Shown: piece after piece, positions 1-64,000 of the stretch
Layout: every line of letters begins with the position of its first letter
How positions within the stretch are numbered: the stretch's first letter is position 1
IMG/VR virus record: IMGVR_UViG_3300018080_000098
Span: 1 to 64,000 of that record
Length of the DNA stretch: 64,000 nt
Reading direction: 5' to 3' (one strand)
The notes under the pieces: generated by a model
Databases searched by the model: none
The model's input: only the letters and a program-made list of their open reading frames with translations
Told to the model about the DNA's origin: nothing
Program-made: the position numbers and the translations under genes

Positions 1-120
1 CCCGAGCATCCCCGTACACCCGAGCATCCCCGTACACCCGAGCATCCCCGTACACCCGAGCATCCCCGTACACCCGAGCATCCCCGGACACCCGAGCATC
101 CCCGGACACCCAAGCATCCC
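1..120. repeat. 18-bp tandem repeat (CCCGAGCATCCCCGKACA, 6 full copies plus a partial copy), coding
   Basis: Units start at 1, 19, 37, 55, 73, 91 and 109; the minus strand encodes V(Y/S)GDAR. Confidence 0.95.
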
Positions 121-274
121 CAGCCTGCTCCAGATTCCCCTCCTTCTCCACCCAACCTCCCAGATCTCCAGCCTTCACACCAAACTTAGGAATATCCCGA
201 AGCGCCCGGATCTGTCGCAATTCCACACTACCCACCCTCTGCGTCACTCCACTAAATTCATACTTCGCTCCCAT
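2..274 (-). CDS. Phage hexapeptide-repeat (V[YS]GDAR)n protein, truncated at the window edge
   Basis: Manual translation from ATG at 274: MGAKYEFSGVTQRVGSVELRQIRALRDIPKFGVKAGDLGGWVEKEGNLEQAGDAWVSGDARVSGDARVYGDAR...; GGAG RBS upstream. Not in the ORF track because it runs off the window. Confidence 0.85.
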   Translation of the reverse strand, partial: MGAKYEFSGVTQRVGSVELRQIRALRDIPKFGVKAGDLGGWVEKEGNLEQAGDAWVSGDARVSGDARVYGDARVYGDARVYGDARVYGDAR

Positions 275-319
275 CAGTATTCTCCTTGCTCAACTACCCC
301 GGGTAGCTTTTACTCACCC

Positions 320-703
320 TCACACGTACCCCTGCGCCGCCCACGCCGCCTCTTCCGTCTCGTATTCTTTCCCGTCCACCAGGTCACGAAACTTCACGTT
401 GACCACCGGAACCGTCCGGTCGTCCGCAGCTTCCAGCAACTGACCAGCGTTCGAGGGGATGGCGTAGGTTTCCGGCGCAAGCTCCCGCGTGTGACCACAA
501 CACTCACACGTCTCCGTCTGCGCAGGCTCGTGCTCCACCAGTACCGGGGCTACGCCCGAATCGTTCGTCTGGTCCACGCTGCACACCCACGCCATCGCCC
601 CGTCACAGTCCGGGCACTCCTCGTACCCCTCGTAGTCGTGGGCGTCCGCGACGTTCTTGTGCCCGTTGACACACAGATATATTTCGTAGCCTTCGTAGGA
701 CAT
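320..703 (-). CDS. Hypothetical Cys-rich (CxxC) protein
   Basis: ORF track; start reassigned to MSYEGY after an AAGGA RBS; CPDC and CECC motifs. Confidence 0.7.
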   Translation of the reverse strand: MSYEGYEIYLCVNGHKNVADAHDYEGYEECPDCDGAMAWVCSVDQTNDSGVAPVLVEHEPAQTETCECCGHTRELAPETYAIPSNAGQLLEAADDRTVPVVNVKFRDLVDGKEYETEEAAWAAQGYV

Positions 704-713
704 TTCCTTTTCC

Positions 714-905
714 TTACGCCGGGTGGTCGTTTCGATACTCCAGCACTTCCCCACACTCCGCACACGTAGCGTGAGGGCTCCGCTTCTGCCACGGAATAGA
801 GTAATCGTAGCTCAGAGCTTTCACGCAGCTACCGCACGCCGGGCACAGCCGAGGCAGCACCTTGGCTTCCATTAACCACTTGGGCGACGTGTAGACTTTC
901 TTCAT
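714..905 (-). CDS. Small zinc-ribbon protein
   Basis: MKKVYTSP...; CPACGSC and CAECGE motifs. Confidence 0.6.
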   Translation of the reverse strand: MKKVYTSPKWLMEAKVLPRLCPACGSCVKALSYDYSIPWQKRSPHATCAECGEVLEYRNDHPA

Positions 906-909
906 CAGC

Positions 910-1110
910 CTACCCCGCTTCGTGGTCCAGGTAGTCAGGTCCCAGGTCCACCACATCCACACGCACACACCGATACCCGTGGCCCTCGTCCACCGTCACG
1001 ATAATGTGCTCGTCGTCTCCCTGACCTTCCGTCATCACGTCGTTCACCCGGTTGTCCGGGGTACTGCCGAAGATGTCCCGAATCAGGTTTACCGTCTCAC
1101 TGTGCGTCAT
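910..1110 (-). CDS. Hypothetical protein
   Basis: ORF with RBS, tightly packed in the operon. Confidence 0.65.
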   Translation of the reverse strand: MTHSETVNLIRDIFGSTPDNRVNDVMTEGQGDDEHIIVTVDEGHGYRCVRVDVVDLGPDYLDHEAG

Positions 1111-1122
1111 CGTCTCTCGCTC

Positions 1123-1443
1123 CTACCAATCGAACTGCGGGAATTCCTCGTAGGCATTTCCGTCCCGGTCGAAGTGCAGCCACTGAATATCGTTCTGCGC
1201 GGCGAAGTCTAGCAGCTTCACGAACTCCGGGCTCATGCCCATCTCCCGGTAAGCCTGTTTCTGCTCACTCGTGAACTGCTGGAGTACCTGCACGAGCCAG
1301 CCGTACCCCGTGTCCAGCACACTGTAGTCCTGGTCCGCCGGGTCTTCCAGCGCAAGCTCGGTCAGCTTCTCGTTGTCCTCGAACGTAACGTGCGCCGTGG
1401 ACAGCACCAGCACCCGATAGATTTCCAGCTTGTCCATGTTCAT
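1123..1443 (-). CDS. Hypothetical protein (DUF5983-like), paralog 1
   Basis: LSTAH...DTGYGW...WLHFDRDG...FPQFDW; similar to 1453-1773. Confidence 0.75.
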   Translation of the reverse strand: MNMDKLEIYRVLVLSTAHVTFEDNEKLTELALEDPADQDYSVLDTGYGWLVQVLQQFTSEQKQAYREMGMSPEFVKLLDFAAQNDIQWLHFDRDGNAYEEFPQFDW

Positions 1444-1452
1444 CGTTCGCTC

Positions 1453-1773
1453 CTACCAGTCGAATTGTTGAAGCTCGGGGACCACGGGAATATCGCAGTC
1501 CAGTCGCATCCACGTACAGCCCTGCTCCGCCGTCAGCCTGTAGATGTTGACGAACGCCTCGCTCATCCCCACCCGCTTGAACCCGTGGACGTGCTGCTCC
1601 ACTTCCTCGGGGTTGCCTTCGGGCACGAAAACCATGAACCCGTAGTCCTCCAGAGGAATTACCCAACCCGCATCCGGGTGCCCGTTCTCCAGCACGTCCA
1701 GCAACAGGGTGTTATCCTGCTCCGTAATGTGCGCCGTGGACAGGTTGAGTGTCTTGTCGATATCGAGTTTCAT
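1453..1773 (-). CDS. Hypothetical protein (DUF5983-like), paralog 2
   Basis: LSTAHIT...EDYGF...WMRLDCD...LQQFDW. Confidence 0.75.
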   Translation of the reverse strand: MKLDIDKTLNLSTAHITEQDNTLLLDVLENGHPDAGWVIPLEDYGFMVFVPEGNPEEVEQHVHGFKRVGMSEAFVNIYRLTAEQGCTWMRLDCDIPVVPELQQFDW

Positions 1774-1779
1774 TTTCTA

Positions 1780-1989
1780 CTACTCCTCCTCGACCGGGAC
1801 AGCGACACCCTTCTCCACGTCGAGCACCATCCACGCACAGTCCTCCAGTGTGTGACTGTACTCCAGCGCACCGTCCAGGTAATCCCCATCCCCATCCTTC
1901 ACAAGCTGCGCCGCTTCCTCGGGGCTGCTCGCGTGTACCTCGACCGTCTGGTAGTGGACCTCGGGGACGTTCACATGGTACTTGGGCAT
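1780..1989 (-). CDS. Hypothetical protein
   Basis: MPKYHVNV...; GGAGG RBS. Confidence 0.7.
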   Translation of the reverse strand: MPKYHVNVPEVHYQTVEVHASSPEEAAQLVKDGDGDYLDGALEYSHTLEDCAWMVLDVEKGVAVPVEEE

Positions 1990-1998
1990 CGCTTCCTC

Positions 1999-2229
1999 CT
2001 ACAGCCGAATATCCTCTTCGTCGTCGCTGGGCTCCACGACGCACACGCTACTGAACTTCTGGCTCCGGGGACAGTCGTCGTCGTACTCCCACGAGTCCAG
2101 TTGACAGGCCGCGTCGAAAATCTTTTGCTGATTCTCCGGGTCCTCGACCTCCGCGTAGGTTGCAGCGTCCACCACCACAGTCCGATACTGCGGCACCATT
2201 CTCTCGACGTAGACCAGATACTTCGGCAT
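1999..2229 (-). CDS. Hypothetical protein
   Basis: MPKYLVYV...; first gene after the promoter at ~2270-2299. Confidence 0.7.
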   Translation of the reverse strand: MPKYLVYVERMVPQYRTVVVDAATYAEVEDPENQQKIFDAACQLDSWEYDDDCPRSQKFSSVCVVEPSDDEEDIRL

Positions 2230-2268
2230 TTGCTTTTCCTCGCAAGTTGTTTTTCCGTCCGACTGTTC

Positions 2269-2299
2269 AAAAATATCAAACGGAATTTACGTTGTCAAG
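2269..2299 (-). promoter_or_regulatory. sigma70-type promoter TTGACA-N17-TATTTT (representative of about 20 early promoters)
   Basis: Minus strand reads cTTGACAacgtaaattccgtttgaTATTTT. Similar TTGAC(A/G/C) promoters lie near 4478, 5132, 7421, 8431, 11349, 12499, 12783, 14424, 15951, 16879, 20059, 21440, 23097, 23779, 24386, 25593, 26386, 28313, 30974 and 52815. Confidence 0.8.
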
Positions 2300-2315
2300 A
2301 AAAAATCGCGAGCGG

Positions 2316-2492
2316 CTACGGGCGCCAGCCACCTATGCGCCAGAATACGTAGGCTGTTACAGCAGTAGCAACGGCTGTCACTACGTAGTTCCCCAACAAC
2401 AGCCCGCCCATCAACACCATCCCGGTCCCAAAGGCAGGGAGCACCACTGCTGGGTGTAGGACGTAATTGATTTTAAACCGTGGCTTTGTCAT
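2316..2492 (-). CDS. Small membrane protein
   Basis: MTKPRFKINYVLHPAVVLPAFGTGMVLMGGLLLGNYVVTAVATAVTAYVFWRIGGWRP; two hydrophobic segments. Confidence 0.55.
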   Translation of the reverse strand: MTKPRFKINYVLHPAVVLPAFGTGMVLMGGLLLGNYVVTAVATAVTAYVFWRIGGWRP

Positions 2493-2497
2493 CGCGG

Positions 2498-3073
2498 TTA
2501 TCCCATGTTGTCGAGCAGCGCGTCCAGCTTCTCCCCCAGCTTTCCAGTCTTGCGGTGAGCTTCCACGAGCCCCTCCGCCCAACGTGCCATCGACCAGGCA
2601 TCCTTGAACACCTGACCGTTCGCATGGATAACCAGGAACCCTCCACCGAAAGCGCCCTCCCGAGGACTGGAGCACGTCGAGGACCACGTGAGAGAAAGGA
2701 TAGCGTCGTCCTCGGTCACCGCTAGCGCAGCTTCCGCACACGCGCCCAGCGTGTCCAGACTGTCACCCTCATCCGAGTGTACCCACACCTCCGTCTTGGA
2801 GTTCCCTTCCGGCTCCGCGCAGAACGTACCGAAGTGATCCACCGCGTCCAGGATAGTGTTCTGCATCCTGCGCGGCACGCGCTGCCAGGCTTCCACCATC
2901 TCCCGCTCTTCCCCTTCGAGCTCGTCGAAGTAACCCTCCCCGGCCAGAGTGTCCTCGTCGAACTCCTGGTCGTGGACCTTCTCACACACCCGCTGAAGCT
3001 TCAGGAACAAGTCTGCGGCTTCTTCCTTCTCGAATGTGAACGTCTCCGACCACTGGATAAAAGTATCTGCCAT
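2498..3073 (-). CDS. Hypothetical protein, paralog of 10802-11287
   Basis: Shares WSxxCxxPRxGxFGGG with 10802-11287; GAAACGGAG RBS. Confidence 0.8.
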   Translation of the reverse strand: MADTFIQWSETFTFEKEEAADLFLKLQRVCEKVHDQEFDEDTLAGEGYFDELEGEEREMVEAWQRVPRRMQNTILDAVDHFGTFCAEPEGNSKTEVWVHSDEGDSLDTLGACAEAALAVTEDDAILSLTWSSTCSSPREGAFGGGFLVIHANGQVFKDAWSMARWAEGLVEAHRKTGKLGEKLDALLDNMG

Positions 3074-3139
3074 CGCGTTTCTCCGTTTCGCAAATCGTCG
3101 TACTGCCCCGGGATGGCGCAGTAGATATCCACAGTCATC

Positions 3140-3643
3140 CTACTCTGATCCTTTCAGCACTACACTTGCCAGGACACCCAGGGATTCCACCTCGAACGAA
3201 GTGTGCTTCAGATTCATCTTGAAGTGGAAAGACTCCGTGGAGACAACCATCTGGTCTAGCTCCGACCGGATCTGCGTGCCCCCCTGGTAGCTCCACTTCT
3301 CTTCCGCGCAGCGCTCCAGGATATGCTCCAGCACAGAGTTGCCCTCCACCACCTCCACATACTCTTCCCGCTCCAACACTTCGATGAACTCCTGTACCTC
3401 TTCCCGCTCCTCGTCCAGACTATACAGGTCGAACCACGTTCCCCGGTAGTCGAAGAACGTCAGGTTGTTGAACGACGTACCGTGCGCGTCCTCCATAACC
3501 TGTGCGCTGCGTGCGCGCTTTGCCACGTCTGCGCGCAGACGGTCATCCACCTCCAGCAACAGCGTTGGAGTAGTGAACTCAAAGTCCTGCGAGCAAGGGA
3601 AGCAGCGGACCACAAGGTACTGCTTACGAGTTTTCGTCGTCAT
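3140..3643 (-). CDS. Hypothetical protein
   Basis: Start reassigned to MTTKTRK after a GGAGG RBS. Confidence 0.7.
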   Translation of the reverse strand: MTTKTRKQYLVVRCFPCSQDFEFTTPTLLLEVDDRLRADVAKRARSAQVMEDAHGTSFNNLTFFDYRGTWFDLYSLDEEREEVQEFIEVLEREEYVEVVEGNSVLEHILERCAEEKWSYQGGTQIRSELDQMVVSTESFHFKMNLKHTSFEVESLGVLASVVLKGSE

Positions 3644-3645
3644 GA

Positions 3646-3840
3646 TTAGTCCTCCACCACGGCTTCCGTTTCGCACTCCAGACAAATCCAGGTGTTGCCT
3701 TTGTCCGGGCCGTGCGTTACTTCCCCGTTTCCACGGTGGTCTATGAAGTTCCCTTCCTCGTCCACTTCCCAATACTCGGTAATGTGGATCACCGTCTCGA
3801 AACGTTTGTGTTCGGGATTCTTCAGGCATCGAGCTTTCAT
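3646..3840 (-). CDS. Hypothetical zinc-binding protein
   Basis: MKARCLKNPEH...WICLEC. Confidence 0.65.
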   Translation of the reverse strand: MKARCLKNPEHKRFETVIHITEYWEVDEEGNFIDHRGNGEVTHGPDKGNTWICLECETEAVVED

Positions 3841-4067
3841 GGTAGCACTCCATCTCCATCCTCGGGCGGAACCCAAGCGAAAGTCTTGAGCACCGTCCCA
3901 TCGTGATCCACGTACTCTGTGAGCATCGAGCCGCAGCACAAACAGTCGTACTGCTGGTAGGCTCGTCCGCTGCTCTCCGGTCCCTCGTCGTCCTCGGGAA
4001 TCGGGGCGAGCTTCGACCGCTCACTCAGCGGGTGCGTGCAGGTTTGCCATGGGGTTTTGAATTTCAT
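3837..4067 (-). CDS. Hypothetical protein
   Basis: MKFKTPWQTCTH...YDCLCCG; overlaps its neighbours by ATGA. Confidence 0.6.
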   Translation of the reverse strand: MKFKTPWQTCTHPLSERSKLAPIPEDDEGPESSGRAYQQYDCLCCGSMLTEYVDHDGTVLKTFAWVPPEDGDGVLP

Positions 4068-4408
4068 CGCAGCGTCACCTGCTCCGACTCGCCATCCCAG
4101 CGAGCCGTCTGGCTGTTGAATCCTCGGGGAATGACCACCGACACACCCGTCTGCTGGTGCATCAGAATCATCAGGGCCACGGCGTCTCCCTCGTGACGGA
4201 GCTTCATCTTCTCCATGATGTAGTCCACCGTCACGTAGCTGCCCAGATCGTACAGGAAAGACGTGCCACCGTTGTCGCTGTTGCCCAGCCAGGAGATCAG
4301 CCACTTGGTCATGCTGACCTCTGCGAGCACACAGAAGTATCGTGTGCCGTTGCCCGGCTCGTGCTCGACAGTCAGTACCTGTCCCTGGAACTCTTCGGTC
4401 ATCGTCAT
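4064..4408 (-). CDS. Hypothetical protein, paralog of 20300-20635
   Basis: PGNGTRY...YIMEKMKL...DAVALM versus PGNGSRY...YFKEKMGI...DAAALM. Confidence 0.75.
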   Translation of the reverse strand: MTMTEEFQGQVLTVEHEPGNGTRYFCVLAEVSMTKWLISWLGNSDNGGTSFLYDLGSYVTVDYIMEKMKLRHEGDAVALMILMHQQTGVSVVIPRGFNSQTARWDGESEQVTLR

Positions 4409-4493
4409 CTGCTTGTCCTCCGATGCGTTTTTCCATCCGACGCAATCGAGAATATCAAATCAACTTGACGTTGTCAAGAAAAAATTTCGACGG

Positions 4494-4709
4494 CTACACT
4501 ACTCCTTCTTTGTCCATTGCCAGCTCTTCCTGGTAATACTCGTGGGCCACCCGGTCCAAGTCTCCCAGGCAAAGCCTGTGCTCGTCACAGTAGTGCCGCA
4601 GGTCTGCCAGCATGTCGCGCACGATGGTAGCTGGATCGTTGTCCGACGACAGGTAGAACTCGTCGGCGCACTCCTGGATCTTCTTGACGCTCTTGTCGTG
4701 GTAGTGCAT
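4494..4709 (-). CDS. Hypothetical protein (DxLADLRHYCD domain)
   Basis: DMLADLRHYCDE resembles EMLTDLRHYCDT at the C-terminus of 9046-9981. Confidence 0.65.
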   Translation of the reverse strand: MHYHDKSVKKIQECADEFYLSSDNDPATIVRDMLADLRHYCDEHRLCLGDLDRVAHEYYQEELAMDKEGVV

Positions 4710-4711
4710 CT

Positions 4712-5065
4712 CTACTCCTCCGGGCACAGGTCCAGGTTCGTCCGGTAGAAACAAGTCTCCCCCTTGTACTGCCGGTAAACCTCGAAAGCCTTGCGGTGCG
4801 CCCGCTTCGACAGGGGTCGAGTCACACCCGTAGCGAACTCCGTCACGCGCCCGCTCAGGTGAATGCCGAAGCACCCTTCCGGCATGTCCACGAACAGACC
4901 ACCACCCACGTAGTAACTCTTGTGCTCCTCGATACGATTCAGTACCTTGAGCCAGTCCGTCTTGTCCAGACGCTTACGCACCTTAGTCTTTTCGTCTGCG
5001 CTGACCTTCTTGGCTTTCTTCTGCGCGTGCTTCGCCTTACGCTTGACGCTCCAATGCTTGAACAT
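4712..5065 (-). CDS. Hypothetical basic protein
   Basis: MFKHWSV...; GAGGAG RBS after a promoter. Confidence 0.7.
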   Translation of the reverse strand: MFKHWSVKRKAKHAQKKAKKVSADEKTKVRKRLDKTDWLKVLNRIEEHKSYYVGGGLFVDMPEGCFGIHLSGRVTEFATGVTRPLSKRAHRKAFEVYRQYKGETCFYRTNLDLCPEE

Positions 5066-5200
5066 GGGGATTCTCCTCGCAAATTGTTTCCGTCCGACGC
5101 GATCAAAAATATCAAACGCGAAAAAATTTGTCAACAAAAATCGGCGCGTCGAGTGAGCGAGTATGTTATCTTCTACTGTACCCCAAGGAAAAGGTGAACT

Positions 5201-5863
5201 ATGTCTGACCTCCCAACCTACATCAGAGTTGGCGGAGCTCTCTATAAACTTGGCGGTGAAGCAGAGGTAAAGAGTAACGCTGCCAATGAGCTCAGGGAAC
5301 TCATTGGTGCTCTAGTTGCTCTCCCCAGCGATTCTCAGCTTAAATATGAAGTGGCTGAGCAGGCGCAGACTACCCTGCGTCCTGTTGTAAATAAGCTACT
5401 CGACACACGCTACGATCTGCTAACGAGTTCCCCAGCAGAAGCTGCTTCCACATGGAAGGACGCCCGCGATGCCCTGCCTGGAGTCATCGTAGGGTTGCGC
5501 GAAATAATGGCGCCCGTGCGTGACCCTGCGTACATTCAGGACGCGCTACGCTACGTACAGGAAACAGCATTGAAAGTGGACGGGTTTATGTCTGCCTTGG
5601 AGCAAGTACCCCAACGGTTGCAAGCTGACACGCGCGTTGCGGACGACAGACTAACCCGTGCGCAGATGGCCAGCCTCGCACGTTCACATGTTGTGAAAGC
5701 CCTAAACGCTTTCCGCCGTGGGATACCTGAACTAATGCGCATAGTAGATCGAGACTCTGACCTCGAACATTACCTAGATGTTATGGCAACGGAGTTGGAA
5801 GAAGCCCATGATGTTCTCATGGCAGCCTCCTTGAACCAGGACGCTTTCTTTAAGCAGACGTAG
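5201..5863 (+). CDS. Hypothetical alpha-helical protein; one of only two convincing plus-strand genes
   Basis: 220 aa; AAGGTG RBS; fills a gap between minus-strand operons; N-terminus LPTYIRVGGALYKL. Confidence 0.8.
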   Translation: MSDLPTYIRVGGALYKLGGEAEVKSNAANELRELIGALVALPSDSQLKYEVAEQAQTTLRPVVNKLLDTRYDLLTSSPAEAASTWKDARDALPGVIVGLREIMAPVRDPAYIQDALRYVQETALKVDGFMSALEQVPQRLQADTRVADDRLTRAQMASLARSHVVKALNAFRRGIPELMRIVDRDSDLEHYLDVMATELEEAHDVLMAASLNQDAFFKQT

Positions 5864-5876
5864 CCCTACCCCTCAT

Positions 5877-5895
5877 CGTTCGGTTAAACCGAACG
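5877..5895. repeat. 19-bp palindrome CGTTCGGTTAAACCGAACG (5 related copies)
   Basis: Variants at ~8961-8979, ~12991-13008, ~16911-16930 and ~20149-20167; all intergenic. Confidence 0.85.
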
Positions 5896-6000
5896 TCCTG
5901 CCTCGACGCGCCGCGTCGGCCCGACGTCTCCTCGACCTTTTAGGCTATCCAGACCCTCGCAAAATATTTTCGACGGTGCTCGACTGGTAGACTATCCAGA

Positions 6001-6015
6001 ATTTTGTATAGAGAG
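6001..6015. repeat. 15-mer ATTTTGTATAGAGAG (5 exact copies)
   Basis: Also at 20283, 21550, 31628 and 32318. Confidence 0.85.
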
Positions 6016-6018
6016 AAC

Positions 6019-6687
6019 CTACTCCTCGTCCTCTTCCTTCGGCGGGAAAGGCTGCAACGACTCCCGCACTTCCTCCTCCGTCCCCAGCGCCAACTCCTCG
6101 TGGCACAGCCCAACCTCTTCCTCCAGCTTCTTGATCGCTTCCTCGTAGTAGAAGCGTTGCGAGTTGTAGATTTGCCGGATAGCTGCCACCGCACGGATCG
6201 CTCGCTGGATTACACTCCACGCTTCGTCCACCTGCCTCGTGGCATTGTTGATAGCAATGTGACCATCTTTCTCGTACCGCTGAAGACTGGTGCGCAGTAA
6301 CCGGATCTCCGACATCCGACGCTTACGCCCCTCCGGACTCACCCGAAGCTCTTCCCGCTCCGCTGCCCGTGCCGCTTCCTCTTCTGCCTTCACGCGGTCC
6401 CGACGCTCCACAGCTTCCTGCGCCGCAGCTTTACCCAGCGGAGAAAAATCGAAGACGTACACGTTGTAGTGTGTGCCCCACTCTTTGAATACACCATGCT
6501 TGACTAGTACCTTCACCGATGCCATGTGTGCGTATTCACGGTGTAGCGTCATCCTCCCCACTAGATCAGGAGGTTCATACTTCGATGCAACCTCACCGTT
6601 CTCATGAAACGCAATAAGCGCGTGAGTCTGCTTGTCGTTCAAAGACCCGAGCAGCGTGTCAACTTCTTTTTTCTTAGGCTTCGCCAT
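6019..6687 (-). CDS. Hypothetical coiled-coil protein
   Basis: MAKPKKK start follows the GAAACGGAG RBS. Confidence 0.75.
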   Translation of the reverse strand: MAKPKKKEVDTLLGSLNDKQTHALIAFHENGEVASKYEPPDLVGRMTLHREYAHMASVKVLVKHGVFKEWGTHYNVYVFDFSPLGKAAAQEAVERRDRVKAEEEAARAAEREELRVSPEGRKRRMSEIRLLRTSLQRYEKDGHIAINNATRQVDEAWSVIQRAIRAVAAIRQIYNSQRFYYEEAIKKLEEEVGLCHEELALGTEEEVRESLQPFPPKEEDEE

Positions 6688-6704
6688 TGTGCTCTCCGTT
6701 TCGT

Positions 6705-7364
6705 CTAGTCCTCGCTCTTGCTCGACATCGCTCCGAGGATCGCACCCATGACGCCTTCCGGGTCTTCCTTCCACTCCGCGGCATCCCAGTAGGCTACTTC
6801 ACCCACCATCGGATCCACGATGCGCACGTACCCACAAGGCTCCGGGTACGCAGGACTGCGAAGCTCACAGCCCGTCTCCAGCTTGACCACAGTCTCCTTC
6901 GGATACCCATCCCCCGAAACAGACTCGCCCTTGGCTTCCCGCACCAGAGAATCCAGCAGCTCCCCCAGCTCGAAAGCCTCCGCACCACCATCCGACGAAA
7001 TATCCAGCACCCCCGGCGCCAACCTCCGAATCGCCGCCAGCATCAGCACTACCGCCCCATCGTAAGGCTTGTAGGCCGTCTTGCAAAAATCGAAAGCCCC
7101 CTCCCGCTTGAACCGCCCCGCGTCCTCGTAGTCGTACTTCTTCCGCTTCGCCACCCGAATCAGGAAAGTCTCGTGACTGTCCTCGTCCTTCCCGTTGAAC
7201 CGAATCATCTTCTTGGAAATCTCCGGTCCCTTGTCAGGCTTGTCGTACTCGTAACAAAGCACGCCCTCGAACCGCTTCGCCACCAGACGAGCAGCCGCAC
7301 AAACCAGCTTCCACTCCTCGTCCGTGAAGCTCCGGTGTTGATTCCAATAATGCGTGTATCCCAT
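6705..7364 (-). CDS. Conserved phage hypothetical protein
   Basis: MGYTHYW...IRFNG...SHETF...FCKTAYKPYD. Confidence 0.8.
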   Translation of the reverse strand: MGYTHYWNQHRSFTDEEWKLVCAAARLVAKRFEGVLCYEYDKPDKGPEISKKMIRFNGKDEDSHETFLIRVAKRKKYDYEDAGRFKREGAFDFCKTAYKPYDGAVVLMLAAIRRLAPGVLDISSDGGAEAFELGELLDSLVREAKGESVSGDGYPKETVVKLETGCELRSPAYPEPCGYVRIVDPMVGEVAYWDAAEWKEDPEGVMGAILGAMSSKSED

Positions 7365-7437
7365 TTTTCTTTTCTCCGTTTCGCTGCGTTCAAAATATCA
7401 AAACAACTTTACGTTGTCAAGAAAAAAATTCGCCGCC

Positions 7438-7986
7438 TTACTCCGGTAGGATGATAGACGAGAACCGAGCCGCGACATCCGCTTGGACAGGCGCGTCACT
7501 CTTGACTTCCTTAATCGGCTGGGGGATCTCGCGGGGAATATTTTCGAGGGCGTGCTTCAACTGCTTACGTAGCTTCGGGTTGTAACGGATGTCCCCGTTA
7601 TCCAGCGCACGCTCCAGCTGCTCCCTACTGGTGATGTTGTAGTCTGCCCACAGCTTCCGAGCGGTAGCTGGTCCCACGCCAGGCAAGCTCAGGATGTCCG
7701 CCATCGACGGAAGCCCTTTCGCTCGGATAGACTTGAGGCGTCCACAGGTTCCAGTCTGCGTAATTTCCTTGACAGCTTTGGCTGTGCTCTTGCCGATCAT
7801 GGGAATCTTCTGGAGCGCAGTCAATGTCTTCGAGGACACGTCCTCGTCTTCACACCACTCCATGAGTCCGGTAGCAGCATTCTCGAAAGCCATCGCGCGC
7901 CTCTTGTCTCCCAAGATAGCGTAGCCCTGCGACACTTCCATCAGGACTTCGGCCACTTCTTTTCCTGTGGTGGGTTTACTCATCAT
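7438..7986 (-). CDS. DNA polymerase X (PolX/pol beta) N-terminal HhH domains only
   Basis: HhH motifs KIPMIGKSTAKAVKEI and SLPGVGPATARKLW, plus the PolX-like AMAFENAA helix; no catalytic palm. Confidence 0.75.
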   Translation of the reverse strand: MMSKPTTGKEVAEVLMEVSQGYAILGDKRRAMAFENAATGLMEWCEDEDVSSKTLTALQKIPMIGKSTAKAVKEITQTGTCGRLKSIRAKGLPSMADILSLPGVGPATARKLWADYNITSREQLERALDNGDIRYNPKLRKQLKHALENIPREIPQPIKEVKSDAPVQADVAARFSSIILPE

Positions 7987-8374
7987 CTTCTCCGAGAAGC
8001 TGTGCAACCTTCTTAGGGTCCATCCCGTACTCTTCTGGGAAGTCTACCGAGCTTGAGCAGCTGACGCTTTCTACTCGGGCTTGACGTAGGAACGTCCGCA
8101 CTTCCTCGGGATCGTCCGTGGTCAGGTCGGGCTCCCGGTTTGGCACGAAGGGACAAGTCACCTGGAACTTACCATCCACGATAGTAAGGAAAGCACGTTT
8201 GCCCGGGATGGCCTGCGCTTCATGCACCAGCGCACCACAGTCGGGACACTCCCCGTAGGGCACGGGCTCCCCAGGTGAGAGGCGTTCCAACAGATTGGGG
8301 ATGTTGGGAAACCTTACCTTGAAGTCCTTATCCTCGATCTCTCTTTTACAGTCACTACACTCGAACAACCACAT
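7976..8374 (-). CDS. Hypothetical zinc-ribbon protein
   Basis: CSDC...GECPDCG. Confidence 0.7.
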   Translation of the reverse strand: MWLFECSDCKREIEDKDFKVRFPNIPNLLERLSPGEPVPYGECPDCGALVHEAQAIPGKRAFLTIVDGKFQVTCPFVPNREPDLTTDDPEEVRTFLRQARVESVSCSSSVDFPEEYGMDPKKVAQLLGEDDE

Positions 8375-8509
8375 TTGTTTCTCCGTTTCGCATTGCACGG
8401 AAAATATAACAACCGCGCGCCGCCGCGTCAACAAAATTCGGAATTTTTCAGCAGCCTTTTCTTACTTATTCTCTAGCAGACATTCCTATCCACACAGGAG
8501 ATTTCTATC

Positions 8510-8947
8510 ATGGCTAAAGAACTTCCCAACTACATCCGTGTCAACGGCTCATTATATAGACTTGCAGAGCCCCGAGGACCTGAAGCTAAAGGGCTTGGGC
8601 CTGGTGGCGTTTGCACCTGTCCCAAATGTGGAACGGAAACGCAGCACAAAACCGGTGTATCTTGCGTAGACGAAACGTGCCCACAGTGTGGATCGAAAAT
8701 GAAACGCATCGGCAAACGAGCACGACAGGGAGCAATGGAAAGGACCGCCCAACTTCAGCACCTACTCCAACAATTCGAGACACTCACCCAAGCTATTACC
8801 AAAGGTTTGACCGACGCTCACAAAGCTGCCATGGGCAAACAGTTCGACCGAGCTAGCTCTATCCTCCAGCAGATTACCTGCGATAAAATTAACGAGCTCG
8901 CGGAGCTCAGCAATACTATGGCCGGTGTCGTAGGACTCGAGGGCTAG
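8510..8947 (+). CDS. Hypothetical protein with GPGGxCxCPxCG...CPxCG zinc motif
   Basis: CAGGAG RBS; N-terminus LPNYIRVNGSLYRL matches 5201-5863. Confidence 0.8.
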   Translation: MAKELPNYIRVNGSLYRLAEPRGPEAKGLGPGGVCTCPKCGTETQHKTGVSCVDETCPQCGSKMKRIGKRARQGAMERTAQLQHLLQQFETLTQAITKGLTDAHKAAMGKQFDRASSILQQITCDKINELAELSNTMAGVVGLEG

Positions 8948-9045
8948 ACTTCCGCGCTCCCCGGTTTAACCAAACGTCCAGGAGCGCCCAGCCTTCCCGG
9001 CGCCCCCTTCCGCACTTCCAACACTGTATGATATTTTCGACGGGA

Positions 9046-9981
9046 CTAAGCCGTCTCGTACTCCGCGTCCCGCTCCGCCTGCGCTTTGTAGCGCCTGCTA
9101 GACGCCCGGCTCAGCTTCGCGAAGTCCAGACCCTGAGTATCGCAGTAGTGCCGAAGGTCCGTCAACATCTCCGTGACGTTCAAGTCCGCTACCATCGAAG
9201 GGTCGTAGGGACACTCCCCGTTCAACAGGTCCACGATCCGCTTACGCGCAGCACCCCGATGGATGCTCATGTCCTTGCACTCGCGTCCCATCGCCAGCAA
9301 AGCCGTCTCCCGCGGGTCTTTCCCCGTCATCTCCGGAGTATCCTTCGGCCCATCGAACTCAGCAGGATAATTCATACGGTAGAGCATCGACTCCAACCGC
9401 TCCATGATTTCCCCAACCTTGCTCACAGGTGGCAGATCGTCCAGGTCGAAAACAGCTACCAGAGGCACCGCACTACCCTTACCACCCAGCCTGTGCATCG
9501 CCCCCTTGTAGTCAACCGGACTCTCCCCGTAGTAAACCTCCAGATTCCTGTTGTCCAGGTTTACTAGGTAAATCCCCTCGCACAAGAATCCACCCTCTCC
9601 ACCAAACCCGAACTCGATCTCCCCCTGTAGCTCCGTAGCCCCATTCAGCACACACTCCAACACCTTCGCTCCACAGTCACGGTGAAGGTGCGGAAACTTC
9701 TCACTGAACCTGTTGGAGTCAGCGCACGATACGAAACCCCCATTTTCGTTCAGGTTCACTCCCAACGACTTCCACAGAAGCTCGTACTCGTTCCTGTCAA
9801 TGTACCGAGTCGCAGCCACCGCAGCCCGGAACTTCTCTCTACCCTCCGGCGTACTCAGGTGCTTACAGCAGAACTTCAGCGCCGTTACACCCTGGCCCGC
9901 CGGATAGTGATCCCACTGCCCGTACTGCGCCACCCGATGCTCACCGTTCAGCACCACCACTGTCAATCCTCGCGTTCCCAT
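9046..9981 (-). CDS. Conserved hypothetical protein
   Basis: MGTRGL...AQYGQWDHYPAGQG; 311 aa; AGGAG RBS. Confidence 0.8.
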   Translation of the reverse strand: MGTRGLTVVVLNGEHRVAQYGQWDHYPAGQGVTALKFCCKHLSTPEGREKFRAAVAATRYIDRNEYELLWKSLGVNLNENGGFVSCADSNRFSEKFPHLHRDCGAKVLECVLNGATELQGEIEFGFGGEGGFLCEGIYLVNLDNRNLEVYYGESPVDYKGAMHRLGGKGSAVPLVAVFDLDDLPPVSKVGEIMERLESMLYRMNYPAEFDGPKDTPEMTGKDPRETALLAMGRECKDMSIHRGAARKRIVDLLNGECPYDPSMVADLNVTEMLTDLRHYCDTQGLDFAKLSRASSRRYKAQAERDAEYETA

Positions 9982-10020
9982 TTCCCTTATCTCCTTTTCT
10001 CGTGTGAATATTCACACAAC

Positions 10021-10209
10021 TCAGTTGACAAACGATAGCTCGTGCGCGAAGACCTCCACGCTACTCTCCTGATCGTCTACCAGGTGGACAACGTCGCCTT
10101 TGATCTCGACGTACTTGATAGTGATCAGCCTACTGCATGCGTCCGCATCAGGATCAGCCCAGTACACTTCGTCCCCGGCTTTCAGTTCTTCCGCTTCTGC
10201 TAGTGTCAT
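10021..10209 (-). CDS. Small SH3/KOW-like hypothetical protein
   Basis: LKAGDEVYW...; GGAG RBS. Confidence 0.6.
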   Translation of the reverse strand: MTLAEAEELKAGDEVYWADPDADACSRLITIKYVEIKGDVVHLVDDQESSVEVFAHELSFVN

Positions 10210-10224
10210 GGCCTACTCCTCCCG

Positions 10225-10458
10225 CTAGTTGTTCGCGATACCCTGCAATGCACTCTCCACACCTTCCACGTAGGAGTCTTCCTCGACGTTGATCCCCGCG
10301 CAAGCGTGTGCCAGTATCAACGCTTCGATACCGTCGAGCATCGCGTCGTACTCATCGTCCTCGCGGTCCCGGGGAATCTCCGAGTGCATACGGCCAGACC
10401 CCTCGTTGACCGTAATGCGAATCTCACCTGCACAGGTTTCCAGCTTGTACTTCGTCAT
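10225..10458 (-). CDS. Hypothetical protein
   Basis: Packed ORF in the operon. Confidence 0.65.
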   Translation of the reverse strand: MTKYKLETCAGEIRITVNEGSGRMHSEIPRDREDDEYDAMLDGIEALILAHACAGINVEEDSYVEGVESALQGIANN

Positions 10459-10787
10459 TCGCCTGCCCCTCTCTTGCGCCGCTTGACACCATAGGTTTTC
10501 TCGACCTCACGCTTGGACATCTCGTAGGGAGCGTTGCGCGGGGTGTTCTGCGGCCAGTCGGAGTAGGTGCAGGTGTCGTCCATACACCAGCCCCTGTCGT
10601 CCAGGTCACAGCCACACCAGCAGCACTCGTCCGCAGACTCGAACTCTTCGTCAGCCTTCCCCTTCAAGAAATCCTCGAAGGCTGCGTCGTCGAGTTGGTT
10701 GATAATGTACTCGCAGAGCAAATCGATCTGCGTATCCAGATTCCACCCGCACTGCTCCGCGTACTTACTCAGGGTATCGTAGCTCAT
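10455..10787 (-). CDS. Hypothetical Cys-rich protein
   Basis: GAAACGGAG RBS; CCWCGC...C...C. Confidence 0.7.
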   Translation of the reverse strand: MSYDTLSKYAEQCGWNLDTQIDLLCEYIINQLDDAAFEDFLKGKADEEFESADECCWCGCDLDDRGWCMDDTCTYSDWPQNTPRNAPYEMSKREVEKTYGVKRRKRGAGE

Positions 10788-10801
10788 TCTGCCCTCCGTT
10801 T

Positions 10802-11287
10802 CTATCGAATAGGCTCCTCAGCCTTGCGCATCTTTTCGACCAGCTCCTCAGCCACATCCCAAGTGTGTTTCATCTCCACACCCGTCATGCTGATAGCCGC
10901 AGCCCCACCACCAAACTCCCCACTACGCGGTCTGGTACACCCAGCGCTCCAGGTCATCGTCCAGATAGTGTGGTCGTCTGTCGTCTCCAGAACGTCCGAC
11001 AGAAAATAAAGCACCGTCTCCACGGCAACACCCTCGTCCGACATCACAGTCAGATAGGTCTTCCCATCATCCTCCTGGATCTTCAGATAGAAACCCACCC
11101 CGTAGTCGTGGATAGATTCCTGTAGGTCTTCCGAGAGATCCCTGTAGACAGCGTCAACCTCCTCCGGCAATTCCTTGTCCGGATTGTCAGCAACGAAATT
11201 GATCGCCGCGAAAATACCCTGAGCCACCTTCGCCTGCTCCGGCGTTACCAGATAGCTCTCCGCAAACTCACTGTAGTAATCTGCCAT
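10802..11287 (-). CDS. Hypothetical protein, paralog of 2498-3073
   Basis: WSAGCTRPRSGEFGGG. Confidence 0.8.
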   Translation of the reverse strand: MADYYSEFAESYLVTPEQAKVAQGIFAAINFVADNPDKELPEEVDAVYRDLSEDLQESIHDYGVGFYLKIQEDDGKTYLTVMSDEGVAVETVLYFLSDVLETTDDHTIWTMTWSAGCTRPRSGEFGGGAAAISMTGVEMKHTWDVAEELVEKMRKAEEPIR

Positions 11288-11586
11288 CTTGTTTCTCCGT
11301 TTCGCAAATCACCCACCGAAAATATCACACCGCACTTGACAACGTCAAGTAGAAAATTCAAACGGCCACAAATCCCGCATTACCTTCTCTACTCCCACCA
11401 AGTTAGGCTCCCACCATTCACCCTCCCCCAACACCCACAGTACCCAACCTTTTCCCTCGCGCTCCAGCATTGCCTGGTTGCGCAAAGCGATCTCCTGCAA
11501 CCGGATACGGAGCGTGCGATATTTCGGGACAACTGGAGAGCCGTCTCCGAAAGTATTGGCTAGGAGTTGGTAGTCTGCTTTGGCCA

Positions 11587-11772
11587 TCAGGGATCCATCC
11601 AGTAGGCTGTACCGTGCGACGACGGTCTGCCCAGTCCGATCTCCTCCGGTGTATACCTGGCTTCGCACATAGTACAATACCAGAACTCACCGTCGCTATC
11701 CTTGCGCGGGACAACGCAGTCGTCCCGTTCGCACCTTTCGCATGAGGGCCACTTGTGGTCGTCGTCTGTCAT
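11587..11772 (-). CDS. Small zinc-finger protein
   Basis: CERC...CTMC; ATGA overlap with the upstream gene. Confidence 0.55.
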   Translation of the reverse strand: MTDDDHKWPSCERCERDDCVVPRKDSDGEFWYCTMCEARYTPEEIGLGRPSSHGTAYWMDP

Positions 11773-12434
11773 GTGGTCACTCTTTTCTCGAAATGCTCAC
11801 TCCAGATGCTTCCATCCTTGGTGAATTCGTACTCGTTGTTGATGAGTATCTCCTCGACGTGATCGTCCTCGTGGAAGTCGTCGATCAGATCGTAGCCCTC
11901 GTCCGCCAACTTGCGGGAAAGTGCTCTCACGTCTTCCTGGATTGCACCTGCCAGAGCATTGGCCATGCGTTCCATCTCTTCCTCGTGCTCGTCGGGACAG
12001 TCTACCAACTCGACCTCCACGCTCATGGTGTTGTAGTGAGCGTAGTGACTCCCGAAGCTGTTGGGCGAGATATGCAGGGCAAAGGAAAGTTCCTCTTTCT
12101 CCAGCAGTGCGCGGGCCTTCTTTGTGATGCTCCTACGCTGGTCAGCCTCCGCGAATTGCTCCCGCACTACTCGGTCGAAGAGTGCGAGCCCCACATCACA
12201 GCTACCGTAAAACGCCATCCCGTCACCCTGACAATAGGACAGACGCCAACGAATATCCCTCGTAGGATACCCAGCTTCCCCTACGTGGTGCTGAAAATGG
12301 TCCTCCACCCAGAAGCACGCACCCTCGTCCCCGTTCTGCCTTTCCGTATCGGACCACTCCTCCCGCGCAGCCTTCTGCGCTTCGGGGGACAAATCCGAAT
12401 ATTCGTACACTTCGATTTGAATCGTTCGTGACAT
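11769..12434 (-). CDS. Conserved phage/plasmid hypothetical protein (antitoxin-like phage family)
   Basis: MSRTIQIEVYEYSDLS...SYCQGDG...NNEYEFTKDG. Confidence 0.7.
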   Translation of the reverse strand: MSRTIQIEVYEYSDLSPEAQKAAREEWSDTERQNGDEGACFWVEDHFQHHVGEAGYPTRDIRWRLSYCQGDGMAFYGSCDVGLALFDRVVREQFAEADQRRSITKKARALLEKEELSFALHISPNSFGSHYAHYNTMSVEVELVDCPDEHEEEMERMANALAGAIQEDVRALSRKLADEGYDLIDDFHEDDHVEEILINNEYEFTKDGSIWSEHFEKRVTT

Positions 12435-12521
12435 TTCAGCAGCTCCTAGTTGTTTCCATCCGACGCGATCAAAAATATCAAAACCGCCGCGCGCCGTCAA
12501 GAAAATTCGACAAAATATTTT

Positions 12522-12782
12522 TCAGCGGAGCGCTGGATGGACTGGCCTACTCTCGTCACAAACCGGACAACCCTCGTCAAAATAATACCAGCACTTGTGC
12601 TCGCGGCACCATTCCTGCTCCCTACCCTTTTCCGCACCGTACAATGCCGCACACTTTACCGTGCAGAACATAGGCCGCTCCTTTGGCCACTCTACCGGCC
12701 GCTCTCCACAATACATGCAACGTGGTTTCACTGGTCCTCTTGGCATCTCACCACAATAACCAATCGAACAATACGTTGTCAA
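12522..12782 (-). CDS. Cys-rich hypothetical protein (true start probably MPRGPVK)
   Basis: Several CxxC motifs; lies directly downstream of a promoter. Confidence 0.5.
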   Translation of the reverse strand: MTTYCSIGYCGEMPRGPVKPRCMYCGERPVEWPKERPMFCTVKCAALYGAEKGREQEWCREHKCWYYFDEGCPVCDESRPVHPALR

Positions 12783-13077
12783 GTTAAATATCGTTTTATT
12801 GGTTCGAGTTGATTTATTTAATGGTTTCCGATGGTTTCGCCGCCACTAGCAACAGGATAATAGCTGTGAAGGTTGGGTAACTGCGCGTTAAACTCGAACC
12901 AAAAAATTCTATCCTTACTCAATTTTGCGCTTTCCGCCACACGCGGTCTAGTGATTACGCGGAGTTACGCGGGCCACCCCTCCGCGTTTCCGGGTTAAAC
13001 CGAACGTCCGGGGAGCCCTCGGGCTCCACCTATCCCCTGTCAACTACTTTTTGTGGTATTTTTCTGACCAGAAAAGG

Positions 13078-13590
13078 CTACGCTGCCTGCTTGTCTTTCT
13101 TTTCCTTCCACTTGCGCGGACACTTCCCCTCCAAGATACGCTTCGCCTGGCGATCCGTGTTCAGTCGCTTCCACGTCGAACGATCCGCAGCCTCGCCTAC
13201 CTCGTAGACTTCCACGCCCGTCTTCTTGATCACGTAGGCGTACTCGATATCCCAGTGGACTTCAGTACACACACCGTAGCCCAGAAAATCGTTGCCATCG
13301 TTGTCGAGAATCCGCTGCATGAATAGGGAGGGCTTCTCGTCATCCTTCACGTAACAACGTTCCATGACTTCCAGCATATGCGCCGAAGCCTTCGCAATCA
13401 TGAAGTGCATCAGCTGCGCCGCGATGTACTCCGGATCCCAGCCACGGTACGCCATGAACTTCCCCAGAAACTCCGCCAGGTCCGGGACCACCCCGGGAAA
13501 CTCCGGGTAACCGTCACTGTGACGATACAGGATAACCCTGAAATCCCCGAACTCCGGGTCCTCAATGAAAATGTGACACCGTGTACTCAT
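13078..13590 (-). CDS. Conserved phage hypothetical protein
   Basis: MSTRCHI...YRHSDGYP...DIEYAY. Confidence 0.8.
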   Translation of the reverse strand: MSTRCHIFIEDPEFGDFRVILYRHSDGYPEFPGVVPDLAEFLGKFMAYRGWDPEYIAAQLMHFMIAKASAHMLEVMERCYVKDDEKPSLFMQRILDNDGNDFLGYGVCTEVHWDIEYAYVIKKTGVEVYEVGEAADRSTWKRLNTDRQAKRILEGKCPRKWKEKKDKQAA

Positions 13591-13622
13591 TCCCTTTTCT
13601 CCGTTTCTTCTGTTGCCTACCA

Positions 13623-14363
13623 CTACACGCGGTAGTCCTCTTTGTCGAACTTGATCCCCTGCCGTTCGTAAGCCTTGATGCAGGCATCGCAGGCTTTGAT
13701 GAAATACTTGACAGCATCCGCCTCGATAGCACTCACTGCCCTGGGCAGGTTTCCACTGCTATCCGCAGAATACGTATGCTCCAGCATAGCCTCTGCGTAT
13801 ACCCTGCGCCGGTTGACCACCGCATTCGGAAGCTTGTCAGCAGGAGCACACAGCAAATCTTTGCAGAGCCTCCCAAGCATGTCGTGCATCACGGCATCGT
13901 ATGCCCACCTGATAGTGTGTGACAAATTCTCCTCAGCTTCTAGCAGAAACTTACGCTTGAGCTTCTCATTGGCATCCACTTCCCACTGGAGAATCGCTAC
14001 GACCTCCGGGTGAGCAGCTGCAATCTTCTCCGCCATCGGACGATCCTCTACCTCACGACGCTTCCGCTCCGCAGTCTTGTGACAACCTTCCGGAACTCGC
14101 TTGCCACCCCGCTCAGACGAAATGGAGTCCCGATCGGGAAGGACCATACGCACGTAGGAAAGACGCTCCCCGGTAAACCAGATCCCCCTTCCCTCGTGCT
14201 CCGCGTAGTACCCCTCTTTGCCGTTCAGATTCAGATTGGAAACGTTTCCTGCTTTCCAGATCTTCCACCCGCGCCAGGTGTAGTCAGCTACTTCCTTACC
14301 AGGAGACAGCTTAGCACGAACGTCACCACCGTCAACAATTGCCACGTCGTCTGAATGTTTCAT
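13623..14363 (-). CDS. Hypothetical protein
   Basis: GAAACGGAG RBS; 246 aa. Confidence 0.75.
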   Translation of the reverse strand: MKHSDDVAIVDGGDVRAKLSPGKEVADYTWRGWKIWKAGNVSNLNLNGKEGYYAEHEGRGIWFTGERLSYVRMVLPDRDSISSERGGKRVPEGCHKTAERKRREVEDRPMAEKIAAAHPEVVAILQWEVDANEKLKRKFLLEAEENLSHTIRWAYDAVMHDMLGRLCKDLLCAPADKLPNAVVNRRRVYAEAMLEHTYSADSSGNLPRAVSAIEADAVKYFIKACDACIKAYERQGIKFDKEDYRV

Positions 14364-14439
14364 CGTTTTCTCCGTTTCTCAATTCGTGCGACAAAAATAT
14401 CACACCGAACTTTACGTTGTCAAGAAAAATATTCGACGA

Positions 14440-14940
14440 CTAGCTGCTCGCCCAGCCGAAAAAGAGAAAGACCTTACCCTGCTTCCCCTTGTACCCTTCC
14501 CGCTTGCGGAATTCCTGCGCGTCCTTACCCGTGATTTCCACGCATCCCGCAGGCCCCCACTTGTTGTCCACTGCCTGGTGAGCTTTCCTGATCCACGGCA
14601 CCAGCTTTTCCGGGAGCTTCTTACGCTCCGCTACCTGAGTGTACCACTCGCCGTCCCGGTTCATGCAGCTTGTAGTCCGGTCGAAGTCTTTCGCGTCCTC
14701 GTGCTCTTTGAGCCTACGCCAGACCCAGTAGTGCTCCTCGTTGTTGATAGAGCAGCCTGCCAGGTCACGGATAGACAGGCGCGTGTCGGGCTTCGGAAGC
14801 ATCACAAAGTCATGCTTCTCCGCAATAGTTCCCGTGTAGCCGCCATGCCCGTGCTCCCACTGAGCTTGGTGTACCGCATCCCGAAAGGCGTCTTTGGCCG
14901 TCTTGCCGAAAGCATACGTGTAGAAAATGTTAGCACCCAT
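14440..14940 (-). CDS. Conserved phage hypothetical protein
   Basis: AKDAFRDAV...GHGGYTGTIAEK...KWGPAGC...FLFFGWASS. Confidence 0.8.
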   Translation of the reverse strand: MGANIFYTYAFGKTAKDAFRDAVHQAQWEHGHGGYTGTIAEKHDFVMLPKPDTRLSIRDLAGCSINNEEHYWVWRRLKEHEDAKDFDRTTSCMNRDGEWYTQVAERKKLPEKLVPWIRKAHQAVDNKWGPAGCVEITGKDAQEFRKREGYKGKQGKVFLFFGWASS

Positions 14941-14941
14941 G

Positions 14942-15331
14942 TTAGCACCTCACCCTTTCGTAAGCTTCCTCCAGGTGACGTTCCCACGCATCCATCGCGT
15001 CGAAGCGACTACCACCCGTAGCCTCGTACAGCTTGTCGTGGAAATCCCCTACAACCTCACGGACTGCGGTATCTCCCGCTTCGCCGTAGCTCTTGGTGCG
15101 TTGCATACGCAGCCACTTGACAATGTAGGTGACGAGTACCTGCCGACGCTTCTGCGTCGAGACGCGCCCTTCTTTCTCCTTCGCCTTTTCGAGTTTGTCT
15201 ATCGCATCCTGAGCGATAGCCTTGAGCCGCTTGTTCCCCTTACTGGTGAACATACCCCACCGCTCGTAAGGCTTGAGCTCCCTCTCCACCGTTTCTCGAT
15301 GGACCCTCTCGATCCTGATCATGGGTGCCAT
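14942..15331 (-). CDS. Hypothetical protein
   Basis: MAPMIRIE start follows the GAAACGGAGG RBS. Confidence 0.7.
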   Translation of the reverse strand: MAPMIRIERVHRETVERELKPYERWGMFTSKGNKRLKAIAQDAIDKLEKAKEKEGRVSTQKRRQVLVTYIVKWLRMQRTKSYGEAGDTAVREVVGDFHDKLYEATGGSRFDAMDAWERHLEEAYERVRC

Positions 15332-15882
15332 CCTACTACCTCCGTTTCGTTCTGATACACCAGAGAATTGCAGTTGGGACAAATCCCCTGCGGGACCGTG
15401 TCCCCAGGAGAAACCCGATCTACCACCAGCGGGTCGGGCCAACGATACTTCAGCTTGCCTACCGGCCACCGGTTTCTTCCGCACGCAGGATTGCTGCACG
15501 TAAGCACAGGCTCCTCTGCGATAGCCTTCGCCAGATCGTCCAAGCTTACCTCGTCTACCTCACCGCCCCGGTAAACATAAGAGAAAAGAAACCCCTCGCA
15601 GTAGAAGGTCTGGTAGGACCCATCTTCCACAAAAGGCGCAATCTCCTCGTAGAACTTTTCCTCGTAGTTCGACGACCAATTTAAGCTATTCGGATAGGCG
15701 TCCACAATATCTCCATCCTTCGTCATGCTCAACTCGATGCCGAAGTTTGCACAGACGTCATGGACGTCCTCACCTTTCGCAAACTCCTCCCCCAGCGAAC
15801 GCAGGTGCTCCACCATCGCTCCCACGTTTTCCTTTTTGATTTCGATGTTACCACCCTGACCAACGTATGCTGTCATACTCAT
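15319..15882 (-). CDS. Hypothetical protein with C-terminal zinc ribbon
   Basis: Leader carries both conserved motifs; CSNPAC...CPNC. Confidence 0.75.
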   Translation of the reverse strand: MSMTAYVGQGGNIEIKKENVGAMVEHLRSLGEEFAKGEDVHDVCANFGIELSMTKDGDIVDAYPNSLNWSSNYEEKFYEEIAPFVEDGSYQTFYCEGFLFSYVYRGGEVDEVSLDDLAKAIAEEPVLTCSNPACGRNRWPVGKLKYRWPDPLVVDRVSPGDTVPQGICPNCNSLVYQNETEVVGWHP

Positions 15883-15997
15883 GATGTTTCTCCGTTTCGC
15901 TCGTTTCCATCCGACGTGTCAAATATAACAACGCGCCACCGCACGGTCAAGAAAAATCGAATTAAAAAATTTTTTGAACGGGAAAGAAAAGGCGGGG

Positions 15998-16573
15998 CTA
16001 CTTCTTGGTCTTGCGCACCTTCGCAGTCTTCTTGCGCCGCTTGTGCTGCACGTAGAACGCACAGATTTCGTGGAGCAGCTCACCCTGGATAACGTCGTAT
16101 CCCAGCTTCTGCTTCGCCAACGTCATCGCCTCGCGGTACTCCCTACGATGCTCCGCGTGCAGCCAAACAGCTACAGTTTTCGGGGCGTTCGCATCGTGTA
16201 CCCCCTTGGCCATCGCACGGAGTTTGCTCACCGGCTCGTCCAGAGCATACTCCAACCACTCGCCCACGTTGTCTTTCCGCGCGAGCTTCGTCAACGCCGC
16301 TACCTTGCAACGCCCCAACGTAGCCAGACGCTCCCGCTGAGACTTCGTGATACCGTAACGACTCGTCCACCGAGCAATTACCAGCAGCTCGTAAGACGCA
16401 CCCACCGGAACTCCTACCTCGCTCTCCACGTAGTCCTTCCAAGTCTTCCAGCCCCAGTTCTGGTGGAAGCTGTTGCGGTGAACTACCCAGAGAATATCCG
16501 CCAGGCGGAACAACGCATCATTCACTTCCCGGCCCAGCTTGCGCGCCAACGCGCGTACTTGTGCTTTCGTCAT
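15998..16573 (-). CDS. Hypothetical basic, putative DNA-binding protein
   Basis: 191 aa; AAGGAG RBS; basic C-terminal tail. Confidence 0.7.
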   Translation of the reverse strand: MTKAQVRALARKLGREVNDALFRLADILWVVHRNSFHQNWGWKTWKDYVESEVGVPVGASYELLVIARWTSRYGITKSQRERLATLGRCKVAALTKLARKDNVGEWLEYALDEPVSKLRAMAKGVHDANAPKTVAVWLHAEHRREYREAMTLAKQKLGYDVIQGELLHEICAFYVQHKRRKKTAKVRKTKK

Positions 16574-16585
16574 TCCCTTTACTCC

Positions 16586-16813
16586 TTACACGCTCAGCGC
16601 GCGTCCAATGGATACCCCAGGGCACTCCGTACAATGGTACTCCCCGTGCGTCCGCACCAGAGGAGCTCCACAGTCAGGACACATGCCCTTGCGTACCATC
16701 CTGCGACCCCTACGACGCCTGCCCCGAATACTCGCGCGAGGCTTGCGCTCCTCTTCGTCATCGTACCGTCTACGCTTCCGGCGCCGCTCGAAATTCCTGT
16801 TGCTACCCTGCAT
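16586..16813 (-). CDS. Arg-rich zinc-ribbon protein
   Basis: CPDCG...CTEC. Confidence 0.65.
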   Translation of the reverse strand: MQGSNRNFERRRKRRRYDDEEERKPRASIRGRRRRGRRMVRKGMCPDCGAPLVRTHGEYHCTECPGVSIGRALSV

Positions 16814-17031
16814 CTTTTTTCTCCGTTTCCAATTCACCAATCGAAAACGAATTTAACAAATGCGAAAAAATCCGTCAAGAAAAAAATCGCACCGACCGCT
16901 CCCTCCAATATTCGGTTAAACCGAACGTCCCAACCCACCTTCCCCCTTGTCAAGTTTTTATTCTGTTGTGTGAGAAATATTCGACAGGAAAGGTGGGAAG
17001 GGGTGGGGGCTCGAACGGCCCCCGGAAACTC

Positions 17032-17826
17032 TTACGCCTGGCCGTTCCCCTTCATCGGGAACGGAATGATGCCAGCAGCGCGCTCCTCACTCTGCGCTTC
17101 CATCAGCTTCTGCACCAGAGGACTCTCCACATCCTCCAGCTCCTCGCCAGGCTGCATCACAGCGAAACGAGCAAAGTCCACCGTGGAAGCGTTCATCTCC
17201 CGCTGCACATCCTCCAGCTGCATCCCGCGCTCCTCCAGAGACTTCCGCGCCAGCCCAGCCTGCTTCTTGGCGTCCGCCACCGCACGCTGAAGATAGTCCG
17301 CTGCATCCTCCGGCAGCACAGCATCGAAGCCCTTCAACTGCTTCGCCACGTCCCGGATACCCTTGACGTCCGCAGCTTTCACCGCGTCCCTCAGTGCGTC
17401 CAGAAGCTCCCGAAGCTCCGACAGCATATCTCCCAGAGCCACTTCGTTCTCGCCAGAAATGGCAAACTTCAGCGCACGAAACCGAAGGTTCGTGTAAGTC
17501 GACGTAGCATTGAATTCCCGCACGTCTCGCTTACACTTCTCGATCATCTCCTCCAGCTCAGCCTCGCGGTCCACAGGAACAATCGTCCCCAGCTCGTTCG
17601 CCCGCCCCAGACGCTCCACCGCACGCTTCACTCGACCGGCCAGACTCACACCCTTGTTGCGCTCCTCTTTGTCGTTGACCGTCTTCTGTGTCTTCCACTC
17701 CGAGTCCTCGCGCTTACCCTGGCGCTCCGTCTTCCCGTCCGAATGCCGGTAGCTCAGCCCACCATGCACTCCGCACTTGAACACTACCAGAAAACAATTC
17801 TTCAGATCCTCAATCTTCGTCGGCAT
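17032..17826 (-). CDS. Hypothetical helical protein downstream of the AAA ATPase
   Basis: 264 aa; GAAACGGAG RBS. Confidence 0.75.
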   Translation of the reverse strand: MPTKIEDLKNCFLVVFKCGVHGGLSYRHSDGKTERQGKREDSEWKTQKTVNDKEERNKGVSLAGRVKRAVERLGRANELGTIVPVDREAELEEMIEKCKRDVREFNATSTYTNLRFRALKFAISGENEVALGDMLSELRELLDALRDAVKAADVKGIRDVAKQLKGFDAVLPEDAADYLQRAVADAKKQAGLARKSLEERGMQLEDVQREMNASTVDFARFAVMQPGEELEDVESPLVQKLMEAQSEERAAGIIPFPMKGNGQA

Positions 17827-17878
17827 ACTCTTTCTCCGTTTCTCTCTTTCGAGTTTATCCTACGCCTTCCAATAAGGC

Positions 17879-19609
17879 TTAGTTGCTTCCAGACTTACCG
17901 CCGATCCCACCCATCATCACCGGGCGGAACATTTCCTCACCAGACGGCTGATCCTTCTCCTCACTCTTCGACGCCTGCCGCGCTCCCTTACCCCACTCAC
18001 GCTGACGCGCCAGCTTGCCCTCACTCCAACCTTCCACCACCGGACGAATCTGCTTCGCCTCACTCACGATGTCCGCAGTCTCGATCGCGCGCTCCTCGTA
18101 ATTACTACGCTTGATCGCGTTGATCACTGCCTGCTCCAGCTCTGCACCCGTGAAGTTCTTCGTCGCCTCCGCTACAGCCTTCCAGTCGATGTCCATGTCC
18201 GACACGAACTCGTCAGCTGCCAGACTCTTGAACTTCCGGGCCACCACCTTCAGAACCTTCACCCGGTCTGCCGTGTTGGGCACGTCCACCCAGAACTGGT
18301 CATCGAAACGACCAGCCCGCAGAAACTCCGCGTCCAGAGCCATCGGGTCGTTGCACGTCGCCACGATAAACACCGGCTTGTCGCAGTCCTGCAACCAACC
18401 CAGAATATCCTGGCCAATCCGCCGAGACGTTCCACCATCCGTATCGCCACCACCAGAGAATCCGGCGAACCCTTTTTCGATCTCGTCGATCCACAGAATG
18501 CACGGAGAAATAGCCTCCACCACATCCCGCGCCTTGTACCACCCCTGCTCCGACTCGCCCACGTACTTCCCCATCAGCGCACCCATCGAAAGCTGCACCA
18601 CCGGAAGCTCCCAAGCCGTGCCCACGCACTTCGCCGTCAGAGACTTTCCACCACCCGGAATACCCGCGATCACGATCCCCTGCGGGCGAGGAGTGTACTC
18701 GAAACGCTGCGCGTCCAGGAACGTCTTGTAGGTGATCATCAGATATTCCTTCAGATTATCCAGACCACCAATGGCGCCCAGCCCCTGCGGAATAGTCTCG
18801 ATCCACTTCACCGCCGGGCTCGAGATCAAAGCCTTTTTCGACTGAATGAGAACCGCAGGCTCGAAACGGCCAGTCTCCGCTAGAGACACCGCACAAGCCT
18901 GCTGGGCCTGCTGATCCTCCAGCCCCAGCAGAGCATCCAGTACCTTGTTGTAAACCTCGGAGTTCGCCGCTCGGTCCGGATCGATCTTCCCCTCGTCCAT
19001 GTCCGCGTCCACCGCAGCCTTGTCCTCGTCCGTCTCCGCTCCTAGCAGATGGTAAACGATCTCCATCGAGCTAGCCGCCAGAGACTTCGCCATCCCTTTC
19101 ACCACCAACCCCAACTCCTCACGAGTAGGAAGGTCCAGCTCCACAGGTAGGAAACCGTCCACCGGCTTGTTTCGATCCACTACCACAACCTGCACCCACT
19201 GATTCCCCTTCGATGACTGGGACCGCCGATTCAGGTCCTTCAGCAGCCGCATCGCAGGCACACGTAGAGGAGAGTTCTCCCCCAGGTGATCTGCCATGTC
19301 TTCCATGATCACCAGAGCAGGACCATCATCGTAGTTCCCCAGATACTCCAGCACCCCATCAGGCTGCCCAGCCGGGGGCATGAAGGGAGACTTGCACAGC
19401 ACCGCCAGGTCGTCTCGGTTCTCCCCTTTGTCCGACTCGTTGACCAGCCCCGTGGAACAGCGCCAACGCAGAACCTTCTTGAACCCGATATCCTGAGCCG
19501 CACCCTTGAGCAAAACCTCCGCCCGAGCCTCTTCGTTGGTCCGCGCCCAAAGCAAACCAGACCGCGCTCGAATCAGCTTGCTAAGAGTTTTCATGAATTT
19601 CTGAGACAT
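17879..19609 (-). CDS. AAA+ ATPase (Ycf46/SpoVK-like)
   Basis: Walker A GIPGGGKS, Walker B ILWIDEIEK, SRH LRAGRFD; degenerate N-terminal AAA domain. Confidence 0.9.
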   Translation of the reverse strand: MSQKFMKTLSKLIRARSGLLWARTNEEARAEVLLKGAAQDIGFKKVLRWRCSTGLVNESDKGENRDDLAVLCKSPFMPPAGQPDGVLEYLGNYDDGPALVIMEDMADHLGENSPLRVPAMRLLKDLNRRSQSSKGNQWVQVVVVDRNKPVDGFLPVELDLPTREELGLVVKGMAKSLAASSMEIVYHLLGAETDEDKAAVDADMDEGKIDPDRAANSEVYNKVLDALLGLEDQQAQQACAVSLAETGRFEPAVLIQSKKALISSPAVKWIETIPQGLGAIGGLDNLKEYLMITYKTFLDAQRFEYTPRPQGIVIAGIPGGGKSLTAKCVGTAWELPVVQLSMGALMGKYVGESEQGWYKARDVVEAISPCILWIDEIEKGFAGFSGGGDTDGGTSRRIGQDILGWLQDCDKPVFIVATCNDPMALDAEFLRAGRFDDQFWVDVPNTADRVKVLKVVARKFKSLAADEFVSDMDIDWKAVAEATKNFTGAELEQAVINAIKRSNYEERAIETADIVSEAKQIRPVVEGWSEGKLARQREWGKGARQASKSEEKDQPSGEEMFRPVMMGGIGGKSGSN

Positions 19610-19649
19610 TTCTTTTCTCCGTTTCTTTCCCTACTTGACAACGTCAAGC

Positions 19650-19982
19650 CTAGTGCCCATGCCCATGATGCCCACCACCACCACCCATCAGATGGGCCAT
19701 GTTGTGCTGGTGTACGAAGTTGGCCTGCGTCTGCGCCTGACCCATCGCCTGGCGGAACGCAGCACTGTTACGCTCCTGGAGCTTCGCCAACACACACAGG
19801 TCATACATCCCCTGCGGAAGTTGCGCCCCCACCACGCGGAACGTACCGTCGGGCTGCTTCACGATACGAGCCTGCCCCCGGGCCAAAGCATCCTCGATCT
19901 CCCGGAGCGCTCGCTTACGCTCCTCTTCCAGCCTCTGCCTCTCAGCCTCTGCCATCTTTCTTGCAATCACGTCACACGGCAT
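19650..19982 (-). CDS. Small hypothetical protein upstream of the AAA ATPase
   Basis: MPCDVIARK...; Gly/His-rich C-terminus. Confidence 0.7.
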   Translation of the reverse strand: MPCDVIARKMAEAERQRLEEERKRALREIEDALARGQARIVKQPDGTFRVVGAQLPQGMYDLCVLAKLQERNSAAFRQAMGQAQTQANFVHQHNMAHLMGGGGGHHGHGH

Positions 19983-20299
19983 TTTCTTTCTCCTGTGGTC
20001 TCTGTTTCCGTTTCTCAATCACGCATCAAATATAATGCCGCCGCGTTTTTTCGTCAATCAAATATTTTCGATCACGAATTTTTTTGCCCCTTACTCCCCC
20101 TACTAAACTATCACACCCGCAACCTTCCACCTACTACCCCTCCCCTTCGACGTTCGGTTTAACCAAATATCCATTTCCGAATTCGGACAAATCGGGTCCG
20201 ATTATTTCGGTGTAAAATATCACACGCTTTACGAAGCCTCAGAGGAAACCTGAGCTCGCTCTAGGTTAGTAGACCACCCCTTATTTTGTATAGAGAGAG

Positions 20300-20635
20300 T
20301 TACTCAGCGCAGAGGACCAGACCCTCGTCAGAATATTTCGAGTCGTAACAGCCACACTTATTGTAGCAGCGGGGGAGCACACACATGCGTTTGGTTTCCT
20401 TGGCCACGAGTGCCATGAGTGCAGCAGCATCCTCGTCGTTACCGATGCCCATCTTCTCTTTGAAGTAGGAGGCAGTCAAGTAACCTTCGGGTTGCATAAC
20501 CATGGACTTTCCACCACGACTTCCTCTGTTAGTCCAACAGAATAAAATCATCGGCCAGCCATCGCCGCGCTCCACTTCTCCGATGTAGCACTCGTACCTG
20601 CTACCGTTGCCGGGCATCCACTCGATAAATTTCAC
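20300..20635 (-). CDS. Hypothetical protein, paralog of 4064-4408
   Basis: Shared PGNG(S/T)RY motif. Confidence 0.7.
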   Translation of the reverse strand: MKFIEWMPGNGSRYECYIGEVERGDGWPMILFCWTNRGSRGGKSMVMQPEGYLTASYFKEKMGIGNDEDAAALMALVAKETKRMCVLPRCYNKCGCYDSKYSDEGLVLCAE

Positions 20636-21378
20636 AGGCTTTCTCCTTTCACGATCTTGTCCGCTTTCTTCGCCAGGCTACCGTGCGCCGGGAAGCCGAT
20701 GATTGCTTTGCGGTTGCCCTTGCCACAGACCTTGCAGTCGATACACTGAATGTTCTCGTCGAGGATCGCAGGGCACGTAATGACGTGTCGACCTTTCGGA
20801 GTCTTCAGGCGGCGAGGGGAATCCATCGGAAGGACGGTAACCACGGGGCCGATGTCCAGGTCTGCCAGAGCGTCTGCGTGCTCGAGGTTATCCCCCGACA
20901 GATTCACCACGAAGCCCAGGGCATTCATATCCCGGATCACTTCCAGGTTATGCTGGGCCACCGCAGGGGCGACCATCCCCTTGACGGGGAGGGGGGAGTA
21001 ATGCGTGTACGTGTAGCCGCCACGGTTACGCCCACCCGAACAGTTGGCCCTGGCCAGCTGCAGGCATCGCCCACGATGCAGTCTGTTATTGTACCCCGTC
21101 AGGTCACCAGACTGATTGTGCCGCCACGTAGTTACGTCATCACCCAAGGCTTTTACGCGCTCGCAGAACTCCGTGAAGCTCGTGCCGTTTACGAGCCAGC
21201 CTTTCCCCAACTTGTGCCACACGAGCCCAAGCCGTCCCACCCTGGCGTAGCACGCTTCGCGCATGCGGCAAGAGGAAGGACACGTACCCTTGTGTGACAT
21301 GGATACGGGAAGTTTTCCAGTCTTGCTGTTGCCAGATTTCGGGGTGAGAATAAATAGTTCTTTGTCGGGATGCTCCAT
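20632..21378 (-). CDS. GP88/DUF7227-like Cys-containing phage protein
   Basis: NSKTG...TCPSSC...CYA...RHNQSGDL...CPA...CIDCKVC. Confidence 0.7.
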   Translation of the reverse strand: MEHPDKELFILTPKSGNSKTGKLPVSMSHKGTCPSSCRMREACYARVGRLGLVWHKLGKGWLVNGTSFTEFCERVKALGDDVTTWRHNQSGDLTGYNNRLHRGRCLQLARANCSGGRNRGGYTYTHYSPLPVKGMVAPAVAQHNLEVIRDMNALGFVVNLSGDNLEHADALADLDIGPVVTVLPMDSPRRLKTPKGRHVITCPAILDENIQCIDCKVCGKGNRKAIIGFPAHGSLAKKADKIVKGESL

Positions 21379-21573
21379 TTTTGTTTCTCCGTTTCGTTGC
21401 TCCACCAATCAATTTAATTCGGTGGAACCAGCTTGTCAAGAAATTCAAATTGGACGAATCGGGTCCGATTATTTCGGTGCAAAATATCACACGCTTCACG
21501 GATACTCCAGGGTATTTTCCATTGCGCACGATAAGCTATTGCCCTCCCTATTTTGTATAGAGAGAGCTACCCT

Positions 21574-22122
21574 TTAATTGACGAGAGAAAGGGAAGGGGC
21601 TTTGCGGGAGCCGTCTTCCACGTCGTCGTCTTTGATAGCTACAGCGATGGCTACAGCGTCTCGGAAAGAACGTTCAGTGACGTAGCTTTCAGGCGCGGCA
21701 GCGTCCTCTGCACAGGCTTCTTGGTACGACATTTTGCACGGGCCTGTGTCCGACACTACGCGGCCTGTACGGTTATCTGCCATAGCTGTCCGCGTCAGGA
21801 TGTAGAGCTCGCCATCCTTGCTACCTGTATCGCACGAGGTCATGGTGAGGGCGAAGAGGTGGCTCTCTTCGAGCAGCCTTTGGAACCTTTCCAGGTTGCC
21901 GTTCCTGTTGTCGATAGAGGCAGCTCGAAGTCCGTTGATGTGTAGCTGGAGTTCTCCTGTGGATTCGTCTGGTAGGATGATCATGTTTTGGGGATCGAGT
22001 GAGAGGATCTCCAGGGTAGACCACAGGTGCTCCGGTAGTGTCACCATGACCACCGGGTAGACAGTCCCGGAAAACTGCTGCGCTTGTAAGTCGATGATGA
22101 CCTGTAGGATGTCGTCACTCAT
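21574..22122 (-). CDS. Hypothetical protein
   Basis: ATGA overlap with the upstream gene. Confidence 0.65.
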   Translation of the reverse strand: MSDDILQVIIDLQAQQFSGTVYPVVMVTLPEHLWSTLEILSLDPQNMIILPDESTGELQLHINGLRAASIDNRNGNLERFQRLLEESHLFALTMTSCDTGSKDGELYILTRTAMADNRTGRVVSDTGPCKMSYQEACAEDAAAPESYVTERSFRDAVAIAVAIKDDDVEDGSRKAPSLSLVN

Positions 22123-22673
22123 TGTGCGCCCGCTTCCGCAGCCCGACGTTCTTTCCCTCGGGCTACCATCTCTGCGGCTCGCTCTTCTCCATAACGAGCC
22201 TTCAGATCCTCATGCTCGGGAGTACCCGGAGTCTCGACCGCCTCGGCATAGCGTTGCATTTCCTTGAGCATCGCCACGTCCCGCTCGACCGTAGCCAGTG
22301 CCACAGTCTTTGCGAACCACACCGGGAACAGCTTGTACGACACGTAGCCGCTACCACTCTCGTAGTACGGGACCGGCTCGGGCCAAGTGATGTCCGGGTC
22401 CTCTTTGTCAAGGTAACCCGGGATGCGCTTCTCGAACGCCTTGACGTACACCTTTCGGTAGAAGTCCTCGAACTCCCTCCCGTCCAGCGCTTTGATCTCG
22501 GGAGCGCCCTCATCCTCCATGACCTCGGCAATCTCCCAGTACGCCTTCAGCAGCGCCCTGACGAGTGCCGACGTGTCGTAGCTGTCGAGGTCCGAGATTA
22601 CCGCGCGAAGCACGAGCTCCTTGATCTCCTCGAGTTCTACCGCCTCACGATAAAAGAAAAGTTCCAGTGCCAT
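22119..22673 (-). CDS. Hypothetical protein
   Basis: GAAACGGAG RBS. Confidence 0.7.
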   Translation of the reverse strand: MALELFFYREAVELEEIKELVLRAVISDLDSYDTSALVRALLKAYWEIAEVMEDEGAPEIKALDGREFEDFYRKVYVKAFEKRIPGYLDKEDPDITWPEPVPYYESGSGYVSYKLFPVWFAKTVALATVERDVAMLKEMQRYAEAVETPGTPEHEDLKARYGEERAAEMVARGKERRAAEAGAQ

Positions 22674-22694
22674 GCCGTTTCTCCGTTTCCCCGG

Positions 22695-23036
22695 CTACTG
22701 CCGGTCCTTGTACGCTTTGGCCAGGAATGCCCGGTAGCCCTTCCAATCATGCACTATGCACGGGGCCTCGTCCAGCCAGAGAGGGCTCTCACGCTTACGC
22801 CACTCGCGAGCTTTCTCCATCTCCTCTTCATCGGCGTAGCCTTTTTCACAGGTACACACAACAGGCTCCTTGCGGACTGTCCTGCACCCACTGGCGAAAA
22901 GTGCCTTCACGAGTATGTCGTACTCATTCTCGAACGCCACCATGATCGCCGCCTTGCCCAAGTTGTCACCTGTCCCGATGACAACAATCGCCTTGCGGTC
23001 CAAGCACAGAAGTTCGTAGAGAGTCGGGTCATTCAT
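22695..23036 (-). CDS. Hypothetical protein
   Basis: GAAACGGAG RBS, after a promoter. Confidence 0.7.
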   Translation of the reverse strand: MNDPTLYELLCLDRKAIVVIGTGDNLGKAAIMVAFENEYDILVKALFASGCRTVRKEPVVCTCEKGYADEEEMEKAREWRKRESPLWLDEAPCIVHDWKGYRAFLAKAYKDRQ

Positions 23037-23103
23037 CTCGTTTCTCCGTTTCAAAAATCGTGATCACAAAATATCAAATCGACTTGACGTCGTCAAGTAT
23101 TTT

Positions 23104-23715
23104 TCACGGCCGCTTCCAAATTACTTCGCCGTCGCGCTCCACACGTAAAAGGTAGTTGTACATCTGAGGACGCGGTAGCTTGCTGCGCCCAAGACAATCA
23201 TCTTCCACTAACGCACTTTTGCCGTTGTTGTACACTCCCAGTAACGTGAGGACTTCTTCGTTGCCCATCCCGCCAAAGCACGAGAGCACGAGCTTGTCCC
23301 CCTTCTCCAAATCTTCCGCCAACGGTACTGAACCAGCTTTGGCAGCAGCTTCTTGAAACTCCTTGTCAAAGTAGATAGAATGCCAACGCCGGACGACTGC
23401 TTCAGCCTTGGTGTTGTCTACAGGACGGCCGTCTCTACGCTGGCCAAGCTTCGGGTGCTCCAGGAAAACAATGCTGCACGCACGATTCTTTTCGTACCAC
23501 AGCTTCCCTCCCCAGAACTTTCCCAGGTACATCGCGTGCCGCGTAAGATTGCCTTCGGCCCAGGAAAGTGAAACGCTCAACCCACCATGTTCCGCGGTCC
23601 CATACCACGTTACCCCGCGCTCCAATTGTTGGGAATATTGCGCACGACCCCAGGGAGTAGAAGTTCCTTTGCCTTCCTCGAATCCTTTAATGTCCGCTAC
23701 TTCCACTGTGCTCAT
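23104..23715 (-). CDS. DUF7007-like hypothetical protein
   Basis: TPWGRAQ...TAEHGGLSV...WYE; start reassigned to MSTVEV after GGAGG. Confidence 0.7.
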   Translation of the reverse strand: MSTVEVADIKGFEEGKGTSTPWGRAQYSQQLERGVTWYGTAEHGGLSVSLSWAEGNLTRHAMYLGKFWGGKLWYEKNRACSIVFLEHPKLGQRRDGRPVDNTKAEAVVRRWHSIYFDKEFQEAAAKAGSVPLAEDLEKGDKLVLSCFGGMGNEEVLTLLGVYNNGKSALVEDDCLGRSKLPRPQMYNYLLRVERDGEVIWKRP

Positions 23716-23939
23716 CACAACCTCCAGCAGTTCGCCGTCCGACAACACATATTATGCACAGCAACTTTACGTTGTCAAGTGAAATCGAATTTTATTAGTT
23801 CGAGTGCGAAATATCACGCAAATAGCAGCTACATACCCGTAGCTGGTACTACAACAGGGCTTGGTTATCCGAACCAATAAAATCGGTCATTGCTCAATTT
23901 TGCCCTGCTCGGCCAGCTGGCTCACGTGATTACAGGTAC

Positions 23940-24323
23940 TTAGTGGGTCCCGTTGAGTTCGCGGTTCACTTGTCTGACTACCATTTTCGCTTCTAGGTGA
24001 CCCAGGTCCCCCAACGCTACCAGCAAAACAGACCAAATCACGAAATGTGTGTGAGTAGCCATCAGCCGTTTGGCTGCGCGGCGTCCAGCTATTAGCTCGT
24101 CTCTATCTATCTGGACGGAAACCGTCTTGCGCTCACGCTCATCCGTTACCCATTCTGGGAGTAGCTTCAGACTCTTCTCGTGCTCAAGGATTCCGTGTGC
24201 CGCTGCGTTAGCTGCCGAGACGTAATATTCACCAATCCTTTTACCTGTCTTCTCAGCAGCTTGCTTCACCATTCGTCTGGTCAACAAAGGAATACGCATG
24301 GATATGGCTTGATTATTCTGCAC
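23940..24323 (-). CDS. Putative tandem ribbon-helix-helix DNA-binding protein
   Basis: Two beta-alpha-alpha-like segments: AISMRIPLLTRRMVKQAAEK and TVSVQIDRDELIAGRRAAKR. This is an inference from pattern only. Confidence 0.5.
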   Translation of the reverse strand: MQNNQAISMRIPLLTRRMVKQAAEKTGKRIGEYYVSAANAAAHGILEHEKSLKLLPEWVTDERERKTVSVQIDRDELIAGRRAAKRLMATHTHFVIWSVLLVALGDLGHLEAKMVVRQVNRELNGTH

Positions 24324-24383
24324 GTAATCGACTCCTCGTAATATTGCCTAGCTCCCTCCATGATAATAAAGGACATTACATTG

Positions 24384-24647
24384 TCAAGTAGTTTCCTGAG
24401 CAATATACTCAGACAGCACCCTCCCATCCTTTTTCACGCGGAGCTCCGCCATATCGTACTTCACCAGATGGAATACTACTTCCACGTCGTTCCAGTAGAA
24501 ATGACAATCTGTGTACAAGGAGGCTTCCACGCGACGTACAGCTCGCTGTAGCGTCCGCGATAAAACAATATCCCCCTCGTCTGTCGTTAGATGGGTATGC
24601 TTGAACAGCTGTCGATTGACAACTTCTATACGGCGATTCTTGGGCAA
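24384..24647 (-). CDS. Hypothetical protein (start uncertain)
   Basis: ORF track 24384-24701, trimmed to avoid overlap with parB. Confidence 0.5.
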   Translation of the reverse strand: MPKNRRIEVVNRQLFKHTHLTTDEGDIVLSRTLQRAVRRVEASLYTDCHFYWNDVEVVFHLVKYDMAELRVKKDGRVLSEYIAQETT

Positions 24648-24649
24648 GC

Positions 24650-25519
24650 CTACTCGCCGTCCGCAACCTCGGTCAGCTTCAGCTTCAGCTTCCGAGTACA
24701 CGCCTTCAGCAGCGCCTCCCCGTCAGCCTCACCCGCGGCGAACGTGAGCGCCATGATCACCAGCTTCCGAGCATCCCCCGTGGGCACCGTGTCACCCTTC
24801 ATCTCGGACTGGTTCAGCCCCCGCATGATCTTCACGATGTCACGCTTCCCAGGACGACGGGCCATCCCCGTCACCTGCGCGGCAGCCTTGGCCGTCTTGC
24901 GCCGCTTGCCACCCGAAACCACGAGCACCTTGTCCAGCATCCTCTTCTGGTCCGCAGCCTTCACCTTCCGAGCGATGATCAGCCCAGCCTCGAGAGTCAC
25001 CTTCCCCGTGTCCACCGCGTCCTTCAGAGCCTTGCACGCTCCGGCCATCGTCGTCATCTGGTCCACCCAGCCGACACTCTTGTTGACCTTCACGCTGATC
25101 TCCTTCCCCGAAAACCCGCGCTTCTTGTACTCGCGCACCAGCGCCACCTTGTCCGTCAAGGTGAAGTCCTCTCGGTTCAGATTCTCCTTCACCGCCAGGT
25201 CGAGCGCCTCGTCCTCGTCCACGTCATGCACGATGACAGGAATGCGCATCTCCATCTCCGGGTCCTCGGAGAAAATCTTGCGTAGAGCACGAATGCGCCG
25301 CTCACCCGCAATCAGGATGAAAGGCTGCTCCGGGTTCGCCCGGTCACGCCGCACCCACAGCGGGTCCAGTACCCCGTTCTCCTTGATGTCCTCCGCCAGA
25401 TCCTCGATCCCCTCGAACACCGTTCGCGGGTTGAAACCATCGACCACCTGAATGCGCTCGGGGCTGTCCACCGAGTACGCATTCGACCGAAACACACCAT
25501 CCAACTTTCTCATCGACAT
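24650..25519 (-). CDS. parB: ParB/Spo0J-like partition protein
   Basis: NPR...IEDLAEDIKENGVLDPLWVR...LIAGERRIRA (Box II)...ENLNREDF, followed by an HTH. Confidence 0.9.
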   Translation of the reverse strand: MSMRKLDGVFRSNAYSVDSPERIQVVDGFNPRTVFEGIEDLAEDIKENGVLDPLWVRRDRANPEQPFILIAGERRIRALRKIFSEDPEMEMRIPVIVHDVDEDEALDLAVKENLNREDFTLTDKVALVREYKKRGFSGKEISVKVNKSVGWVDQMTTMAGACKALKDAVDTGKVTLEAGLIIARKVKAADQKRMLDKVLVVSGGKRRKTAKAAAQVTGMARRPGKRDIVKIMRGLNQSEMKGDTVPTGDARKLVIMALTFAAGEADGEALLKACTRKLKLKLTEVADGE

Positions 25520-25618
25520 TTAATCACCTCCGGTAATTTGTTTTCCGTCCGTTCACGCAATCAAATATAATTGCCGAACAATACAACGTCAAGTAAAAAA
25601 TCGAATTTTCTGTGCAGA

Positions 25619-25918
25619 TTATTTGGCGGCGAGAATACGCCGAGAAGGAAGGTCCGCGTAGACAGTGAAGCTTTTTGTTTGGCTTACAGGACGATAACCA
25701 CGATGTTTCATCGTGCGTGTGTTGACCAGGCGCTGGAACTTTTCCTTGCCAGTCTGGAACCCGAAGTCGCACATATCGTTCAGGTCATCACGCATAAAGC
25801 GTGGAGGCCATAGAAAGGAGCCCGGTGTGGGAGTAAACGTAAGCCCGAGATGTTGCTGGTAGTACCAGTCCACAATCCATTGGTTCTGCGTTTCACCAGT
25901 GAGGGCGTTGCGCAGCAT
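25619..25918 (-). CDS. Hypothetical protein
   Basis: ORF track; packed between its neighbours. Confidence 0.5.
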   Translation of the reverse strand: MLRNALTGETQNQWIVDWYYQQHLGLTFTPTPGSFLWPPRFMRDDLNDMCDFGFQTGKEKFQRLVNTRTMKHRGYRPVSQTKSFTVYADLPSRRILAAK

Positions 25919-25923
25919 CTTTA

Positions 25924-26331
25924 CTAGGTCATCTTGCTCCGCACGATGTGGATTATTTTGTCAGCTCGAGCCTTGAGCTTCCGAATGATCAGACGTTCAT
26001 CTTTCAGGCGCACGACGTTCAGGACGAACGAACTGAAGGCGATATCAAATTTTTCACCCAGCTTCGGTTCCTGTGTAGTGACGCTACCCTGCTGCCACCC
26101 GTTGCCATGAGTACGATGGTTGGGATCGTAAGCGTAGACCTTACAGCCCAATGCACGCAGGTAGTCTGCGTTGCGCCCGGATTTACCTGCGCCCCAGTCG
26201 AGCACGCGCGTACCTTTTTTGAAGAAGCCTTTCTTCGCGAGCCAGCGGATGGCTGGGGATGCTTTGCCACTGATAGACGTGGCACCCTTTTCTACGGCTG
26301 CGCCTTTATAGGCGCGTTTCTTTTTCGACAT
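25924..26331 (-). CDS. Small class I SAM-dependent methyltransferase
   Basis: VLDWGAGKSG motif I; YDP; FSSFVLNVV. Confidence 0.8.
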   Translation of the reverse strand: MSKKKRAYKGAAVEKGATSISGKASPAIRWLAKKGFFKKGTRVLDWGAGKSGRNADYLRALGCKVYAYDPNHRTHGNGWQQGSVTTQEPKLGEKFDIAFSSFVLNVVRLKDERLIIRKLKARADKIIHIVRSKMT

Positions 26332-26400
26332 GTGCGACCTCCGTTTCGCTACATCGAACGTAGCAAATCCGCATTACGACGTCAAGTGGAAACGGAATTT

Positions 26401-26598
26401 TTAGAGGCCGAAGAAGAGGGAAAGGTGGGAGTCGCTTCGACGTTGGAGCTCCTCTTTCGCAACATGGATAGCCAGGAGCTTTCCGTCGAAGTGGTCTGTC
26501 AGTGGTCGTAGAAGGTTTCCTGCTTCAAGCACCTTGACGATTTCCTCGTCGGTGTACTCGGTGAAAGAATCCCTTAGATGCTTTTCATACGCTGTCAT
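26401..26598 (-). CDS. Hypothetical protein
   Basis: GAAACGGAGG RBS directly after the tRNA-like RNA. Confidence 0.65.
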   Translation of the reverse strand: MTAYEKHLRDSFTEYTDEEIVKVLEAGNLLRPLTDHFDGKLLAIHVAKEELQRRSDSHLSLFFGL

Positions 26599-26633
26599 TG
26601 GTTGCCTCCGTTTCATTGGTGTTGGGTTGGTAG

Positions 26634-26758
26634 TGGAGCGCCAGGGATCGAACCTGGATCGGGTACGGAGCTTGCGAAACGGAGATGAAAGGCAAGCAGC
26701 CTAGGCGGGATCAGTTGTCGGACGGAAACCGCTACCCGATAGCCAAATCCTTCGCTCC
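26634..26758 (-). ncRNA. 125-nt tRNA/tmRNA-TLD-like RNA with anti-leader loops
   Basis: Acceptor-like stem GGAGCG/CGCUCC plus A; stemless D-loop AAGGAUUUGGCU; helix AUCGGGUA(G)CGG/CCGUACCCGAU; T-arm CCAGG-UUCGAUC-CCUGG; internal stem GCUUGC/GCAAGC; own promoter. Confidence 0.8.
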
Positions 26759-26766
26759 TATGTTCA

Positions 26767-26794
26767 AGTATAACTACTCGTTATTGGATGTCAA
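26767..26794 (-). promoter_or_regulatory. Near-consensus promoter TTGACA-N16-TATACT for the tRNA-like RNA
   Basis: -35 at 26794-26789 and -10 at 26772-26767; predicted start at 26759-26761, immediately before the stem's first G. Confidence 0.85.
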
Positions 26795-27124
26795 GTCTTT
26801 CCTCGGATTATTTTTCTTCTTTCTTTTCGTACGCTTAAACGACTTGTCGTAGGGTGCTCGGCAAGGCATCTCTGCGTAGAGCTCTTTGGCTTCTGCGCGG
26901 GAGATTTGGCACGCCAGGATGTGCCCCTTGATGATGCTGATGACTATGAAATATTTATCATCTTTCATGCGTCGTCGCACCCACACCAGGGCTGACGTGC
27001 TAGAGGAGTCCACGGCTATGTCTCGCCACTTGTCTCCTTCGGCGCCCTTCCAGTCTTCTCCTGTAAGGGAGGTCTGGTAGTTCAGGGGAGCCATCTCCAG
27101 CAGCTTATTTTTAGCGTTACTCAT
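26774..27124 (-). CDS. Hypothetical protein
   Basis: MSNAKNK...; basic tail. Confidence 0.65.
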   Translation of the reverse strand: MSNAKNKLLEMAPLNYQTSLTGEDWKGAEGDKWRDIAVDSSSTSALVWVRRRMKDDKYFIVISIIKGHILACQISRAEAKELYAEMPCRAPYDKSFKRTKRKKKNNPRKDLTSNNE

Positions 27125-27149
27125 ACAGCTACTTCTATTAAGTATGTTG

Positions 27150-28256
27150 CTACGCCGCCTCCGCTTCACGCTCGCTCAGGATACGCTTAGCTTCCTCTTC
27201 GGCCAGCTTCACTTTTTGCTTCCAGGCGCGCACCTTCAGCGTAAGGCCGAGGGTCATCTCCCTGCGGGCCCAGTAGTTCTTGTGCCGCTTGCTAGGCTTG
27301 TAGGCCGTCTCCCACGGCTTACCCCAGAAAGCCCAAACAGGAACTTCCACTCCAGTATCCTCGTCACCGTTACACCAGGCTACCGGGTCCATACCCTTCA
27401 GCCCGTGCTTGATGAACGCAGCCTCGCTCACCCGGATAGGGAAGTTCAGACGCTTGATGAGAGCCCGAAGCTTCGACAGATGCTCCTCAGCAGCTTCCAT
27501 CCCAGCTCGAGTCTCCGCCACTTCCAGGTAGTCCCCTTCCAGCTCGAAACCTTCCAGCTCCGCCTCGAAGGCCATGACCTCGACTTCCAGCTTCGCTCCC
27601 GTTTCCTTGGAAAAGTAAGACCCCTTTTCTACGGGGAACTTCTTCCGAAGCTTCCGCACCACAGCCCCGTAGTGCTGACTCTCGTCCTGCAGACGAAGCA
27701 CAGCAGCCTTGGCCACGAGATACGGACGACCGTAAATACTCGACCAACGCCCAGGGTTCACAGTGTAGGTCAGCTTGATTTCGTCGGCCAGCTCTCCGCT
27801 GTCTCCGAAGATCTCGATGGTCTGCCACGCATCCTCGTCCCGGAACTCCCCGTCCGCTCCACAGAAGTTGAAAGCGCGAAACGCTCCCACCCCTCCGTCC
27901 TTGATGACCTGAGCATCCTTGATCAGCAGCCCCAGGTTCGGAAGATGCTTATGGCACGACGGTGCCAGCACTTCCCCATGACGGTTGTCCCGCGACAGAA
28001 CGATTTCGTTGCTGCGCTCCACCCGAGGACCAGCTGCCCGGTAGGTCGGGATGTTGATGACGGTATTACCCTTCACCAGCTCCATGATGAGGGCAGGCAG
28101 GTCCAGCTCCATCGTGGTAGTCCCATCCTCACCCTCGAACTGCCGAGGCTTACGTCCCTTCAGGTCGCAGCCCCACCCCTCAAGGTAATCCCCCACCTCA
28201 GCCACTACGTCGCGGCTGCGGTCACTCAGTTGATCGAGAAATTTCTGAAAATCCAT
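27150..28256 (-). CDS. Hypothetical protein
   Basis: About 368 aa; GAAACGGAG RBS. Confidence 0.8.
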   Translation of the reverse strand: MDFQKFLDQLSDRSRDVVAEVGDYLEGWGCDLKGRKPRQFEGEDGTTTMELDLPALIMELVKGNTVINIPTYRAAGPRVERSNEIVLSRDNRHGEVLAPSCHKHLPNLGLLIKDAQVIKDGGVGAFRAFNFCGADGEFRDEDAWQTIEIFGDSGELADEIKLTYTVNPGRWSSIYGRPYLVAKAAVLRLQDESQHYGAVVRKLRKKFPVEKGSYFSKETGAKLEVEVMAFEAELEGFELEGDYLEVAETRAGMEAAEEHLSKLRALIKRLNFPIRVSEAAFIKHGLKGMDPVAWCNGDEDTGVEVPVWAFWGKPWETAYKPSKRHKNYWARREMTLGLTLKVRAWKQKVKLAEEEAKRILSEREAEAA

Positions 28257-28343
28257 TTTGCTTCTCCGTTTCAATTGCTCTCACATAATAACGACGCATC
28301 AATACGTCGTCAAGAAAAAAATGCGAAAACAACTAACGGAGAG

Positions 28344-28793
28344 CTACTGCGGAAGGCCCAATTCTTTGGTTCCCTTGTACCATTCGGTAAAGGGTTTCCA
28401 CGCTCCACCCTTCGGACCACTCATCCGAAAGTCTCCCACCTCTACCTCTAAATATTTATTCGAGTTAGCGTCCCGCATCTTGAGCACCACACTCTTTCCC
28501 TTGTCTACCTCTGCCCTGCGCAGAACGTCTTCCACCCGCATGACATCCTTCATGGTTGGCTTCCGGATGACAATAGAACCCATTTCTGTGATTCGCTTGT
28601 TCACCTTGTCCGTCCTCCCCAGGTGCTCAGCTGTCACCCTACCCCTCGCGTCGTCCAACGCTACTACCATCTTTTTCTTCATACGCTTCGTAGCACGCTC
28701 AGCGATAGGACGAAACGCTAGCTTATCCACACCCTTTGGGAATTCCTTTACGCGGATGATGAAATCTATCACGACGAACTTTTCCTGTTCCAC
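28344..28793 (-). CDS. Hypothetical basic protein
   Basis: GGAGG RBS and a GTG start. Confidence 0.7.
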   Translation of the reverse strand: MEQEKFVVIDFIIRVKEFPKGVDKLAFRPIAERATKRMKKKMVVALDDARGRVTAEHLGRTDKVNKRITEMGSIVIRKPTMKDVMRVEDVLRRAEVDKGKSVVLKMRDANSNKYLEVEVGDFRMSGPKGGAWKPFTEWYKGTKELGLPQ

Positions 28794-28851
28794 AGCAAAC
28801 CTCCGTGTACGTAAGTCTCCCCTCGCATTTTACAAGATAGCCTGGAGATTC

Positions 28852-29148
28852 TTAGCCAGCAGATTTGCGGTCTTTTTCGATACGGTCCAGCGCTTCTTGC
28901 ATCTTGCGTTGCCACTTCTTCGTAGAACGAGGCTTCTCCTGATACGCTTTCTTTCCCGGGGCCTTACGCCGCTTCCCCCACACAATCTCCGTCGCACCCA
29001 TGTACAACTGGCAAGCTTGCGCCAGGTCGATACCGTCACGCCTACCAGCTCTGTCTACGACGAAATACTTGTCCTGTGCAGGAGTCGTGCACAGCGTGTG
29101 CCCGTCTTCCAGTTTCGCCAAGGGCTGTATCTCTGTGCTATGGCTCAT
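28852..29148 (-). CDS. Hypothetical protein
   Basis: Packed ORF in the operon. Confidence 0.6.
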   Translation of the reverse strand: MSHSTEIQPLAKLEDGHTLCTTPAQDKYFVVDRAGRRDGIDLAQACQLYMGATEIVWGKRRKAPGKKAYQEKPRSTKKWQRKMQEALDRIEKDRKSAG

Positions 29149-29476
29149 TGGAAATCTCCCTCCGCACGCGCCGCTTGGTCCGCTCTTCCAGCACTCCCTT
29201 CGGCGCCCGTGTCAAGTCCCGTGGCAGAACGTACTTGAAGTCGTAGTAGTCGAAGTAGCGTGTCCACTCTTCGTCGTCTTCCAGCACAGCTTTTACCGAA
29301 ACCTCAGCGCGCAGCTTTCCATCCTTTCGCTTGAAGTCGATGACCTTCCCGAACGCTTGTACACCCTCCCACTCAAACTCCACCATGTTCCCAATGGAAA
29401 AGCCATCCATCTCATCTTTGCTGGCACGCTTTCCACGAGGGCCTTTGTAGTTTTTAAGATGTTCTCCTCTAGGCAT
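29138..29476 (-). CDS. Hypothetical SH3/KOW-like protein
   Basis: FSIGNMVEF...FGKVIDF; GGAGG RBS. Confidence 0.65.
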   Translation of the reverse strand: MPRGEHLKNYKGPRGKRASKDEMDGFSIGNMVEFEWEGVQAFGKVIDFKRKDGKLRAEVSVKAVLEDDEEWTRYFDYYDFKYVLPRDLTRAPKGVLEERTKRRVRREISNEP

Positions 29477-29491
29477 TATTCCCTCCTCCCA

Positions 29492-30910
29492 TTAAGGTAC
29501 CAGAGCTAGCTTCCGCCGACCCACCGAGAAGTCTTTCGTAGTAAACTCTCCCGGCGCCATCTTCGCCAACTCATTATTCACTCGCTGCCGAAGCTCCGCA
29601 GCAAAGTTTACCAGCTGCTCCAGCTCCGCATCCGTGTACTGGTCGTGAGGATACACGAGCTTCACCAGCCCAGACACCAGCTTCTCCACCGCCACCACGT
29701 CACGCCGTGTCATATTTGACGCCAACGAAACCTGATGTGCCACGTCACGCCGGTCCCGCGTCCGCAACGTTCCCAGCACCTGGCCCAGATAGTCCACCAC
29801 CAGGCCGTATCCCTGGCTAATCGAGGTCGGACTCAGTTTCGGAATTTCCCATCCTGGTAGATACCCGTGCACCCTGTCCAGAAAAGCGGTGTCCTGCAGC
29901 ATCGCGGGCAACGGCTCGAACAGATGTCCGTACCTACCATCCGGTTCCTTCCCCACCACATCCAGGTTCCCTGCTAGAACCATAGAGGAATCTGAAGAGT
30001 ACGTCTTGCCCCCTCGAGCAAACTGCCCCGACTCCATGAAATCCTTCAGCATGGAAATAGTCGAGATGTTGTCGAACCTCGTGCTTGCAATCTCGTCCAG
30101 CTGCACAATCTTGTACGACCCCAGGATGCCCATCGTTCCCGTAGTTACGTTGGCAAACAGGCTCGCCGCCGACACGTTCGCTCCCGAGGCAGTGTACACA
30201 GACGGGGATACGTTACGCAGCAGAAACGTTTTACCAGTCTGCCGAGGACCCAGCTCCATCACGTTCAGGTTGGGCTCCACAGCGGGCGCCAGCCGCACCA
30301 GGTACAGCAGCTTCTCCCGCTCGCTCAGCCTATCCGTCTCGTACCCAACCGACGTCAGCAGAACGTCGATCCACTCCTCCGTCGTAAACTTCCCCCGCCG
30401 CTGGGCAAAGTCTTCCGCGCTGGGGCAGTCTGCTTGGAAGGGCATCACGCCGACCACCACTACTCTGTTCGGGCTCCGCGGGCCAGCGGGTGGAAGATAC
30501 TTCAGGCGGTACGCGCCCCACAGTCCTCCCGTTAGCAGCCGGGGATAGTCATCCACGATCTGCTCCAGGATTTCTGCACGGTTCTCCCCGAGGAAAGTGA
30601 GCGCGCACACGAGCGCACCTGTTTTGAGGTTGACGGTTACCATCGCTTTGTCGATGATGACAACCTCGTGTTCCTTGACGAGCTTGGCCTTAACGACTTC
30701 GCGGGTATCGGCTTCGGGGAAGATCTTGGCCACGTGTTCGCGCATGCGTTTCATATCAGCTTGCGCTTGAGATTCTTTGACGTGGTTGGCGATCAAATAT
30801 TCGACAACGTACTGGGGGATGCGGGGGAGCCCGGCATCGCGTACGAGTGCCTTGCGGACCACTACTCCGTCGAAGATGCGTCTGAGCTTATGTACTGTTT
30901 GAGACTTCAT
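29492..30910 (-). CDS. brxL: BrxL-like MCM-family ATPase lacking the Lon protease domain
   Basis: IPQYVVEYLI; MELGPRQTGKT (Walker A); QLDEIA; LKDFMESGQFARG; DTAFLDRVHGYLPGWEIPK. Protein ends right after the ATPase domain. Confidence 0.85.
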   Translation of the reverse strand: MKSQTVHKLRRIFDGVVVRKALVRDAGLPRIPQYVVEYLIANHVKESQAQADMKRMREHVAKIFPEADTREVVKAKLVKEHEVVIIDKAMVTVNLKTGALVCALTFLGENRAEILEQIVDDYPRLLTGGLWGAYRLKYLPPAGPRSPNRVVVVGVMPFQADCPSAEDFAQRRGKFTTEEWIDVLLTSVGYETDRLSEREKLLYLVRLAPAVEPNLNVMELGPRQTGKTFLLRNVSPSVYTASGANVSAASLFANVTTGTMGILGSYKIVQLDEIASTRFDNISTISMLKDFMESGQFARGGKTYSSDSSMVLAGNLDVVGKEPDGRYGHLFEPLPAMLQDTAFLDRVHGYLPGWEIPKLSPTSISQGYGLVVDYLGQVLGTLRTRDRRDVAHQVSLASNMTRRDVVAVEKLVSGLVKLVYPHDQYTDAELEQLVNFAAELRQRVNNELAKMAPGEFTTKDFSVGRRKLALVP

Positions 30911-31016
30911 CCGTTGTAACACCTCCGTTTCGCATCGCACATCAAACATAGCAATTCCGCTTGCCGTTGTCAAGCGGCAATCGGGAATTGCAGCGAAATT
31001 TCAAACGGTTGGGAAT

Positions 31017-31682
31017 TTACGGATGCTGCTGAATCAGTTGCAAAAATTGACGCAACTTCCGCGGGTTGGAGTGGAGCAGCACTATGGAATACTTTTTACC
31101 ACGAAGGACGCGGCGGCGCAAGGCACGCCACATTTTCTTGGCAGACCACCGGTAGTCCTGCACGTGCGCGGGGACGTGTGTCAATTTTAATCTGCGTGCT
31201 GCGCGCCAGGTTTTCTTGCAGCGAGATAGGAAGGGAGCTCGCCAGAGTGTAGGGTTAGCTTTGCTGTAGCGGTAGACTAGCTTCTGTGTTCGTTTGAGCT
31301 CTCGGTAGACCTTCTTGGCTGATAGCTTGCACAGGTTCTTGTGGGTTAATGAATGGTTCCCTACAGCATGCTTGTCTTTCAGGATGGCCAGGAATGCTCC
31401 GTACAGTCTTTTGAATCCGGGGTCTTTGGGGTACCTACTGTAGTAGTACAGGGGCCATCCTACCACAAAGAAGGTTGCTCGTATCTTGTGCTTGCGCAGT
31501 ATCTTGAGGATGGCAAGGGTATAATTATTAGGATGGTCGTCGACGGTCCAGCACACCTTGTGGGGGTGTTTCAGAACAGAAATTTTTTGGCAGAGTAATC
31601 CGGAAGGGGGTGTGGCGAGAACTGCTGATTTTGTATAGAGAGATGCTACCAGTAGAACTCCCACAGCAATAGTGTATCGCAT
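31017..31682 (-). CDS. NodB/CE4 polysaccharide (peptidoglycan) deacetylase with N-terminal signal anchor
   Basis: WTVDDHP, RATFFVVG, VGNHSLTH, WRAPF, IVLLH; hydrophobic N-terminus. Confidence 0.85.
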   Translation of the reverse strand: MRYTIAVGVLLVASLYTKSAVLATPPSGLLCQKISVLKHPHKVCWTVDDHPNNYTLAILKILRKHKIRATFFVVGWPLYYYSRYPKDPGFKRLYGAFLAILKDKHAVGNHSLTHKNLCKLSAKKVYRELKRTQKLVYRYSKANPTLWRAPFLSRCKKTWRAARRLKLTHVPAHVQDYRWSAKKMWRALRRRVLRGKKYSIVLLHSNPRKLRQFLQLIQQHP

Positions 31683-31684
31683 AG

Positions 31685-32296
31685 CTACTCGAAGGGAATG
31701 AGGTCGCCCATGTCTTTCGCAAGCGTAGGAGTCTCTGTGCAATCTATGTCGACCCCGAAATATTTCTCGGGGTCTTTGGCGTGCATGCGTGAGGACGTGG
31801 CTAGTTTCACGTGGTTCGTGATCAGTATCTGCAGATACTTGTACATTCCTAGCTGGCGCTTGCTGCCCGGGTTTTTGTGCTGCGCTGCCAGGTGCTTCAG
31901 CATCTTGTGCACCGAGCGAGGAAGAGGGACTTGGACTAGCACCGTGTCCTCCTCCACGAGCTCTTCCATATCCTCCGGGATGAAGGAGTCTATCGTGGTG
32001 GCCACGAGGTTGGCGAGCTCGAGGAGTCTCTGCTTGCCAGCGGGGGACAGGTTCTGGGATGCCTGGTACTGCTGCGCCAGGTCCGATACCAAACCCTTCT
32101 TCCTACCTCGCATGAAGTGAGCTAGGCGGTGCACCAGGTCGTGGCACGATCCACACAGCCACACCAGGTTCTCCGGATCGTCCTTCTCGCCACCGTAGCC
32201 TTGGGGCCGCTTGTGGTGCTCGTGCAGTAGCCGTGTGTCGACAGGCATTCCCTGGTGCACGTAACAGCGAGCGGTTTGGTATTTTTCAGCAGGCAT
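31685..32296 (-). CDS. HNH endonuclease-domain protein
   Basis: LHEHHKRPQGYGG...ENLVWLCGSCHDLVH. Confidence 0.8.
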   Translation of the reverse strand: MPAEKYQTARCYVHQGMPVDTRLLHEHHKRPQGYGGEKDDPENLVWLCGSCHDLVHRLAHFMRGRKKGLVSDLAQQYQASQNLSPAGKQRLLELANLVATTIDSFIPEDMEELVEEDTVLVQVPLPRSVHKMLKHLAAQHKNPGSKRQLGMYKYLQILITNHVKLATSSRMHAKDPEKYFGVDIDCTETPTLAKDMGDLIPFE

Positions 32297-32334
32297 CGCT
32301 ATCTCTTACCAACCAACATTTTGTATAGAGAGGG

Positions 32335-32565
32335 CTACTGCACACGCAGGATGCCTTTGTGTAGCAATCCAAACAGATTGCTGGACCGATTGATCAACCC
32401 CGGTTCCGTATACTTCGGGGCGAGCTCTACCGTGCTCAACCCGGGGATCAGCACCGTTCGTACGCCGCCTTCTGCCAACGGGATCTTGACCATTGCCTGG
32501 CCGGGATGAGGGTTGTACACTACGACCTTTCCTTCGACGATCGCTCTCGCTAGTTTCTTGCTCAT
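32335..32565 (-). CDS. Small hypothetical virion-region protein
   Basis: Packed downstream of the tape measure gene. Confidence 0.65.
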   Translation of the reverse strand: MSKKLARAIVEGKVVVYNPHPGQAMVKIPLAEGGVRTVLIPGLSTVELAPKYTEPGLINRSSNLFGLLHKGILRVQ

Positions 32566-32571
32566 CGTTTT

Positions 32572-35361
32572 TTATCCTGTCTTCGACGTGTTGGTTATCG
32601 GTGGGTTGTCCGCCCTGGTCTGGTCGATGCCTTTCACCAGGTTGGCTATGCTGAACACGAGTTTTTGCGCAGGGAGGTTGTACTCCATCGTTCCGCTGAC
32701 TGAGTTGAGCTTGCCTTCCTGGGCCAACCCTTCGCCCCCTTCTCCAGTTCCTTCTATCTTGAGATTGAGCGCTGTTGCTGCTGCTTCTTGTGCCCTCTGC
32801 GTTTCCTTGCCTTGGGCGAGCTCCCCTATGAGTTGTACTGCTAGCGGTGTTCCTCTTGCTTGCTGCATCAGCTCTTTGTAAGCTTGTACGTCTGTAAGGC
32901 GCCCCTCTGCTCTCCTCGCGCTTAGCTCATCTAGTCGCTTCGAAAGAGCTCCCTGCGTTCCCGTTACCTGCTCCCGCGCTTGCTTCGCTATGTCCCCTAG
33001 CGTTCCAGCTCCCATTGCAGCCATCACTTGTTTCTGCTTTTCTTCCGCTTCCTTCTTCGCTCCCTCTTTAACAATGACCGCTTCATCCGCTTTTTTCTGG
33101 GCCCGTTCTAACCGCTGTTGTAATGGGCTTTTAGAAGTCTTCTTTTCCGGAGCCGTTTTTTCAGGTGGCCCCTTTTTTGTTTTTTCTTCTGTGTTCTTTT
33201 TCCTTTGCGCAGCGCGTAGCTTTGCGATTTGGCTGCTTAGCTCAACGTCAGATTTACTTTTGCGTCTGACCACGAAATCTTCCCACCAACTTTTTTCTGA
33301 TGCCGGACCGGCGCGGTAGGCGAGCTGTTCCTTCTTCGAGACCAGTGCATCATTTATAGCTCCCAATCCTTTGTATATCCCGGCTGCAACCATAGCGTAG
33401 ACGTTACCAGACAGCAACGCCAAATTGGCTGTCATATCATCTCTTCCTTGCTGCCCCATCAACCCCATCATTCCTGCCGCACCCATTGCCATTCCCCCTC
33501 CTCGTACAGCCATACCTCCGTACCTGCCAAATCGTCCTCCCCCCGGTGTAGCGGCAGCTCCTGCGGGAGTTAAAGGCATTCCCGATCTGGCAGCTGAAGC
33601 TGCTGTAGCAGCTCTTCTTGATGCGTAGGTACCTCTCCGAGCTCCCCTTCCAGCTCCTCCTGGTAATCCTCCTCCCCGTCCACCTATTCCACCACTAGAA
33701 TAAATAGCTCTTTCTATACGGATGAGCGCACTGTACTCTTTCCACCGAGCACGTGCGAGCGCTATCAAACTAGCACCAGCAGCCGCCAATGTTATATAGA
33801 TATTTTCTTTCAACCAATTAATTATCTGGTCGGTCCACTTAGCAATCTTCGCCGTGAACAAGAAAGTCTTCTCTGTAGGCGTTAACGCCTTTTTCGCTAA
33901 CTCCGCTTGCTCTTCTCTATACTTGTTCGCTGCCTCGTTTGCTGCTTTATCATCACCAGCAAACTCCTCCATCTTGTTCATAAATCCGCTACCCGGTCCC
34001 AGCTGCTCCGCTAGAATACGCGCCGCTATTGGATTCTTCTGAAGCTCCGCGTTACCCTGGATAATCTCATTGCGCAACTGAGTCGGCAGATCGGAAAACC
34101 GTTTTAGCACCATCGCCATCAAACGCGGGTCCCCCTTAGCTGCCTGGAGAACTTCCCGCATCGCTTGGATCTCGTTCAGAGTACCTTTTTTGATCCCTTC
34201 ACTAACAAACTTCAAACGTCGCTTAACACGCTCATCTCCAGCTGCAGCAAACTCATCTATTCGATTCATGATATCGTGTGCAGATTGTACACCGAAAATA
34301 TTTTTAAGCTGCGTACTCTGCAAGGTGGTCAGAAGTTTCACCACCCCAGAGTTCATACTTTTGATTTCCTCTACGTTCAGTCCCGCCTCCCTGCCTATCT
34401 TCTGCAACGGTACCAGCGCAGCCGCAAACGCCCCCGTGTTCAAAGCACCAAACTTCATCGCCTCACTGGCTTCCTGCATGGTAGCCATCCAGTCCTGTGC
34501 TTTGAGGTTTGCCTTCTCTAACTCACCTGGCGTCTTGCGGAGCTCCTTCAAATACGTATCATACGCCTTTGCCACCAACATCGTTTCATTCTGTGCTTCT
34601 TTGAGCGTCCTGTTGGTACGTCGCATACGTTCGTCGGTGTATGCCATGAACTTAGGTAAATCCATCCCCAACCGACGCGTCAGCAGCAGTGCATCCCGCG
34701 ACAGGTCCTTCAGCACTCCCCGACTATCTTTGTATGCTTGGATCTGTGTGATAAATTGTTTCCTGGCTGCCTCCTGAATCTTCATCCCCTCATCAGAGGA
34801 AATGTAGAATTCGTCCATAAGTTCGTTGGTAATTTTATATTGCTGCCAAACTAGATTAACACTCTTCTGTAAACCCTTGCTTGCTTTCTCCTGCATCCCC
34901 GTGTGGTACAACAAAGATCTCGTGTAGAGTTCTTGCCCTTCACGGAGAACTTTCAAATGGCGATTGTACTGTGCAGTTACATTGGTAAGCTTTTTGAACT
35001 CGACTACTGCTCCTGTAGCCGCTTGCTTCATTGTATTGGTAGCGTGCGTGGCACCAAAGGTTTCGTCCGTGTACTTCTTTAGCTGCTGCCAACTTTCCTT
35101 CAACTTGTCGTTGAGTGTCTGTGCTTCTTCCGCAGCTCGCTTCGCACGACGGCCAAAGTTCTGTGTCTTGTCTGCAGCAGGAACAATAGTCTGGCTGTAG
35201 CGCTGTATGTTAGCTGCACTTTCGCTCAGCGCCCTCCCCATTTCCTTAGACGCTTTGGTAGCCTCGTCCAGAGATGCAGACATCCCTTCGCTGGTTTTTG
35301 TAACCGCCTCGGTTTTTTTACTGAGGTCGTCTACTCCAAAGAGATCATCGTTGTCAGCCAT
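32572..35361 (-). CDS. Putative tape measure protein
   Basis: 929 aa; helical, Ala/Lys-rich with a Gly-rich hydrophobic segment; follows a frameshifted chaperone pair in the tail module. Confidence 0.7.
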   Translation of the reverse strand: MADNDDLFGVDDLSKKTEAVTKTSEGMSASLDEATKASKEMGRALSESAANIQRYSQTIVPAADKTQNFGRRAKRAAEEAQTLNDKLKESWQQLKKYTDETFGATHATNTMKQAATGAVVEFKKLTNVTAQYNRHLKVLREGQELYTRSLLYHTGMQEKASKGLQKSVNLVWQQYKITNELMDEFYISSDEGMKIQEAARKQFITQIQAYKDSRGVLKDLSRDALLLTRRLGMDLPKFMAYTDERMRRTNRTLKEAQNETMLVAKAYDTYLKELRKTPGELEKANLKAQDWMATMQEASEAMKFGALNTGAFAAALVPLQKIGREAGLNVEEIKSMNSGVVKLLTTLQSTQLKNIFGVQSAHDIMNRIDEFAAAGDERVKRRLKFVSEGIKKGTLNEIQAMREVLQAAKGDPRLMAMVLKRFSDLPTQLRNEIIQGNAELQKNPIAARILAEQLGPGSGFMNKMEEFAGDDKAANEAANKYREEQAELAKKALTPTEKTFLFTAKIAKWTDQIINWLKENIYITLAAAGASLIALARARWKEYSALIRIERAIYSSGGIGGRGGGLPGGAGRGARRGTYASRRAATAASAARSGMPLTPAGAAATPGGGRFGRYGGMAVRGGGMAMGAAGMMGLMGQQGRDDMTANLALLSGNVYAMVAAGIYKGLGAINDALVSKKEQLAYRAGPASEKSWWEDFVVRRKSKSDVELSSQIAKLRAAQRKKNTEEKTKKGPPEKTAPEKKTSKSPLQQRLERAQKKADEAVIVKEGAKKEAEEKQKQVMAAMGAGTLGDIAKQAREQVTGTQGALSKRLDELSARRAEGRLTDVQAYKELMQQARGTPLAVQLIGELAQGKETQRAQEAAATALNLKIEGTGEGGEGLAQEGKLNSVSGTMEYNLPAQKLVFSIANLVKGIDQTRADNPPITNTSKTG

Positions 35362-35396
35362 AACAAGTTCCTACAATTGTTCCAATAAGAATATCG

Positions 35397-35870
35397 CTAC
35401 TTTCCTACTACTTTTGGTCGGATGAAGGTTCCTACGAAATCCAGGAACTGGTCCCGATCTGTAGATTCATACAGGTCCACGATGTCACTACTCTTAACCC
35501 ACTTCGGCGCGTTGATGCCGACCTTGCTACCGAACGACTTCCGAACGTGGTCCAGCAAATTGGGTTCCATGATTGCCGCCAACGGAATGAACAGTTCGTC
35601 AGGAGCCATTCTACGCTTGCCGCCACCACGGTCCCGCATTGCTTCTATGTCATCTCTCTCCCATAGTACCCCCAAAGCCTTCTTGAGATCTCTAAACCTC
35701 TCCTCCTCTACCAGCGTCTGCCAGTAGTCCATGAACAACAAGGCGGTCTTGTTCTTCCACAAATCCTTCGCTTTGGACTCCGTCGGAAGAACGCCTGCTC
35801 GCGCTATGACTCGTCCCCAGACTGCGAGTTCGTCGTCGTCTCTACTTCTTGGGATGGCATGGCTAAAGGG
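35397..35870 (-). CDS. Tail assembly chaperone -1 frame extension (T-like ORF)
   Basis: The -1 frame is open from the slippery site C CCU UUA (35870-35864) to 35397: FSHAIPRSRDDDELAVWGRVIARAGVLPTESKAKDLWKNK... Confidence 0.65.
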   Translation of the reverse strand, partial: PFSHAIPRSRDDDELAVWGRVIARAGVLPTESKAKDLWKNKTALLFMDYWQTLVEEERFRDLKKALGVLWERDDIEAMRDRGGGKRRMAPDELFIPLAAIMEPNLLDHVRKSFGSKVGINAPKWVKSSDIVDLYESTDRDQFLDFVGTFIRPKVVGK

Positions 35871-37069
35871 TAGAGAGTCGCCTTATCCATCTGGCGGTCC
35901 TTCATCACCTCCCGTTTCTTATCAAACAACAAAGGCAGCTCTTCGTACGGGCCGAACTCTTCCTCCAGGAATTCGCTAAACCTCTCCGCACAAAGTAACC
36001 GGAGGTCTGTGGGCATATCAAATGGATCCAGTTGCGCGCCACAAGAAAAACATTCTTTCTCATCTACACTAACCTGCACACCACACGTACAGAACTTGCG
36101 GAAGATGTTTACGGAGATTGTCTTTGCGTCTACCACTTCCCCCTTTTCAGCAGCACGACTGATCGTGTGCTCTTCCACCAAGGGAATACTCAAAAATTCG
36201 TAGATGGGTACACCGTCCACTCCCACCAATCCCGCTGACACCATCAACGCCGCAGCATTGATTCCCTCGTCTCGCAGGTTCAACGCAACCCAGTTGTCCA
36301 ACCGCCCGTTCGTTGGCGCGAAATGCCACTTCACCCCAGCCCATTCCACAGCCGCTGGTTTGATCTGAGCCAACCCCAGATTGGCCTTCAACTTCGCCAG
36401 CGCTGGGTGCTCCTTCTTTTTCGGGACCACACGCTCCAACGTGTACCCCTCTGCGATGTTCTCCGCTACCTGCCGCGCCTCCGCTGCACCTCCGTAGTCA
36501 CCTCGATTGCGCAGCTCCACCTCCTGGTCCAGAAGCTGCCGAAGCATCTCGGCACTGTTCTCAAACAGCGCCTGCTGCGCCGCTGATGCAGCAGCAGTAG
36601 GTTGCGCAGCAGCAGGAGCTTGCTGTGGCGCTCCCTCCTGCACCTGCTGGTACGCCTGGGCTTCACCAGGAGGAGGCCCCGCAGGTGACTGCCGCAAGTA
36701 ATCCGGCATCATCTCCTCAGCTTTGCTTTGAGCTGCCGGATTCGCCGCCGGTCCCCTTTGCTGAGCTCCCCTCTGCATCTCGGGCTTCTTCCCATCCTTG
36801 TCCGTCATACTAGGCTCGAACATCGGCACACCCTCACCAGCCTGCATCCGATGCGCCCGTTCGAGATCTTCGTTCGATACGGGGCGCACCCGACGCCCCA
36901 TCATCTGCTGGACGGGAGCGTTCGCCACAAACCCCGAAGGGTCATCCACGATGTTCCCCGAGTCTTCCGTAAGCCCCAGATCCTCCTCCACCGCTCCCGT
37001 TTCTCCCGAAGGAGTATCCGGACCTTCAGGTGGTCCACCGCTGTTGATGCCTGTTTTCTGCGTTCCCAT
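35804..37069 (-). CDS. Putative tail assembly chaperone (G-like) with a disordered N-terminal half
   Basis: Position between tube and tape measure genes; Q/P/A-rich N-terminus; CxC...CxxC; slippery heptamer near the 3' end. Confidence 0.6.
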   Translation of the reverse strand: MGTQKTGINSGGPPEGPDTPSGETGAVEEDLGLTEDSGNIVDDPSGFVANAPVQQMMGRRVRPVSNEDLERAHRMQAGEGVPMFEPSMTDKDGKKPEMQRGAQQRGPAANPAAQSKAEEMMPDYLRQSPAGPPPGEAQAYQQVQEGAPQQAPAAAQPTAAASAAQQALFENSAEMLRQLLDQEVELRNRGDYGGAAEARQVAENIAEGYTLERVVPKKKEHPALAKLKANLGLAQIKPAAVEWAGVKWHFAPTNGRLDNWVALNLRDEGINAAALMVSAGLVGVDGVPIYEFLSIPLVEEHTISRAAEKGEVVDAKTISVNIFRKFCTCGVQVSVDEKECFSCGAQLDPFDMPTDLRLLCAERFSEFLEEEFGPYEELPLLFDKKREVMKDRQMDKATLYPLAMPSQEVETTTNSQSGDES

Positions 37070-37083
37070 CTGTTAGCCTTTCT

Positions 37084-38235
37084 TTACGCTGCCAGGAAAT
37101 CCCATCTGCCAATGCCCCGGCCCCACTTGCGCGTGATCGCGTGTGGCACCAAAGGACAGTAGTAGTGAGACCCCTCTCGTTTAGCTGGTTGGACAGGGTG
37201 TGTTTGATTCAAAATATCAGCCCACTCAGATTGTTCCGATTTCACGTACGGGTGGAGCTCCACAAATTTGTCTACGTCCAAACATGGTTTATTGTTTTCC
37301 CCTTGAACGCGCATGATCGATTCGTGGATACCCAGCAGGCACATGTTGTCGATTACTGTGTACGCTCCGAATATCAAGTAGAAGGCGTAACCCAGCGCTG
37401 GGTGTAAACACTCCCTGATTACAGACTCCGGAAGCCTACGCCCGCTATGAGAAATTACGGGAAACTTGGCTACCCCTACTACAACATCTTCCCCCAACAA
37501 ACCCTCGCGAGGCTTCTGCAACCGAGTCAGTAAATCGAAGCTCTCCTCCAAATCACTATCCACCGCCTTCTCCGTCGCCTCCGCAAGCTGCTTCTCCGTT
37601 ACACGCCACCCCCGCTTCTGTGCTTTCTCAAGGAAAGGCGCAAGCGCTGTGTCCTCCTCTGTGTGGAAGAGCGCACGCGGAGAGGCAGCAATGATGTTGG
37701 GGTTGGTAGGAAGGGTGACAGCGGCAGCAATCTTCGTGTAGGGAATGAGCTTGAAGCGCGCTGCTTCTGTATCAGTAACGACACGCTGCAGCCGGTTCTG
37801 TATGAGAGCTACCCGGCTGGTGATGCTGCCACGGGCAAAGACTGCCAGAGAATCCACCACCTGCAAAATTTCGTCCGCTGTACGCGCCAGGTCTTGCAGC
37901 ATTCCAGCTGCTTCGTGGTCACTCGTCTCTTTCTTCGCTCCCTGCTGAAAACAAATGGAGGCACTCTCGAGCTTTGATTGCAAAACGTGCGCCCGGCGAG
38001 TGATGGTTTGTGGAAGGTGCTTGCCAGCTTGGATGTGCTTCCGCGTTCTCTCAAACGATAAGAAATTTAATAACTCTTCCGCAGTATTTGCAGCGTCCAA
38101 TACAAGCTGGAGCACACCCTCCACCACTTGAGCTGTGCGCACGCGTCGCAGAGAGCTCCTAGTTGGTTGAGTAGTTTTGTGGTAGTCCTTGAATTTATAA
38201 GAGGTTGTGGGTGTTCGAGATCTCGTTGTTCGCAT
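37084..38235 (-). CDS. Hypothetical virion-region protein
   Basis: 383-aa ORF. Confidence 0.7.
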   Translation of the reverse strand: MRTTRSRTPTTSYKFKDYHKTTQPTRSSLRRVRTAQVVEGVLQLVLDAANTAEELLNFLSFERTRKHIQAGKHLPQTITRRAHVLQSKLESASICFQQGAKKETSDHEAAGMLQDLARTADEILQVVDSLAVFARGSITSRVALIQNRLQRVVTDTEAARFKLIPYTKIAAAVTLPTNPNIIAASPRALFHTEEDTALAPFLEKAQKRGWRVTEKQLAEATEKAVDSDLEESFDLLTRLQKPREGLLGEDVVVGVAKFPVISHSGRRLPESVIRECLHPALGYAFYLIFGAYTVIDNMCLLGIHESIMRVQGENNKPCLDVDKFVELHPYVKSEQSEWADILNQTHPVQPAKREGSHYYCPLVPHAITRKWGRGIGRWDFLAA

Positions 38236-38450
38236 TAGCCGCCCGCTTCCTTGATAAACTTGACAGCGTCATGTTTATTTTACAATGGATCTACTGATTT
38301 TGAGTGATAGCTTCAGAGAACCAGTGAAAGTTTAGCAGATCTGCCCCCAGATCCGCAACCCAAACAACACAATATTTTTGACGAAAGGTAGACCAGACTA
38401 CAAGGATATGCAGTCCACCTGTAGAATTACAGGAAAGAGGAGGAGCTCAG

Positions 38451-38993
38451 CTAGGCGATGATCTGCCGCGCGACGTAGTTGAATTGGAAGTTCGCGATGA
38501 CCCTCGCGTTCCCTCCAGCCTCGTAAGCTGTTTCGTTACGGTCGGTTAGCCAGCAGCCACGGTACACCCAGATGCGGTACTCGCTAACACCGCGCCACCA
38601 GAACTCGTGCGCGGTGAAGGGATGCGTCTGCTCGATGAGGTCGTTCAGCTGACCCTGGCCCTTCAGACCCAGCTGAATATCGATCTCCTTGTCCCACATC
38701 TCGGCCACAGTCGCCGCGATGGTCAAGCCCTCCCACCGACCAGGCACGTAATCCACCGGCTTGCCCCACGTGAGGTCACTGAGCTCGTAGACGTGCTCAC
38801 CACCACGTGCCCAGGCACCCGACGTGTCCCAGCTTTGGATACGCCCAATCACGTTCCCGTCCACAGCAATCGAAATACCGTGGTACGTTTTGCTCGTTGG
38901 AGCATGCTCATGACTGTAGTCGAGCGGTGCAGACTCTTGACCGTACGGGTTCCCAGCATAAGGTTCGTAGTTTAGTTCCGCCGGTGCTGGCAT
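38451..38993 (-). CDS. Tail tube protein (T4 gp19-like)
   Basis: ISIAVDGNVIGRIQSW...YELSD...VDYVPG...YRGCWLT; located near the sheath gene. Confidence 0.7.
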   Translation of the reverse strand: MPAPAELNYEPYAGNPYGQESAPLDYSHEHAPTSKTYHGISIAVDGNVIGRIQSWDTSGAWARGGEHVYELSDLTWGKPVDYVPGRWEGLTIAATVAEMWDKEIDIQLGLKGQGQLNDLIEQTHPFTAHEFWWRGVSEYRIWVYRGCWLTDRNETAYEAGGNARVIANFQFNYVARQIIA

Positions 38994-39013
38994 GAATCAC
39001 ATCCTTCCAAGGA

Positions 39014-39364
39014 TTACTGCAACGCTTCGAGGACCTTCGCCAGGTCAGGCAATGCAGCTTTGGCGTTTCCCAATTTCTTAGTAGTGGCCGCGCTCTCACT
39101 CCAAGCGGCAATCCGCAACACACTACGTAGCTTGAGCTCCTTGCTCGAGTCCTGCTCCGTCCCCGCGAGCGCCAGGGCAATCTCCCGTACCAGAGTACCG
39201 TTCGGACCCTCCGGTAGCTCCTTCACACCAAGGTACGTGCACGCCAACCTGACACCGTGTTCAGACAGCTCTTCACCCAACTTGATGGCATCCTCGTGAT
39301 GACCAGCCAAAGCAAGCTTGCGCTGGATGGCCTTCAACTCTCTGTAGGCAACAGCTTTCTGCAT
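39014..39364 (-). CDS. Hypothetical protein
   Basis: Tail operon ORF. Confidence 0.65.
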   Translation of the reverse strand: MQKAVAYRELKAIQRKLALAGHHEDAIKLGEELSEHGVRLACTYLGVKELPEGPNGTLVREIALALAGTEQDSSKELKLRSVLRIAAWSESAATTKKLGNAKAALPDLAKVLEALQ

Positions 39365-39375
39365 AGCAAATCTCG

Positions 39376-39813
39376 TTAGACTGTCGTCGCTTTGATGATT
39401 TCCTGGCCAGCGGGCAGTTGCACACTTACCTCAGTTTGTCCGAACAATATAAATCTAACTATTTTTTCTTCCACCAAATCCAGGTTCTCCACAGAAACGA
39501 CATGCCTCGTCGCCGCTGTAGTATCCAAATCGATCTGCGGTGTGAAATCATAGTCCCGCAAAGCAGGAGAAGGAACGTCCTCGTCTACCACAGTGTACTG
39601 GTACGTACCGCTGTAAAGAGGATTGTCTCCGAAGCCCAGGTCGAGAACGTGAACGATCGTTAGATGCACACTCGACCCACTCGAATTGTACAAACGAATC
39701 AACGGGTCGAAAATGAACTTCGCCGTTTGCATTTCATCTTCGACGGTAAACGAGATGGTCTCGCCAGGGTCGAGCCGGTACGGCCACAAAAATTTAACGG
39801 GAACCAAGCTCAT
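39376..39813 (-). CDS. Hypothetical structural protein
   Basis: Tail operon ORF. Confidence 0.65.
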   Translation of the reverse strand: MSLVPVKFLWPYRLDPGETISFTVEDEMQTAKFIFDPLIRLYNSSGSSVHLTIVHVLDLGFGDNPLYSGTYQYTVVDEDVPSPALRDYDFTPQIDLDTTAATRHVVSVENLDLVEEKIVRFILFGQTEVSVQLPAGQEIIKATTV

Positions 39814-39823
39814 AGTTTCGCCT

Positions 39824-40237
39824 CTAGTCAGGGTGCCTTTCGCGCCCTTCCTCGTCCCAGGTGTTCGCGTGGTCCTTCACAGGCTTCCCAGACAACATCG
39901 GATTCGTCGCAATGTCGTGGTAGGGAAGCTCGTCACTCACCGATACCTCGTTCTCCGTGTATCCCGTACGACCGTCCTGGAGCTCCACCTCAAAACGAAC
40001 TCGTAGATGGTTCTGCAAAGGAGGATGGATGAAAAATATCCAGTACCCCTCTTCACCCTCGTTGTAGTCCCGCTCCTCGAGCTCCTTCGTCAAAATGGCT
40101 TCGCCACCCTTAGTCAAAGAAACCAGACCAGACTCCAACATCCGATGAAGAGAGGTACCGTCCTCCTCCTGAAGCACAGCCGCCACCTGCACCATGTCCT
40201 GCGTGCCGTGGTACGTCGCTATCGCCTCAATTACCAA
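39824..40237 (-). CDS. Hypothetical structural protein (Ig-like?)
   Basis: Tail operon ORF, beta-rich. Confidence 0.6.
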   Translation of the reverse strand: MVIEAIATYHGTQDMVQVAAVLQEEDGTSLHRMLESGLVSLTKGGEAILTKELEERDYNEGEEGYWIFFIHPPLQNHLRVRFEVELQDGRTGYTENEVSVSDELPYHDIATNPMLSGKPVKDHANTWDEEGRERHPD

Positions 40238-40240
40238 CTA

Positions 40241-43200
40241 CTACGCCTCGTCCTGACGCGCGTCCCAGAACTTCGTGTCCACCGAGAACAGACCGTACAG
40301 CCGCTTGATCGGATACCGGATGTTGTACCAGTACCCGAAGTGGTACAGCGTTCGGTCCTGCTCATCCACAAACACGTAAATGTCCGTCGCAGGATTGATC
40401 GGCCGCGGAGCTGGCGGGTCCAGCTCGTCCCCGTAACGCGAAATAACCTTCGAAGAAACTATCTGCGAAAGGTCGTCCGCCAGGAAAGACCGCACAATCG
40501 CTACACCCGCTGCAGCACTCGGAGGTACAATGGCTACCAGAGCTTCGTCCATGTCGCGCGCAATCTTGCGCGTTACATAGATCTTCTGGTTCATCGCACT
40601 GATTTCCTTCAAGTCCTGCGGCGACGGCGTCACCGTCGTAGACTGCTCGAATCGGAACAGCCCACCACCCACAGACGAGCAGTACAGAATCAACGAGCTC
40701 CCCAGGATAATCTCCTCCTGCTCGTTCCACGTCTGCATGTCGTCGAACGCCGGTACATCCTTCCGCAACAACGTAGTCGAGGGAGCCCGGAACGCCGCGT
40801 TGTACGCCGCAGCGTACGCCGCCAAGAACGACCCGTCCAACGTCACCGTCGTCACCGTACCATCGTCCAGAATCACCGTCCGGTCCACCGAAGTGTTCCC
40901 CAGCAGAACGATGTGACCCCGACCAGGGTTGTCCCCGCTGAACTGCAGCGTCTTCGTCGCCAGATAAACTAGCGTGTCCGGAGTGTCCGAATCACCCAAC
41001 GGAGTTCCAATCGGCACACCCTGCCACAGCATTCGTTCCGCGTTCTCAAACGGGTCCGCCATCCGCTCGATAGATGCCTTCGCCTCCGCCAGCGCCGGAT
41101 AGAAGTTCACCACTACCAGATCGGTGATGTCCTTCACCGTCTCCGTAGCCTGGATGGCCCGACGGAAGTCCGCCGTCGTGAACACCCGGTTGCCCGCAGC
41201 ATCCCGCACCTGACAGAAGTACGCGCCGAAGAAACTCGTGTCGAACGCGATGTCCCCAGCTATCCAGATGAAGTTGTCCGTCGCCTTCGGACCCAACCCA
41301 CGCTCCATGTCCTCACGTGTGAGGTAACGCGTGGGAGTCTCGTACTCGCTCGTCAACCGAAGCCGCTGAGCGCTCACGTAGTAAATGTTCCCCGGGTCCG
41401 GTTCCCTACCTCGATGCTCGTACTTCACCTCTACATCTACACCCGGATCACCAGACAGCATCAGGTACGAAGTGTTCTCCCCAGCATCCTGAACGATGGT
41501 GTAGGACAACAACGTCCCATCTGTAGCCTTCTTGACCCAGATCACCGATTCCGGAGTATCACTGAGAATAACGTACCAACTCGTGGGCACCCCGGTAACT
41601 TGACCCATCGGGTCCTGGTACACCTCATCCGCCGGAATAGTTTCCGTTGCCCGCGTTCTCAGCGACCAGTCTACCAAGTCCTCATTCACCGTAGTGAAAT
41701 TGAACTTGTCGTTGGTGGCAAATTGGTTTGTCGTGTCCGTCGTCGGGAAATTTCGCACGGACAAATCAATGTTGTCCGACATGCTCACGTACGGGTCCGC
41801 AGCCGCCACCGTGAAACTACCGAAGCTCCCCTCGTACGTATTCGTGTACCACGCTACCACCATCGAGGTAGCTGGGCCCGGCGTCGGCGTAAGTGCCCCC
41901 ACCGTCAACGAGTACAGCCGGTCGTCCTTCGCTGTGTAGTCCTTCCGAGCCGCCCGCGCCACGAACGTCCAGGTGTCGCCCTCAACGAAGTTGAATGCCT
42001 GGCGATGCCGTGCGTACTTCGCCGCGAAGTCGTTCAGGAAGTTAATCGCACTGGTGAGGTCCGTGATAGTGATGTCGTCCAGCACGAAAACATCGTCAAT
42101 CGGAATGTGCATCACTGCGTCACTGATGTGAGCCGTGTACAACGTTTGGAGCTCTACGCAAGCTGCCAGAAGCTCCGTCAAGTTGGTCGGAGCAGCTACT
42201 GTAGTCTGGTGCTGGCTCGTTGCCGGTACACCGCCAGAGTGGAATACAGGAGGTCCGGGGTTACTGTCGTTGTCGTGTGCATCGTACTGCGTCTGCGCAT
42301 CCGCACACAACGCCAGTGCGGTAGCCAGGTCCGCTGCAGTACCAGCTGTGATAACATTCACAGCATCCACTGCAACGTGGCCCGCACCCAGATTGAAATC
42401 AACGTAAATTCCATCCTCGAGATGAATGCCCGTCAACGGGTACTGCGCTACGTTGTTCTCCCGAATCTGAATGAGCCCCTCGGTGTACGGGTCCTCATCC
42501 CACGCCGACCACACTACGTTGAACTCGCGGTTACCCGAAGGACCATCACCCTGCGGACCGGGACCAGACGGGTAGTACACCTGCAGCTTGTAGTGACGAT
42601 CGTATTCGCCTGTGTAATTCGTGGAATCGTTGAGCGTGATCTCTCCCGACCCACTAGCTGCAGCCGCCGTCAGATGGTTGAGCCCCTCAGCAGGCTCCGA
42701 CACCTCCGAGAACTGATTGTCGTTGTCGTGCGCACTCGAGAGCTCGATGAGCCCGGGACCGAAGCTGTCCCAAGTGAACACGTCGTCCGTGTTGTAGTCG
42801 CCTGGTGTGAAATCGAAAACCAGCACTATGTCGTCGCTGAACCCGTAGTTCACTGCTGTAGACAGCGTGATAGTGTCGGTGAATGGTGCAACACCGGGCC
42901 GGGTAGCCGTGAATTGGTAAGAACGGCCTGCAGGCAGGGCGGCGGTGCCAACAAACGAAGAGTGCTCTGGCACCTTGTTGACTTGGCTATTTCCACCCGA
43001 AAGTGGAGTGACCACGAGCTCAAAGGTAGCGTCCACCCCTGCATTGAATGCACGGCAGTACAGCGTGTACTGCATCGAGTAATCACGCGAGTACGCGGAG
43101 GTGCTGTCGTGTGACACGAGCCCCACACCAGTACCAGCACTCTTTGCGACGATGGTGTTGCGTCCCGTCAGCTGCGAGTTGTTCGGGTCCGAGATCAGGG

Positions 43201-43771
43201 CGTCGGGGTCCCCGCCAATCACGTCACCCAAAATCTCCGTGACGACACGATAGTCCGTGAACTCTTTATAGAGATCCTGACCTTCCGTGTCCCCCACCAG
43301 CATCATCTGGCGAAGCTGGTCGAAGTTCAACGGGTCCTTGATGTCGTCGCGCTCTACGCTCTGATAATCGATCAGATACGTCGCGTGCTTGTCGAACTTC
43401 GTCAGCTGAATCTCCACCCGGTCCCACACACCAGAACCCGGTACCGACTCCCGGAATGCCCACTTGTCCGTTGGCACTACCTCTTTGTTCTGCTTGTACA
43501 GCGTGGTCACGATTTCCTGATCGTTCAACGCCGCGTACGGCAGCACAGCTTGATAGGGAGGAGTCAGAGAAAAAGACAGCTGCTGGTTCTCTACGTACGA
43601 CCGACGATGCGGTACGTTCACCTCGAGCTTCAACCGGCTACCCACACCCACGTAACAAGGATACCGCGGGTTGCCAGGGTCGGTAGAGGGCCGCGGAATC
43701 GCTACGTAGCCAATGTACGCGCCCGGTCGTACCCACCGACTATTTGTTAGACGGAAGTCGCCAATCGCCAT
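40241..43771 (-). CDS. Contractile tail sheath protein (large)
   Basis: N-terminal RPGAYI; C-terminal sheath-like region (FLAAYAAA...STTLLRK...LKEIS...YPIKRLYGLF); upstream of the tube gene. Confidence 0.75.
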   Translation of the reverse strand: MAIGDFRLTNSRWVRPGAYIGYVAIPRPSTDPGNPRYPCYVGVGSRLKLEVNVPHRRSYVENQQLSFSLTPPYQAVLPYAALNDQEIVTTLYKQNKEVVPTDKWAFRESVPGSGVWDRVEIQLTKFDKHATYLIDYQSVERDDIKDPLNFDQLRQMMLVGDTEGQDLYKEFTDYRVVTEILGDVIGGDPDALISDPNNSQLTGRNTIVAKSAGTGVGLVSHDSTSAYSRDYSMQYTLYCRAFNAGVDATFELVVTPLSGGNSQVNKVPEHSSFVGTAALPAGRSYQFTATRPGVAPFTDTITLSTAVNYGFSDDIVLVFDFTPGDYNTDDVFTWDSFGPGLIELSSAHDNDNQFSEVSEPAEGLNHLTAAAASGSGEITLNDSTNYTGEYDRHYKLQVYYPSGPGPQGDGPSGNREFNVVWSAWDEDPYTEGLIQIRENNVAQYPLTGIHLEDGIYVDFNLGAGHVAVDAVNVITAGTAADLATALALCADAQTQYDAHDNDSNPGPPVFHSGGVPATSQHQTTVAAPTNLTELLAACVELQTLYTAHISDAVMHIPIDDVFVLDDITITDLTSAINFLNDFAAKYARHRQAFNFVEGDTWTFVARAARKDYTAKDDRLYSLTVGALTPTPGPATSMVVAWYTNTYEGSFGSFTVAAADPYVSMSDNIDLSVRNFPTTDTTNQFATNDKFNFTTVNEDLVDWSLRTRATETIPADEVYQDPMGQVTGVPTSWYVILSDTPESVIWVKKATDGTLLSYTIVQDAGENTSYLMLSGDPGVDVEVKYEHRGREPDPGNIYYVSAQRLRLTSEYETPTRYLTREDMERGLGPKATDNFIWIAGDIAFDTSFFGAYFCQVRDAAGNRVFTTADFRRAIQATETVKDITDLVVVNFYPALAEAKASIERMADPFENAERMLWQGVPIGTPLGDSDTPDTLVYLATKTLQFSGDNPGRGHIVLLGNTSVDRTVILDDGTVTTVTLDGSFLAAYAAAYNAAFRAPSTTLLRKDVPAFDDMQTWNEQEEIILGSSLILYCSSVGGGLFRFEQSTTVTPSPQDLKEISAMNQKIYVTRKIARDMDEALVAIVPPSAAAGVAIVRSFLADDLSQIVSSKVISRYGDELDPPAPRPINPATDIYVFVDEQDRTLYHFGYWYNIRYPIKRLYGLFSVDTKFWDARQDEA

Positions 43772-43918
43772 GATCGATCTCCTTCAGATTTTTACTTCTT
43801 CTGACGCAAAGCTGTTTCAGGTCTGCGTGGCTGGAAGTTGTAGAAGTACAACTTGGACCGCTTGTCCAACATAGAATAACTAGTTTGCACCATCAGAAAC
43901 ACCGCATTACCTAGATAT

Positions 43919-44932
43919 TCAACGGGCCACTACCGTCACTTCCTTTTCAGCCACTATCGTTCCTACATGACGCGGCTTCGTAGGCTCAGGCTTCACTTCC
44001 GTTTGCCCCTTCGCCACCATGATCTTGAACGTCCCCAACCTCTTCGGCCAAATTACCCAATGCGTCTTGTCCTGATATATCAACGCTACCTTCGAATCGT
44101 TGCTGTACACCCGAACCGGGTAAGGCATCTGCTGTATCCCAAACCGCGACTTCTTGTTCAATCGTACCTTGTCTGGAGCGTTCAGTTGAATAGACCCCTG
44201 CTGCGGAAGATACTTCGGGTGAGCACTGTATTGAATATACGTGCTGTTCTCGAACTCCACCGTCATACTGCAGGACGCCTGCCACAGCTGCCGCCGAGGA
44301 TCTCCATCTAACGATGAATGAGATTTTGCACTCATCGAGTGAGTCAACGGAACTCGCACCTCCCAATAAATCCCGTGCCGCGTGTCCGGAGGCCGCAGAA
44401 TATAATTACACGTGAACCGCTGAAACTGCCCGAACGCCGCACTCACAAAAGCTTCCAGGTCTTCTATCTGCTGCTCATCCGTTGCTGCGCAAACAATCTC
44501 TATCGGAATCGGTATCACATCCATCACACGAACTATCTGCGTGTGGTTCCTGTCCCGAGCGTTTATCCCCGACGTCAAGCTTCCTAACGATGCAGGCTTG
44601 TATTCGTACCCGCCGTCCTGAATGAATATCTGCGGCGGAGCTCTCCGCATCCCAGAGAAGTACCGAGCAATCTGTAGATGCCGCTTGTCAGAATCCCGGT
44701 CCAGCACCTCGTTGACCACGAACTCATCCATGAAAGTCGCAAAGTGTTTGAAGAACTTTCTGAACTGCCCCTTCTCGTGCACACACGCTTCCAGGTACTT
44801 CTGGAGGGTGAGCTTCGTGATTTTGAGATACTGGGAGATATCCCCGTGGTACAGCCCACCGATAGCCGACCTGTCTAGGTCGTCCACCTGAATAAAGTGT
44901 GGCAGCTTTCGTTGAAGGTCCGTAGTCGACAT
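43919..44932 (-). CDS. Putative tail completion/terminator protein
   Basis: Directly upstream of the sheath gene; the function is inferred from synteny only. Confidence 0.5.
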   Translation of the reverse strand: MSTTDLQRKLPHFIQVDDLDRSAIGGLYHGDISQYLKITKLTLQKYLEACVHEKGQFRKFFKHFATFMDEFVVNEVLDRDSDKRHLQIARYFSGMRRAPPQIFIQDGGYEYKPASLGSLTSGINARDRNHTQIVRVMDVIPIPIEIVCAATDEQQIEDLEAFVSAAFGQFQRFTCNYILRPPDTRHGIYWEVRVPLTHSMSAKSHSSLDGDPRRQLWQASCSMTVEFENSTYIQYSAHPKYLPQQGSIQLNAPDKVRLNKKSRFGIQQMPYPVRVYSNDSKVALIYQDKTHWVIWPKRLGTFKIMVAKGQTEVKPEPTKPRHVGTIVAEKEVTVVAR

Positions 44933-45652
44933 CTAGTTCGCAGGCTCGGTGGAGGGGGCGCTCTTCACTAGCGAGAGCTCTTTCATTGTTCGGTAGGCGG
45001 CAGAGTAGTACTTCCCGTAACCACGCTTCGTAAAGAGAGCTCCACTTTTCGCGTCACCCAAACTCTGTTTCAGTCTCTTCTTCACATACTTCGGGAAAGG
45101 GCACATCCAAAAGTAGAAGCTCTTGGTGAACTCCTTCGAGCGCCGTTCGATGTACTCGTCATCAATAGCCACTCCGTTCCAATGGCGAACCGCTATGGAC
45201 AGACCGTACATCTGAAATTCCCAGTGAGCTCGGAAGAACCCAAAGGGTGGGAAAGACACCAGAGCACACCCCAGCACGAAAATCAGCCCAGCCCACCAAG
45301 GAAGCCACACGAAGAACATCCAACCAAAGAGCAGCGCTGGAACCAAATAGACCGGAGTACCCAGCAGGTACAGAGCACCAAAGAGGAACCGTGTGAGCTT
45401 CTTGGCCTGCAGCCCATGGCCAGCCTCGTGCCACAACGTGCGCCAGCCAGCCCTATCCTTCCCCGGACATCCCACTGTGAACCCGAGAGTTGTGTAGTAG
45501 CGCTCCATGTAGTCTGGATTGCCAAATACTTTCAGGAGTTTCCCGATGGTTCGATGTAGCCACGAGTCTTCCTTCGAGATAATTTTGAGCTTCGGGACGA
45601 ACTCCTTGCACGTCGCCACCGTAGCATCGTAAATTTCCAGGTCTGTAGGCAT
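44933..45652 (-). CDS. Membrane protein
   Basis: HEAGHG (HExxH) followed by transmembrane segments and a later HWEFQMY; possible zinc metallopeptidase. Confidence 0.65.
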   Translation of the reverse strand: MPTDLEIYDATVATCKEFVPKLKIISKEDSWLHRTIGKLLKVFGNPDYMERYYTTLGFTVGCPGKDRAGWRTLWHEAGHGLQAKKLTRFLFGALYLLGTPVYLVPALLFGWMFFVWLPWWAGLIFVLGCALVSFPPFGFFRAHWEFQMYGLSIAVRHWNGVAIDDEYIERRSKEFTKSFYFWMCPFPKYVKKRLKQSLGDAKSGALFTKRGYGKYYSAAYRTMKELSLVKSAPSTEPAN

Positions 45653-45702
45653 ACCAAGTCCTCGGTTTCGTTGGCCTAACAGAAGCTAACTAGACCGCCT
45701 AC

Positions 45703-45745
45703 AAAAAATTGGCCCCCTGGCCGATGGAAGGGAAGCCAGGGGGCC
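45703..45745 (-). terminator. Intrinsic terminator
   Basis: 11-bp GC stem GGCCCCCTGGC/GCCAGGGGGCC followed by a U-tract on the minus strand. Confidence 0.8.
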
Positions 45746-45895
45746 TGTCCAAGGAAAGCAGAATGGGTCGCCACGTAATAATCACCACCAGTTGGAGCGG
45801 TGTAACCCACCCAGTGGTGAGGTAGCAATGGAGTCCAGATGGACCTGTGTTGCTACCAGAACCTAACCTGATTTTTCGTATTATTTCTTGGAGAG

Positions 45896-45968
45896 AAAAA
45901 GGTGCGCGGAGGTAGGAAGACCTTGGGGGGACTGGGGAGGGGGAAAGGCTGGGCCACCAACCTCCGCG
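45896..45968 (-). terminator. Long hairpin/terminator with a C-rich loop
   Basis: GCGCGGAGGT/ACCTCCGCGC stem, followed by CTTTTT on the minus strand. Confidence 0.6.
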
Positions 45969-46025
45969 CTATCCGGATTTTTGTAGTTTCTAACAGATGC
46001 CCAAACGGAAGTCAAGTAGAAAATG

Positions 46026-47468
46026 CTAGATAGCGTAATCCTCCGCCAACTTCAGCTTGGCACCGTTCACCACTCCACTAGGGTGTGCAGCAGAAGTTCC
46101 CGCTGCGTCCGTGATGCGCCGACTAGCAACTGCTTGGTACCAGTACTTGTCCCAGCTACTACGGCTGCGGAACTGAGCTACCACCAGCAGCTGCGCTTCC
46201 GGGTCCGCAGCACAGTGCTGAGTCACAATCTCCTGGGCCGCAGATTGGTTAGCCGCTTTGCACGCGCCCTTATCCAAATCACTTCGGTCTTTCCCACCAT
46301 GCTTCTCGTAGTGCTTCCACCAAAGCGCCTTCATCCCACTCTCCCCATCCTCCCCATAATCGATGTACTTCCCCAACGTCTCGTTCCACCACGTACCATA
46401 ATAGAGCTCGGGCCACTTGTACCCCTTCGGGTCGCTCTTCTCCCAATCCTCAATCCCCTTCCAGAAAGGCTTCCGACTCCCGCTCCACATAGTACCGTTC
46501 TGCACCACCGAATCACAGAACAGTAGCACTGCACGCTCCCAGTACTTCTTCATCGATGGATCGTCTTCCCAAGCGTCGAACGCACCAAACGCCCGCAACT
46601 CCTTCATCGCCAACTTCAGTAGCTTCTCCTCAAAATATCGCATCTGGGTCTTGATGCCCTCAGTCGAGCCAAACCAATCCTGGATCGTAGGATTCACCAC
46701 CTTCTTGTCCGCACCGTTGTACACGTTCACCAAATCACTACGCCCGGCCAACTTCAACATCGAAACAACAGACCCGTAGCTGTTGCACTGGAAAATGCCG
46801 TAGTTCGCTCCGGCTCCATCACCAATGTCGTTCTCGGCCATCCCGAAAGCATCCCGTCGATTCGACACCTCGTAGAAAGCGATGACACTCATGATACGCG
46901 TGTTCAGGTCCGGCACGAAACCCGCCGCGTGCGCTTGAGGTAGTAACACAGAAGCTGTGCCCTTCCCGATAACTCCGTCTACCGGTTCGAGGTTGTTCTT
47001 CTCCTGGAACGCTTTGACAGCTTCCGCAGACCCATTCCCAAACCACCCGTCGACCTCCCCATCGTAAGCGCCTACAGCTTTCAGAGCTCCCTGGTAGAGA
47101 AACACCTCGGGCCTCTTGGTCGTAGCTTTGATCGTTGCCTTGCTGTACCTCTGATACTCCATCGGTTCCTCTCCTGTTGGTGGTTTCGGTTGTTCTGGTT
47201 GCTCGGGCTCTTCAGGTTCCTCCTCGAGAGGGCGCAGGAGCTCGATTGCCTCCTCGTCGATCAAAGAGATGTGCCAGGTCGTGGTAATCGTGGCGTCGAA
47301 CCTGCCACCCACCTTCATCTCAACCACGAGGTTGTCCCCAGCTACTTCAGTTACTGCGAAAGTCTGGCCCTCCCCAATCGTAATTTTCACGTTCAGGTCG
47401 GTACCCATTGCGTCGAAGTCGAACGCACGCTTGATGCGTATGACGTCCCCTACTTGCCAATCGATCAT
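46026..47468 (-). CDS. Endolysin: SH3-like domain, PG-binding domain and lysozyme-superfamily (GH46-like) catalytic domain
   Basis: PG_binding_1 motif VDGWFGNGSAEAVKAFQEKNNL...VDGVIG; YEVS...NDIGDGAGANYGIFQ resembles GH46 DIGDGRGYTxGIIGF. Confidence 0.75.
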   Translation of the reverse strand: MIDWQVGDVIRIKRAFDFDAMGTDLNVKITIGEGQTFAVTEVAGDNLVVEMKVGGRFDATITTTWHISLIDEEAIELLRPLEEEPEEPEQPEQPKPPTGEEPMEYQRYSKATIKATTKRPEVFLYQGALKAVGAYDGEVDGWFGNGSAEAVKAFQEKNNLEPVDGVIGKGTASVLLPQAHAAGFVPDLNTRIMSVIAFYEVSNRRDAFGMAENDIGDGAGANYGIFQCNSYGSVVSMLKLAGRSDLVNVYNGADKKVVNPTIQDWFGSTEGIKTQMRYFEEKLLKLAMKELRAFGAFDAWEDDPSMKKYWERAVLLFCDSVVQNGTMWSGSRKPFWKGIEDWEKSDPKGYKWPELYYGTWWNETLGKYIDYGEDGESGMKALWWKHYEKHGGKDRSDLDKGACKAANQSAAQEIVTQHCAADPEAQLLVVAQFRSRSSWDKYWYQAVASRRITDAAGTSAAHPSGVVNGAKLKLAEDYAI

Positions 47469-47478
47469 CTTGTCTCCT

Positions 47479-47727
47479 TCACGGAACTCGTTTCAGACAT
47501 TTCTTCTGCACCCAACGACGCACCTCTACGTCGTCCGATGCAGCGAAGCACAGGTACGCTTCTTCCCCGTTCAGTTTTTCTATGGTTGCCTGAGCTCCCG
47601 CAGGAAGCGAGAGCTCCAAAGGTTGCTTGTGGTAGGATGCTACAGGGTGCTCGACTGACAACGTAGCCGTAATGCTAAGGTCGTAATCAAGCTCCACCAC
47701 ATCCCCACAACGGAAATGCTTGGGCAT
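47479..47727 (-). CDS. Small SH3-like protein resembling the lysin N-terminus
   Basis: FRCGDVVEL versus WQVGDVIRI. Confidence 0.55.
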   Translation of the reverse strand: MPKHFRCGDVVELDYDLSITATLSVEHPVASYHKQPLELSLPAGAQATIEKLNGEEAYLCFAASDDVEVRRWVQKKCLKRVP

Positions 47728-47804
47728 TGGTGTTAATCCTCCAAGTAGAGGATTAACTATTTACTTTGGAAATTAGAGAAAGGGATGGATAGCTGAAGGA
47801 GGAA

Positions 47805-49502
47805 TTACTTGCCCGGCTTCATGCTCATCTTGTAGAGCTTGTTCCCACGGTAGAAGTGCAGCTGCCCCTTCACGCGGGCCAGCATCATGTCACCACCCAG
47901 CACCGGGTCTTCCAGATAGCTCAGCTTCCGAGAACGATGGTCCGCTTTGAACATCTCGAGCTTCTCATCCTCGTTCAGACAAACAGCCACACCCGAATCG
48001 AGCACCACGAAGTTCAGTCCAGCTGGTGTAATATTTTCGACCACGCGTACGTCGTACTCCGCGTCCTCGAAACGGAACACCAACCGGTCGTACTGCCCCT
48101 GCTTCTCACCCACCACCATCAAAACACCGCGGTCGTACCTGGCGTCCACAATCCGGTAGCCCTTGAGCTCATCAGGTAGCAACTGTACTGTGATACCACT
48201 CCTCGGAAACACCGACACCACCATCGTATCCAGCATATCCTGGATCACTACCCCCGGAAACATCTGCGTAGAATTCTCCATCACAGTACACGCCAACCGC
48301 GTCGTCGCTACCAAATCCGCGCCCATGTCGGCCAACACCAACTCATACACACTGTCCCGTACCCGCATGTACACACGTCCATCGTAGGCCATCAGGTCCG
48401 ACGCCTCCAAAGAAAACGCCACGCCCCGACGGTCCGTGAGGTTGTACAGCTTCACACCCCGACTCGTCTTCTCCACCGATACCGCTTTGTTACGTGCAGG
48501 ACTGTACGCTACCGCGTCCACCGACATCCCAGCTTCCGGAATCGAGTGGCCGTTCAGCCACACCAGGTCGTCCGTCACCACCGTCACATGCTGCCCGAAA
48601 CCCCACACACTCCGCACTACGCACTTCTCACCCCCGTACGACCCCACCTCCACAATGTCCAGCAAGTCCGTGCCCACAATCTCCCGCAGGTCCGGAACCA
48701 GCACCATCACCATGCCCGGAGCAACCGGAGGAGCCGCCCGCTTCCCATCCTCGAATACCGCCCGATACCAATCACGATACTCACTCGGAATCACCGTCAC
48801 AGGGTACGCCGCCTTCGGCACACGCACACTCGAGCTAAACACTGACACGTTCGCCTTCATGCGCGCGTCCAGTCCCTTCAGCTGCTTGTGCTTCCCCTTG
48901 AACGGATGAATACCACAGAACATCTGGAAGCTCACCACCCCAAACGCGAACCAGTCCGTCAGCTCCGTGAACGCCAACGGCCCCTTCATGTGCCTGTCGC
49001 GCACACTCTCCATCAACGCCGTTGCTGGGAACGATTTCGTTTGGTAGGAGTCCACATCAATAAAACGAATTTCCTCGAAGCTCTTACTCACCAGGAAATT
49101 CATTTCGTTCAGGTCGACGATCAAAATTTTCGCCTGGTGAACGTGCCCCACACCTTCCTGCAGCTCCCGAACCAGGTGGGTAATCTGAGCCAGGTCCAGC
49201 CCCTCCCGCTCCCTAAACGCTCGAGGGAACAGCTGGCACAAGGCGTACCCACCTCGCACCAACGCCATCGTGTAGCCCACTGGGGTTCCCTTCGCGTTCG
49301 TGATCACTTCTAGCGGCTTCACCACCCGCTTGTCCGTCAACGCGCTCAGCTCCTGGATTTTCGCCACCGGTATCATCTTCTTCCGGTCCGCGTAAATCTT
49401 GTATGCTGTGCTCCCTCGCGCGTACACCGCACCCTCTCCACCCTGGCCGAGGTAGTGCCGCTTGTCGAGGCGTACCGCTTGTCCGTTGACGTAGATTTGC
49501 AT
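47805..49502 (-). CDS. Ser/Thr protein kinase (TerY-P triad kinase) with a beta-rich C-terminal domain
   Basis: LGQGGEGAVY, AYKIY, VDLNEMN, FIDVDS, TDWFAFGV...GIHPF. Confidence 0.9.
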   Translation of the reverse strand: MQIYVNGQAVRLDKRHYLGQGGEGAVYARGSTAYKIYADRKKMIPVAKIQELSALTDKRVVKPLEVITNAKGTPVGYTMALVRGGYALCQLFPRAFREREGLDLAQITHLVRELQEGVGHVHQAKILIVDLNEMNFLVSKSFEEIRFIDVDSYQTKSFPATALMESVRDRHMKGPLAFTELTDWFAFGVVSFQMFCGIHPFKGKHKQLKGLDARMKANVSVFSSSVRVPKAAYPVTVIPSEYRDWYRAVFEDGKRAAPPVAPGMVMVLVPDLREIVGTDLLDIVEVGSYGGEKCVVRSVWGFGQHVTVVTDDLVWLNGHSIPEAGMSVDAVAYSPARNKAVSVEKTSRGVKLYNLTDRRGVAFSLEASDLMAYDGRVYMRVRDSVYELVLADMGADLVATTRLACTVMENSTQMFPGVVIQDMLDTMVVSVFPRSGITVQLLPDELKGYRIVDARYDRGVLMVVGEKQGQYDRLVFRFEDAEYDVRVVENITPAGLNFVVLDSGVAVCLNEDEKLEMFKADHRSRKLSYLEDPVLGGDMMLARVKGQLHFYRGNKLYKMSMKPGK

Positions 49503-49751
49503 CTACTCTTTCCAATATTTGGAAAACGCTGGTGCTGTTCCAGTTAACCGGTCCTCTGCAGCCATCTGTCGATAAGGAGCGCCCTCCCTGCTCATGGTGC
49601 CGCAGCCTTCCGGAAGTTTGTCCACGTACGTGTGTACCGTGAAGCCGGGAACTGCTTCGTGCTCCCCTACCACTAGCCACCTTCCTCGAGGCTTGTTCAC
49701 CCGGAAAATCTCCAGCTTGAAACCCTCATGGTTATACACGTAAGCTGCCAT
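49503..49751 (-). CDS. Hypothetical protein
   Basis: AGGAG RBS. Confidence 0.55.
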   Translation of the reverse strand: MAAYVYNHEGFKLEIFRVNKPRGRWLVVGEHEAVPGFTVHTYVDKLPEGCGTMSREGAPYRQMAAEDRLTGTAPAFSKYWKE

Positions 49752-49762
49752 TCTTTTTCTCC

Positions 49763-49960
49763 TTAGTCGTACACCTCGAAAGAGACGCGCATCCCACATT
49801 TGCTACACGTCCACTCTACCCACGAGCCTCCCCACTCATCGTGCTCCTTCTGAGACTCCGGTGGGTAATCATGGTCACATTCCTCGTCTCCTCCACGTGT
49901 TTTGCAAGTATGAGGACAGCAGTATACAGGCAATTTAATTTTTCGGTTTTCAGTTGGCAT
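49763..49960 (-). CDS. Small Cys/His zinc-binding protein
   Basis: CPHTC...CDHDY...CSKCG. Confidence 0.6.
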   Translation of the reverse strand: MPTENRKIKLPVYCCPHTCKTRGGDEECDHDYPPESQKEHDEWGGSWVEWTCSKCGMRVSFEVYD

Positions 49961-50815
49961 TCATTCTCCTACGTACACCGCCCCCATACTAAAATCGTCG
50001 TAATTCGACCACCCGTTCTTCTTGCAGAACTTTCCCAGAAACCGCTTGCACCGTCGGGTGACGAACTCCCCCTTCACCGTCTTGAACTTCAGTAGCTGCT
50101 GCAACACCGCCTGCAAAGGCACCGTCTCCAAAACCCCGTCCTGCTTTCTTTGGAAAGACAGCACACCATCCGACATCACGGTGACCAGGTCGAACGTTCT
50201 CCTGTCGAAACACTTGACCCACCAGAAATCGTCCGGATGCTTGGTCACCTTGTCAGTGAACCTGTGCTCTGGAATCTCCTCCCACTCCGTCAGGTCCGCG
50301 TTAGCCTCGTACCCCCGCTCTGTTCGTAAACCACACTCTCCGAGCTCCGCTCCGCTACTCAACGAACCACTCGTGTACGCTTCCATGCGAAGCTGGTTTA
50401 TCTGGTAGCTTAGGTAAGCTGGAGCGTTATTGTTAAACTCCAGCTCTGTCACAAGAACACTGCCGTCTCTACGCCTCGCCGCAATGACCCCATCCCCACA
50501 AGCGAATACGTAAATCAACTTTGGTGTAGTGTGTACGAAAAGAATGGTGGAGTCCAGGCACTCCACTTGAGGACCCGCGCCCAGAAACCGACAGGCCATC
50601 GGCAAAACGCCGCGGAAGAAAAACCGGTTGTCGGAAGACCGCAAGCACTGCTCCGCGCCGAAGCACAGAAACCGAGCCCCCAAATCTGTGTGCGGAGAGG
50701 ACGAGCATCCATCAGCCACCGCTGCGAAGAAACTCCCATCGACCTCCCCGGCCAACGCGTAGTCCTGGCAAACCTTGTGACTGCTGCCGATGGAAAAATA
50801 GAAATCGGAGTACAC
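49961..50815 (-). CDS. PP2C-family phosphatase (TerY-P triad)
   Basis: CQDYA, VADGCSS, CGDGV, MSDGV, DDFS. Confidence 0.9.
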   Translation of the reverse strand: MYSDFYFSIGSSHKVCQDYALAGEVDGSFFAAVADGCSSSPHTDLGARFLCFGAEQCLRSSDNRFFFRGVLPMACRFLGAGPQVECLDSTILFVHTTPKLIYVFACGDGVIAARRRDGSVLVTELEFNNNAPAYLSYQINQLRMEAYTSGSLSSGAELGECGLRTERGYEANADLTEWEEIPEHRFTDKVTKHPDDFWWVKCFDRRTFDLVTVMSDGVLSFQRKQDGVLETVPLQAVLQQLLKFKTVKGEFVTRRCKRFLGKFCKKNGWSNYDDFSMGAVYVGE

Positions 50816-50839
50816 GGGCGCCTCCCAGACTACGCTGCC

Positions 50840-51070
50840 TTACGCTGCTGTGTAGTAGGTTTGAATTGTTTTCGGTCCGCTACTTTTACGCTTACTTTTC
50901 AGATAAGCGACGCACCAAGCTTCTACCGAGTCTACTTTGGCGACAACAGAATGAACCGCGGTGCCGTTTTCATAGACGTCACAATGCTCGCAGTGCCATG
51001 CTAGAGCAGTTGCTGCTGAGAAAAGTGGCAGCAATTCCCTTCCACAACGTGAGCAAACACCTTCCTGCAT
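50840..51070 (-). CDS. Small zinc-ribbon protein
   Basis: CSRC...CEHC; GGAGG RBS. Confidence 0.55.
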   Translation of the reverse strand: MQEGVCSRCGRELLPLFSAATALAWHCEHCDVYENGTAVHSVVAKVDSVEAWCVAYLKSKRKSSGPKTIQTYYTAA

Positions 51071-51109
51071 AATACCTCCATCTACTAGAGGACGCTTAGC
51101 CCACGAACT

Positions 51110-51859
51110 CTAGAAGGCCAATGATTTACTTGGACCTCCCGTGCCGAGTGCCTGCGACTGCGAGCTGATGCTTTGCGAAATAAAGCCACCCAGCTTCGCC
51201 AGCTGCTTCTCTGTGGCATCCGCAATCTCCACGTACTGCGTGAACCCCGCTTCGTCGGTGAACTCCTTCAGGTAGTTCCCCAGCTGGTCCGCGAGCGTGT
51301 TCACACCAACGAGCACCGAAACGATGGATTCCATCGATTCCGTTTTCACTGCTTCCCGCATGGCGTCCTTCACCATCCCCCGCGTCAGCTTGGACTTGTT
51401 GTCCATTCCGTCGGTCACGCACACCAGAATGGCGTTGACGTCGAAATCGTTTTCAGCGAGATCACGGCTGTACTGCGTCATCGACTGCACACCGTTGTAA
51501 ACGGCATCATAAAGCGCAGTGAGTCCCGCAGGCTGGATGCACCCGTCGTAGTCGTCCTCGTTGCACTCCGACAGCGGCTTGAAGCCGTGGTACTCGTCGA
51601 CGCTCGAGTTGAAGGTAATCACCCGGAGCATCAGGTTGTCCGCCCGAGGACTGCGCCGACAAGCCCTCGCCACCTCCTTCACCACCTTCTCCATGTCGTC
51701 CGCGAAGTCGGTGATGGAAGGGCTGCAATCGATCACCAGCAGCGCCAGCGTATACTCGCTCGCCCCCAGCTCGTCGATGCGCTTCGCAGAAAATTGGAAG
51801 TTGGACGTGCCCACCTGGTGGGTCTCCATCGTCGGATCGTTGTTGTCAAATCGCGGCAT
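51110..51859 (-). CDS. terY: von Willebrand factor A domain protein (TerY-like)
   Basis: MIDAS motif IDCSPSI, TALYDAV, VTDG. Confidence 0.85.
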   Translation of the reverse strand: MPRFDNNDPTMETHQVGTSNFQFSAKRIDELGASEYTLALLVIDCSPSITDFADDMEKVVKEVARACRRSPRADNLMLRVITFNSSVDEYHGFKPLSECNEDDYDGCIQPAGLTALYDAVYNGVQSMTQYSRDLAENDFDVNAILVCVTDGMDNKSKLTRGMVKDAMREAVKTESMESIVSVLVGVNTLADQLGNYLKEFTDEAGFTQYVEIADATEKQLAKLGGFISQSISSQSQALGTGGPSKSLAF

Positions 51860-51901
51860 AATGTACCTCCTCGTAATATTGCACGTTCCAGTAGGGAACG
51901 C

Positions 51902-52708
51902 TTACTTCAGAAAATCGACCGTCGTGGTGAGCTTCATGCCCTTGGCGGTAAGCTCCTTGACGAAATCCTCGCCCAGGTTCTCGAACCCCGGCACACTCGA
52001 AGAAGCGTCCGTCAGCAGGTGCACCTTCTCCACGTACTTCGGATCGCTGAACGCATCCGCCGTGTCCCGCATGGTATTGGCCACGCAGTGCGACAGCGCC
52101 TCGCCCGCCAGCAGGATGATGTCTGCATCTTCCAGTGTCTGCACGAAGCGGGCGTTCAGCTGCGTGGTGGGATCCTCGGGGTCGGGAACCTCTGCCTTCA
52201 CCGCGCTGAAGTGCTCGGTGTAAACGTTGCTCCCCTTCGTCACGAAGTCCACCGTGGCGAAGCTTCCTTCCCACACCTGAAGCGCCTCGAACATGGTGGG
52301 GTAGATGCTGTAGCCCCAACTGCCGATGAGGCAGTGCGGGGGCCAGATGCAGTGCGGGTAGCGGTTTCGGGACTCGAGCTCCTCCAGGTACTTGAGGGTG
52401 CGGTCGTACAGGCTGGGAAGCTTGGTGGTCCACTTTCCTGCTTTGACGTCAGCTGCGGTGATGATGGTGAAGGGGTCGGGCTTGGCACCCGAAGAGTCAC
52501 GCCACCAAATGGGGTGAGCGATGTCCACCAAACGGTGGCTGTCGAGCGTAACGTGGATGTCGTCGAGCTTGTCGGGAATCCGCTTGATCATGGCTGCGAG
52601 ACGCTCCATGTCCTTGTCGGCTCCCGGAGTGTAGAGTGACCCGTTGGGATCACAAAAGTCGTTCTGCGGGTCGATGATGACCAAATGAATGGAGACTGGC
52701 TTGCTCAT
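51902..52708 (-). CDS. pncA: Nicotinamidase/isochorismatase-family cysteine hydrolase
   Basis: IIDPQNDF, DSH, WPPHC, TKGS, GEALSHCV (Asp-Lys-Cys triad). Confidence 0.85.
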   Translation of the reverse strand: MSKPVSIHLVIIDPQNDFCDPNGSLYTPGADKDMERLAAMIKRIPDKLDDIHVTLDSHRLVDIAHPIWWRDSSGAKPDPFTIITAADVKAGKWTTKLPSLYDRTLKYLEELESRNRYPHCIWPPHCLIGSWGYSIYPTMFEALQVWEGSFATVDFVTKGSNVYTEHFSAVKAEVPDPEDPTTQLNARFVQTLEDADIILLAGEALSHCVANTMRDTADAFSDPKYVEKVHLLTDASSSVPGFENLGEDFVKELTAKGMKLTTTVDFLK

Positions 52709-52827
52709 GGTGATTTTCCTTTCGTAATCGGGCCGTAATACTTCGCAGCATTTTTCCATGCTGCAAGCTTTTTTCACGCAGTTAACTCGTACCTTTTCTG
52801 CGTTACGTTGTCAAGAAAAAATTCTGA

Positions 52828-53547
52828 TTACTGCTGTATCTCCCTGTCAAGATACAGTTTAGGGAGCATCATTTCTGGAGCCCAAGTTGCTTGTAGTTTT
52901 TCTGGGTCGTCCTCTGTCTGATATTTTCCTTGCTTCGTGTACTTCTTTTCGACAGGAGCCGTTCGACTAAACTCGATCTGAGCGATCCTTCTACCTACAA
53001 CCAACGGCAGTGTATAGTAGCGGCTGTTGTTCGTGATCTCCATCGTCCAGCGAGTGCAATAACCAATGTCGCCCATACCGGCACAGCGGCACATCTCAAG
53101 GAAGTTTCGTCCTATACTCGAGCGTGCAAACATCTTCGTGGTAATATTATTGGAGCAGCCACCGATGAACTCGATCGTGTGCCCAAGGATACTTTCACCA
53201 GGAGCTATCAGCACCACTTTATCAGTAGGACTTATCCCGCTCAGTTGCTGTAGCTGCTTAGCGGTAAACGGCGTGCTAGCGAGCACTGCTTCGTCCTTCT
53301 GAAAAAGGTACTCAACATCCCGTGCATCGTAGGGATTGTAGAGGTCGGATACTTCAACGTGATCAGACTGGCTACGTACTATGCGAAGACGGTCTAGTCT
53401 TTTGCTGGGAGCAACTTCACGCCACACATGTGGGCCGAACGTAACGTCGTAGCTGTTCGGTCCCACGTTTTCTTCATCGAAAGGGCTGATTAAAATGTTT
53501 CCCGCTTCGAGCTCAGCCAGTATTTCAGGTCTGCTCAGTAGACTCAT
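52828..53547 (-). CDS. dcd: dCTP deaminase
   Basis: GPNSYDV, FARSSIGR, GDIGY, WTMEITN, RIAQIEF, Y...GKYQ. Confidence 0.9.
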   Translation of the reverse strand: MSLLSRPEILAELEAGNILISPFDEENVGPNSYDVTFGPHVWREVAPSKRLDRLRIVRSQSDHVEVSDLYNPYDARDVEYLFQKDEAVLASTPFTAKQLQQLSGISPTDKVVLIAPGESILGHTIEFIGGCSNNITTKMFARSSIGRNFLEMCRCAGMGDIGYCTRWTMEITNNSRYYTLPLVVGRRIAQIEFSRTAPVEKKYTKQGKYQTEDDPEKLQATWAPEMMLPKLYLDREIQQ

Positions 53548-54409
53548 CTGTCGCTTCCTTTTGTGCTTTGGGGTTCAGCCACAAGCATTCAGTGCGTCCT
53601 TGCGTTACCTTGATTACTCCGTCGCCCTGTAGCTGGGTATGCTTTGTTCTCGCTGCTGCGTTGCAGGACCGGTCGAAGCTCACCAGTTGCCACCCGTCCT
53701 TCTTGAGCTCCTTGTACGTATCGTTCGGGTATCCCGACAGCACCACCATCCCCTGCAGCTTCCTAGCCGCCTCCACCATCTCCTCCTGCTCTTCCTTCGT
53801 CATTTCGAAGTAGTACCAGCCATCCCGACGTGTCTCCCGAGGATAAGGAGGGTCCAGATAGAACAATGTGTCCTCACCGTCGTACGCAGAGAACATCTCC
53901 TTGTAGTCGACGTTGTGAATCAACACCCTCTTCATCCTCTCCGCCACCCGCGGCAACATCTTGATCGCCCCGACGTACGCATTAATAGGCTGAGCCATCC
54001 CACGCACGCTCGTGTTCGTTACCAGCCCCCACGAGGACCTATCGATCATCCCACCCAACGACTGCCGACAATCCACGAAGAACATCCGAGCTCGCTCCAC
54101 ATCATCCTTCGCATCGTGCCAGTGGTCTTTACTGTGCAACCGCTCCTCACGGCTGTACGGCGTCAGCATCAGCTGCTCTATGAGCAACTCCCGCTGAGCG
54201 TCGTCCACTATCACCTCGAACAGTGTTGTAATGCGAGGGTCGATGTCGTTGAACACCTCGACCTCACTGTGCTCCTTCACCAGCAGCACGCTGCCACCGC
54301 CTCCGAAAGGTTCCACGTACACGCGGTGCTTGGGGAAGTAGGGGAGGATCCGCTTTCGCAGGACACCCTTTCCGCCGATGATTTTAATAGGGGACCGAAG
54401 AACTGCCAT
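53525..54409 (-). CDS. D12-class N6-adenine DNA methyltransferase (Dam-like)
   Basis: YVEPFGGGGSV, FNDID, YLDPPY. Confidence 0.9.
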   Translation of the reverse strand: MAVLRSPIKIIGGKGVLRKRILPYFPKHRVYVEPFGGGGSVLLVKEHSEVEVFNDIDPRITTLFEVIVDDAQRELLIEQLMLTPYSREERLHSKDHWHDAKDDVERARMFFVDCRQSLGGMIDRSSWGLVTNTSVRGMAQPINAYVGAIKMLPRVAERMKRVLIHNVDYKEMFSAYDGEDTLFYLDPPYPRETRRDGWYYFEMTKEEQEEMVEAARKLQGMVVLSGYPNDTYKELKKDGWQLVSFDRSCNAAARTKHTQLQGDGVIKVTQGRTECLWLNPKAQKEATDESTEQT

Positions 54410-56583
54410 CAGTCTTCATCCGTGAGCGGAATGATTGCCAGCGGAGTGTTCTCTTGGTTACGTAGCTGCTGCACCACTTCTTCATAGGAGGCTACCCACC
54501 TCTTGGCTCCCGCTTCCGGCACGACGAGGTTACGTTCACCCACCGCCCACACCGGCCACTCTGCTTGGGTAATGTCTGCGTCACCTATCTCGACTGCACC
54601 ATTATCCATTAGAGTAGTACCTGCTGGAATGACAACTGCTCCTTCGATGCCTCTTGCTTTCCGTCTTTTCGAAAACAGCTTTGGCTTCACGTTAGGACGC
54701 GTGACCTTGAAGTCGCTTACCGTGCAATCTTGCTGCGTCTCGTCCTCGAACATCACCAGAAGTCTATCCTCCTCGTGCAGTCCCCCAACGAAAACTATCT
54801 CGTCGTCCTCCAGCTGCTTGAACACTGGGAACTGCGTACGACGCTGGTCGGGCGGGAACGCCACATACTTGCCGCTCCGCGATAGCACCACAACGCATTC
54901 GTGGTCTTCCGACGCCACACCGATCACCTTCCCCACACTCTTGTCGAACTTCTCCATGAAAGAAATCGACACCGACTGCCCCACGTTGTCCTCCGACACT
55001 ACCGCAAACTTCCCCGGCGTAGTCACCAGGTCCACGTATCCCCACGCTGCCCGACTCTTCAACGGTAGCTCTGTAAAACTGTCCACCTTGCCGTCCTCCG
55101 TTACCCCCACGTAGTACGTCGCCTCCGCTACCGTCAAATCCAAGTCGTCCTTCCCACCCCGCAACCGCGTCCCCCGCTTGTCCGCGTACTCCAGCATCTC
55201 CCGCAATCGACGTCCCACTACACGGTCCAGGTTCCCTAAGTCGTCCTTCACCTCGTCAATTCGATCACTGTACTCCTGAATCCGCTGCTCCAACTTCTCC
55301 TTGTTGATACTCATCAACCCCCGCACCGGAGTCTCCGCTATCACCTTCGCCTGGTCGTTCCCCACAAAACCAAACTCCTCCTGCAGCCTGTTAATCAAAT
55401 CCTCCTCCGACTCCGCCTCCATCAAAATCTTCGTCACCAACGGCAAAGCCCGCACCGCTACCAACCGAGCCGCCTCCATCCCCCGCTTCCGCTCCAACTG
55501 CCGCTGCTCCTCCTCCAATACCAACTGCTCCACCTTCCGACGAAAACGTAAAAATATTTGCAGCAGCTCCTTTAAGCTGTACAGCACCGGACGCTTCTTG
55601 TTGTCCAGCGCGTAAAATTGGTACGTCATCGAAGACCGCAACAACGGCAACACCCGGTCGTTCACTATCTTCGGGTCCGTGAACTCCACTACCACCCGCG
55701 TCCCGATCTTCTTCGAGCTTTCATCGTTCGCCGCCGACTCCAACAGCTTCGCTTCCTTCAACTCCTCCGTTACCCGTACCAACTTCTTCGCATCAAATCC
55801 CGGACCGAAACTTGTGACCACCAACTTCTGCTTGCCCCCCTTCCCATCCTCGAAGTGGTAGTTACACGAGTACATCAACCGACCGCGCCCCGTTCCGTAC
55901 ACCGTCCGCAAATCATCCTTCCGAGACAACAAAATCCCCCCACCGTAATCCGGCCCCTTCACATGCTTCAACAAATCATCCGTCGTACACTCCGGATTCT
56001 CCAACACCTCCAACGCCGCGTTCACCATCTCCCCTAAATTGTGCGGAGGAATATTTGTGGCTATCGCCAGCGCTACCCCCTTGCAGCCGTTCACCAGCAA
56101 CATCGGTACACGCACCGGCAACAGGAAAGGCTCCTCGTACTCCTCGGTGAACGACTTCACCAACGGCATGATCTTGATGTCGTCAAACACCCGGTCCGCA
56201 AACTTCGACAACCGCGTCTCCGTGTACCGGTACGCAGCCGGAGGAGCATCCATCAACGACTCCCGAATGCCGAAGTTACCGTGCTTCTGCACCAACGGAT
56301 GCCGCAACCAACCCATGTTCACCAACGCACCGTAGCACGCCTCGTCACCGTGCGGATGGTACCGACCCAGCGTGTGCCCCACCGCTGTCACCGACTTCAC
56401 CGGTATGTCCTTGCTGTGCCGCTTCAACTCGTGCAACGACCACAGCAGCCGACGCTGTACCGGCTTCAATCCGTCCCGCGCATCCGGTATCGCCCGGTCC
56501 TCGATCACGTACCTTCCGTACTCGAGTATGTACCCCTCGCGTACAATATCCGACGCTTTCTTCTGTTTCAACTTCGCCATCAA
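54409..56583 (-). CDS. gyrA: Type IIA topoisomerase subunit A (GyrA/ParC)
   Basis: RDGLKPVQRR, YHPHGD, AAYRYTETR (catalytic Tyr), NIPPHNLGE. Confidence 0.95.
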   Translation of the reverse strand: MMAKLKQKKASDIVREGYILEYGRYVIEDRAIPDARDGLKPVQRRLLWSLHELKRHSKDIPVKSVTAVGHTLGRYHPHGDEACYGALVNMGWLRHPLVQKHGNFGIRESLMDAPPAAYRYTETRLSKFADRVFDDIKIMPLVKSFTEEYEEPFLLPVRVPMLLVNGCKGVALAIATNIPPHNLGEMVNAALEVLENPECTTDDLLKHVKGPDYGGGILLSRKDDLRTVYGTGRGRLMYSCNYHFEDGKGGKQKLVVTSFGPGFDAKKLVRVTEELKEAKLLESAANDESSKKIGTRVVVEFTDPKIVNDRVLPLLRSSMTYQFYALDNKKRPVLYSLKELLQIFLRFRRKVEQLVLEEEQRQLERKRGMEAARLVAVRALPLVTKILMEAESEEDLINRLQEEFGFVGNDQAKVIAETPVRGLMSINKEKLEQRIQEYSDRIDEVKDDLGNLDRVVGRRLREMLEYADKRGTRLRGGKDDLDLTVAEATYYVGVTEDGKVDSFTELPLKSRAAWGYVDLVTTPGKFAVVSEDNVGQSVSISFMEKFDKSVGKVIGVASEDHECVVVLSRSGKYVAFPPDQRRTQFPVFKQLEDDEIVFVGGLHEEDRLLVMFEDETQQDCTVSDFKVTRPNVKPKLFSKRRKARGIEGAVVIPAGTTLMDNGAVEIGDADITQAEWPVWAVGERNLVVPEAGAKRWVASYEEVVQQLRNQENTPLAIIPLTDED

Positions 56584-57659
56584 CTTATCCCCAGATATCC
56601 AGAAACAATCTGAATGCCCAGCTCTTCTATCTTGTTCCGTCGAGGTGCGTGTTGCAAATCCGAAGTCTGGTGCAACTCCTCGAGCTCCGCACTAATCTCG
56701 CCCTCCCACCGCATCAGCTTCTCGTAGCTCCACTCGCCCCGCTTGATCGGCAACAACACACTCTCAGCCTCCACGCACTCCACGTGGATCGTCTTCTCGG
56801 TCAAAATTTCCCTACAGTTAATTAGAAGCCTGGCCAGATGCGTGGCGTGCTTCGAATCATAACCGTACTTCTCTTCTGACTCCTTACGCCGCGGATTACG
56901 CTCCTTCTTCCAGTGCAACCATGACTTGTACTCCTTGCGCGCCTTTTGATAGAGCTTCTCCTGCCGCAGCACCTCAAGAAAGTTGTCGTCGAATCCCAAC
57001 GCCTTCCCAGCTGCTACCCAACTTTTCTCCTCCACTTCCTGCATCGTCAACGACAACGTGTGCTCCAAGAAGTTACGTAGCATATGCCGCACACCCATCG
57101 CTGCATCCTTGGCAATTCCCGACAACTCCTCCTCGATAGGATACTTGTTCAAGTGCCGACGGATCAGCTCCTGCGCCGCGTTGACCGTCTCCGTAGGAAG
57201 CTCCCTCCTATCCCGCAGCCCGAAGTCCTCCCGCTTAGGCTCCTTCAGCTCCCCCTTCATCAACCATTCCCGGTGACTCCGCATTCTACGCATCTGGCTG
57301 TGGGAGTAACCTCTGTACGAATGGAAACACTTCTTCGAGAGGAACCAGTCCCGGTGTTCCACCAAACGTTCCCAGTATCCACTGCTATCCGTCCAGTACT
57401 TCTCCGGTATCCACATCAACTCGATGATGTTCGGATTGTTCTGCGCTGCCAAGTGTAAAAACTTCGACAGCCCGTAGATAACCTCGTCCACTTCCTTCGG
57501 TGCGTACTGCTCGAACCGACTGGCGTAACCCAACCAGTACCGATGCGGCGGAATGCACACACCGCGGTAGTCGTAATCGGAATCCTTGTTGTGTGTTCCG
57601 TACACCCGAGAACCCGTGAGCGTTCTAAAAATAGTATGGTCTTTAACATCGAAATTCAT
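56580..57659 (-). CDS. Pol-beta-superfamily nucleotidyltransferase (PF10127/RlaP-like)
   Basis: GSRVYGT...SDYDYRGV...NPNIIEL...YDSKHATHLARL. Confidence 0.85.
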   Translation of the reverse strand: MNFDVKDHTIFRTLTGSRVYGTHNKDSDYDYRGVCIPPHRYWLGYASRFEQYAPKEVDEVIYGLSKFLHLAAQNNPNIIELMWIPEKYWTDSSGYWERLVEHRDWFLSKKCFHSYRGYSHSQMRRMRSHREWLMKGELKEPKREDFGLRDRRELPTETVNAAQELIRRHLNKYPIEEELSGIAKDAAMGVRHMLRNFLEHTLSLTMQEVEEKSWVAAGKALGFDDNFLEVLRQEKLYQKARKEYKSWLHWKKERNPRRKESEEKYGYDSKHATHLARLLINCREILTEKTIHVECVEAESVLLPIKRGEWSYEKLMRWEGEISAELEELHQTSDLQHAPRRNKIEELGIQIVSGYLGIS

Positions 57660-58222
57660 CTCACCCTCCAGAACCATGTAAACGGTGGCAACGGATTCAA
57701 ATCCCTCGCCGGAATAGTAAACGCACCGCTGAATACCCCACTGTCGTTCGGCCGCTTCGGCAACATAGCATCCGTCGCCCAACCAATCAAATGAGCTACC
57801 ACCGGCTTCGGAGGCTTCATCTCCGTCACCAACACCAACACGTACACCCAATCCTCGTGACGCTCCTTCGGCCGCACAGCCAACCGGTACGCCAACAAAT
57901 CCCTATCCGGGTTCCGAGCCAAGCTCGCTTTGAAATCAATGTTCGACCCGATGAAATCACTTCCACCATCTCCCACTGTAGGATTCTGGTTCGCCACCCA
58001 CCGCGAGCGCAAGTACGGATCTGGACTCCCAAACAACCACAAGCTCCCCACGTACTGCCCCACCTGACCTACCAGTTGATCGTTCTTCAACGTCGCTTGC
58101 CGATCCCCACCCCGAATGTTTGACCTCCCACCAACACACGCCAGCTTCGCGTGCGCCGCTACCACGTTCATCTCCCCAGGAGAAATCTCCACCCGGATAA
58201 TGTCGCTCCTCGTAATTGTCAT
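57656..58222 (-). CDS. Hypothetical protein (PD-(D/E)xK-like?)
   Basis: DGGSDFIGSNIDFKAS. Confidence 0.55.
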   Translation of the reverse strand: MTITRSDIIRVEISPGEMNVVAAHAKLACVGGRSNIRGGDRQATLKNDQLVGQVGQYVGSLWLFGSPDPYLRSRWVANQNPTVGDGGSDFIGSNIDFKASLARNPDRDLLAYRLAVRPKERHEDWVYVLVLVTEMKPPKPVVAHLIGWATDAMLPKRPNDSGVFSGAFTIPARDLNPLPPFTWFWRVR

Positions 58223-60090
58223 TATTCCACGACGCCCAGGATCTTCTTCCGGTGCACGGGGTCCTTCCCCATGTACGCCAACACCAATTCCTGGTCCTTC
58301 TTGCCACCCCATAATACCTGGAACACCTTCCGCGTCTTCGGGCTCATCGCGTAAATCTGCAAGTCCCCCGCTTCCGACTCTCCCAAACCCTTGAACCGCG
58401 TGATCCGCGTCTTCACGTTCCCCTTTATCTGCTCCCGTACCTCCTCCACCGTATCCCCGTACACCCGCTGCTTCGCCGTCACCCCCATGAACAATGGACT
58501 CTCCACTACAAACAACCGACCATCCTCAATCAGCTGCGGCATGTGCGCCGCAAAGAAAGTTAATAGCAGCGCCTGAATATGCTTCCCATCCGAGTCCGCA
58601 TCCATCAACAAGTAGATTCCCTTGTAGCGACACTTCGCCAGGTTGAACGCCGGACCAATCCCAGTACCCACCGCCTGCGTAACACTCGTAAGCTCCGCGT
58701 TCGCTAGAATCTTGTCGATGCCTACCTCCGCAGCGTTCTTCACCTTCCCACGTAAAGGCAAAATCTCCTGGAAATGCACGTTCTCTTTCAACGTCACCCG
58801 GGCATCCCGAGCACTCCCGAACGCCGAAGTACCCTCGACGATAAACAGTTCCCGCTCATCCGGAGAGCAATCAGAAGCTTCACACAGTTTGCCAGGTAGA
58901 ATACTCTTGGCACCCTGCTTGACTTTCATCTCGCGGATCGCTTTTTGCTGCTCCCGCAACTTCTTCTTCGCGTCCCGCAGCAACACCGCCCGCTCGAGCA
59001 GCTGCTTCGTCACGTCCGGATTCGCAGCTACGAATTTTCGCAGCGCGCTCTCCACAATCTCCTGTACCTGCTCCTCCACCTCTCGATTCTGCAAACTGCG
59101 CTTCGTCTGCCCCCGAAACTCTGGCTCCAAAACGTGCGCGTGCACAATCCCCACTACACCTTCACGCAGATAGTCACCCTTCAGTTTACCGTACTTGCCG
59201 CTGGCAGCCTGGTCCTGCAGCACCTTTTGAATGGCCTTCTTCACCCCCGATACGTGCTTCCCGTGCTCTGGCGTGCTCGTCACGTTCACGAAAGACGACC
59301 ACCACTCCGTACCAGCATCCGTCCAGACGAGTGCCACCTCCACCAACTCCTCTTCGACCACGATAGGCTCGTGTAGCTGAGCAACATCCGGATGCTCCTC
59401 CATGTACACCGGCAACATGTCCGCCAACCCACCGTCTGCCACAAACCGCTCTGGCGCTTCATTGTCCACCTTGAACTCCACTACCAACCCAGGGCACAAG
59501 TAGGCAATCGATTGTAGCCTTCTCCGAATGCGCCCAACGTCGAACTTCGCTCCTTTGAATATCTTCGGGTCCGGCCGGAACATGATCCGCGTCCCCGCCT
59601 GCATCTTCACCTTCGCCCTATTCACCTTCGTCGTTGGTTCGCCTCGCTCGAACGTCTGGTGATACACCTTCCCGTTCTGCACCGTCCACACAGACAGCTT
59701 CTCAGACAACGCGTTTGTCGCCTTGATACCAATGCCGTGCAGCCCCGCCACCGCGCTCGTGTACGCCCCCTGCCCAAACTTCCCTCCCGAGTGTAGCTTC
59801 GTGAGCACCGCCGTCAACAAAGGCAGCCCGGTCTTCTTGTGCTTCGATACAGGTATCCCGCGCCCGTTATCGATCACCACTGCTATCTGATTAGCCGTGT
59901 CAATTTTTACACCAACCGCAGTAACGTGCCCATCCATGAACTCGTCGATAGCGTTGGACACCACCTCCTCGAGAACATGATGTAATCCATCGGGGCCGGT
60001 GTCCCCGATGTACATGGCAGGTCTCAGGCGGATGGGCTCTAGGTTCTCGAGGATCTTTATTTTATCCCCGGCATAATGCTTCTTGCTCAA
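58222..60090 (-). CDS. gyrB: Type IIA topoisomerase subunit B (GyrB/ParE)
   Basis: IRLRPAMYIG, EVVSNAIDE, DNGRGIP, LHSGGKF, GLHGIG, VEGTSA, PLRGK, DADSDG, RFKGLGE. Confidence 0.95.
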   Translation of the reverse strand: MSKKHYAGDKIKILENLEPIRLRPAMYIGDTGPDGLHHVLEEVVSNAIDEFMDGHVTAVGVKIDTANQIAVVIDNGRGIPVSKHKKTGLPLLTAVLTKLHSGGKFGQGAYTSAVAGLHGIGIKATNALSEKLSVWTVQNGKVYHQTFERGEPTTKVNRAKVKMQAGTRIMFRPDPKIFKGAKFDVGRIRRRLQSIAYLCPGLVVEFKVDNEAPERFVADGGLADMLPVYMEEHPDVAQLHEPIVVEEELVEVALVWTDAGTEWWSSFVNVTSTPEHGKHVSGVKKAIQKVLQDQAASGKYGKLKGDYLREGVVGIVHAHVLEPEFRGQTKRSLQNREVEEQVQEIVESALRKFVAANPDVTKQLLERAVLLRDAKKKLREQQKAIREMKVKQGAKSILPGKLCEASDCSPDERELFIVEGTSAFGSARDARVTLKENVHFQEILPLRGKVKNAAEVGIDKILANAELTSVTQAVGTGIGPAFNLAKCRYKGIYLLMDADSDGKHIQALLLTFFAAHMPQLIEDGRLFVVESPLFMGVTAKQRVYGDTVEEVREQIKGNVKTRITRFKGLGESEAGDLQIYAMSPKTRKVFQVLWGGKKDQELVLAYMGKDPVHRKKILGVVE

Positions 60091-60095
60091 CTTCT

Positions 60096-63086
60096 CTATC
60101 CTACGCTAGCTTGGAGGTTTCGCTTCTGCCACCAATCCCAATAGCTCAACGCCTTCCCCAACGGACCAGACTTCAGCTTCAGCTCGATGTTCTTCGACCC
60201 ACACTCCTCGCACCGCTTGTTCTTGGGGTACGAAGTCTCTTCGCGTTCTTTCCCACATGCACGACACTTTACAACGTACTTCTCCTGGATGTCAATATCC
60301 ACCTGGTCCGCCCACGTAGGCCCAATCGAGAAATCCGCCACGAAGGGAATCGACATCTTCACCCCGAACGGCTTCATCAGCTCCGGGTCCACCATGATTC
60401 GATCCGCCACCTCAATATACTCCTGCACATCCTCCACTGGAATCTCCGCAATAATCGAGTCGTGCACGATATTCAACAGCTTCCAGGGCTTCTTACACAA
60501 ATCAATGTGTTTCTGAATAGCGATGCACGCCATCAGATTCGTGTCGCTAGCTATCGCTTGGATAGGCGCGTTTCGACAAACCCGGTCCTCGTAAGACCGA
60601 TACTTCCCAATATCTGTTATAATGCGTCGTCCGTCTATCTCGAAATACTCGTTGTCGTCGGTAACCACAAATCCCGACACCAAATGCCGACGACGACCAA
60701 TAGGTGACTCGACGTAGCCCCGGTTGAATCCATACTCCTCAATCCACGTGAGCCACTTGCGCGCTCGAGGAAATTGTTGCATGAATTTGTCTTGGAAGTC
60801 AGCTGCCTCCCTCGTAGAAATTCCAAGCGCCTCGGAAATTCCAAACACAGACATACCGTAGATGATCCCGAAGACGATCTGCTTCGAACCACCTCTTTCC
60901 AAATCTGTAATTTCGTGCGGAGGTTTACCAAAAATCTGTGAAGCGGTCTGTCGATGGAAGTCGCCTTCCTGGATCATCCGTCGACGATTCTCTTCCGTAG
61001 GATTCTCCAAGTAAGCTTTCTGAACTCGTGCAACAGCTTCAAAAGCGGCTTTGAGATTGGGATCACCCGTGATCTGCGCTAGCCACCGTACCTCTGCCTG
61101 GCTGTAGTCCGCGCAGACCATCAGGTGCCGTTCCTCCACGGTGTACACTCGTTTCACTGCCAGAGCGTTGACCGTCTTCCCCTTGGGGATGTTCTGCATG
61201 TTGGGCTCGCTCGAGCTTGTCCTCCCCGTGGCTGCGATGTGGAAGTTGAACGACGCGCGAATACGACCGTCGCGCATCTCCGGACTGTTCTGCAACATTC
61301 GATAGGGAGCTTCGATGTACGTTCCCCTCAGCTTGTCGAGCGACTTCCACTCGGATGCCAGGTCGACTTCTTTTACTCCCTTGTTCTCTTTGTAGAATGC
61401 CTTGTCGATTTTTGGGCGCTGTGTCTTTTCTGTTATCTGTGTTGGCAGTCTAAGCACATCGACGAACAAGGCTTTCTGCGAGTCGGGCTTGTTGATGTGG
61501 AAGAGCCACGGCTCTTTCGCTTGGCTTCCCCAGATACCCGCCATGCCACGAGTTCTCTTCACCTTCCGAAGCAGTATCTGATTCGCGTGCGTTACACTTT
61601 CCAAGTTCCGTAACTCGTCTTCGATATGGAACAACCTTCCGACGATAGGAGAATCTTTCCGCAGCAAGTAACGAAGTTGTTCCTTATTGGCTTTGATACC
61701 GTTTCGCTCCATGATAGCAGCGAACATCGATACGGGACCATGCATATGCACGCCCAACCGTTTGAGTTTTTCCTGGTACTCCATCTGCGCTGCCACCAGG
61801 TCCTGCATGTGATGCAGCCGCCAGGTTACGTAGCAGTCCATTCCGTTGTACTCGCACAGTGTGGAGAGGTCGGCTTCTTCCATCGAGCGTTTTTTACTAC
61901 CACGGATTGCCAACGCTTGTACAATATCCTCATCCACGTACCCAGTGAACCCGAGCCACTCGTCGCTCAGCGTTTTCAGCCCGAAGGGGTATTGTGTTAC
62001 GCCTTTTCTGTTCTCGTTCAGCGCGTGCGCTCGCAGCATTGTATCCTCGAGGGGGAGGTTCCACAATGGAATCCCAAACTCGTCCAGTGTAGCTGCGCAC
62101 TCGAACTTGAGGTTGTGCGCTACCAAAGACCGAAAGGATACGTTGCGAGCAGTGAAGAACATGTGTAGTAGTTTCTTCACCTCGCGGAACTCTTTGCCAC
62201 TCCATGGACTGTCGGGGTGTCGGTAAGGGATAACGAATCCCCGGTCGGGGCCGTAGGCAAACCCGACTGTCAATATCTTGTTGCCCACTCGCTGTAAGTT
62301 GGCTGTTTCGTAGTCCAGCACAACCACTCGATCCTTATCCAGGTTGCTCACCATATGCTTGAGCAACTTGTACACCTTATCTACTTCCTGCACTACTACT
62401 GTCGGCTTCCCTCGTTTACTGTAGTCTGGTACTACCCCTCGAGCTTTGTAGAACGCCCGAGAAATATCCTCCTCGAACATCCCTCCCATTCCTGGCGTTC
62501 TGCTGACGAAGGCGAAATGAAAAGTGATGATAGCCGGGTACTCCTCCCCGTCCGGCGTCTTTACCACTACCTCTTTTCCCCGCAGCCCGAATACTTTGGC
62601 AGCCGAGTCAATCTGCTCGCCTGTTTGCTTGTCCACCGCTAGCCCTACTGCTGCTGATTTACCAAGCAGCACAATATAGGCAGGCTTGACCTTCATGATG
62701 TCGCGCAAAATATTGCGTCGACACGTCCGCACCTCAGCCGAAGTAGGCGGTCGGTCCTTGCGAGGGTCTTCCTCGCGCACAGGTCTGCACCGCACCACGT
62801 TCCCGTAGGCCACCCCTTTTTGCGTTCCTCCGTTGACTTTGTGGACTAACTGCCGAAGGATCTGACCCGTTCCACCCACCATCGGTCGACCCACATCATT
62901 CTCTACCCGTCCTGGGGCCTCCGCGATAAACATCACGTCGACACCCATCCCCTTCCTATTCTTTCCTCCTCGGTAAACTTCGGTGGGAACCTGCTTACGA
63001 ACGAAGCGGTTGCCTAACAGGGGGCACTCGTACTGTTTGCAGATGTTATCTGCGAGAGGAGAAAGGATGAACTGGTCGTCGGTCAT
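60096..63086 (-). CDS. polA: Family A DNA polymerase with an N-terminal family-4 uracil-DNA glycosylase-like domain and 3'-5' exonuclease
   Basis: UDG: FIAEAPG...NVVRCRP...CR...TFHF; exonuclease: LDYET, AHNLKFE, YNGMD; polymerase motifs ADYSQAE, RGGSKQIVFGIIYG, VHDS. Confidence 0.95.
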   Translation of the reverse strand: MTDDQFILSPLADNICKQYECPLLGNRFVRKQVPTEVYRGGKNRKGMGVDVMFIAEAPGRVENDVGRPMVGGTGQILRQLVHKVNGGTQKGVAYGNVVRCRPVREEDPRKDRPPTSAEVRTCRRNILRDIMKVKPAYIVLLGKSAAVGLAVDKQTGEQIDSAAKVFGLRGKEVVVKTPDGEEYPAIITFHFAFVSRTPGMGGMFEEDISRAFYKARGVVPDYSKRGKPTVVVQEVDKVYKLLKHMVSNLDKDRVVVLDYETANLQRVGNKILTVGFAYGPDRGFVIPYRHPDSPWSGKEFREVKKLLHMFFTARNVSFRSLVAHNLKFECAATLDEFGIPLWNLPLEDTMLRAHALNENRKGVTQYPFGLKTLSDEWLGFTGYVDEDIVQALAIRGSKKRSMEEADLSTLCEYNGMDCYVTWRLHHMQDLVAAQMEYQEKLKRLGVHMHGPVSMFAAIMERNGIKANKEQLRYLLRKDSPIVGRLFHIEDELRNLESVTHANQILLRKVKRTRGMAGIWGSQAKEPWLFHINKPDSQKALFVDVLRLPTQITEKTQRPKIDKAFYKENKGVKEVDLASEWKSLDKLRGTYIEAPYRMLQNSPEMRDGRIRASFNFHIAATGRTSSSEPNMQNIPKGKTVNALAVKRVYTVEERHLMVCADYSQAEVRWLAQITGDPNLKAAFEAVARVQKAYLENPTEENRRRMIQEGDFHRQTASQIFGKPPHEITDLERGGSKQIVFGIIYGMSVFGISEALGISTREAADFQDKFMQQFPRARKWLTWIEEYGFNRGYVESPIGRRRHLVSGFVVTDDNEYFEIDGRRIITDIGKYRSYEDRVCRNAPIQAIASDTNLMACIAIQKHIDLCKKPWKLLNIVHDSIIAEIPVEDVQEYIEVADRIMVDPELMKPFGVKMSIPFVADFSIGPTWADQVDIDIQEKYVVKCRACGKEREETSYPKNKRCEECGSKNIELKLKSGPLGKALSYWDWWQKRNLQASVG

Positions 63087-63351
63087 TCGGTGAGCTCCCT
63101 GAACGTAGCACCGAATCGGTGATACGTAGTAGTTTTACCAGGGAGACACCCGTCGACGCCTTGTCCCGGAAAGGTCCAGGAGTTCGGTTCATCGCCGTGA
63201 GCACGCGGGAAAGGTTATTGGCGATTGTACGTGCGGTCGGTCCGTTGCATCCGTAGGTAGCAATAAAGTTTGCTACGTTCACGAAGTTTCCAGTCTCACC
63301 TCGGATGAACAAACCGTAGCCGCCTTGCACGTTCATCGCCCAGAATCGCAT
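63046..63351 (-). CDS. Hypothetical protein
   Basis: ORF overlapping the polA start. Confidence 0.45.
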   Translation of the reverse strand: MRFWAMNVQGGYGLFIRGETGNFVNVANFIATYGCNGPTARTIANNLSRVLTAMNRTPGPFRDKASTGVSLVKLLRITDSVLRSGSSPNDRRPVHPFSSRR

Positions 63352-63446
63352 ACCGGCGCCACCCTGCTCTAGTATTTTACAAGGTGGCTGCCCGTTTTGA
63401 TGGGCGTTACTACTTCTCTGCCTACCTCTGCAGCATCCCATCGTTT

Positions 63447-63962
63447 TTACGCCTGTTCGCCTGCAAGAGACTTCTTTCCAAAAGAAGCCTCCTTCGGCCA
63501 ATCACTAACGCCGTCAAATACTACGATAATACTATTTATTGTGTGATGGTCGCCTTCACGATACTTGTACATCAACTTCCTGCGCATGGTCAAGCTGCAA
63601 ATCCAGTTCGGCCCCAGCTTCTCCGGGTACTCCAGTATCTTCGGATGCAACAGGATAGTATTTCCACACCGCTCAGTAGTGTAGGTGCCAGGAATCATGT
63701 GGATGATATCGGGGTCCCCATTCGCATTCTTCGAAGGGACTTTCTCGATAGGACGCAACACAAACACACCTCGAGGACCACCAGCTCCCTTCTCCGCCAC
63801 AATCTCTACATACCAGAACTCTTCCGGTTGAGGAGCTTGCGACTGGTCCTCAATGTGCTCCCAAGAAAGAACTCCCGTCTTCCCCAACGTCTTGGAAATT
63901 ACCTTGTTGTTGGGAGGGGCGTCTTCCTGCCTGTTTTTCATGAATTTGACTAATGTGATCAA
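63447..63962 (-). CDS. Hypothetical protein
   Basis: ORF track, about 170 aa. Confidence 0.65.
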   Translation of the reverse strand: MITLVKFMKNRQEDAPPNNKVISKTLGKTGVLSWEHIEDQSQAPQPEEFWYVEIVAEKGAGGPRGVFVLRPIEKVPSKNANGDPDIIHMIPGTYTTERCGNTILLHPKILEYPEKLGPNWICSLTMRRKLMYKYREGDHHTINSIIVVFDGVSDWPKEASFGKKSLAGEQA

Positions 63963-64000
63963 CGTAATGACTCCGTGAGTTAGAGGTACTTCCAGAAATG

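Follow-up and report, generated by a model that had tools for sequence, protein, structure and literature searches.

A 5′-terminal sequence tag shared by about 28 early promoters of an uncultured 350-kb phage matches a predicted loop in a conserved phage small RNA

About 28 early promoters of an uncultured 350-kb phage appear to start their transcripts with the same 12 bases, GTCGGAYGGAAA. These bases are the exact complement of a predicted unpaired segment in a conserved phage small RNA, whose second predicted loop matches a form of the ribosome-binding site that marks the early genes. The most likely interpretation is that the small RNA acts by two-site antisense binding, in which the first segment (region 1) supplies class specificity at the 5′ end and the second (loop 2) covers the Shine-Dalgarno sequence, so that translation of the whole early class would be blocked, and decay perhaps promoted, as the small RNA accumulates. 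We assign this reading a probability of roughly 0.55; the exact start site, the existence of the small RNA as a transcript, the pairing in the cell and the direction of its effect are inferred without transcript data.

The window analyzed here is a stretch of 64,000 nucleotides (positions 1 to 64,000 of IMG/VR record IMGVR_UViG_3300018080_000098). It contains five exact copies of GTCGGAYGGAAA on the minus strand and one on the plus strand, i.e., 6 matches at up to 1 mismatch against 0.89 expected, and none of 100 shuffles reached 6. Each of the five minus-strand copies is located 6-7 nt downstream of a TTGAC-N17-TAnnTT promoter with an A/T-rich upstream region, and 6-10 nt upstream of a GGAG/GAGG Shine-Dalgarno core and start codon. 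These copies, together with partial and degenerate ones, are as follows.

2252..2263, minus strand: tag copy GTCGGACGGAAA; promoter at 2270-2298, 6-nt gap, start codon at 2229.
4430..4441, minus strand: tag copy GTCGGATGGAAA; promoter at 4449-4477, 7-nt gap, start codon at 4408.
5087..5098, minus strand: tag copy GTCGGACGGAAA; promoter at 5106-5134, 7-nt gap, start codon at 5065.
12453..12464, minus strand: tag copy GTCGGATGGAAA; promoter at 12472-12500, 7-nt gap, start codon at 12434.
14381..14392, minus strand: degenerate tag GTCGCACGAATT (4 mismatches) directly after the promoter at 14393-14423, followed by GAGAAACGGAG.
15904..15915, minus strand: tag copy GTCGGATGGAAA; promoter at 15922-15950, 6-nt gap, followed by GAAACGGAGA, which matches loop 2 of the small RNA; start codon at 15882.
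23732..23743, minus strand: partial tag GTCGGACGGCGA, preceded by GTT; promoter at 23749-23778, 5-nt gap.
25542..25553, minus strand: partial tag AACGGACGGAAA; promoter at 25564-25592, gap of about 10 nt.

In the whole genome (349,793 bp), 18 exact copies were found on the minus strand and 1 on the plus strand, whereas a control pattern read backwards gave 0. With up to 2 mismatches, about 28 copies are linked to promoters of the sigma-70 type, and all but one lie in a single 45-kb minus-strand arm that runs across the arbitrary ends of the record. The gap to the -10 element is fixed at 6-7 nt in nearly all of them, while the distance to the Shine-Dalgarno sequence varies. Since transcription from sigma-70 promoters generally starts 7 +/- 1 nt after the -10 element, the motif should form the first 12 nt of these transcripts. 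Sigma-dependent pausing was considered and rejected, because the motif has no -10-like sequence. It is very unlikely that the motif is a passive carry-over of recently duplicated promoter cassettes and that its match in the small RNA is a coincidence. Some promoters are clearly related copies, for example those at 4430 and 347741. However, the spacer, discriminator and downstream leader sequences differ widely while the 12-mer is kept, the motif is also kept in phages whose BrxL-like protein is only 67-81% identical, and only about 0.08 exact matches per genome are expected by chance.

An earlier note on this sequence inferred RNA-RNA pairing from the observation that the motif varies only where G-U wobble preserves pairing with a “tRNA-like” RNA segment. 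Among the five full copies in the window, the only variable base is indeed position 7 (C at 2252 and 5087; T at 4430, 12453 and 15904), which faces the G of UUUCCGUCCGAC in the small RNA. The conclusion of the note is supported by the evidence presented below, but its own argument fails genome-wide. Across the approximately 28 promoter-linked copies, 9 of 18 substitutions break pairing (C7>A, A11>C twice, A12>C twice, G1>A twice, U2>A and A10>C), mostly at the motif ends. The excess of wobble-compatible transitions (9 against 2) is only marginal (p about 0.03-0.09), and the copies are not independent.

The only plus-strand copy in the genome lies in a putative structured RNA gene with its own promoter, which is encoded at the upstream edge of the early arm and comprises the following elements.

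26767..26794, minus strand: promoter of the small RNA, TTGACA-N17-TATACT, with no tag after it.
26628..26758, minus strand: small RNA gene of about 131 nt, with a closing stem GGAGCG/CGCUCC, an inner helix, two hairpins and a 3′ T-arm-like hairpin (26641-26657).
26717..26728, minus strand: region 1 of the small RNA, UUUCCGUCCGAC, in the loop of helix 4; the exact complement of the tag.
26677..26685, minus strand: loop 2 of the small RNA, UCUCCGUUU, which complements the early-gene ribosome-binding-site form AAACGGAGA.
26401..26598, minus strand: 65-aa ORF immediately downstream of the small RNA, with no Pfam or PHROGs match.

Homologs of this RNA are found at the same syntenic position in 11 related phage contigs, giving 12 phages in total, and a gene of 58-104 aa follows the RNA in the relatives whose contig continues. 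In the present genome, however, no terminator separates the RNA from the ORF, and the RNA could be the leader of that ORF. Alignments across clades by MAFFT and RNAalifold were poor and were replaced by an alignment guided by a covariance model, in which 93.5% of cells are paired against about 40% in slid controls, and 14 pairs show compensatory changes. The “tRNA-like” label of the note is weak, because it rests on the T-arm-like hairpin, which several homologs lack. ARAGORN found no tRNA or tmRNA gene in the window and none at 26.7 kb in the whole genome, and no Rfam family, including tRNA, tmRNA and C4, matched the minus strand at 26628-26758 even at E up to 10. Rfam scans also found nothing at a second structured RNA. 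A role as a natural external guide for RNase P was rejected, because the acceptor-like stem is closed within the RNA itself. A scan of IMG/VR for the 3′ end pattern found ordinary tRNAs apart from the two known records, and a three-block pattern gave 16 new loci, none of which was confirmed by the covariance model.

Region 1 and loop 2 are both predicted to be unpaired, with opening costs of 3.8 and 0.6 kcal/mol, respectively (probability unpaired of loop 2, 0.92). The duplex energy of region 1 with the tag is -22.1 kcal/mol with C at position 7 and -20.3 kcal/mol with U, whereas RNAduplex on whole leaders and RNAcofold were uninformative. Loop 2 (CUCCGUU) is the complement of AACGGAG, which lies upstream of 21 of 86 early starts (24%) but only 8 of 523 others (2%; p = 2.4e-13). 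In a sister phage (G005), CGGAG occurs at 42% against 12% (p = 3e-10). Of the 12 small-RNA homologs, 11 keep CUCCGU in a hairpin loop, and the remaining one (contig L139) has CCUCCAUU. On the other hand, the two sites pair in a non-colinear order and are only 1 nt apart in some leaders, so simultaneous binding may not always be possible.

Alternatively, the tag may be an RNA element that acts in cis and is read by a protein or the ribosome, such as a standby 30S site, a translational enhancer or a site for an RNA-binding protein, with the small RNA not being its main partner. The tag is purine-rich with two GGA units and resembles the early ribosome-binding site (CGGA-CGGA against ACGGAG), and the +1 motifs of other clades, GAGGC and GCGGGAGA, are also similar to Shine-Dalgarno sequences. 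This alternative is nevertheless doubtful, because a perfect 12-nt complement inside a 131-nt RNA has a chance expectation of about 1e-5 by our calculation and is conserved in 4 phages, with 10 nt conserved in a fifth. Furthermore, no candidate RNA-binding protein was found next to it.

Comparison between clades suggests that the +1 motif and the small RNA are matched within a phage. The initial transcribed regions of clade A, which carries the tag, have a mean longest Watson-Crick run of 7.4 with their own small RNA (z = +19), but about 5 (z about 0) with small RNAs of other clades. Clade C uses the +1 motif YGAGGCR, and its small RNA has an unpaired CCGCCUCA; this support is modest, however, with z about 3, a 6-8 bp match, and one foreign small RNA that scores as well. 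In another relative (L136), CUGGACGAACGGAGG forms a 15-bp duplex of -31 kcal/mol with its own loop 2. Within clade A both partners are invariant, and thus there is no compensatory change for the 12-mer itself; in the contig L050, complementarity is shortened to 10 bp. By contrast, region 1 of the G005 small RNA (UCCUCGACCGAC) is not complementary to the +1 motif of G005. The early leaders of this sister phage instead form 5′ hairpins within each transcript, with varying but complementary stems, which shows RNA-level selection at +1 in this lineage.

These observations also bear on the possibility that the motif is a DNA-level operator, at which a phage or host protein binds +1 to +12 to switch early promoters off or on, with the inverted copy in the small-RNA gene as one more binding site. 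The fixed distance to the -10 element, the degeneracy of position 7, as in many protein-binding sites, the simple conservation of motif and anti-motif within clade A, and the lack of complementarity in G005 are all compatible with this reading. However, it seems unlikely, because the site is asymmetric and occurs in one orientation relative to transcription at every promoter, and the single inverted copy falls exactly in a predicted unpaired loop of a structured RNA. Nor does this reading explain the second loop, the early-specific ribosome-binding-site signature, the own-RNA matches in clade C and L136, or the RNA hairpins at +1 in G005.

Another possibility is that the same pairing has the opposite effect, in which the small RNA closes the 5′ end of early mRNAs into a duplex and protects them from 5′-end-dependent RNases, doing in trans what the G005 leaders do in cis. 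The hairpins of G005 occupy the position at which clade A carries the tag, the tag sits at the extreme 5′ end, and FasX and ska in Streptococcus may provide a precedent for stabilization by small-RNA pairing at an mRNA 5′ end. This model is also unlikely, since loop 2 covers the Shine-Dalgarno sequence, which normally blocks translation, and in L136 a single continuous duplex spans the tag and the ribosome-binding site.

The logic of two exposed segments is already known from the C4 antisense RNA of phages P1 and P7, in which one loop occludes a ribosome-binding site and the other pairs with an upstream sequence and sets specificity, such that a few base changes alter specificity (PMC5320573; PMC12197685). 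Homology to C4 is not shown. C4 acts on one operon of a temperate phage, whereas the RNA described here would act on about 28 transcription units and up to about 80 early genes of a very large, probably lytic, phage, and its upstream site is the very 5′ end of the transcript. Temporal control in large lytic phages is usually explained by promoters, sigma factors and polymerases; a single antisense RNA that recognizes both a shared tag and a class-specific ribosome-binding site would be a post-transcriptional switch for a whole gene class, and a keyword search of a 2025 review of phage small RNAs returned nothing comparable. It is possible, although unproven, that phages of this lineage mark a whole temporal class of mRNAs in this way, that one small RNA reads both marks to switch the class off or to protect it, and that tag and reader co-evolve between clades, so that each clade has its own “address code.”

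The phage itself gave no match to known phages by megablast, and its best DNA polymerase hit among cultured phages is about 27% identical. The small RNA family was found only in sediment and water metagenomes.

The 349,793-bp virus record, of which the window is the first 64 kb, was obtained from a sediment metagenome and has a 100-bp terminal overlap, so that its start point is arbitrary. It encodes a family A DNA polymerase fused to a uracil-DNA glycosylase domain, gyrase/topoisomerase IV subunits, a protein kinase, a ParB-like protein and an AAA ATPase, and it carries 18 tRNA genes, of which 16 cluster at 183-259 kb, whereas the tRNA-His and tRNA-Tyr genes (genome 333,715-333,877, minus strand) lie inside the early arm described below. 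The phage has no close cultured relative: there was no nucleotide match to known phages, and the best DNA polymerase hit is about 27% identical. Within the window, GC skew is negative in 31 of the 32 2-kb bins (about -0.03 to -0.32), which fits nearly all genes being on the minus strand. Notable coding regions of the window are as follows.

29492-30973, minus strand: a phage-encoded BrxL-like protein with the BrxL N-terminal and ATPase domains but without the Lon protease domain.
47805-49502 and 56580-57851, minus strand: a protein with a eukaryotic-type protein kinase domain, and an RlaP-like nucleotidyltransferase that also matches the MRG domain family.
60096-63086, minus strand: the family A DNA polymerase fused to an N-terminal uracil-DNA glycosylase domain and a 3'-5' exonuclease domain.

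The motif GTCGGAYGGAAA (the tag) is present on the minus strand at 2252, 4430, 5087, 12453 and 15904, and on the plus strand at 26717, giving 6 matches against 0.89 expected, and none of 100 shuffles reached 6. Two partial copies exist at 23732 and 25542. In the whole genome there are 18 exact minus-strand copies and one plus-strand copy, whereas the backwards-read control pattern gave none. Allowing up to 2 mismatches gives about 28 promoter-linked copies, 27 of which lie on the minus strand between 330 kb and the record end, or between 1 and 26 kb, namely in one continuous arm of about 45 kb (the early arm). The only promoter-linked tag-like copy outside this arm lies at 203,659-203,670 on the plus strand and reads GTTGGGCGGAAA after TTGACA-N17-TATACT; both of its differences from the consensus are wobble-compatible. 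An exact GTCGGATGGAAA copy with no promoter was found at genome 339,746-339,757 (minus strand), inside the 3' end of a coding region just before a terminator-like hairpin, where the chance expectation within the early arm is about 0.006. In the exact and one-mismatch copies, the motif starts 6-7 nt after the -10 element of a TTGAC-N17-TAnnTT promoter that has an A/T-rich upstream region, while degenerate copies have gaps of 4-10 nt, and the distance from the motif to the GGAG ribosome-binding site varies from 1 to about 50 nt. Because sigma-70 RNA polymerase starts 7 +/- 1 nt after the -10 element, it is inferred, in the absence of transcript data, that the motif should be the first 12 nt of these transcripts.

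The plus-strand copy lies in a minus-strand small RNA gene at 26628-26758, which has its own promoter (TTGACA-N17-TATACT at 26767-26794) and no tag. Homologs of this RNA were found in the same intergenic gap in 11 related contigs, which were reached through a conserved BrxL-like ATPase; the gap lies 2-3 kb downstream of the gene encoding this protein and, where the contig continues, just upstream of a gene of 58-104 aa. The BrxL-like protein is conserved in all the relatives fetched (54-81% identical to that of the window), whereas bacterial BREX BrxL proteins of about 690 aa are about 47% identical. A covariance model built from three close members of the RNA family recovered four more distant ones, and found no paralog in this genome. 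On the resulting alignment, 93.5% of cells pair, against 34-46% when partners are slid by 1-3 columns, and 14 pairs show changes on both sides, although the alignment is fitted to the model and these counts therefore lean towards the structure. All 12 RNAs share one predicted plan, comprising a long closing helix, an unpaired segment (region 1), a hairpin whose loop (loop 2) carries CUCCGU(U) in 11 of the 12 (CCUCCAUU in L139, one of the related contigs) and, in many relatives, a U-run after the closing helix. In this genome, the RNA has no terminator, so it may be released by processing or may act as the leader of the downstream 65-aa ORF. The earlier note described the RNA as tRNA-like. This resemblance rests on a T-arm-like hairpin next to an acceptor-like stem; the hairpin is present in this genome (G000), in the sister phage G005 and in the contig L134, but L050 keeps the GGTTCGA sequence and pairs it into a long rod, L129-L131 have a different loop, and three clades lack the arm altogether. 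Neither ARAGORN nor Rfam recognizes the RNA.

Region 1 in this genome is UUUCCGUCCGAC, the exact complement of the tag. The same 12-mer is kept in L129, L130 and L131, and 10 of the 12 nt are kept in L050, while the flanking stems change. The tag itself recurs at promoters in L050 and L129, with looser variants in L130 and L131. The calculated duplex energy is -22.1 kcal/mol with C at position 7 and -20.3 kcal/mol with U at this position, whereas the cost of opening is 3.8 kcal/mol for region 1 and 0.4-3.2 kcal/mol for the mRNA 5' end. Loop 2, on the other hand, complements an extended ribosome-binding site. Within 30 nt upstream of a start codon, AACGGAG occurs in this genome at 21 of 86 starts (24%) in the early arm but at 8 of 523 (2%) in the rest of the genome (Fisher p = 2.4e-13), and in G005 CGGAG occurs at 42% against 12% (p = 3e-10), whereas the ordinary form AAGGAG shows no such bias in either genome; these counts are based on crude ORF calls. 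Early genes therefore carry two marks, and both match parts of the same RNA that are predicted to be exposed.

To examine whether the tag and the RNA change together across clades, initial transcribed regions, with the ribosome-binding site removed, were compared with the small RNAs from each clade. The regions (n = 58) of clade A, which carries the tag, have a mean longest Watson-Crick run of 7.4 with clade-A small RNAs (z = +19), whereas with the others the run is about 5 (z about 0). Clade C (L135, L138 and L139) starts its transcripts with YGAGGCR, and its small RNA has CCGCCUCA in an unpaired internal loop (probability unpaired 0.97); however, the statistical support is modest (z about 3), and one foreign RNA scores as well. 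L136 starts its transcripts with CUGGACGAA next to the ribosome-binding site, and its own loop 2 is extended to CCUCCGUUCGUCCGG, which gives a 15-bp duplex of -31 kcal/mol. L134 has the ribosome-binding-site form GACGGAGG, and its small RNA has CCUCCGUC rather than CCUCCGUU. By contrast, G005 does not fit; its +1 motif GCGGGAGAAA has no complement in its small RNA. The early leaders of this sister phage (L008-L011, minus strand, 20-42 kb) instead fold into short 5' hairpins, the stems of which differ between genes yet stay complementary (GCGGG/CCCGC, GGCG/CGCC and GGGCGG/CCGCCC, with z from -2.5 to -4) and the loops of which are rich in AGAAACCAAC-like sequence. This at least shows RNA-level selection at the 5' end in this lineage.

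The earlier note argued for pairing on the grounds that the motif varies only where G-U wobble preserves it. In the window, the only variable position is indeed Y7, which faces a G. Across about 28 copies, however, there are 18 substitutions, nine of which are wobble-compatible (C7>U four times, C3>U twice, A11>G twice and A6>G once) and nine of which are not (G1>A twice, U2>A, C7>A, A10>C, A11>C twice and A12>C twice). In the core (positions 3-9), 7 of 8 are wobble-compatible, and the disruptive changes sit mostly at the ends, where they shorten the duplex rather than abolish it. Tolerated transitions outnumber disruptive ones 9 to 2 (one-sided binomial p of about 0.03), or 7 to 2 without the 203,659 copy (p = 0.09), and the copies are not independent of each other. 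This pattern is suggestive but cannot carry the conclusion alone.

The best-supported reading, which is inferred from computational evidence alone (the relatives number only twelve, and most contigs cover only part of the early arm), is a two-site antisense RNA, as in P1/P7 C4 RNA. In C4, one loop partly occludes the ribosome-binding site and the other binds upstream sequence and sets specificity (PMC5320573; PMC12197685). Here, the upstream site would be the 5' terminus, and the targets would be a whole temporal class. Repression of early translation seems the most likely outcome, because loop 2 covers the Shine-Dalgarno sequence, while protection of the 5' end is the main alternative. A DNA operator, a cis element bound by a protein, and passive duplication are less likely.

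A second promoter-driven structured RNA of about 190-220 nt was noticed outside the window (L001:5035-5256, minus strand; genome 334,834-335,055). It has an acceptor-like stem (GCCCCA/UGGGGC) and a T-arm (UCCCGG-UUCAAAU-CCGGGA), as well as an internal GGAGG plus AUG-AAG-UGA mini-frame, and it contains motif-like GUCGAAUGGAAA and anti-motif-like UUCCCUUCCGAC segments. It has no Rfam or ARAGORN match, and its fold z is -4.0.

What the first reader, a model, noticed from the sequence alone, without database searches (positions are those of the whole stretch)
3081..30931. Extended RBS motif GAAACGGAG in 20 early-region genes, not seen in late or replication genes
Seen: plus-strand CTCCGTTTC at 3081, 6694, 7374, 8381, 10794, 11295, 13599, 14370, 15340, 15890, 16821, 17834, 19617, 21387, 22681, 23044, 26339, 26606, 28264 and 30923. 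Each lies about 5-12 nt upstream of a minus-strand start codon. Genes beyond 31 kb use ordinary AGGAG/GGAGG, and I found no copy there by eye. Known: only GGAG pairs with the 16S anti-SD, so the invariant GAAAC extension needs another explanation. An exact 9-mer is expected less than once per strand in 64 kb. Inference: it is a recognition site for the 26.7-kb RNA or for an RNA-binding protein; it also contains the CsrA-type ANGGA core.
Basis: partly seen in the sequence, partly recalled or inferred. Interest (0 to 1): 0.65.

Follow-up and report, generated by a model that had tools for sequence, protein, structure and literature searches.

The report
Phage antisense RNA matching early-gene ribosome sites
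A 350-kb phage marks about forty of its early genes with two short leader motifs, and it encodes a small tRNA-like RNA whose two hairpin loops are exact complements of them, so one RNA probably switches off translation of the whole early gene set.

Summary
GAAACGGAG occurs 20 times on the minus strand between 3 and 31 kb, always 6-12 nt before an ATG (0.93 expected by chance). It lies in a hairpin loop of a 125-nt RNA gene (26634-26758, minus strand), which has a near-consensus promoter, an acceptor-like stem and a T arm.

A second loop of this RNA is the exact complement of a second motif, GTCGGACGGAAAC. That motif starts about 20 other early transcripts. In total, 42 of 82 early-region genes carry at least 8 nt complementary to one loop, against 5 of 357 other genes.

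Related phages keep an RNA at the same locus, and the loop changes together with that phage's own ribosome-site motif (GAAAC-, GAAC-, GAC-GGAG; GGAGGUAA against GGAGGA). The helices show compensatory changes.

The best reading is a trans-acting antisense RNA that occludes early ribosome sites. It works like the C4 RNA of phages P1/P7 but across a whole regulon. It matches no Rfam family. No expression data exist, so repression and its biological role are inferred. The CsrA idea gains no support.

The parts
26634..26758 (-). 125-nt tRNA-like antisense RNA gene. It has a 6-bp acceptor-like stem (26753-26758 with 26635-26640), a connecting stem, two hairpins with seed loops, and a T arm (26641-26657, loop UUCGAUC).
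   Evidence: Sequence. Constrained folds of 7 homologues. Covariance model R1 finds 7 homologues at E 3e-36 to 8e-05. 94.4% of cells are paired, and 9 pairs show changes on both sides against 2.0 in shuffles. ARAGORN and Rfam find nothing.
26767..26794 (-). Promoter of the RNA gene: TTGACA, 16 nt, TATACT. The -10 element ends 8 nt before G1 of the RNA.
   Evidence: 11 of 12 consensus matches, tied for the best in 20-32 kb. Promoter-like hexamers lie at a similar distance before the RNA in L277, L280 and G005.
26676..26691 (-). Loop 2 (CUUUCAUCUCCGUUUC) of hairpin GCUUGC/GCAAGC. The seed CUCCGUUUC (26676-26684) is the exact complement of the ribosome-site motif GAAACGGAG.
   Evidence: Predicted unpaired probability of the seed is 0.92. 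Complement 8-mers are 20-30 times on the sense strand, against a background of about 5.
26709..26728 (-). Loop 1 (UUUCCGUCCGACAACUGAUC) of hairpin GCGG/CCGC. The seed GUUUCCGUCCGAC (26717-26729) is the exact complement of the leader motif GTCGGACGGAAAC.
   Evidence: There are ten exact 13-mers in the genome: nine on the minus strand in early leaders and one of opposite sense here.
3081..3089 (-). GAAACGGAG ribosome-site motif of gene 2498-3073 (191 aa)
6694..6702 (-). Motif of gene 6019-6687 (222 aa)
7374..7382 (-). Motif of gene 6705-7364 (219 aa); a promoter lies just upstream
8381..8389 (-). Motif of gene 7976-8374 (132 aa); promoter upstream
10794..10802 (-). Motif of gene 10455-10787 (110 aa); intercistronic, no promoter
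11295..11303 (-). Motif of gene 10802-11287 (161 aa); promoter upstream
13599..13607 (-). Motif of gene 13078-13590 (170 aa); intercistronic
14370..14378 (-). Motif of gene 13623-14363 (246 aa); promoter upstream
15340..15348 (-). Motif of gene 14942-15331 (about 129 aa); intercistronic
15890..15898 (-). Motif of gene 15319-15882 (187 aa). It is preceded by a leader-motif variant at 15903-15915.
16821..16829 (-). Motif of gene 16586-16813 (about 75 aa)
17834..17842 (-). Motif of gene 17032-17826 (264 aa)
19617..19625 (-). Motif of gene 17879-19609 (576 aa, AAA+ ATPase)
21387..21395 (-). Motif of gene 20632-21378 (248 aa, DUF7227)
22681..22689 (-). Motif of gene 22119-22673 (184 aa); intercistronic
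23044..23052 (-). Motif of gene 22695-23036 (113 aa); promoter upstream
26339..26347 (-). Motif of gene 25924-26331 (135 aa, methyltransferase-like)
26606..26614 (-). Motif of gene 26401-26598 (65 aa), which lies directly downstream of the RNA and is probably co-transcribed with it
   Evidence: No terminator-like site lies between the RNA and this gene.
28264..28272 (-). Motif of gene 27150-28256 (368 aa)
30923..30931 (-). Motif of gene 29492-30910 (472 aa, BrxL-like Lon-type ATPase); 12-nt spacing
5086..5098 (-). Leader motif GTCGGACGGAAAC (exact) about 8 nt after a -10 element, that is, at the 5' end of the transcript of gene 4712-5065
2251..2263 (-). Leader motif variant (1 mismatch) after a promoter
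4429..4441 (-). Leader motif variant (2 mismatches) after a promoter; gene 4064-4408
12452..12464 (-). Leader motif variant (1 mismatch) after a promoter; gene 11769-12434
15903..15915 (-). Leader motif variant (1 mismatch) after a promoter; gene 15319-15882
25542..25550 (-). Partial leader motif (GGACGGAAA) after a promoter. The gene is 24650-25513 (ParB_N protein). The same site is kept in relative L276.
23735..23745 (-). UUGUCGGACGG in the leader of gene 23104-23715. It is complementary to the 3' half of loop 1 (12-nt contiguous match).

Best explanation
GAAACGGAG is a Shine-Dalgarno element (GGAG) whose 5' extension is a pairing site for a phage-encoded, trans-acting antisense RNA. The RNA is about 125 nt and is transcribed on the minus strand at 26634-26758 from a near-consensus sigma70-type promoter. 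It folds into an acceptor-like stem stacked on a T arm, and a connecting helix carries two hairpins. Loop 2 pairs with the ribosome sites of about 22 early genes. Loop 1 pairs with GUCGGACGGAAAC at the 5' end of about 20 other early transcripts. SHOWN: the complementarity, its confinement to the early region, the conservation and compensatory changes of the RNA, and the joint change of loop and ribosome-site motif among related phages. INFERRED: (1) pairing occludes the ribosome site or leader and so represses translation, and perhaps stability, of the early gene set; (2) the tRNA-like module serves 5'/3' end formation (RNase P or RNase Z type) and stability, releasing the RNA from the downstream 65-aa gene; (3) the biological role is either timed shut-off of early genes or, as with C4 RNA of P1/P7, immunity against superinfecting phages of the same specificity.
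For: (a) The single opposite-sense copy of the 9-mer and the single opposite-sense copy of the 13-mer both lie in the loops of two hairpins of one 125-nt element. The chance of a given 9-mer and a given 13-mer both occurring in 125 nt is about 5e-4 times 2e-6. On the plus strand their order is the reverse of that in a leader, so the element is not an inverted leader copy.
(b) 42 of 82 early-region genes have at least 8 nt of contiguous complement to a loop within -40..+6, against 5 of 357 other genes; shuffled loops average 2.45.
(c) Homologous RNAs lie at the same locus in L276, L277, L283, L280, G005 and L286. 94% of cells are paired, and 9 pairs have compensatory changes against 2.0 in shuffles and 1-4 in slid controls. 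More than ten G-U cells fit only the minus-strand transcript.
(d) Loop and motif change together: ours CUCCGUUUC with GAAACGGAG; G005 UUACCUCCGUUC with GAACGGAGGUAA; L286 ACCUCCGUC with GACGGAGGU; L280 UACCUCCGUUUC with AAACGGAGGU; L289 UCCUCCGUUCG with CGAACGGAGGA. Our loop matches 20/44 of our own early genes but 1/82 of G005's. G005's loop matches 25/82 of its own and 3/44 of ours. Neither loop matches any non-early gene of its own genome (0/357 and 0/243).
(e) A diverged relative keeps the RNA and its promoter at about 96% identity, while the flanking genes are 77-85% identical.
(f) Duplex energies are -15.5 (loop 2 with ribosome site) and -22.4 (loop 1 with leader), against -6.6 to -9.1 kcal/mol for canonical 16S tails with the motif. 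The seeds are predicted to be unpaired.
(g) Precedent: loops a' and b' of C4 RNA bind an upstream sequence and the ribosome site (PMC5320573).
Against: There is no transcript evidence: no RNA run holds the locus, and the host is unknown. The RNA sits in the early region under a host-type promoter, so it would be made at the same time as its targets; a timer or immunity role is conjecture. About half of the early genes lack either motif. Relatives L284 and L285 keep C-GGAGG ribosome sites (CAACGGAGGT, CACGGAGGTGA), but no RNA was found in the parts held, so the C might have a function independent of the RNA. Specificity groups overlap: the L280 and L286 loops also match G005 targets. In L286 the seed is predicted to be mostly paired. 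G005 shows no counterpart of the loop 1 / leader pair. The structural alignment was fitted to the model, which favours the structure.
Confidence: 0.7

Rival explanations
1. Cis-only control. The structured RNA is only the 5' leader of the 65-aa gene, and its loop is an anti-SD that sequesters that gene's own ribosome site. The match to the other 19 genes would follow merely from all of them sharing the same ribosome site for some other reason.
For: The RNA is directly followed by the small gene without a terminator in all homologues. The cis ribosome site carries the motif in ours, L276, L277, L280 and L283. C4 RNA of P1 also acts on a site downstream in its own transcript (PMC5320573).
Against: In L286 the cis ribosome site is AAGGAGGG, without the extension. 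In G005 the cis site matches 7 nt, while the consensus of the other genes matches 12 nt. The cis-only model does not explain loop 1's 13-nt match to leaders of other transcripts. The minimum-energy fold of RNA plus cis site keeps the RNA fold and does not pair loop 2 with the cis site. It also leaves the invariant GAAAC of the other 19 genes unexplained.
Confidence: 0.08
2. The motif is read by a protein. Candidates are host CsrA/RsmA (ANGGA core), a phage translational repressor, or a RegB-like endoribonuclease that cuts early GGAG sites. On this view the antisense copy in the RNA is incidental.
For: ACGGA fits ANGGA, and leaders often hold two or three GGA triplets. 14 of 20 sites are GGAG followed by AAA, like the A-rich RegB/S1 target in T4 early mRNAs (PMC1702504).
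Against: The phage has no CsrA, RegB or RegA homologue. A protein model does not predict perfect complements of both motifs in two loops of a conserved RNA, nor their joint change across phages. The invariant GAAAC differs from the CsrA SELEX context (from my own knowledge).
Confidence: 0.07
3. A general anti-SD mimic or an extended SD. GAAA-C-GGAG would pair with a 16S tail ...CCUCCUUUCU with one bulged C to give stronger initiation. The RNA loop would simply mimic the 16S 3' end and compete for all strong SDs rather than for early genes specifically.
For: The loops resemble the 16S tail (UUACCUCC in G005, L280, L286 and L288). In L288 the ribosome sites are heterogeneous and the loop GUUACCUCCAUU would pair with any GGAGG(U). 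The bulged duplex with a UUUCU tail is -9.1 kcal/mol.
Against: In two near-complete genomes, matches of at least 9 nt are confined to early genes (20/44 against 0/357; 25/82 against 0/243). The extension varies between phages, whereas a host rRNA tail should not. Loop 1 has no SD character.
Confidence: 0.07
4. DNA-level operators. Both motifs are binding sites of a DNA-binding repressor of early transcription, and the copies in the RNA gene are operators in inverted orientation.
For: The leader motif always lies at about +1 to +13 of promoters, a typical operator position. Orientation does not matter for DNA binding.
Against: At least 6 of the 20 GAAACGGAG sites are intercistronic and lack a promoter, yet keep a strict 6-9 nt spacing to the start codon. 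The copies in the RNA gene sit precisely in hairpin loops of a structure supported by compensatory changes.
Confidence: 0.04

Closest known systems
C4 antisense RNA of phages P1 and P7 (Rfam RF01695)
   Same: It is a phage-encoded structured RNA closed by a terminal stem that starts with GG. Two loops pair with an mRNA: one with the ribosome site (b') and one with an upstream sequence (a'). Loop differences define specificity between related phages. It has tRNA-like recognition (RNase P) and lies upstream of a small gene in the same transcript (PMC5320573).
   Different: There is no match to the Rfam model, even at E up to 10. Ours is 125 nt against about 77 nt and adds a connecting helix and a canonical T arm. 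The two loops address two largely separate gene classes (only 2 genes have both). There are about 42 predicted targets over a 52-kb early region rather than one operon. The phage is a 350-kb virus with no evidence of lysogeny.
T4 RegB endoribonuclease and the GGAG of early mRNAs
   Same: The logic is the same: early genes are marked at their Shine-Dalgarno by a shared short element (GGAG plus an A-rich 3' context), through which an early-expressed phage factor inactivates them (PMC1702504).
   Different: In T4 the factor is a protein nuclease helped by ribosomal protein S1. There is no RegB homologue here. Here the discriminating part is 5' of GGAG, and the candidate reader is an RNA.
tRNA-like domains (tmRNA tRNA-like domain, bacterial Y RNA-like YrlA)
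   Same: An acceptor-like stem is stacked directly on a 5-bp stem with a 7-nt T loop (UUCGAUC in ours, UUCGACU in G005), and the rest of the RNA emerges where the D and anticodon arms would be.
   Different: It has A3-U70 rather than G3-U70, no tag reading frame, a variable discriminator base and no encoded CCA. ARAGORN and Rfam do not call it. In L276, L277, L280 and L283 the T loop is UGNGAYC rather than UUCG.
Hfq-type multi-target bacterial sRNAs with conserved seeds
   Same: One seed matches many mRNAs at or near the ribosome site.
   Different: Here the targets appear to have evolved a uniform 9-13-nt site, the seeds sit in hairpin loops, and there is no terminator-type 3' end in the tRNA-like version.

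Membership tests
C4 antisense RNA (Rfam RF01695) | Match to the family covariance model | tested here: not met
   There is no C4 hit at the gathering score in the window, none at E up to 10 in 26300-27300, and none at E up to 5 in L276 and L283.
C4 antisense RNA (Rfam RF01695) | Two loops complementary to a ribosome site and to an upstream mRNA sequence | tested here: met
   Loop 2 is complementary to GAAACGGAG at ribosome sites. Loop 1 is complementary to GUCGGACGGAAAC at transcript 5' ends. They mostly address different genes.
C4 antisense RNA (Rfam RF01695) | 5' maturation by RNase P; role in immunity | not testable with these tools
   All that can be said is that an acceptor/T-arm minihelix is present and that the promoter places the start 0-3 nt before G1.
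tRNA | Cloverleaf with D arm and anticodon arm | tested here: not met
   ARAGORN finds no gene in the window. There is no Rfam tRNA hit at E up to 10. Only the acceptor-like stem and T arm are present.
tmRNA | G3-U70 pair, tag reading frame, pseudoknots | tested here: not met
   A3-U70 is invariant in 7 homologues. ARAGORN and Rfam are negative. The RNA is only 125 nt long.
T4 RegB / early GGAG system | RegB endoribonuclease gene in the phage | tested here: not met
   PF10715 gives no match at E up to 1 in the whole 350-kb genome.
T4 RegB / early GGAG system | Early-gene SD GGAG followed by an A-rich stretch | tested here: met
   14 of 20 sites read GGAGAAA or GGAGAAG. This is a resemblance only.
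CsrA/Rsm regulon | CsrA protein, and a sponge RNA with repeated GGA | tested here: not met
   PF02599 gives no match in the phage. The RNA carries UCC, the antisense of GGA, so it is not a sponge. Host CsrA is not testable because the host is unknown.
T4 RegA translational repressor | RegA homologue | tested here: not met
   PF01818 gives no match in the genome.

The most novel reading that the evidence does not exclude
The RNA is an activator rather than a repressor: an anti-Shine-Dalgarno supplied in trans. Its tRNA-like module would dock on the ribosome or a translation factor, while its loops, which resemble an extended 16S 3' tail, capture early phage mRNAs through their private extended sites. 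Early genes would thereby get privileged translation that is orthogonal between related phages. The evidence shows only the pairing, not its sign, so this reading is not excluded.
Probability: 0.06. Interest if true: 0.95.

Novelty: new variant of a known kind. Interest (0 to 1): 0.72.

Why it matters
Post-transcriptional control in large lytic phages is known almost only from T4 proteins (RegA, RegB). Phage antisense RNAs are known as single-target devices such as C4, sar, OOP and sas. Here one small RNA appears to be wired to about half of a 52-kb early region through two uniform, phage-specific sites that co-evolve with it. If confirmed, this would be a regulon-wide RNA switch in a giant phage. 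It would explain why early genes carry an 'over-specified' ribosome site, and it would suggest RNA-defined specificity (immunity) groups among related jumbo phages. It would also supply a natural set of mutually orthogonal ribosome-site/antisense pairs for synthetic biology. The prediction is directly testable with reporter fusions and compensatory mutations.

Tried and rejected
- Megablast of 20 kb against cultured phages gave no match.
- A scan of viral contigs with a T-arm/acceptor pattern was too generic: it returned 118 loci, mostly tRNA or att fragments, and only the same phage was recovered.
- The metagenome scan with a 21-base pattern recovered only our phage and G005 among about 85 chance hits.
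- The 368-aa neighbour found only the same phage in viral contigs.
- DNA-polymerase relatives G002-G004 are fragments without a motif cluster.
- MAFFT plus RNAalifold recovered only the acceptor and T arm, because the middle of the RNA was misaligned. I replaced this with a hand-drawn structure and a covariance model.
- A 'GGAG followed by ATG' definition of ribosome sites was too noisy for logos.
- RNAduplex with 21-nt windows that included stem bases blurred the difference between cognate and non-cognate pairs. I replaced it with contiguous complement to the loops alone.
- The covariance model found no homologue in 34 loci of distant jumbo phages, nor in L284, L285 or L287.
- No RNA sequencing run holds the locus.
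- Searches for RegB, RegA and CsrA were negative.
- Pfam gave nothing for the two genes flanking the RNA.
- Literature searches found no description of such a system.
- I considered a duplicated gene family as the source of the repeats and rejected it, because the flanks of the 9-mer and the coding starts differ completely.
- Not used: the large protein-representative search, structure prediction, and any alternative genetic code.

Full report
**1. The observation**

The pattern search confirms all 20 plus-strand CTCCGTTTC copies at the stated coordinates. Dinucleotide shuffles give 0.93 +/- 0.92 copies.
- Read on the minus strand, each copy is GAAACGGAG. The gap to an ATG is 6-9 nt for 19 copies and 12 nt for 30923.
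- 14 of the 20 continue as GGAGAAA or GGAGAAG.
- About half follow a sigma70-like promoter (TTGACA, 17 nt, TATATT) by only a few bases. The rest follow the stop codon of the preceding gene, so the element tracks start codons and not promoters.
- The flanks and the coding starts differ completely, so gene duplication does not explain the repeats.
- There is no copy between 31 and 64 kb.

The window is the first 64 kb of a 349,793-bp IMG/VR phage record with a 100-bp terminal overlap. The rest of the genome holds six further copies. Two of them (334610, 346798) are ribosome sites of promoter-proximal small genes, and four are not ribosome sites. Sigma70-like promoters cluster on the minus strand at 0-31 kb (22) and 328-349 kb (20). 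So the 'early region' is one block of about 52 kb that runs across the ends of the record. Calling it 'early' is an inference.

**2.

A 21st copy has the opposite sense (26676-26684). It lies in a 170-nt gap between genes on the minus strand. The gap opens with a promoter whose 11-of-12 consensus match ties for the best in 20-32 kb (TTGACA, 16 nt, TATACT).

The transcript would begin at GGAGCG and end in CCAGG-UUCGAUC-CCUGG-CGCUCC-A. That is a 6-bp acceptor-like stem joined without a spacer to a 5-bp stem carrying a T loop. ARAGORN and Rfam call nothing there, even at E up to 10.

Between these tRNA-like ends, a connecting helix carries two hairpins:
- GCGG[UUUCCGUCCGACAACUGAUC]CCGC
- GCUUGC[CUUUCAUCUCCGUUUC]GCAAGC

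The antisense 9-mer occupies the 3' part of the second loop.

**3. A second motif and the first loop**

I profiled every 8-mer of the RNA for how often its reverse complement occurs on the sense strand of the genome. Two peaks of 20-35 copies stand over a background of about 5, one per loop.

The partner of loop 1 is GTCGGACGGAAAC.
- It has nine exact copies on the minus strand and about a dozen with one or two mismatches.
- All lie 7-8 nt after a -10 element, that is, at the predicted 5' end of early transcripts. Most are at 329-349 kb and some at 2-26 kb.
- The only exact copy of opposite sense lies in loop 1.
- On the plus strand of the RNA gene the two motifs stand in the reverse order to that of a leader. 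The gene is therefore not an inverted leader copy.

**4. Target statistics**

| Measure | Early-region genes | Other genes |
|---|---|---|
| At least 8 nt contiguous Watson-Crick complement to either loop, within -40..+6 of the start | 42 of 82 | 5 of 357 |
| At least 9 nt complement to loop 2 | 24 | 0 |

- Shuffled loops give a mean of 2.45 early genes.
- Only two genes match both loops, so the loops address two classes.
- Predicted duplexes are -15.5 kcal/mol (loop 2 with the consensus ribosome site) and -22.4 (loop 1 with the leader). Canonical 16S tails give -6.6 to -9.1 on the motif.
- The seeds are predicted to be unpaired: 0.92 for loop 2 and 0.63 for loop 1.

**5. Relatives**

*G005.* The nearest relative with an early region is G005 (260 kb; DNA polymerase 60% identical, AAA ATPase 53%). 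It has the same layout with a different sequence.
- CGGAGGTAA occurs 25 times, 23 of them between 20 and 60 kb. 21 lie on the minus strand, each a few bases before an ATG.
- One of the plus-strand copies (61309) lies in a homologous tRNA-like RNA.
- The loop of that RNA reads UUUACCUCCGUUC, the complement of the local consensus GAACGGAGGUAA.

*Further contigs.* Neighbours of the 368-aa and ParB-like proteins led to more contigs. The 125-nt RNA is present at the same place in L276, L277, L283, L280 and L286, between a 114-137-aa gene and a 61-68-aa gene.

*Structure.* A covariance model built from four sequences finds all seven homologues at E 3e-36 to 8e-05. On the resulting alignment:
- 94.4% of cells pair.
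- Nine pairs have changes on both sides, against 2.0 in shuffles (0 of 500) and 1-4 in slid controls.
- The acceptor-like stem is invariant.
- More than ten G-U cells fit only the minus-strand transcript.
- Caveat: the alignment is fitted to the model, which favours the structure.

*Constraint.* A diverged contig in another sediment sample matches the RNA and its promoter with 5 differences in 160 nt. The flanking genes are 77-85% identical.

**6. Loop and ribosome site change together**

| Phage | Loop (5'-3') | Ribosome-site motif it matches |
|---|---|---|
| Ours, L276, L277, L283 | CUCCGUUUC(GC) | (GC)GAAACGGAG |
| L280 | UACCUCCGUUUC | AAACGGAGGU(A) |
| G005 | UUACCUCCGUUC | GAACGGAGGUAA |
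| L286 | ACCUCCGUC | GACGGAGGU |

Two more relatives carry differently built RNAs at the same locus.
- L289 has a 70-nt hairpin RNA (z -6.0) with loop AUCCUCCGUUC. Its ribosome sites read CGAACGGAGGA in 9 of 19 genes.
- L288 has a long terminator-closed hairpin (z -7.7) with apical loop GUUACCUCCAUU. Its ribosome sites are heterogeneous (AUGGAGG, CGGAGG, GGAGGUAA).

In cross-tests at 9 nt or more:

| Loop from | Our early genes | Our non-early genes | G005 early genes | G005 other genes |
|---|---|---|---|---|
| Ours | 20/44 | 0/357 | 1/82 | 1/243 |
| G005 | 3/44 | 5/357 | 25/82 | 0/243 |

The groups are not fully separate, because the L280 and L286 loops also match G005 targets.

**7. Mechanism**

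*Shown:*
- a conserved, structured RNA gene;
- exact, loop-exposed complements of two motifs that mark early 5' leaders;
- confinement of the matches to the early region;
- joint change of loop and motif across phages.

*Inferred:*
- The RNA acts in trans.
- Pairing at the Shine-Dalgarno or the 5' end blocks 30S binding, and perhaps invites RNase attack, so it represses the early set.
- The tRNA-like module gives defined ends and stability. No terminator separates the RNA from the next gene.

*Why cis-only action is disfavoured:*
- In L286 the gene downstream has AAGGAGGG, without the extension.
- In G005 the cis site matches 7 nt and the consensus 12 nt.
- Loop 1 has no cis partner.
- The minimum-energy fold does not pair loop 2 with the cis site.

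The biological role is open. It could be timed shut-off of early genes, as RegB does in T4 (PMC1702504). It could equally be immunity against superinfection with loop-defined specificity, as with C4 RNA in P1 and P7 (PMC5320573).

**8. What weakens the case**

- There are no expression data, and the host is unknown.
- The RNA would be made together with its targets.
- Half of the early genes lack either site.
- L284 and L285 keep C-GGAGG ribosome sites, but no RNA was found in the parts held.
- G005 has no loop 1 / leader pair.

**9. Comparison with known systems and novelty**

In function the closest system is C4 RNA: two loops, one on the ribosome site and one upstream, with tRNA-like processing and phage-specific loops. 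It is not a member of that Rfam family by the model test. It differs in size, in having a T arm, and above all in addressing about 42 genes rather than one operon. RegB, RegA and CsrA homologues are absent. Literature searches found no description of such a regulon-wide phage RNA. I class it as a new variant of a known kind.

Noticed in passing
genome 336106-336114 (outside the window; G000:C1): This is a second sense-strand CUCCGUUUC in the early region. It forms the 3' half of a hairpin, ACGGAGCCC-uugggug-GGGCUCCGU, followed by UUC. It may be a terminator built from the motif and its complement.
   Followed up: partly
L284 17385-17470: In a relative where the tRNA-like RNA was not found, an intergenic 14-bp terminator hairpin has the loop UAUACCUCCG and is preceded by GGUUACCUCCGG. 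Both are complementary to that phage's CGGAGGUAA ribosome sites. This may be an alternative anti-SD RNA.
   Followed up: partly
L284 7350-8530: At the position where other relatives carry the RNA, L284 has a gene of about 390 codons for a cysteine-rich protein with repeated CGDG/CDDG motifs.
   Followed up: no
window 29492-30910: The phage encodes a BrxL-like Lon-type ATPase (PF13337 at 4e-102, PF20442). It carries the motif and is conserved at the head of this gene block in all relatives. A BREX-type component in a phage early region is unusual.
   Followed up: partly
genome 215604-215680 and 219640-219718 (outside the window): ARAGORN reports two odd tRNAs among the phage's 18. One has a four-base anticodon (taag) and one a two-base anticodon (tc).
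   Followed up: no
window 26452-26711: Two other samples (a sediment run and a seawater run, from different studies) each hold a short contig identical to this stretch. Both contigs end at 26711, inside loop 1.
   Followed up: no
L127 509-641: An unrelated high-GC viral contig has a 132-nt element, GGAGCG...GGTTCGAGTCCGGGCGCTCC, with the same acceptor and T-arm ends. The match to model R1 is weak (17 bits, E 0.5).
   Followed up: no
G005 20-44 kb (L256-L257): A second block of about 15 genes in G005 uses AACCGGAGGTAA, often preceded by GAAACCAAC. That is a sub-class of the motif with CC before GGAGG.
   Followed up: partly
window 54409-63086: This stretch holds the replication genes: two topoisomerase II subunit genes (54409-56508, 58222-60090) and a family A DNA polymerase (60096-63086). 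All have ordinary ribosome sites.
   Followed up: partly

Follow-up and report, generated by a model that had tools for sequence, protein, structure and literature searches.

What kind of RNA lies on the minus strand at 26758-26634 of an uncultivated 350-kb phage, and does its tRNA-like shape or the sequence of its loops say more about what it may do? To answer this, we examined a window of 64,000 nucleotides, positions 1 to 64,000 of IMG/VR record IMGVR_UViG_3300018080_000098. The initial annotation, made from the letters alone, had described a promoter-driven 125-nt tRNA/tmRNA mimic whose loops are antisense to two motifs shared by early phage mRNA leaders. The locus proved to be as described, on the minus strand and at the coordinates given, and the observation is confirmed. 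The interpretation was only partly supported, since a conserved structured RNA with invariant antisense segments was recovered, while specific mimicry of a tRNA or tmRNA was not supported. On present evidence it is probably a new regulatory RNA that can base-pair with the ribosome-binding sites (RBSs) or 5′ ends of about 25 of the phage's own early mRNAs.

A conserved promoter and a predicted structured RNA

The promoter, TTGACA and TATACT separated by 16 nt, matches 11 of 12 consensus positions, and the GGAGCG that opens the RNA starts 8 nt after the -10 hexamer. The RNA contains the helices proposed in the initial annotation, although the single-sequence minimum-free-energy fold alone is not remarkable (z = -1.75, with 11 of 200 shuffles folding as well) and mispairs the T-arm, so that these helices were recovered only from six homologues. 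Five further variants were found in metagenome contigs, all at the same syntenic position, with a flanking protein 61-77% identical to that of the window. A covariance model built for the RNA scores 148 bits at this locus and finds one copy per related locus, and an RNAalifold consensus gives the same five helices, P1 to P5. The parts of the locus are as follows, with related contigs labeled L020, L021, L022 and L026 where they must be told apart.

26789..26794, minus strand: -35 hexamer TTGACA, present in all six variants
26767..26772, minus strand: -10 hexamer TATACT, spacer 16; the homologues have TAnAnT at spacer 16-17, 7-9 nt before GGAGCG
26634..26758, minus strand: 125-nt structured RNA, helices P1-P5
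26753..26758, minus strand: P1 5′ strand GGAGCG (acceptor-like), pairing with 26635-26640; all 6 pairs, including A3-U, invariant in 6 of 6 variants
26635..26640, minus strand: P1 3′ strand CGCUCC, followed at 26634 by a variable discriminator base, A in the window and L021 and U in the other four
26741..26752, minus strand: J1/2, the "D-loop" of the initial annotation (AAGGAUUUGGCU), not conserved, with 9-12 nt of different sequence in the relatives
26733..26740, minus strand: P2 5′ strand, pairing with 26658-26665; two pairs show changes on both sides and one a G-U change
26705..26732, minus strand: P3 hairpin (GYGG/CCGC) with a large loop; its G-U pairs fit the minus-strand RNA only, and an alternative pairing of GG with the CUCCG segment is not excluded
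26717..26728, minus strand: seed 1, UUUCCGUCCGAC, inside an invariant 17-mer, antisense to the 5′-end motif
26670..26697, minus strand: P4 hairpin (GCUUGC/GCAAGC) with a 16-nt loop; stem kept through double changes in L026 (CUCAC/GUGAG) and a G-U pair in L022, weakened in L020
26676..26684, minus strand: seed 2, CUCCGUUUC, antisense to the early RBS motif
26666..26670, minus strand: third invariant segment, CUCCG, between P4 and P2
26641..26657, minus strand: P5 hairpin CCAGG-N7-CCUGG (T-arm-like), with an invariant stem

Across the six variants, 94% of pair positions form standard pairs and 3 pairs changed on both sides, which was matched by 4 of 500 shuffles. Helices P1 and P5 show no sequence change, whereas P2 and P4 are kept with compensatory changes. 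Three segments, GGUUUCCGUCCGACAAC, CUCCGUUUCG and CUCCG, are also invariant, while J1/2, the P5 loop and the 3′ half of the P3 loop drift. Neither the longer P2 of the initial annotation, with extra CGG/CCG pairs, nor our P3 could be preferred, as all the bases involved are invariant. The conservation of P1 and P5 in sequence, and not only in pairing, is not explained by an antisense model.

ARAGORN found no gene in the window, and Rfam gave no match at gathering scores. A permissive Rfam search gave only a weak tmRNA_permuted match on the T-arm (10.4 bits against a gathering score of 47, E = 5.8) and an irrelevant plus-strand hit, with nothing at the RNA in the five related loci. A megablast of 3.5 kb against 50,697 phage records gave no match, and a distant blastn of the RNA gave only 29-37-nt chance or T-arm matches. 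In IMG/VR, an 18-mer and D-loop/T-loop patterns returned only this phage's two contigs plus chance hits in coding DNA, and the seed and scaffold patterns returned only this phage. A scan of metagenome contigs with the scaffold pattern, chosen to find members with different loops, gave 113 stretches but no such member, as all but the already known family members were chance matches in GC-rich coding DNA. The seed pattern gave 11 chance hits in 185,579 reference genomes, none confirmed by the covariance model, and so no prophage or host clue. Among protein-based routes to relatives, distant homologues of the flanking protein lie in unrelated contexts, one of them archaeal, the 65-aa downstream protein found only itself, and two remote BrxL relatives have neither the RNA nor the motifs.

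Complementarity to early leaders

The two seeds are the only antisense copies in 64 kb of two leader motifs. The RBS motif GAAACGGAG occurs 20 times on the minus strand, all between 3 and 31 kb and 5-9 nt before start codons, and once on the plus strand, which is the RNA loop, against about 1.0 copies expected by chance. Genes at 31-64 kb use ordinary Shine-Dalgarno sequences and lack the motif. The 5′ motif GTCGGAYGGAAA (GUCGGAYGGAAA) has 5 exact minus-strand copies, each 6-7 nt after a -10 hexamer at the predicted +1 of early transcripts, and one plus-strand copy in the RNA, again with about 1 expected by chance. Two degenerate copies at 23743 and 25553 also lie behind promoters, and the 7 copies counted in the initial annotation hold only if these are included. 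The predicted target sites are listed here.

26606..26614, minus strand: RBS motif of the gene directly downstream (26401-26598), a possible target in cis with 11 contiguous pairs; the same arrangement occurs in all relatives
3081..3089, minus strand: RBS-motif target, 15 contiguous pairs
6694..6702, minus strand: RBS-motif target
7374..7382, minus strand: RBS-motif target, just after the promoter at 7420
8381..8389, minus strand: RBS-motif target
10794..10802, minus strand: RBS-motif target
11295..11303, minus strand: RBS-motif target, 15 contiguous pairs, after the promoter at 11348
13599..13607, minus strand: RBS-motif target
14370..14378, minus strand: RBS-motif target, after the promoter at 14423
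15340..15348, minus strand: RBS-motif target
15890..15898, minus strand: RBS-motif target in the leader that also carries the 5′ motif
16821..16829, minus strand: RBS-motif target, after the promoter at 16878
17834..17842, minus strand: RBS-motif target
19617..19625, minus strand: RBS-motif target
21387..21395, minus strand: RBS-motif target, after the promoter at 21439
22681..22689, minus strand: RBS-motif target
23044..23052, minus strand: RBS-motif target, after the promoter at 23096
26339..26347, minus strand: RBS-motif target, after the promoter at 26385
28264..28272, minus strand: RBS-motif target, after the promoter at 28313
30923..30931, minus strand: RBS-motif target, 15 contiguous pairs, after the promoter at 30973
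2252..2263, minus strand: 5′-end motif GUCGGACGGAAA at the predicted +1
4430..4441, minus strand: 5′-end motif at the predicted +1
5087..5098, minus strand: 5′-end motif at the predicted +1
12453..12464, minus strand: 5′-end motif at the predicted +1
15904..15915, minus strand: 5′-end motif at the predicted +1, same leader as the RBS motif at 15890
23732..23743, minus strand: degenerate 5′-end motif (2 mismatches) behind the promoter at 23778
25542..25553, minus strand: degenerate 5′-end motif (2 mismatches) behind the promoter at 25592

Contiguous pairing to the P4 loop is 10-15 bp, with a median of -18.8 kcal/mol for RBS sites, and at 3089 and 11303 it is 14 Watson-Crick pairs plus one G-U. 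Duplexes with the 5′ ends are 12-13 bp at -21 to -26 kcal/mol. Both seeds are predicted to be mostly unpaired in the six variants, with a mean unpaired probability of 0.59-0.68 for seed 1 and 0.80-0.92 for seed 2. Two details fit RNA-RNA pairing. The RNA has U opposite the variable purine of GGAGR (15 A and 5 G in the window) and G opposite the variable pyrimidine of GGAYGG, each of which can pair with both target variants, and complementarity to the 5′ motif stops exactly at the predicted +1 in 5 of 5 cases, never extending upstream of it.

The relatives' contigs use the same leader motifs, and all six variants keep both seeds letter for letter. As neither loops nor motifs vary in any relative found, the relatives show no co-variation between them. 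The one seed-flanking change, U to C in L026, stands opposite GGAGG in 4 of 4 visible sites, which is compatible with pairing but not significant. The RBS motif also extends 3′ (GGAGAAAC) beyond what the RNA can pair with, so another factor also constrains it. The leader of 15319-15882 carries both motifs, as had been claimed, but the order of the two seeds in the RNA is the same as the order of the two sites in this leader, and simultaneous binding would therefore need two separate loop contacts and not one continuous duplex.

The inverted motif copies could in principle be explained without an RNA. If the motifs worked at the DNA level, for example as operators for a phage repressor at early promoters, the inverted copies would be further binding sites and the RNA structure incidental. 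This would fit the fixed place of GTCGGAYGGAAA relative to promoters, and binding to double-stranded DNA does not depend on orientation. However, the RBS motif is positioned relative to start codons, including those of genes with no promoter nearby, the helices around the inverted copies keep pairing through compensatory and G-U changes that make sense only for the minus-strand RNA, a dedicated conserved promoter sits at a fixed distance from P1, and the invariant block of 17 nt is longer than the shared 12-mer. We consider this reading quite unlikely. It is more unlikely still that the plus-strand ORF 26685-26852 (55 aa) is a real small gene using the GAAACGGAG copy as its own RBS. The plus strand does read GAAACGGAG directly followed by ATG and an ORF of 55 codons, but no spacer separates GGAG from the ATG, all neighboring genes and promoters are on the minus strand, and the ORF would run antisense through a conserved promoter. 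The ATG is absent in four of six variants, whose loops read CUUCUCC, CUCUCC or UACCUCC, and we rejected the ORF on this ground.

A candidate regulator of early mRNAs

The best explanation, which we hold to be about as likely as not, is a phage-encoded base-pairing regulatory RNA that a host sigma-70-type RNA polymerase would start at or within 1-2 nt of the first G of P1. In this view it folds into a compact three-way junction in which P1 stacks on the T-loop hairpin P5 and P2 carries the two hairpins P3 and P4, displaying two invariant single-stranded seeds. Seed 2 would pair with the private extended Shine-Dalgarno motif GAAACGGAGR of about 20 early genes, one of them directly downstream on its own transcript, and since this is far more pairing than the 4-5 bp that the 16S rRNA can offer, it should block 30S binding. 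Seed 1 would pair with the first 12-13 nt of 5-7 other early transcripts. As the stable RNA accumulates, translation or stability of the early gene class would be shut off or re-tuned in a timed way. The sequence analysis establishes the promoter, the fold, the conservation and the complementarity with its statistics, whereas transcription, pairing in vivo, repression as the sign of the effect, and any RNase P/Z trimming remain matters of inference.

It is possible, though less likely, that the RNA acts only in cis, as a structured 5′ leader of the downstream operon (the 65-aa gene, a methyltransferase and a ParB-like gene) that would sense a ligand, protein or temperature and hide or expose the RBS 20 nt downstream through its anti-RBS loop, the other matches arising because all early genes share one RBS motif. 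The layout of promoter, structure, about 20 nt, RBS and gene is consistent with this, as are the synteny with the 65-aa gene in all six loci and the 11 pairs that the loop can form with its own downstream RBS, and a P1 helix closing a multi-helix junction is typical of riboswitch aptamers. No terminator lies on the minus strand of the window before the next gene, so the RNA could remain part of the downstream mRNA, while three of six variants have a U-run 2-4 nt after P1, which suggests a separate RNA. Against a purely cis role, seed 1 is the longest invariant block (17 nt) yet has no partner in its own transcript and matches the 5′ ends of other transcripts, the linker to the RBS is unconserved and offers no alternative helix, and no Rfam cis-regulatory family matches.

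The full model of the initial annotation, in which a tRNA-like domain is read by tRNA machinery (RNase P/Z and the CCA-adding enzyme, and perhaps SmpB, EF-Tu or the ribosome) that would deliver a guide function to the targets, appears unlikely. In its favor, the order of P1, an unpaired linker, a long helix and a T-arm abutting P1 with no linker is that of the tmRNA tRNA-like domain, the invariance of P1 and P5 is expected if a protein or enzyme reads them, and the 3′ part resembles tRNA-Ala genes of mycobacteriophages over 29 nt at 93% identity. The 5-bp T-arm stem closed by G-C is invariant, and its loops begin UUCGA, UUCAA, UGAGA, UGUGA or UGCGA, fitting the generic T-loop motif U-[U/G]-N-R-A in 6 of 6 variants. 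However, the TPsiC-type loop UUCGAUC of the window is UGAGAUC, UGUGAUC or UGCGACC in relatives, the canonical UUC is kept in only 2 of 6, and four of six loops lack U55 and three lack C56. Pair 3-70 is A-U in all six variants, where alanine charging needs G-U, and the discriminator base varies. P1 has 6 bp and not 7, no D-stem is present, and a branched P2-P3-P4 domain replaces the anticodon arm. No CCA directly follows the discriminator base, no tag reading frame exists, and the RNA is 121-125 nt with no ATG on the minus strand. The conserved D-loop analogue of tmRNA (GGAUUCGAC type), which contacts the T-loop and SmpB, is also missing, as GGAUUUGGC occurs only in the window and the relatives have the unrelated linkers AAGGUCGGCU, AAGGAUAACU, AAGGAUAGCU, AACCUUAGCU and AGUAAUGCU. 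No Rfam tRNA (RF00005) or tmRNA hit exists in any variant. What persists is the three-way-junction topology and the generic T-loop motif.

A more speculative and unlikely reading, which would be of great interest if true, is that the tRNA-shaped scaffold is more than a stabilizer and docks the RNA on the translation or tRNA-processing machinery. The RNA might then act as a trans-supplied, phage-private anti-Shine-Dalgarno, its loop reading like the 16S rRNA 3′ tail with one inserted G, or as a natural external guide that brings RNase P/Z to about 25 early mRNAs. Either way, the phage would have an orthogonal code for sorting its early messages, and the same logic might explain start-associated sequences in actinobacteriophages.

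Comparison with known systems

The RNA represents a structured RNA family from uncultivated jumbo phages with no Rfam counterpart, and shows how the three-way-junction fold of tRNA and tmRNA can serve as a scaffold without the identity elements of either. Its closest mechanistic analogue is the C4 antisense RNA of phages P1/P7, a phage-encoded structured RNA of about 80-120 nt in which two exposed loops pair with two short sites in a leader, one covering an RBS, and which lies upstream of, and is co-transcribed with, a target gene. The ends of C4 mimic a tRNA acceptor, and published papers cite cleavage of its precursor by RNase P. The present RNA likewise has two exposed segments complementary to two leader sites, which shows how it may work and not that it belongs to the family. 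No C4 match was found in the window or in five related loci even at E up to 10, the fold and sequence are unrelated, the sites recur at about 25 leaders across 30 kb and not in one operon, and 5′ processing may not be needed as the promoter sets the 5′ end. Bacterial Y RNAs (YrlA) and other tRNA-like modules are non-coding RNAs that also borrow a T-arm and acceptor-like module, but here there is no Rfam match, no Ro/Rsr gene nearby, and the ends form a short P1 and not a long Ro-binding stem.

Repeated motifs that extend the Shine-Dalgarno sequence of a whole class of phage genes have been known since 2011 as the start-associated sequences (SAS) of Cluster K mycobacteriophages, where a 13-nt motif that includes the Shine-Dalgarno core sits 3-9 nt before the start codons of 11-19 non-structural genes and is conserved beyond what 16S rRNA can pair with. 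Its function is still called unknown (PMC3203893, PMC11373665, PMC12699233), also in papers from 2024 and 2025. K1 phages carry one copy in the opposite orientation, which in Adephagia lies in the loop of a 13-bp hairpin in a structured non-coding region. The motif, phage group and host differ from ours, and no trans-acting RNA has been proposed there in the papers we read. The exact antisense copy is missing from the homologous hairpin in other K subclusters that still have SAS, so that a general rule is only partly borne out. In the present phage, a comparable motif class comes with a concrete candidate reader, a conserved RNA that displays the exact antisense sequence in a loop, which turns an open question into one accessible to a reporter assay with compensatory mutations. 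In phage T4, RegB and RegA similarly allow a large lytic phage to inactivate its own early mRNAs through a signal in their ribosome-binding sites (GGAG for RegB). Those are proteins, an endoribonuclease and a translational repressor, whereas the proposed reader here is an RNA, and if repression is confirmed it would be an RNA-based counterpart of the protein systems that large lytic phages use to switch off early messages.

A promoter-proximal RNA element and two recurrent leader motifs

To define the element, the promoter, the RNA, and the neighboring genes were mapped on the minus strand, on which all genes of the window run. The features located in this region were as follows.

26794-26789 (minus strand), -35 hexamer TTGACA
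26772-26767 (minus strand), -10 hexamer TATACT, separated from the -35 hexamer by a 16-nt spacer
26758-26634 (minus strand), 125-nt RNA, beginning with GGAGCG and ending with CGCUCC and an A
29492-30910 (minus strand), BrxL-like Lon-type ATPase gene
25619-26331 (minus strand), split methyltransferase gene downstream of the RNA
24650-25519 (minus strand), gene for a ParB N-terminal-domain protein
2298-30973 (minus strand), region of about 20 sigma-70-type promoters

The promoter hexamers match 11 of 12 consensus positions, the RNA begins eight nucleotides after the -10 hexamer, and the ribosome-binding site (RBS) of the next gene follows the RNA after about 20 nt, with no terminator found by the scan on this strand. 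ARAGORN found no tRNA or tmRNA anywhere in the window and Rfam found nothing at gathering scores, while in permissive mode the only match was that of the T-arm to permuted tmRNA, at 10.4 bits (E = 5.8). The single-sequence fold was unremarkable (z = -1.75) and did not even form the T-hairpin, so the structure proposed in the initial annotation had to be tested on relatives.

The window is the first 64 kb of a 349,793-bp IMG/VR contig, and a 55.5-kb contig is identical over the part compared. It encodes a family-A-type DNA polymerase and both subunits of a type II topoisomerase, and it has no close relative among 50,697 deposited phage genomes. The BrxL-like ATPase (Pfam BrxL_N plus BrxL_ATPase, E = 4e-102) is conserved about 3 kb upstream of the RNA in all relatives. 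BrxL is normally a host BREX defense component. The ParB N-terminal-domain protein is conserved about 1 kb downstream of the RNA in all relatives. The methyltransferase gene is split into ORFs of 135 aa and 99 aa in different frames, which match residues 2-132 and 138-230 of the intact 230-aa protein of the relative contig L022. This is a frameshift with TAG-TAA stops that could represent a pseudogene, an assembly error, or a two-piece gene.

Between 2 and 31 kb, about 20 sigma-70-type promoters (TTGACR, 17 nt, TATTTT-like, often TGNTATTTT) were found, many with an upstream T-rich tract and with very short leaders of about 25 nt. Beyond 31 kb the scan returned only two matches (59817 and 60295), both inside coding sequence and without the T-rich tract, so later genes presumably use other signals. 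The RBS motif, GAAACGGAG, occurs 20 times on the minus strand against 1.0 expected; every copy lies 5-9 nt before a start codon, and most belong to the first gene after a promoter. Genes at 31-64 kb use ordinary AGGAG/GGAGG sites and never this motif, indicating that it is specific to early genes. The 5' motif, GTCGGAYGGAAA, occurs five times on the minus strand, each copy starting 6-7 nt after a -10 hexamer, at the expected transcription start, and two degenerate copies sit behind two more promoters. Each motif has exactly one copy on the other strand, and both of these antisense copies fall inside the 125-nt RNA.

Conservation of the RNA and its relation to tRNA and tmRNA

A search with the 368-aa protein encoded 400 nt upstream found relatives at 61-77% identity, whose contigs are syntenic and carry the RNA between a ~116-aa gene and a ~65-aa gene, giving six distinct variants including that of the window. 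A covariance model built from these variants found one copy per locus and no second copy in the window. A scaffold-only pattern scan of the metagenome collection, chosen so that members with different loops would be found, and a subsequent seed-pattern scan of 185,579 reference genomes added no new kind of member.

In all six variants, TTGACA is followed by 16-17 nt, TAnAnT, and then 7-9 nt to GGAGCG, and the transcript should therefore start at or next to helix P1. P1 (GGAGCG/CGCUCC) and the stem of P5 (CCAGG/CCUGG) never change. P2 keeps pairing through two double changes and one G-U change, and P4 keeps pairing in the relative L026 through two double changes (CUCAC/GUGAG) but is weakened in the relative L020. 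Overall, 94% of pair positions form standard pairs and three pairs show changes on both sides, a value reached by 4 of 500 shuffles, while sliding the partners dropped pairing to 31-48%; with six close sequences, this support is modest but consistent. The G-U pairs in P3 fit only the minus-strand RNA. A plus-strand 55-codon ORF overlapping the region is a highly improbable alternative, as its ATG is not conserved. Three unpaired blocks are invariant, namely GGUUUCCGUCCGACAAC in the P3 loop, CUCCGUUUCG in the P4 loop, and CUCCG between P4 and P2, whereas the linker J1/2 (the D-loop of the initial annotation), the P5 loop, the 3' half of the P3 loop, and the base after P1 all differ between variants, showing that unconstrained positions have clearly had time to change. 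UCCGU occurs three times in the RNA, at RNA positions 32-36, 76-80, and 90-94, once in each invariant unpaired block, and both target motifs share the complementary ACGGA, which also fits the A(N)GGA core of CsrA/RsmA binding sites. A second same-strand copy of CUCCGUUU in L026 (5027-5034), just upstream of the -35 hexamer of the promoter of the 364-aa gene, is not conserved in the window and is probably due to chance. Three of the six variants have a run of 5-6 U starting 2-4 nt after P1 (L020:2318-2335, L022:6357-6375, and L145:2038-2055, the last from a further relative), while the window, L026, and the remaining relative, L021, have none.

Given the initial annotation of the element as a tRNA/tmRNA mimic, we compared these variants with the features of tRNA and tmRNA. 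The topology does match that of the tRNA-like domain of tmRNA, with a terminal helix, an unpaired linker, a long helix, and a T-arm that abuts the terminal helix. In all six variants the P5 loop, closed by G-C, keeps U at position 1, a purine at position 4, and A at position 5, which is the generic T-loop motif also found in RNase P, rRNA, and T-box RNAs. The identity elements, however, fail: pair 3-70 is A-U in all six variants, the discriminator base is A or U, no CCA is encoded, P1 has 6 bp, the tmRNA-like GGAUUUGGC exists only in the copy from the window, the canonical UUC of the T-loop survives in only two of six variants, and there is no tag frame. The RNA thus shares the three-way-junction fold of tRNA and tmRNA but is neither a tRNA nor a tmRNA, and charging or SmpB binding is unlikely. 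The full model of the initial annotation, in which the tRNA machinery is engaged, therefore remains an unlikely one, and "T-loop three-way-junction scaffold" is preferred to the tmRNA-mimic label.

Pairing potential and proposed regulation of early genes

The seed in the P4 loop can form 10-15 contiguous pairs with each of the 20 RBS copies, with a median predicted duplex energy of -18.8 kcal/mol, and the strongest sites, at 3089, 11303, and 30931, reach 15 pairs. The seed in the P3 loop can form 12-13 pairs with the five 5'-end motifs, at -20.7 to -25.8 kcal/mol. The two seeds are predicted to be 0.80-0.92 and 0.59-0.68 unpaired, respectively. Two details favor RNA-RNA recognition. At the only variable target positions, the RNA carries the base that pairs with both variants, U opposite A/G after GGAG and G opposite C/U in GGAYGG, and complementarity to the 5' motif never continues upstream of the predicted first transcribed base (0 of 5). 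Judged from the common 16S 3' tail, the 16S rRNA can offer these sites only GGAG(G), plus AAA across a bulged C. The RNA should therefore out-compete the 30S subunit, which is why repression is favored.

Taken together, the observation made in the initial annotation is confirmed and strengthened. Its interpretation is partly supported, since the tmRNA-mimic reading is not supported, whereas the guide-RNA idea is the best available explanation but is unproven. With moderate confidence, we propose that the RNA is a base-pairing regulator of the early gene class, which would act on unlinked leaders and probably also on the RBS directly downstream on its own transcript. The analysis itself establishes the promoter, the conserved structure, and the complementarity to the two motifs, while expression of the RNA, pairing with its targets, and repression are inferences from sequence alone, any trimming by RNase P/Z or CCA addition is no more than a possibility, and the case for pairing rests on complementarity rather than on co-variation of loops and targets. 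The model also does not explain the sequence invariance of P1 and P5 or the conservation of the RBS motif 3' of what the RNA can pair with. A purely cis-acting leader would fit the layout but not the 17-nt seed that matches the 5' ends of other transcripts, and we consider it possible but doubtful. Action of the motifs as DNA-level operators is very unlikely, as the registration of the RBS motif to start codons and the strand-specific covariation argue against it.

Comparison with start-associated sequences and C4 RNA

A parallel exists in cultured phages. Cluster K mycobacteriophages have a 13-nt start-associated sequence (SAS) at 11-19 early-gene RBSs, the function of which is still called unknown, and one opposite-orientation copy was noted by the authors in K1 phages (PMC3203893, PMC11373665, PMC12699233). 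In Mycobacterium phage Adephagia (JF704105), we found 16 forward copies and one reverse copy. On the transcribed strand, the reverse copy lies in the loop of a 13-bp hairpin (L161, our extract of this genome, 46560-46740, record about 58560-58740) within a strongly structured stretch (z = -6.0) of the 430-nt spacer between genes 92 and 93, where the G3 paper places the start of late transcription. The region is conserved in 182 Cluster K phages, but the exact antisense loop is kept only in K1-like genomes, and other subclusters that still have SAS show related pyrimidine-rich or different loops. The parallel is suggestive and not a rule.

The nearest worked-out analogue is the C4 RNA of phages P1/P7, which has two loops and two sites, one of them an RBS, is co-transcribed with its target, and has tRNA-like ends. 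The C4 model of Rfam does not match the RNA described here, and the resemblance is therefore in mechanism only. The RNA represents a new family, which in the proposed model would join the phage antisense regulators already described, and what would set it apart as unusual is a regulon-wide private RBS code.
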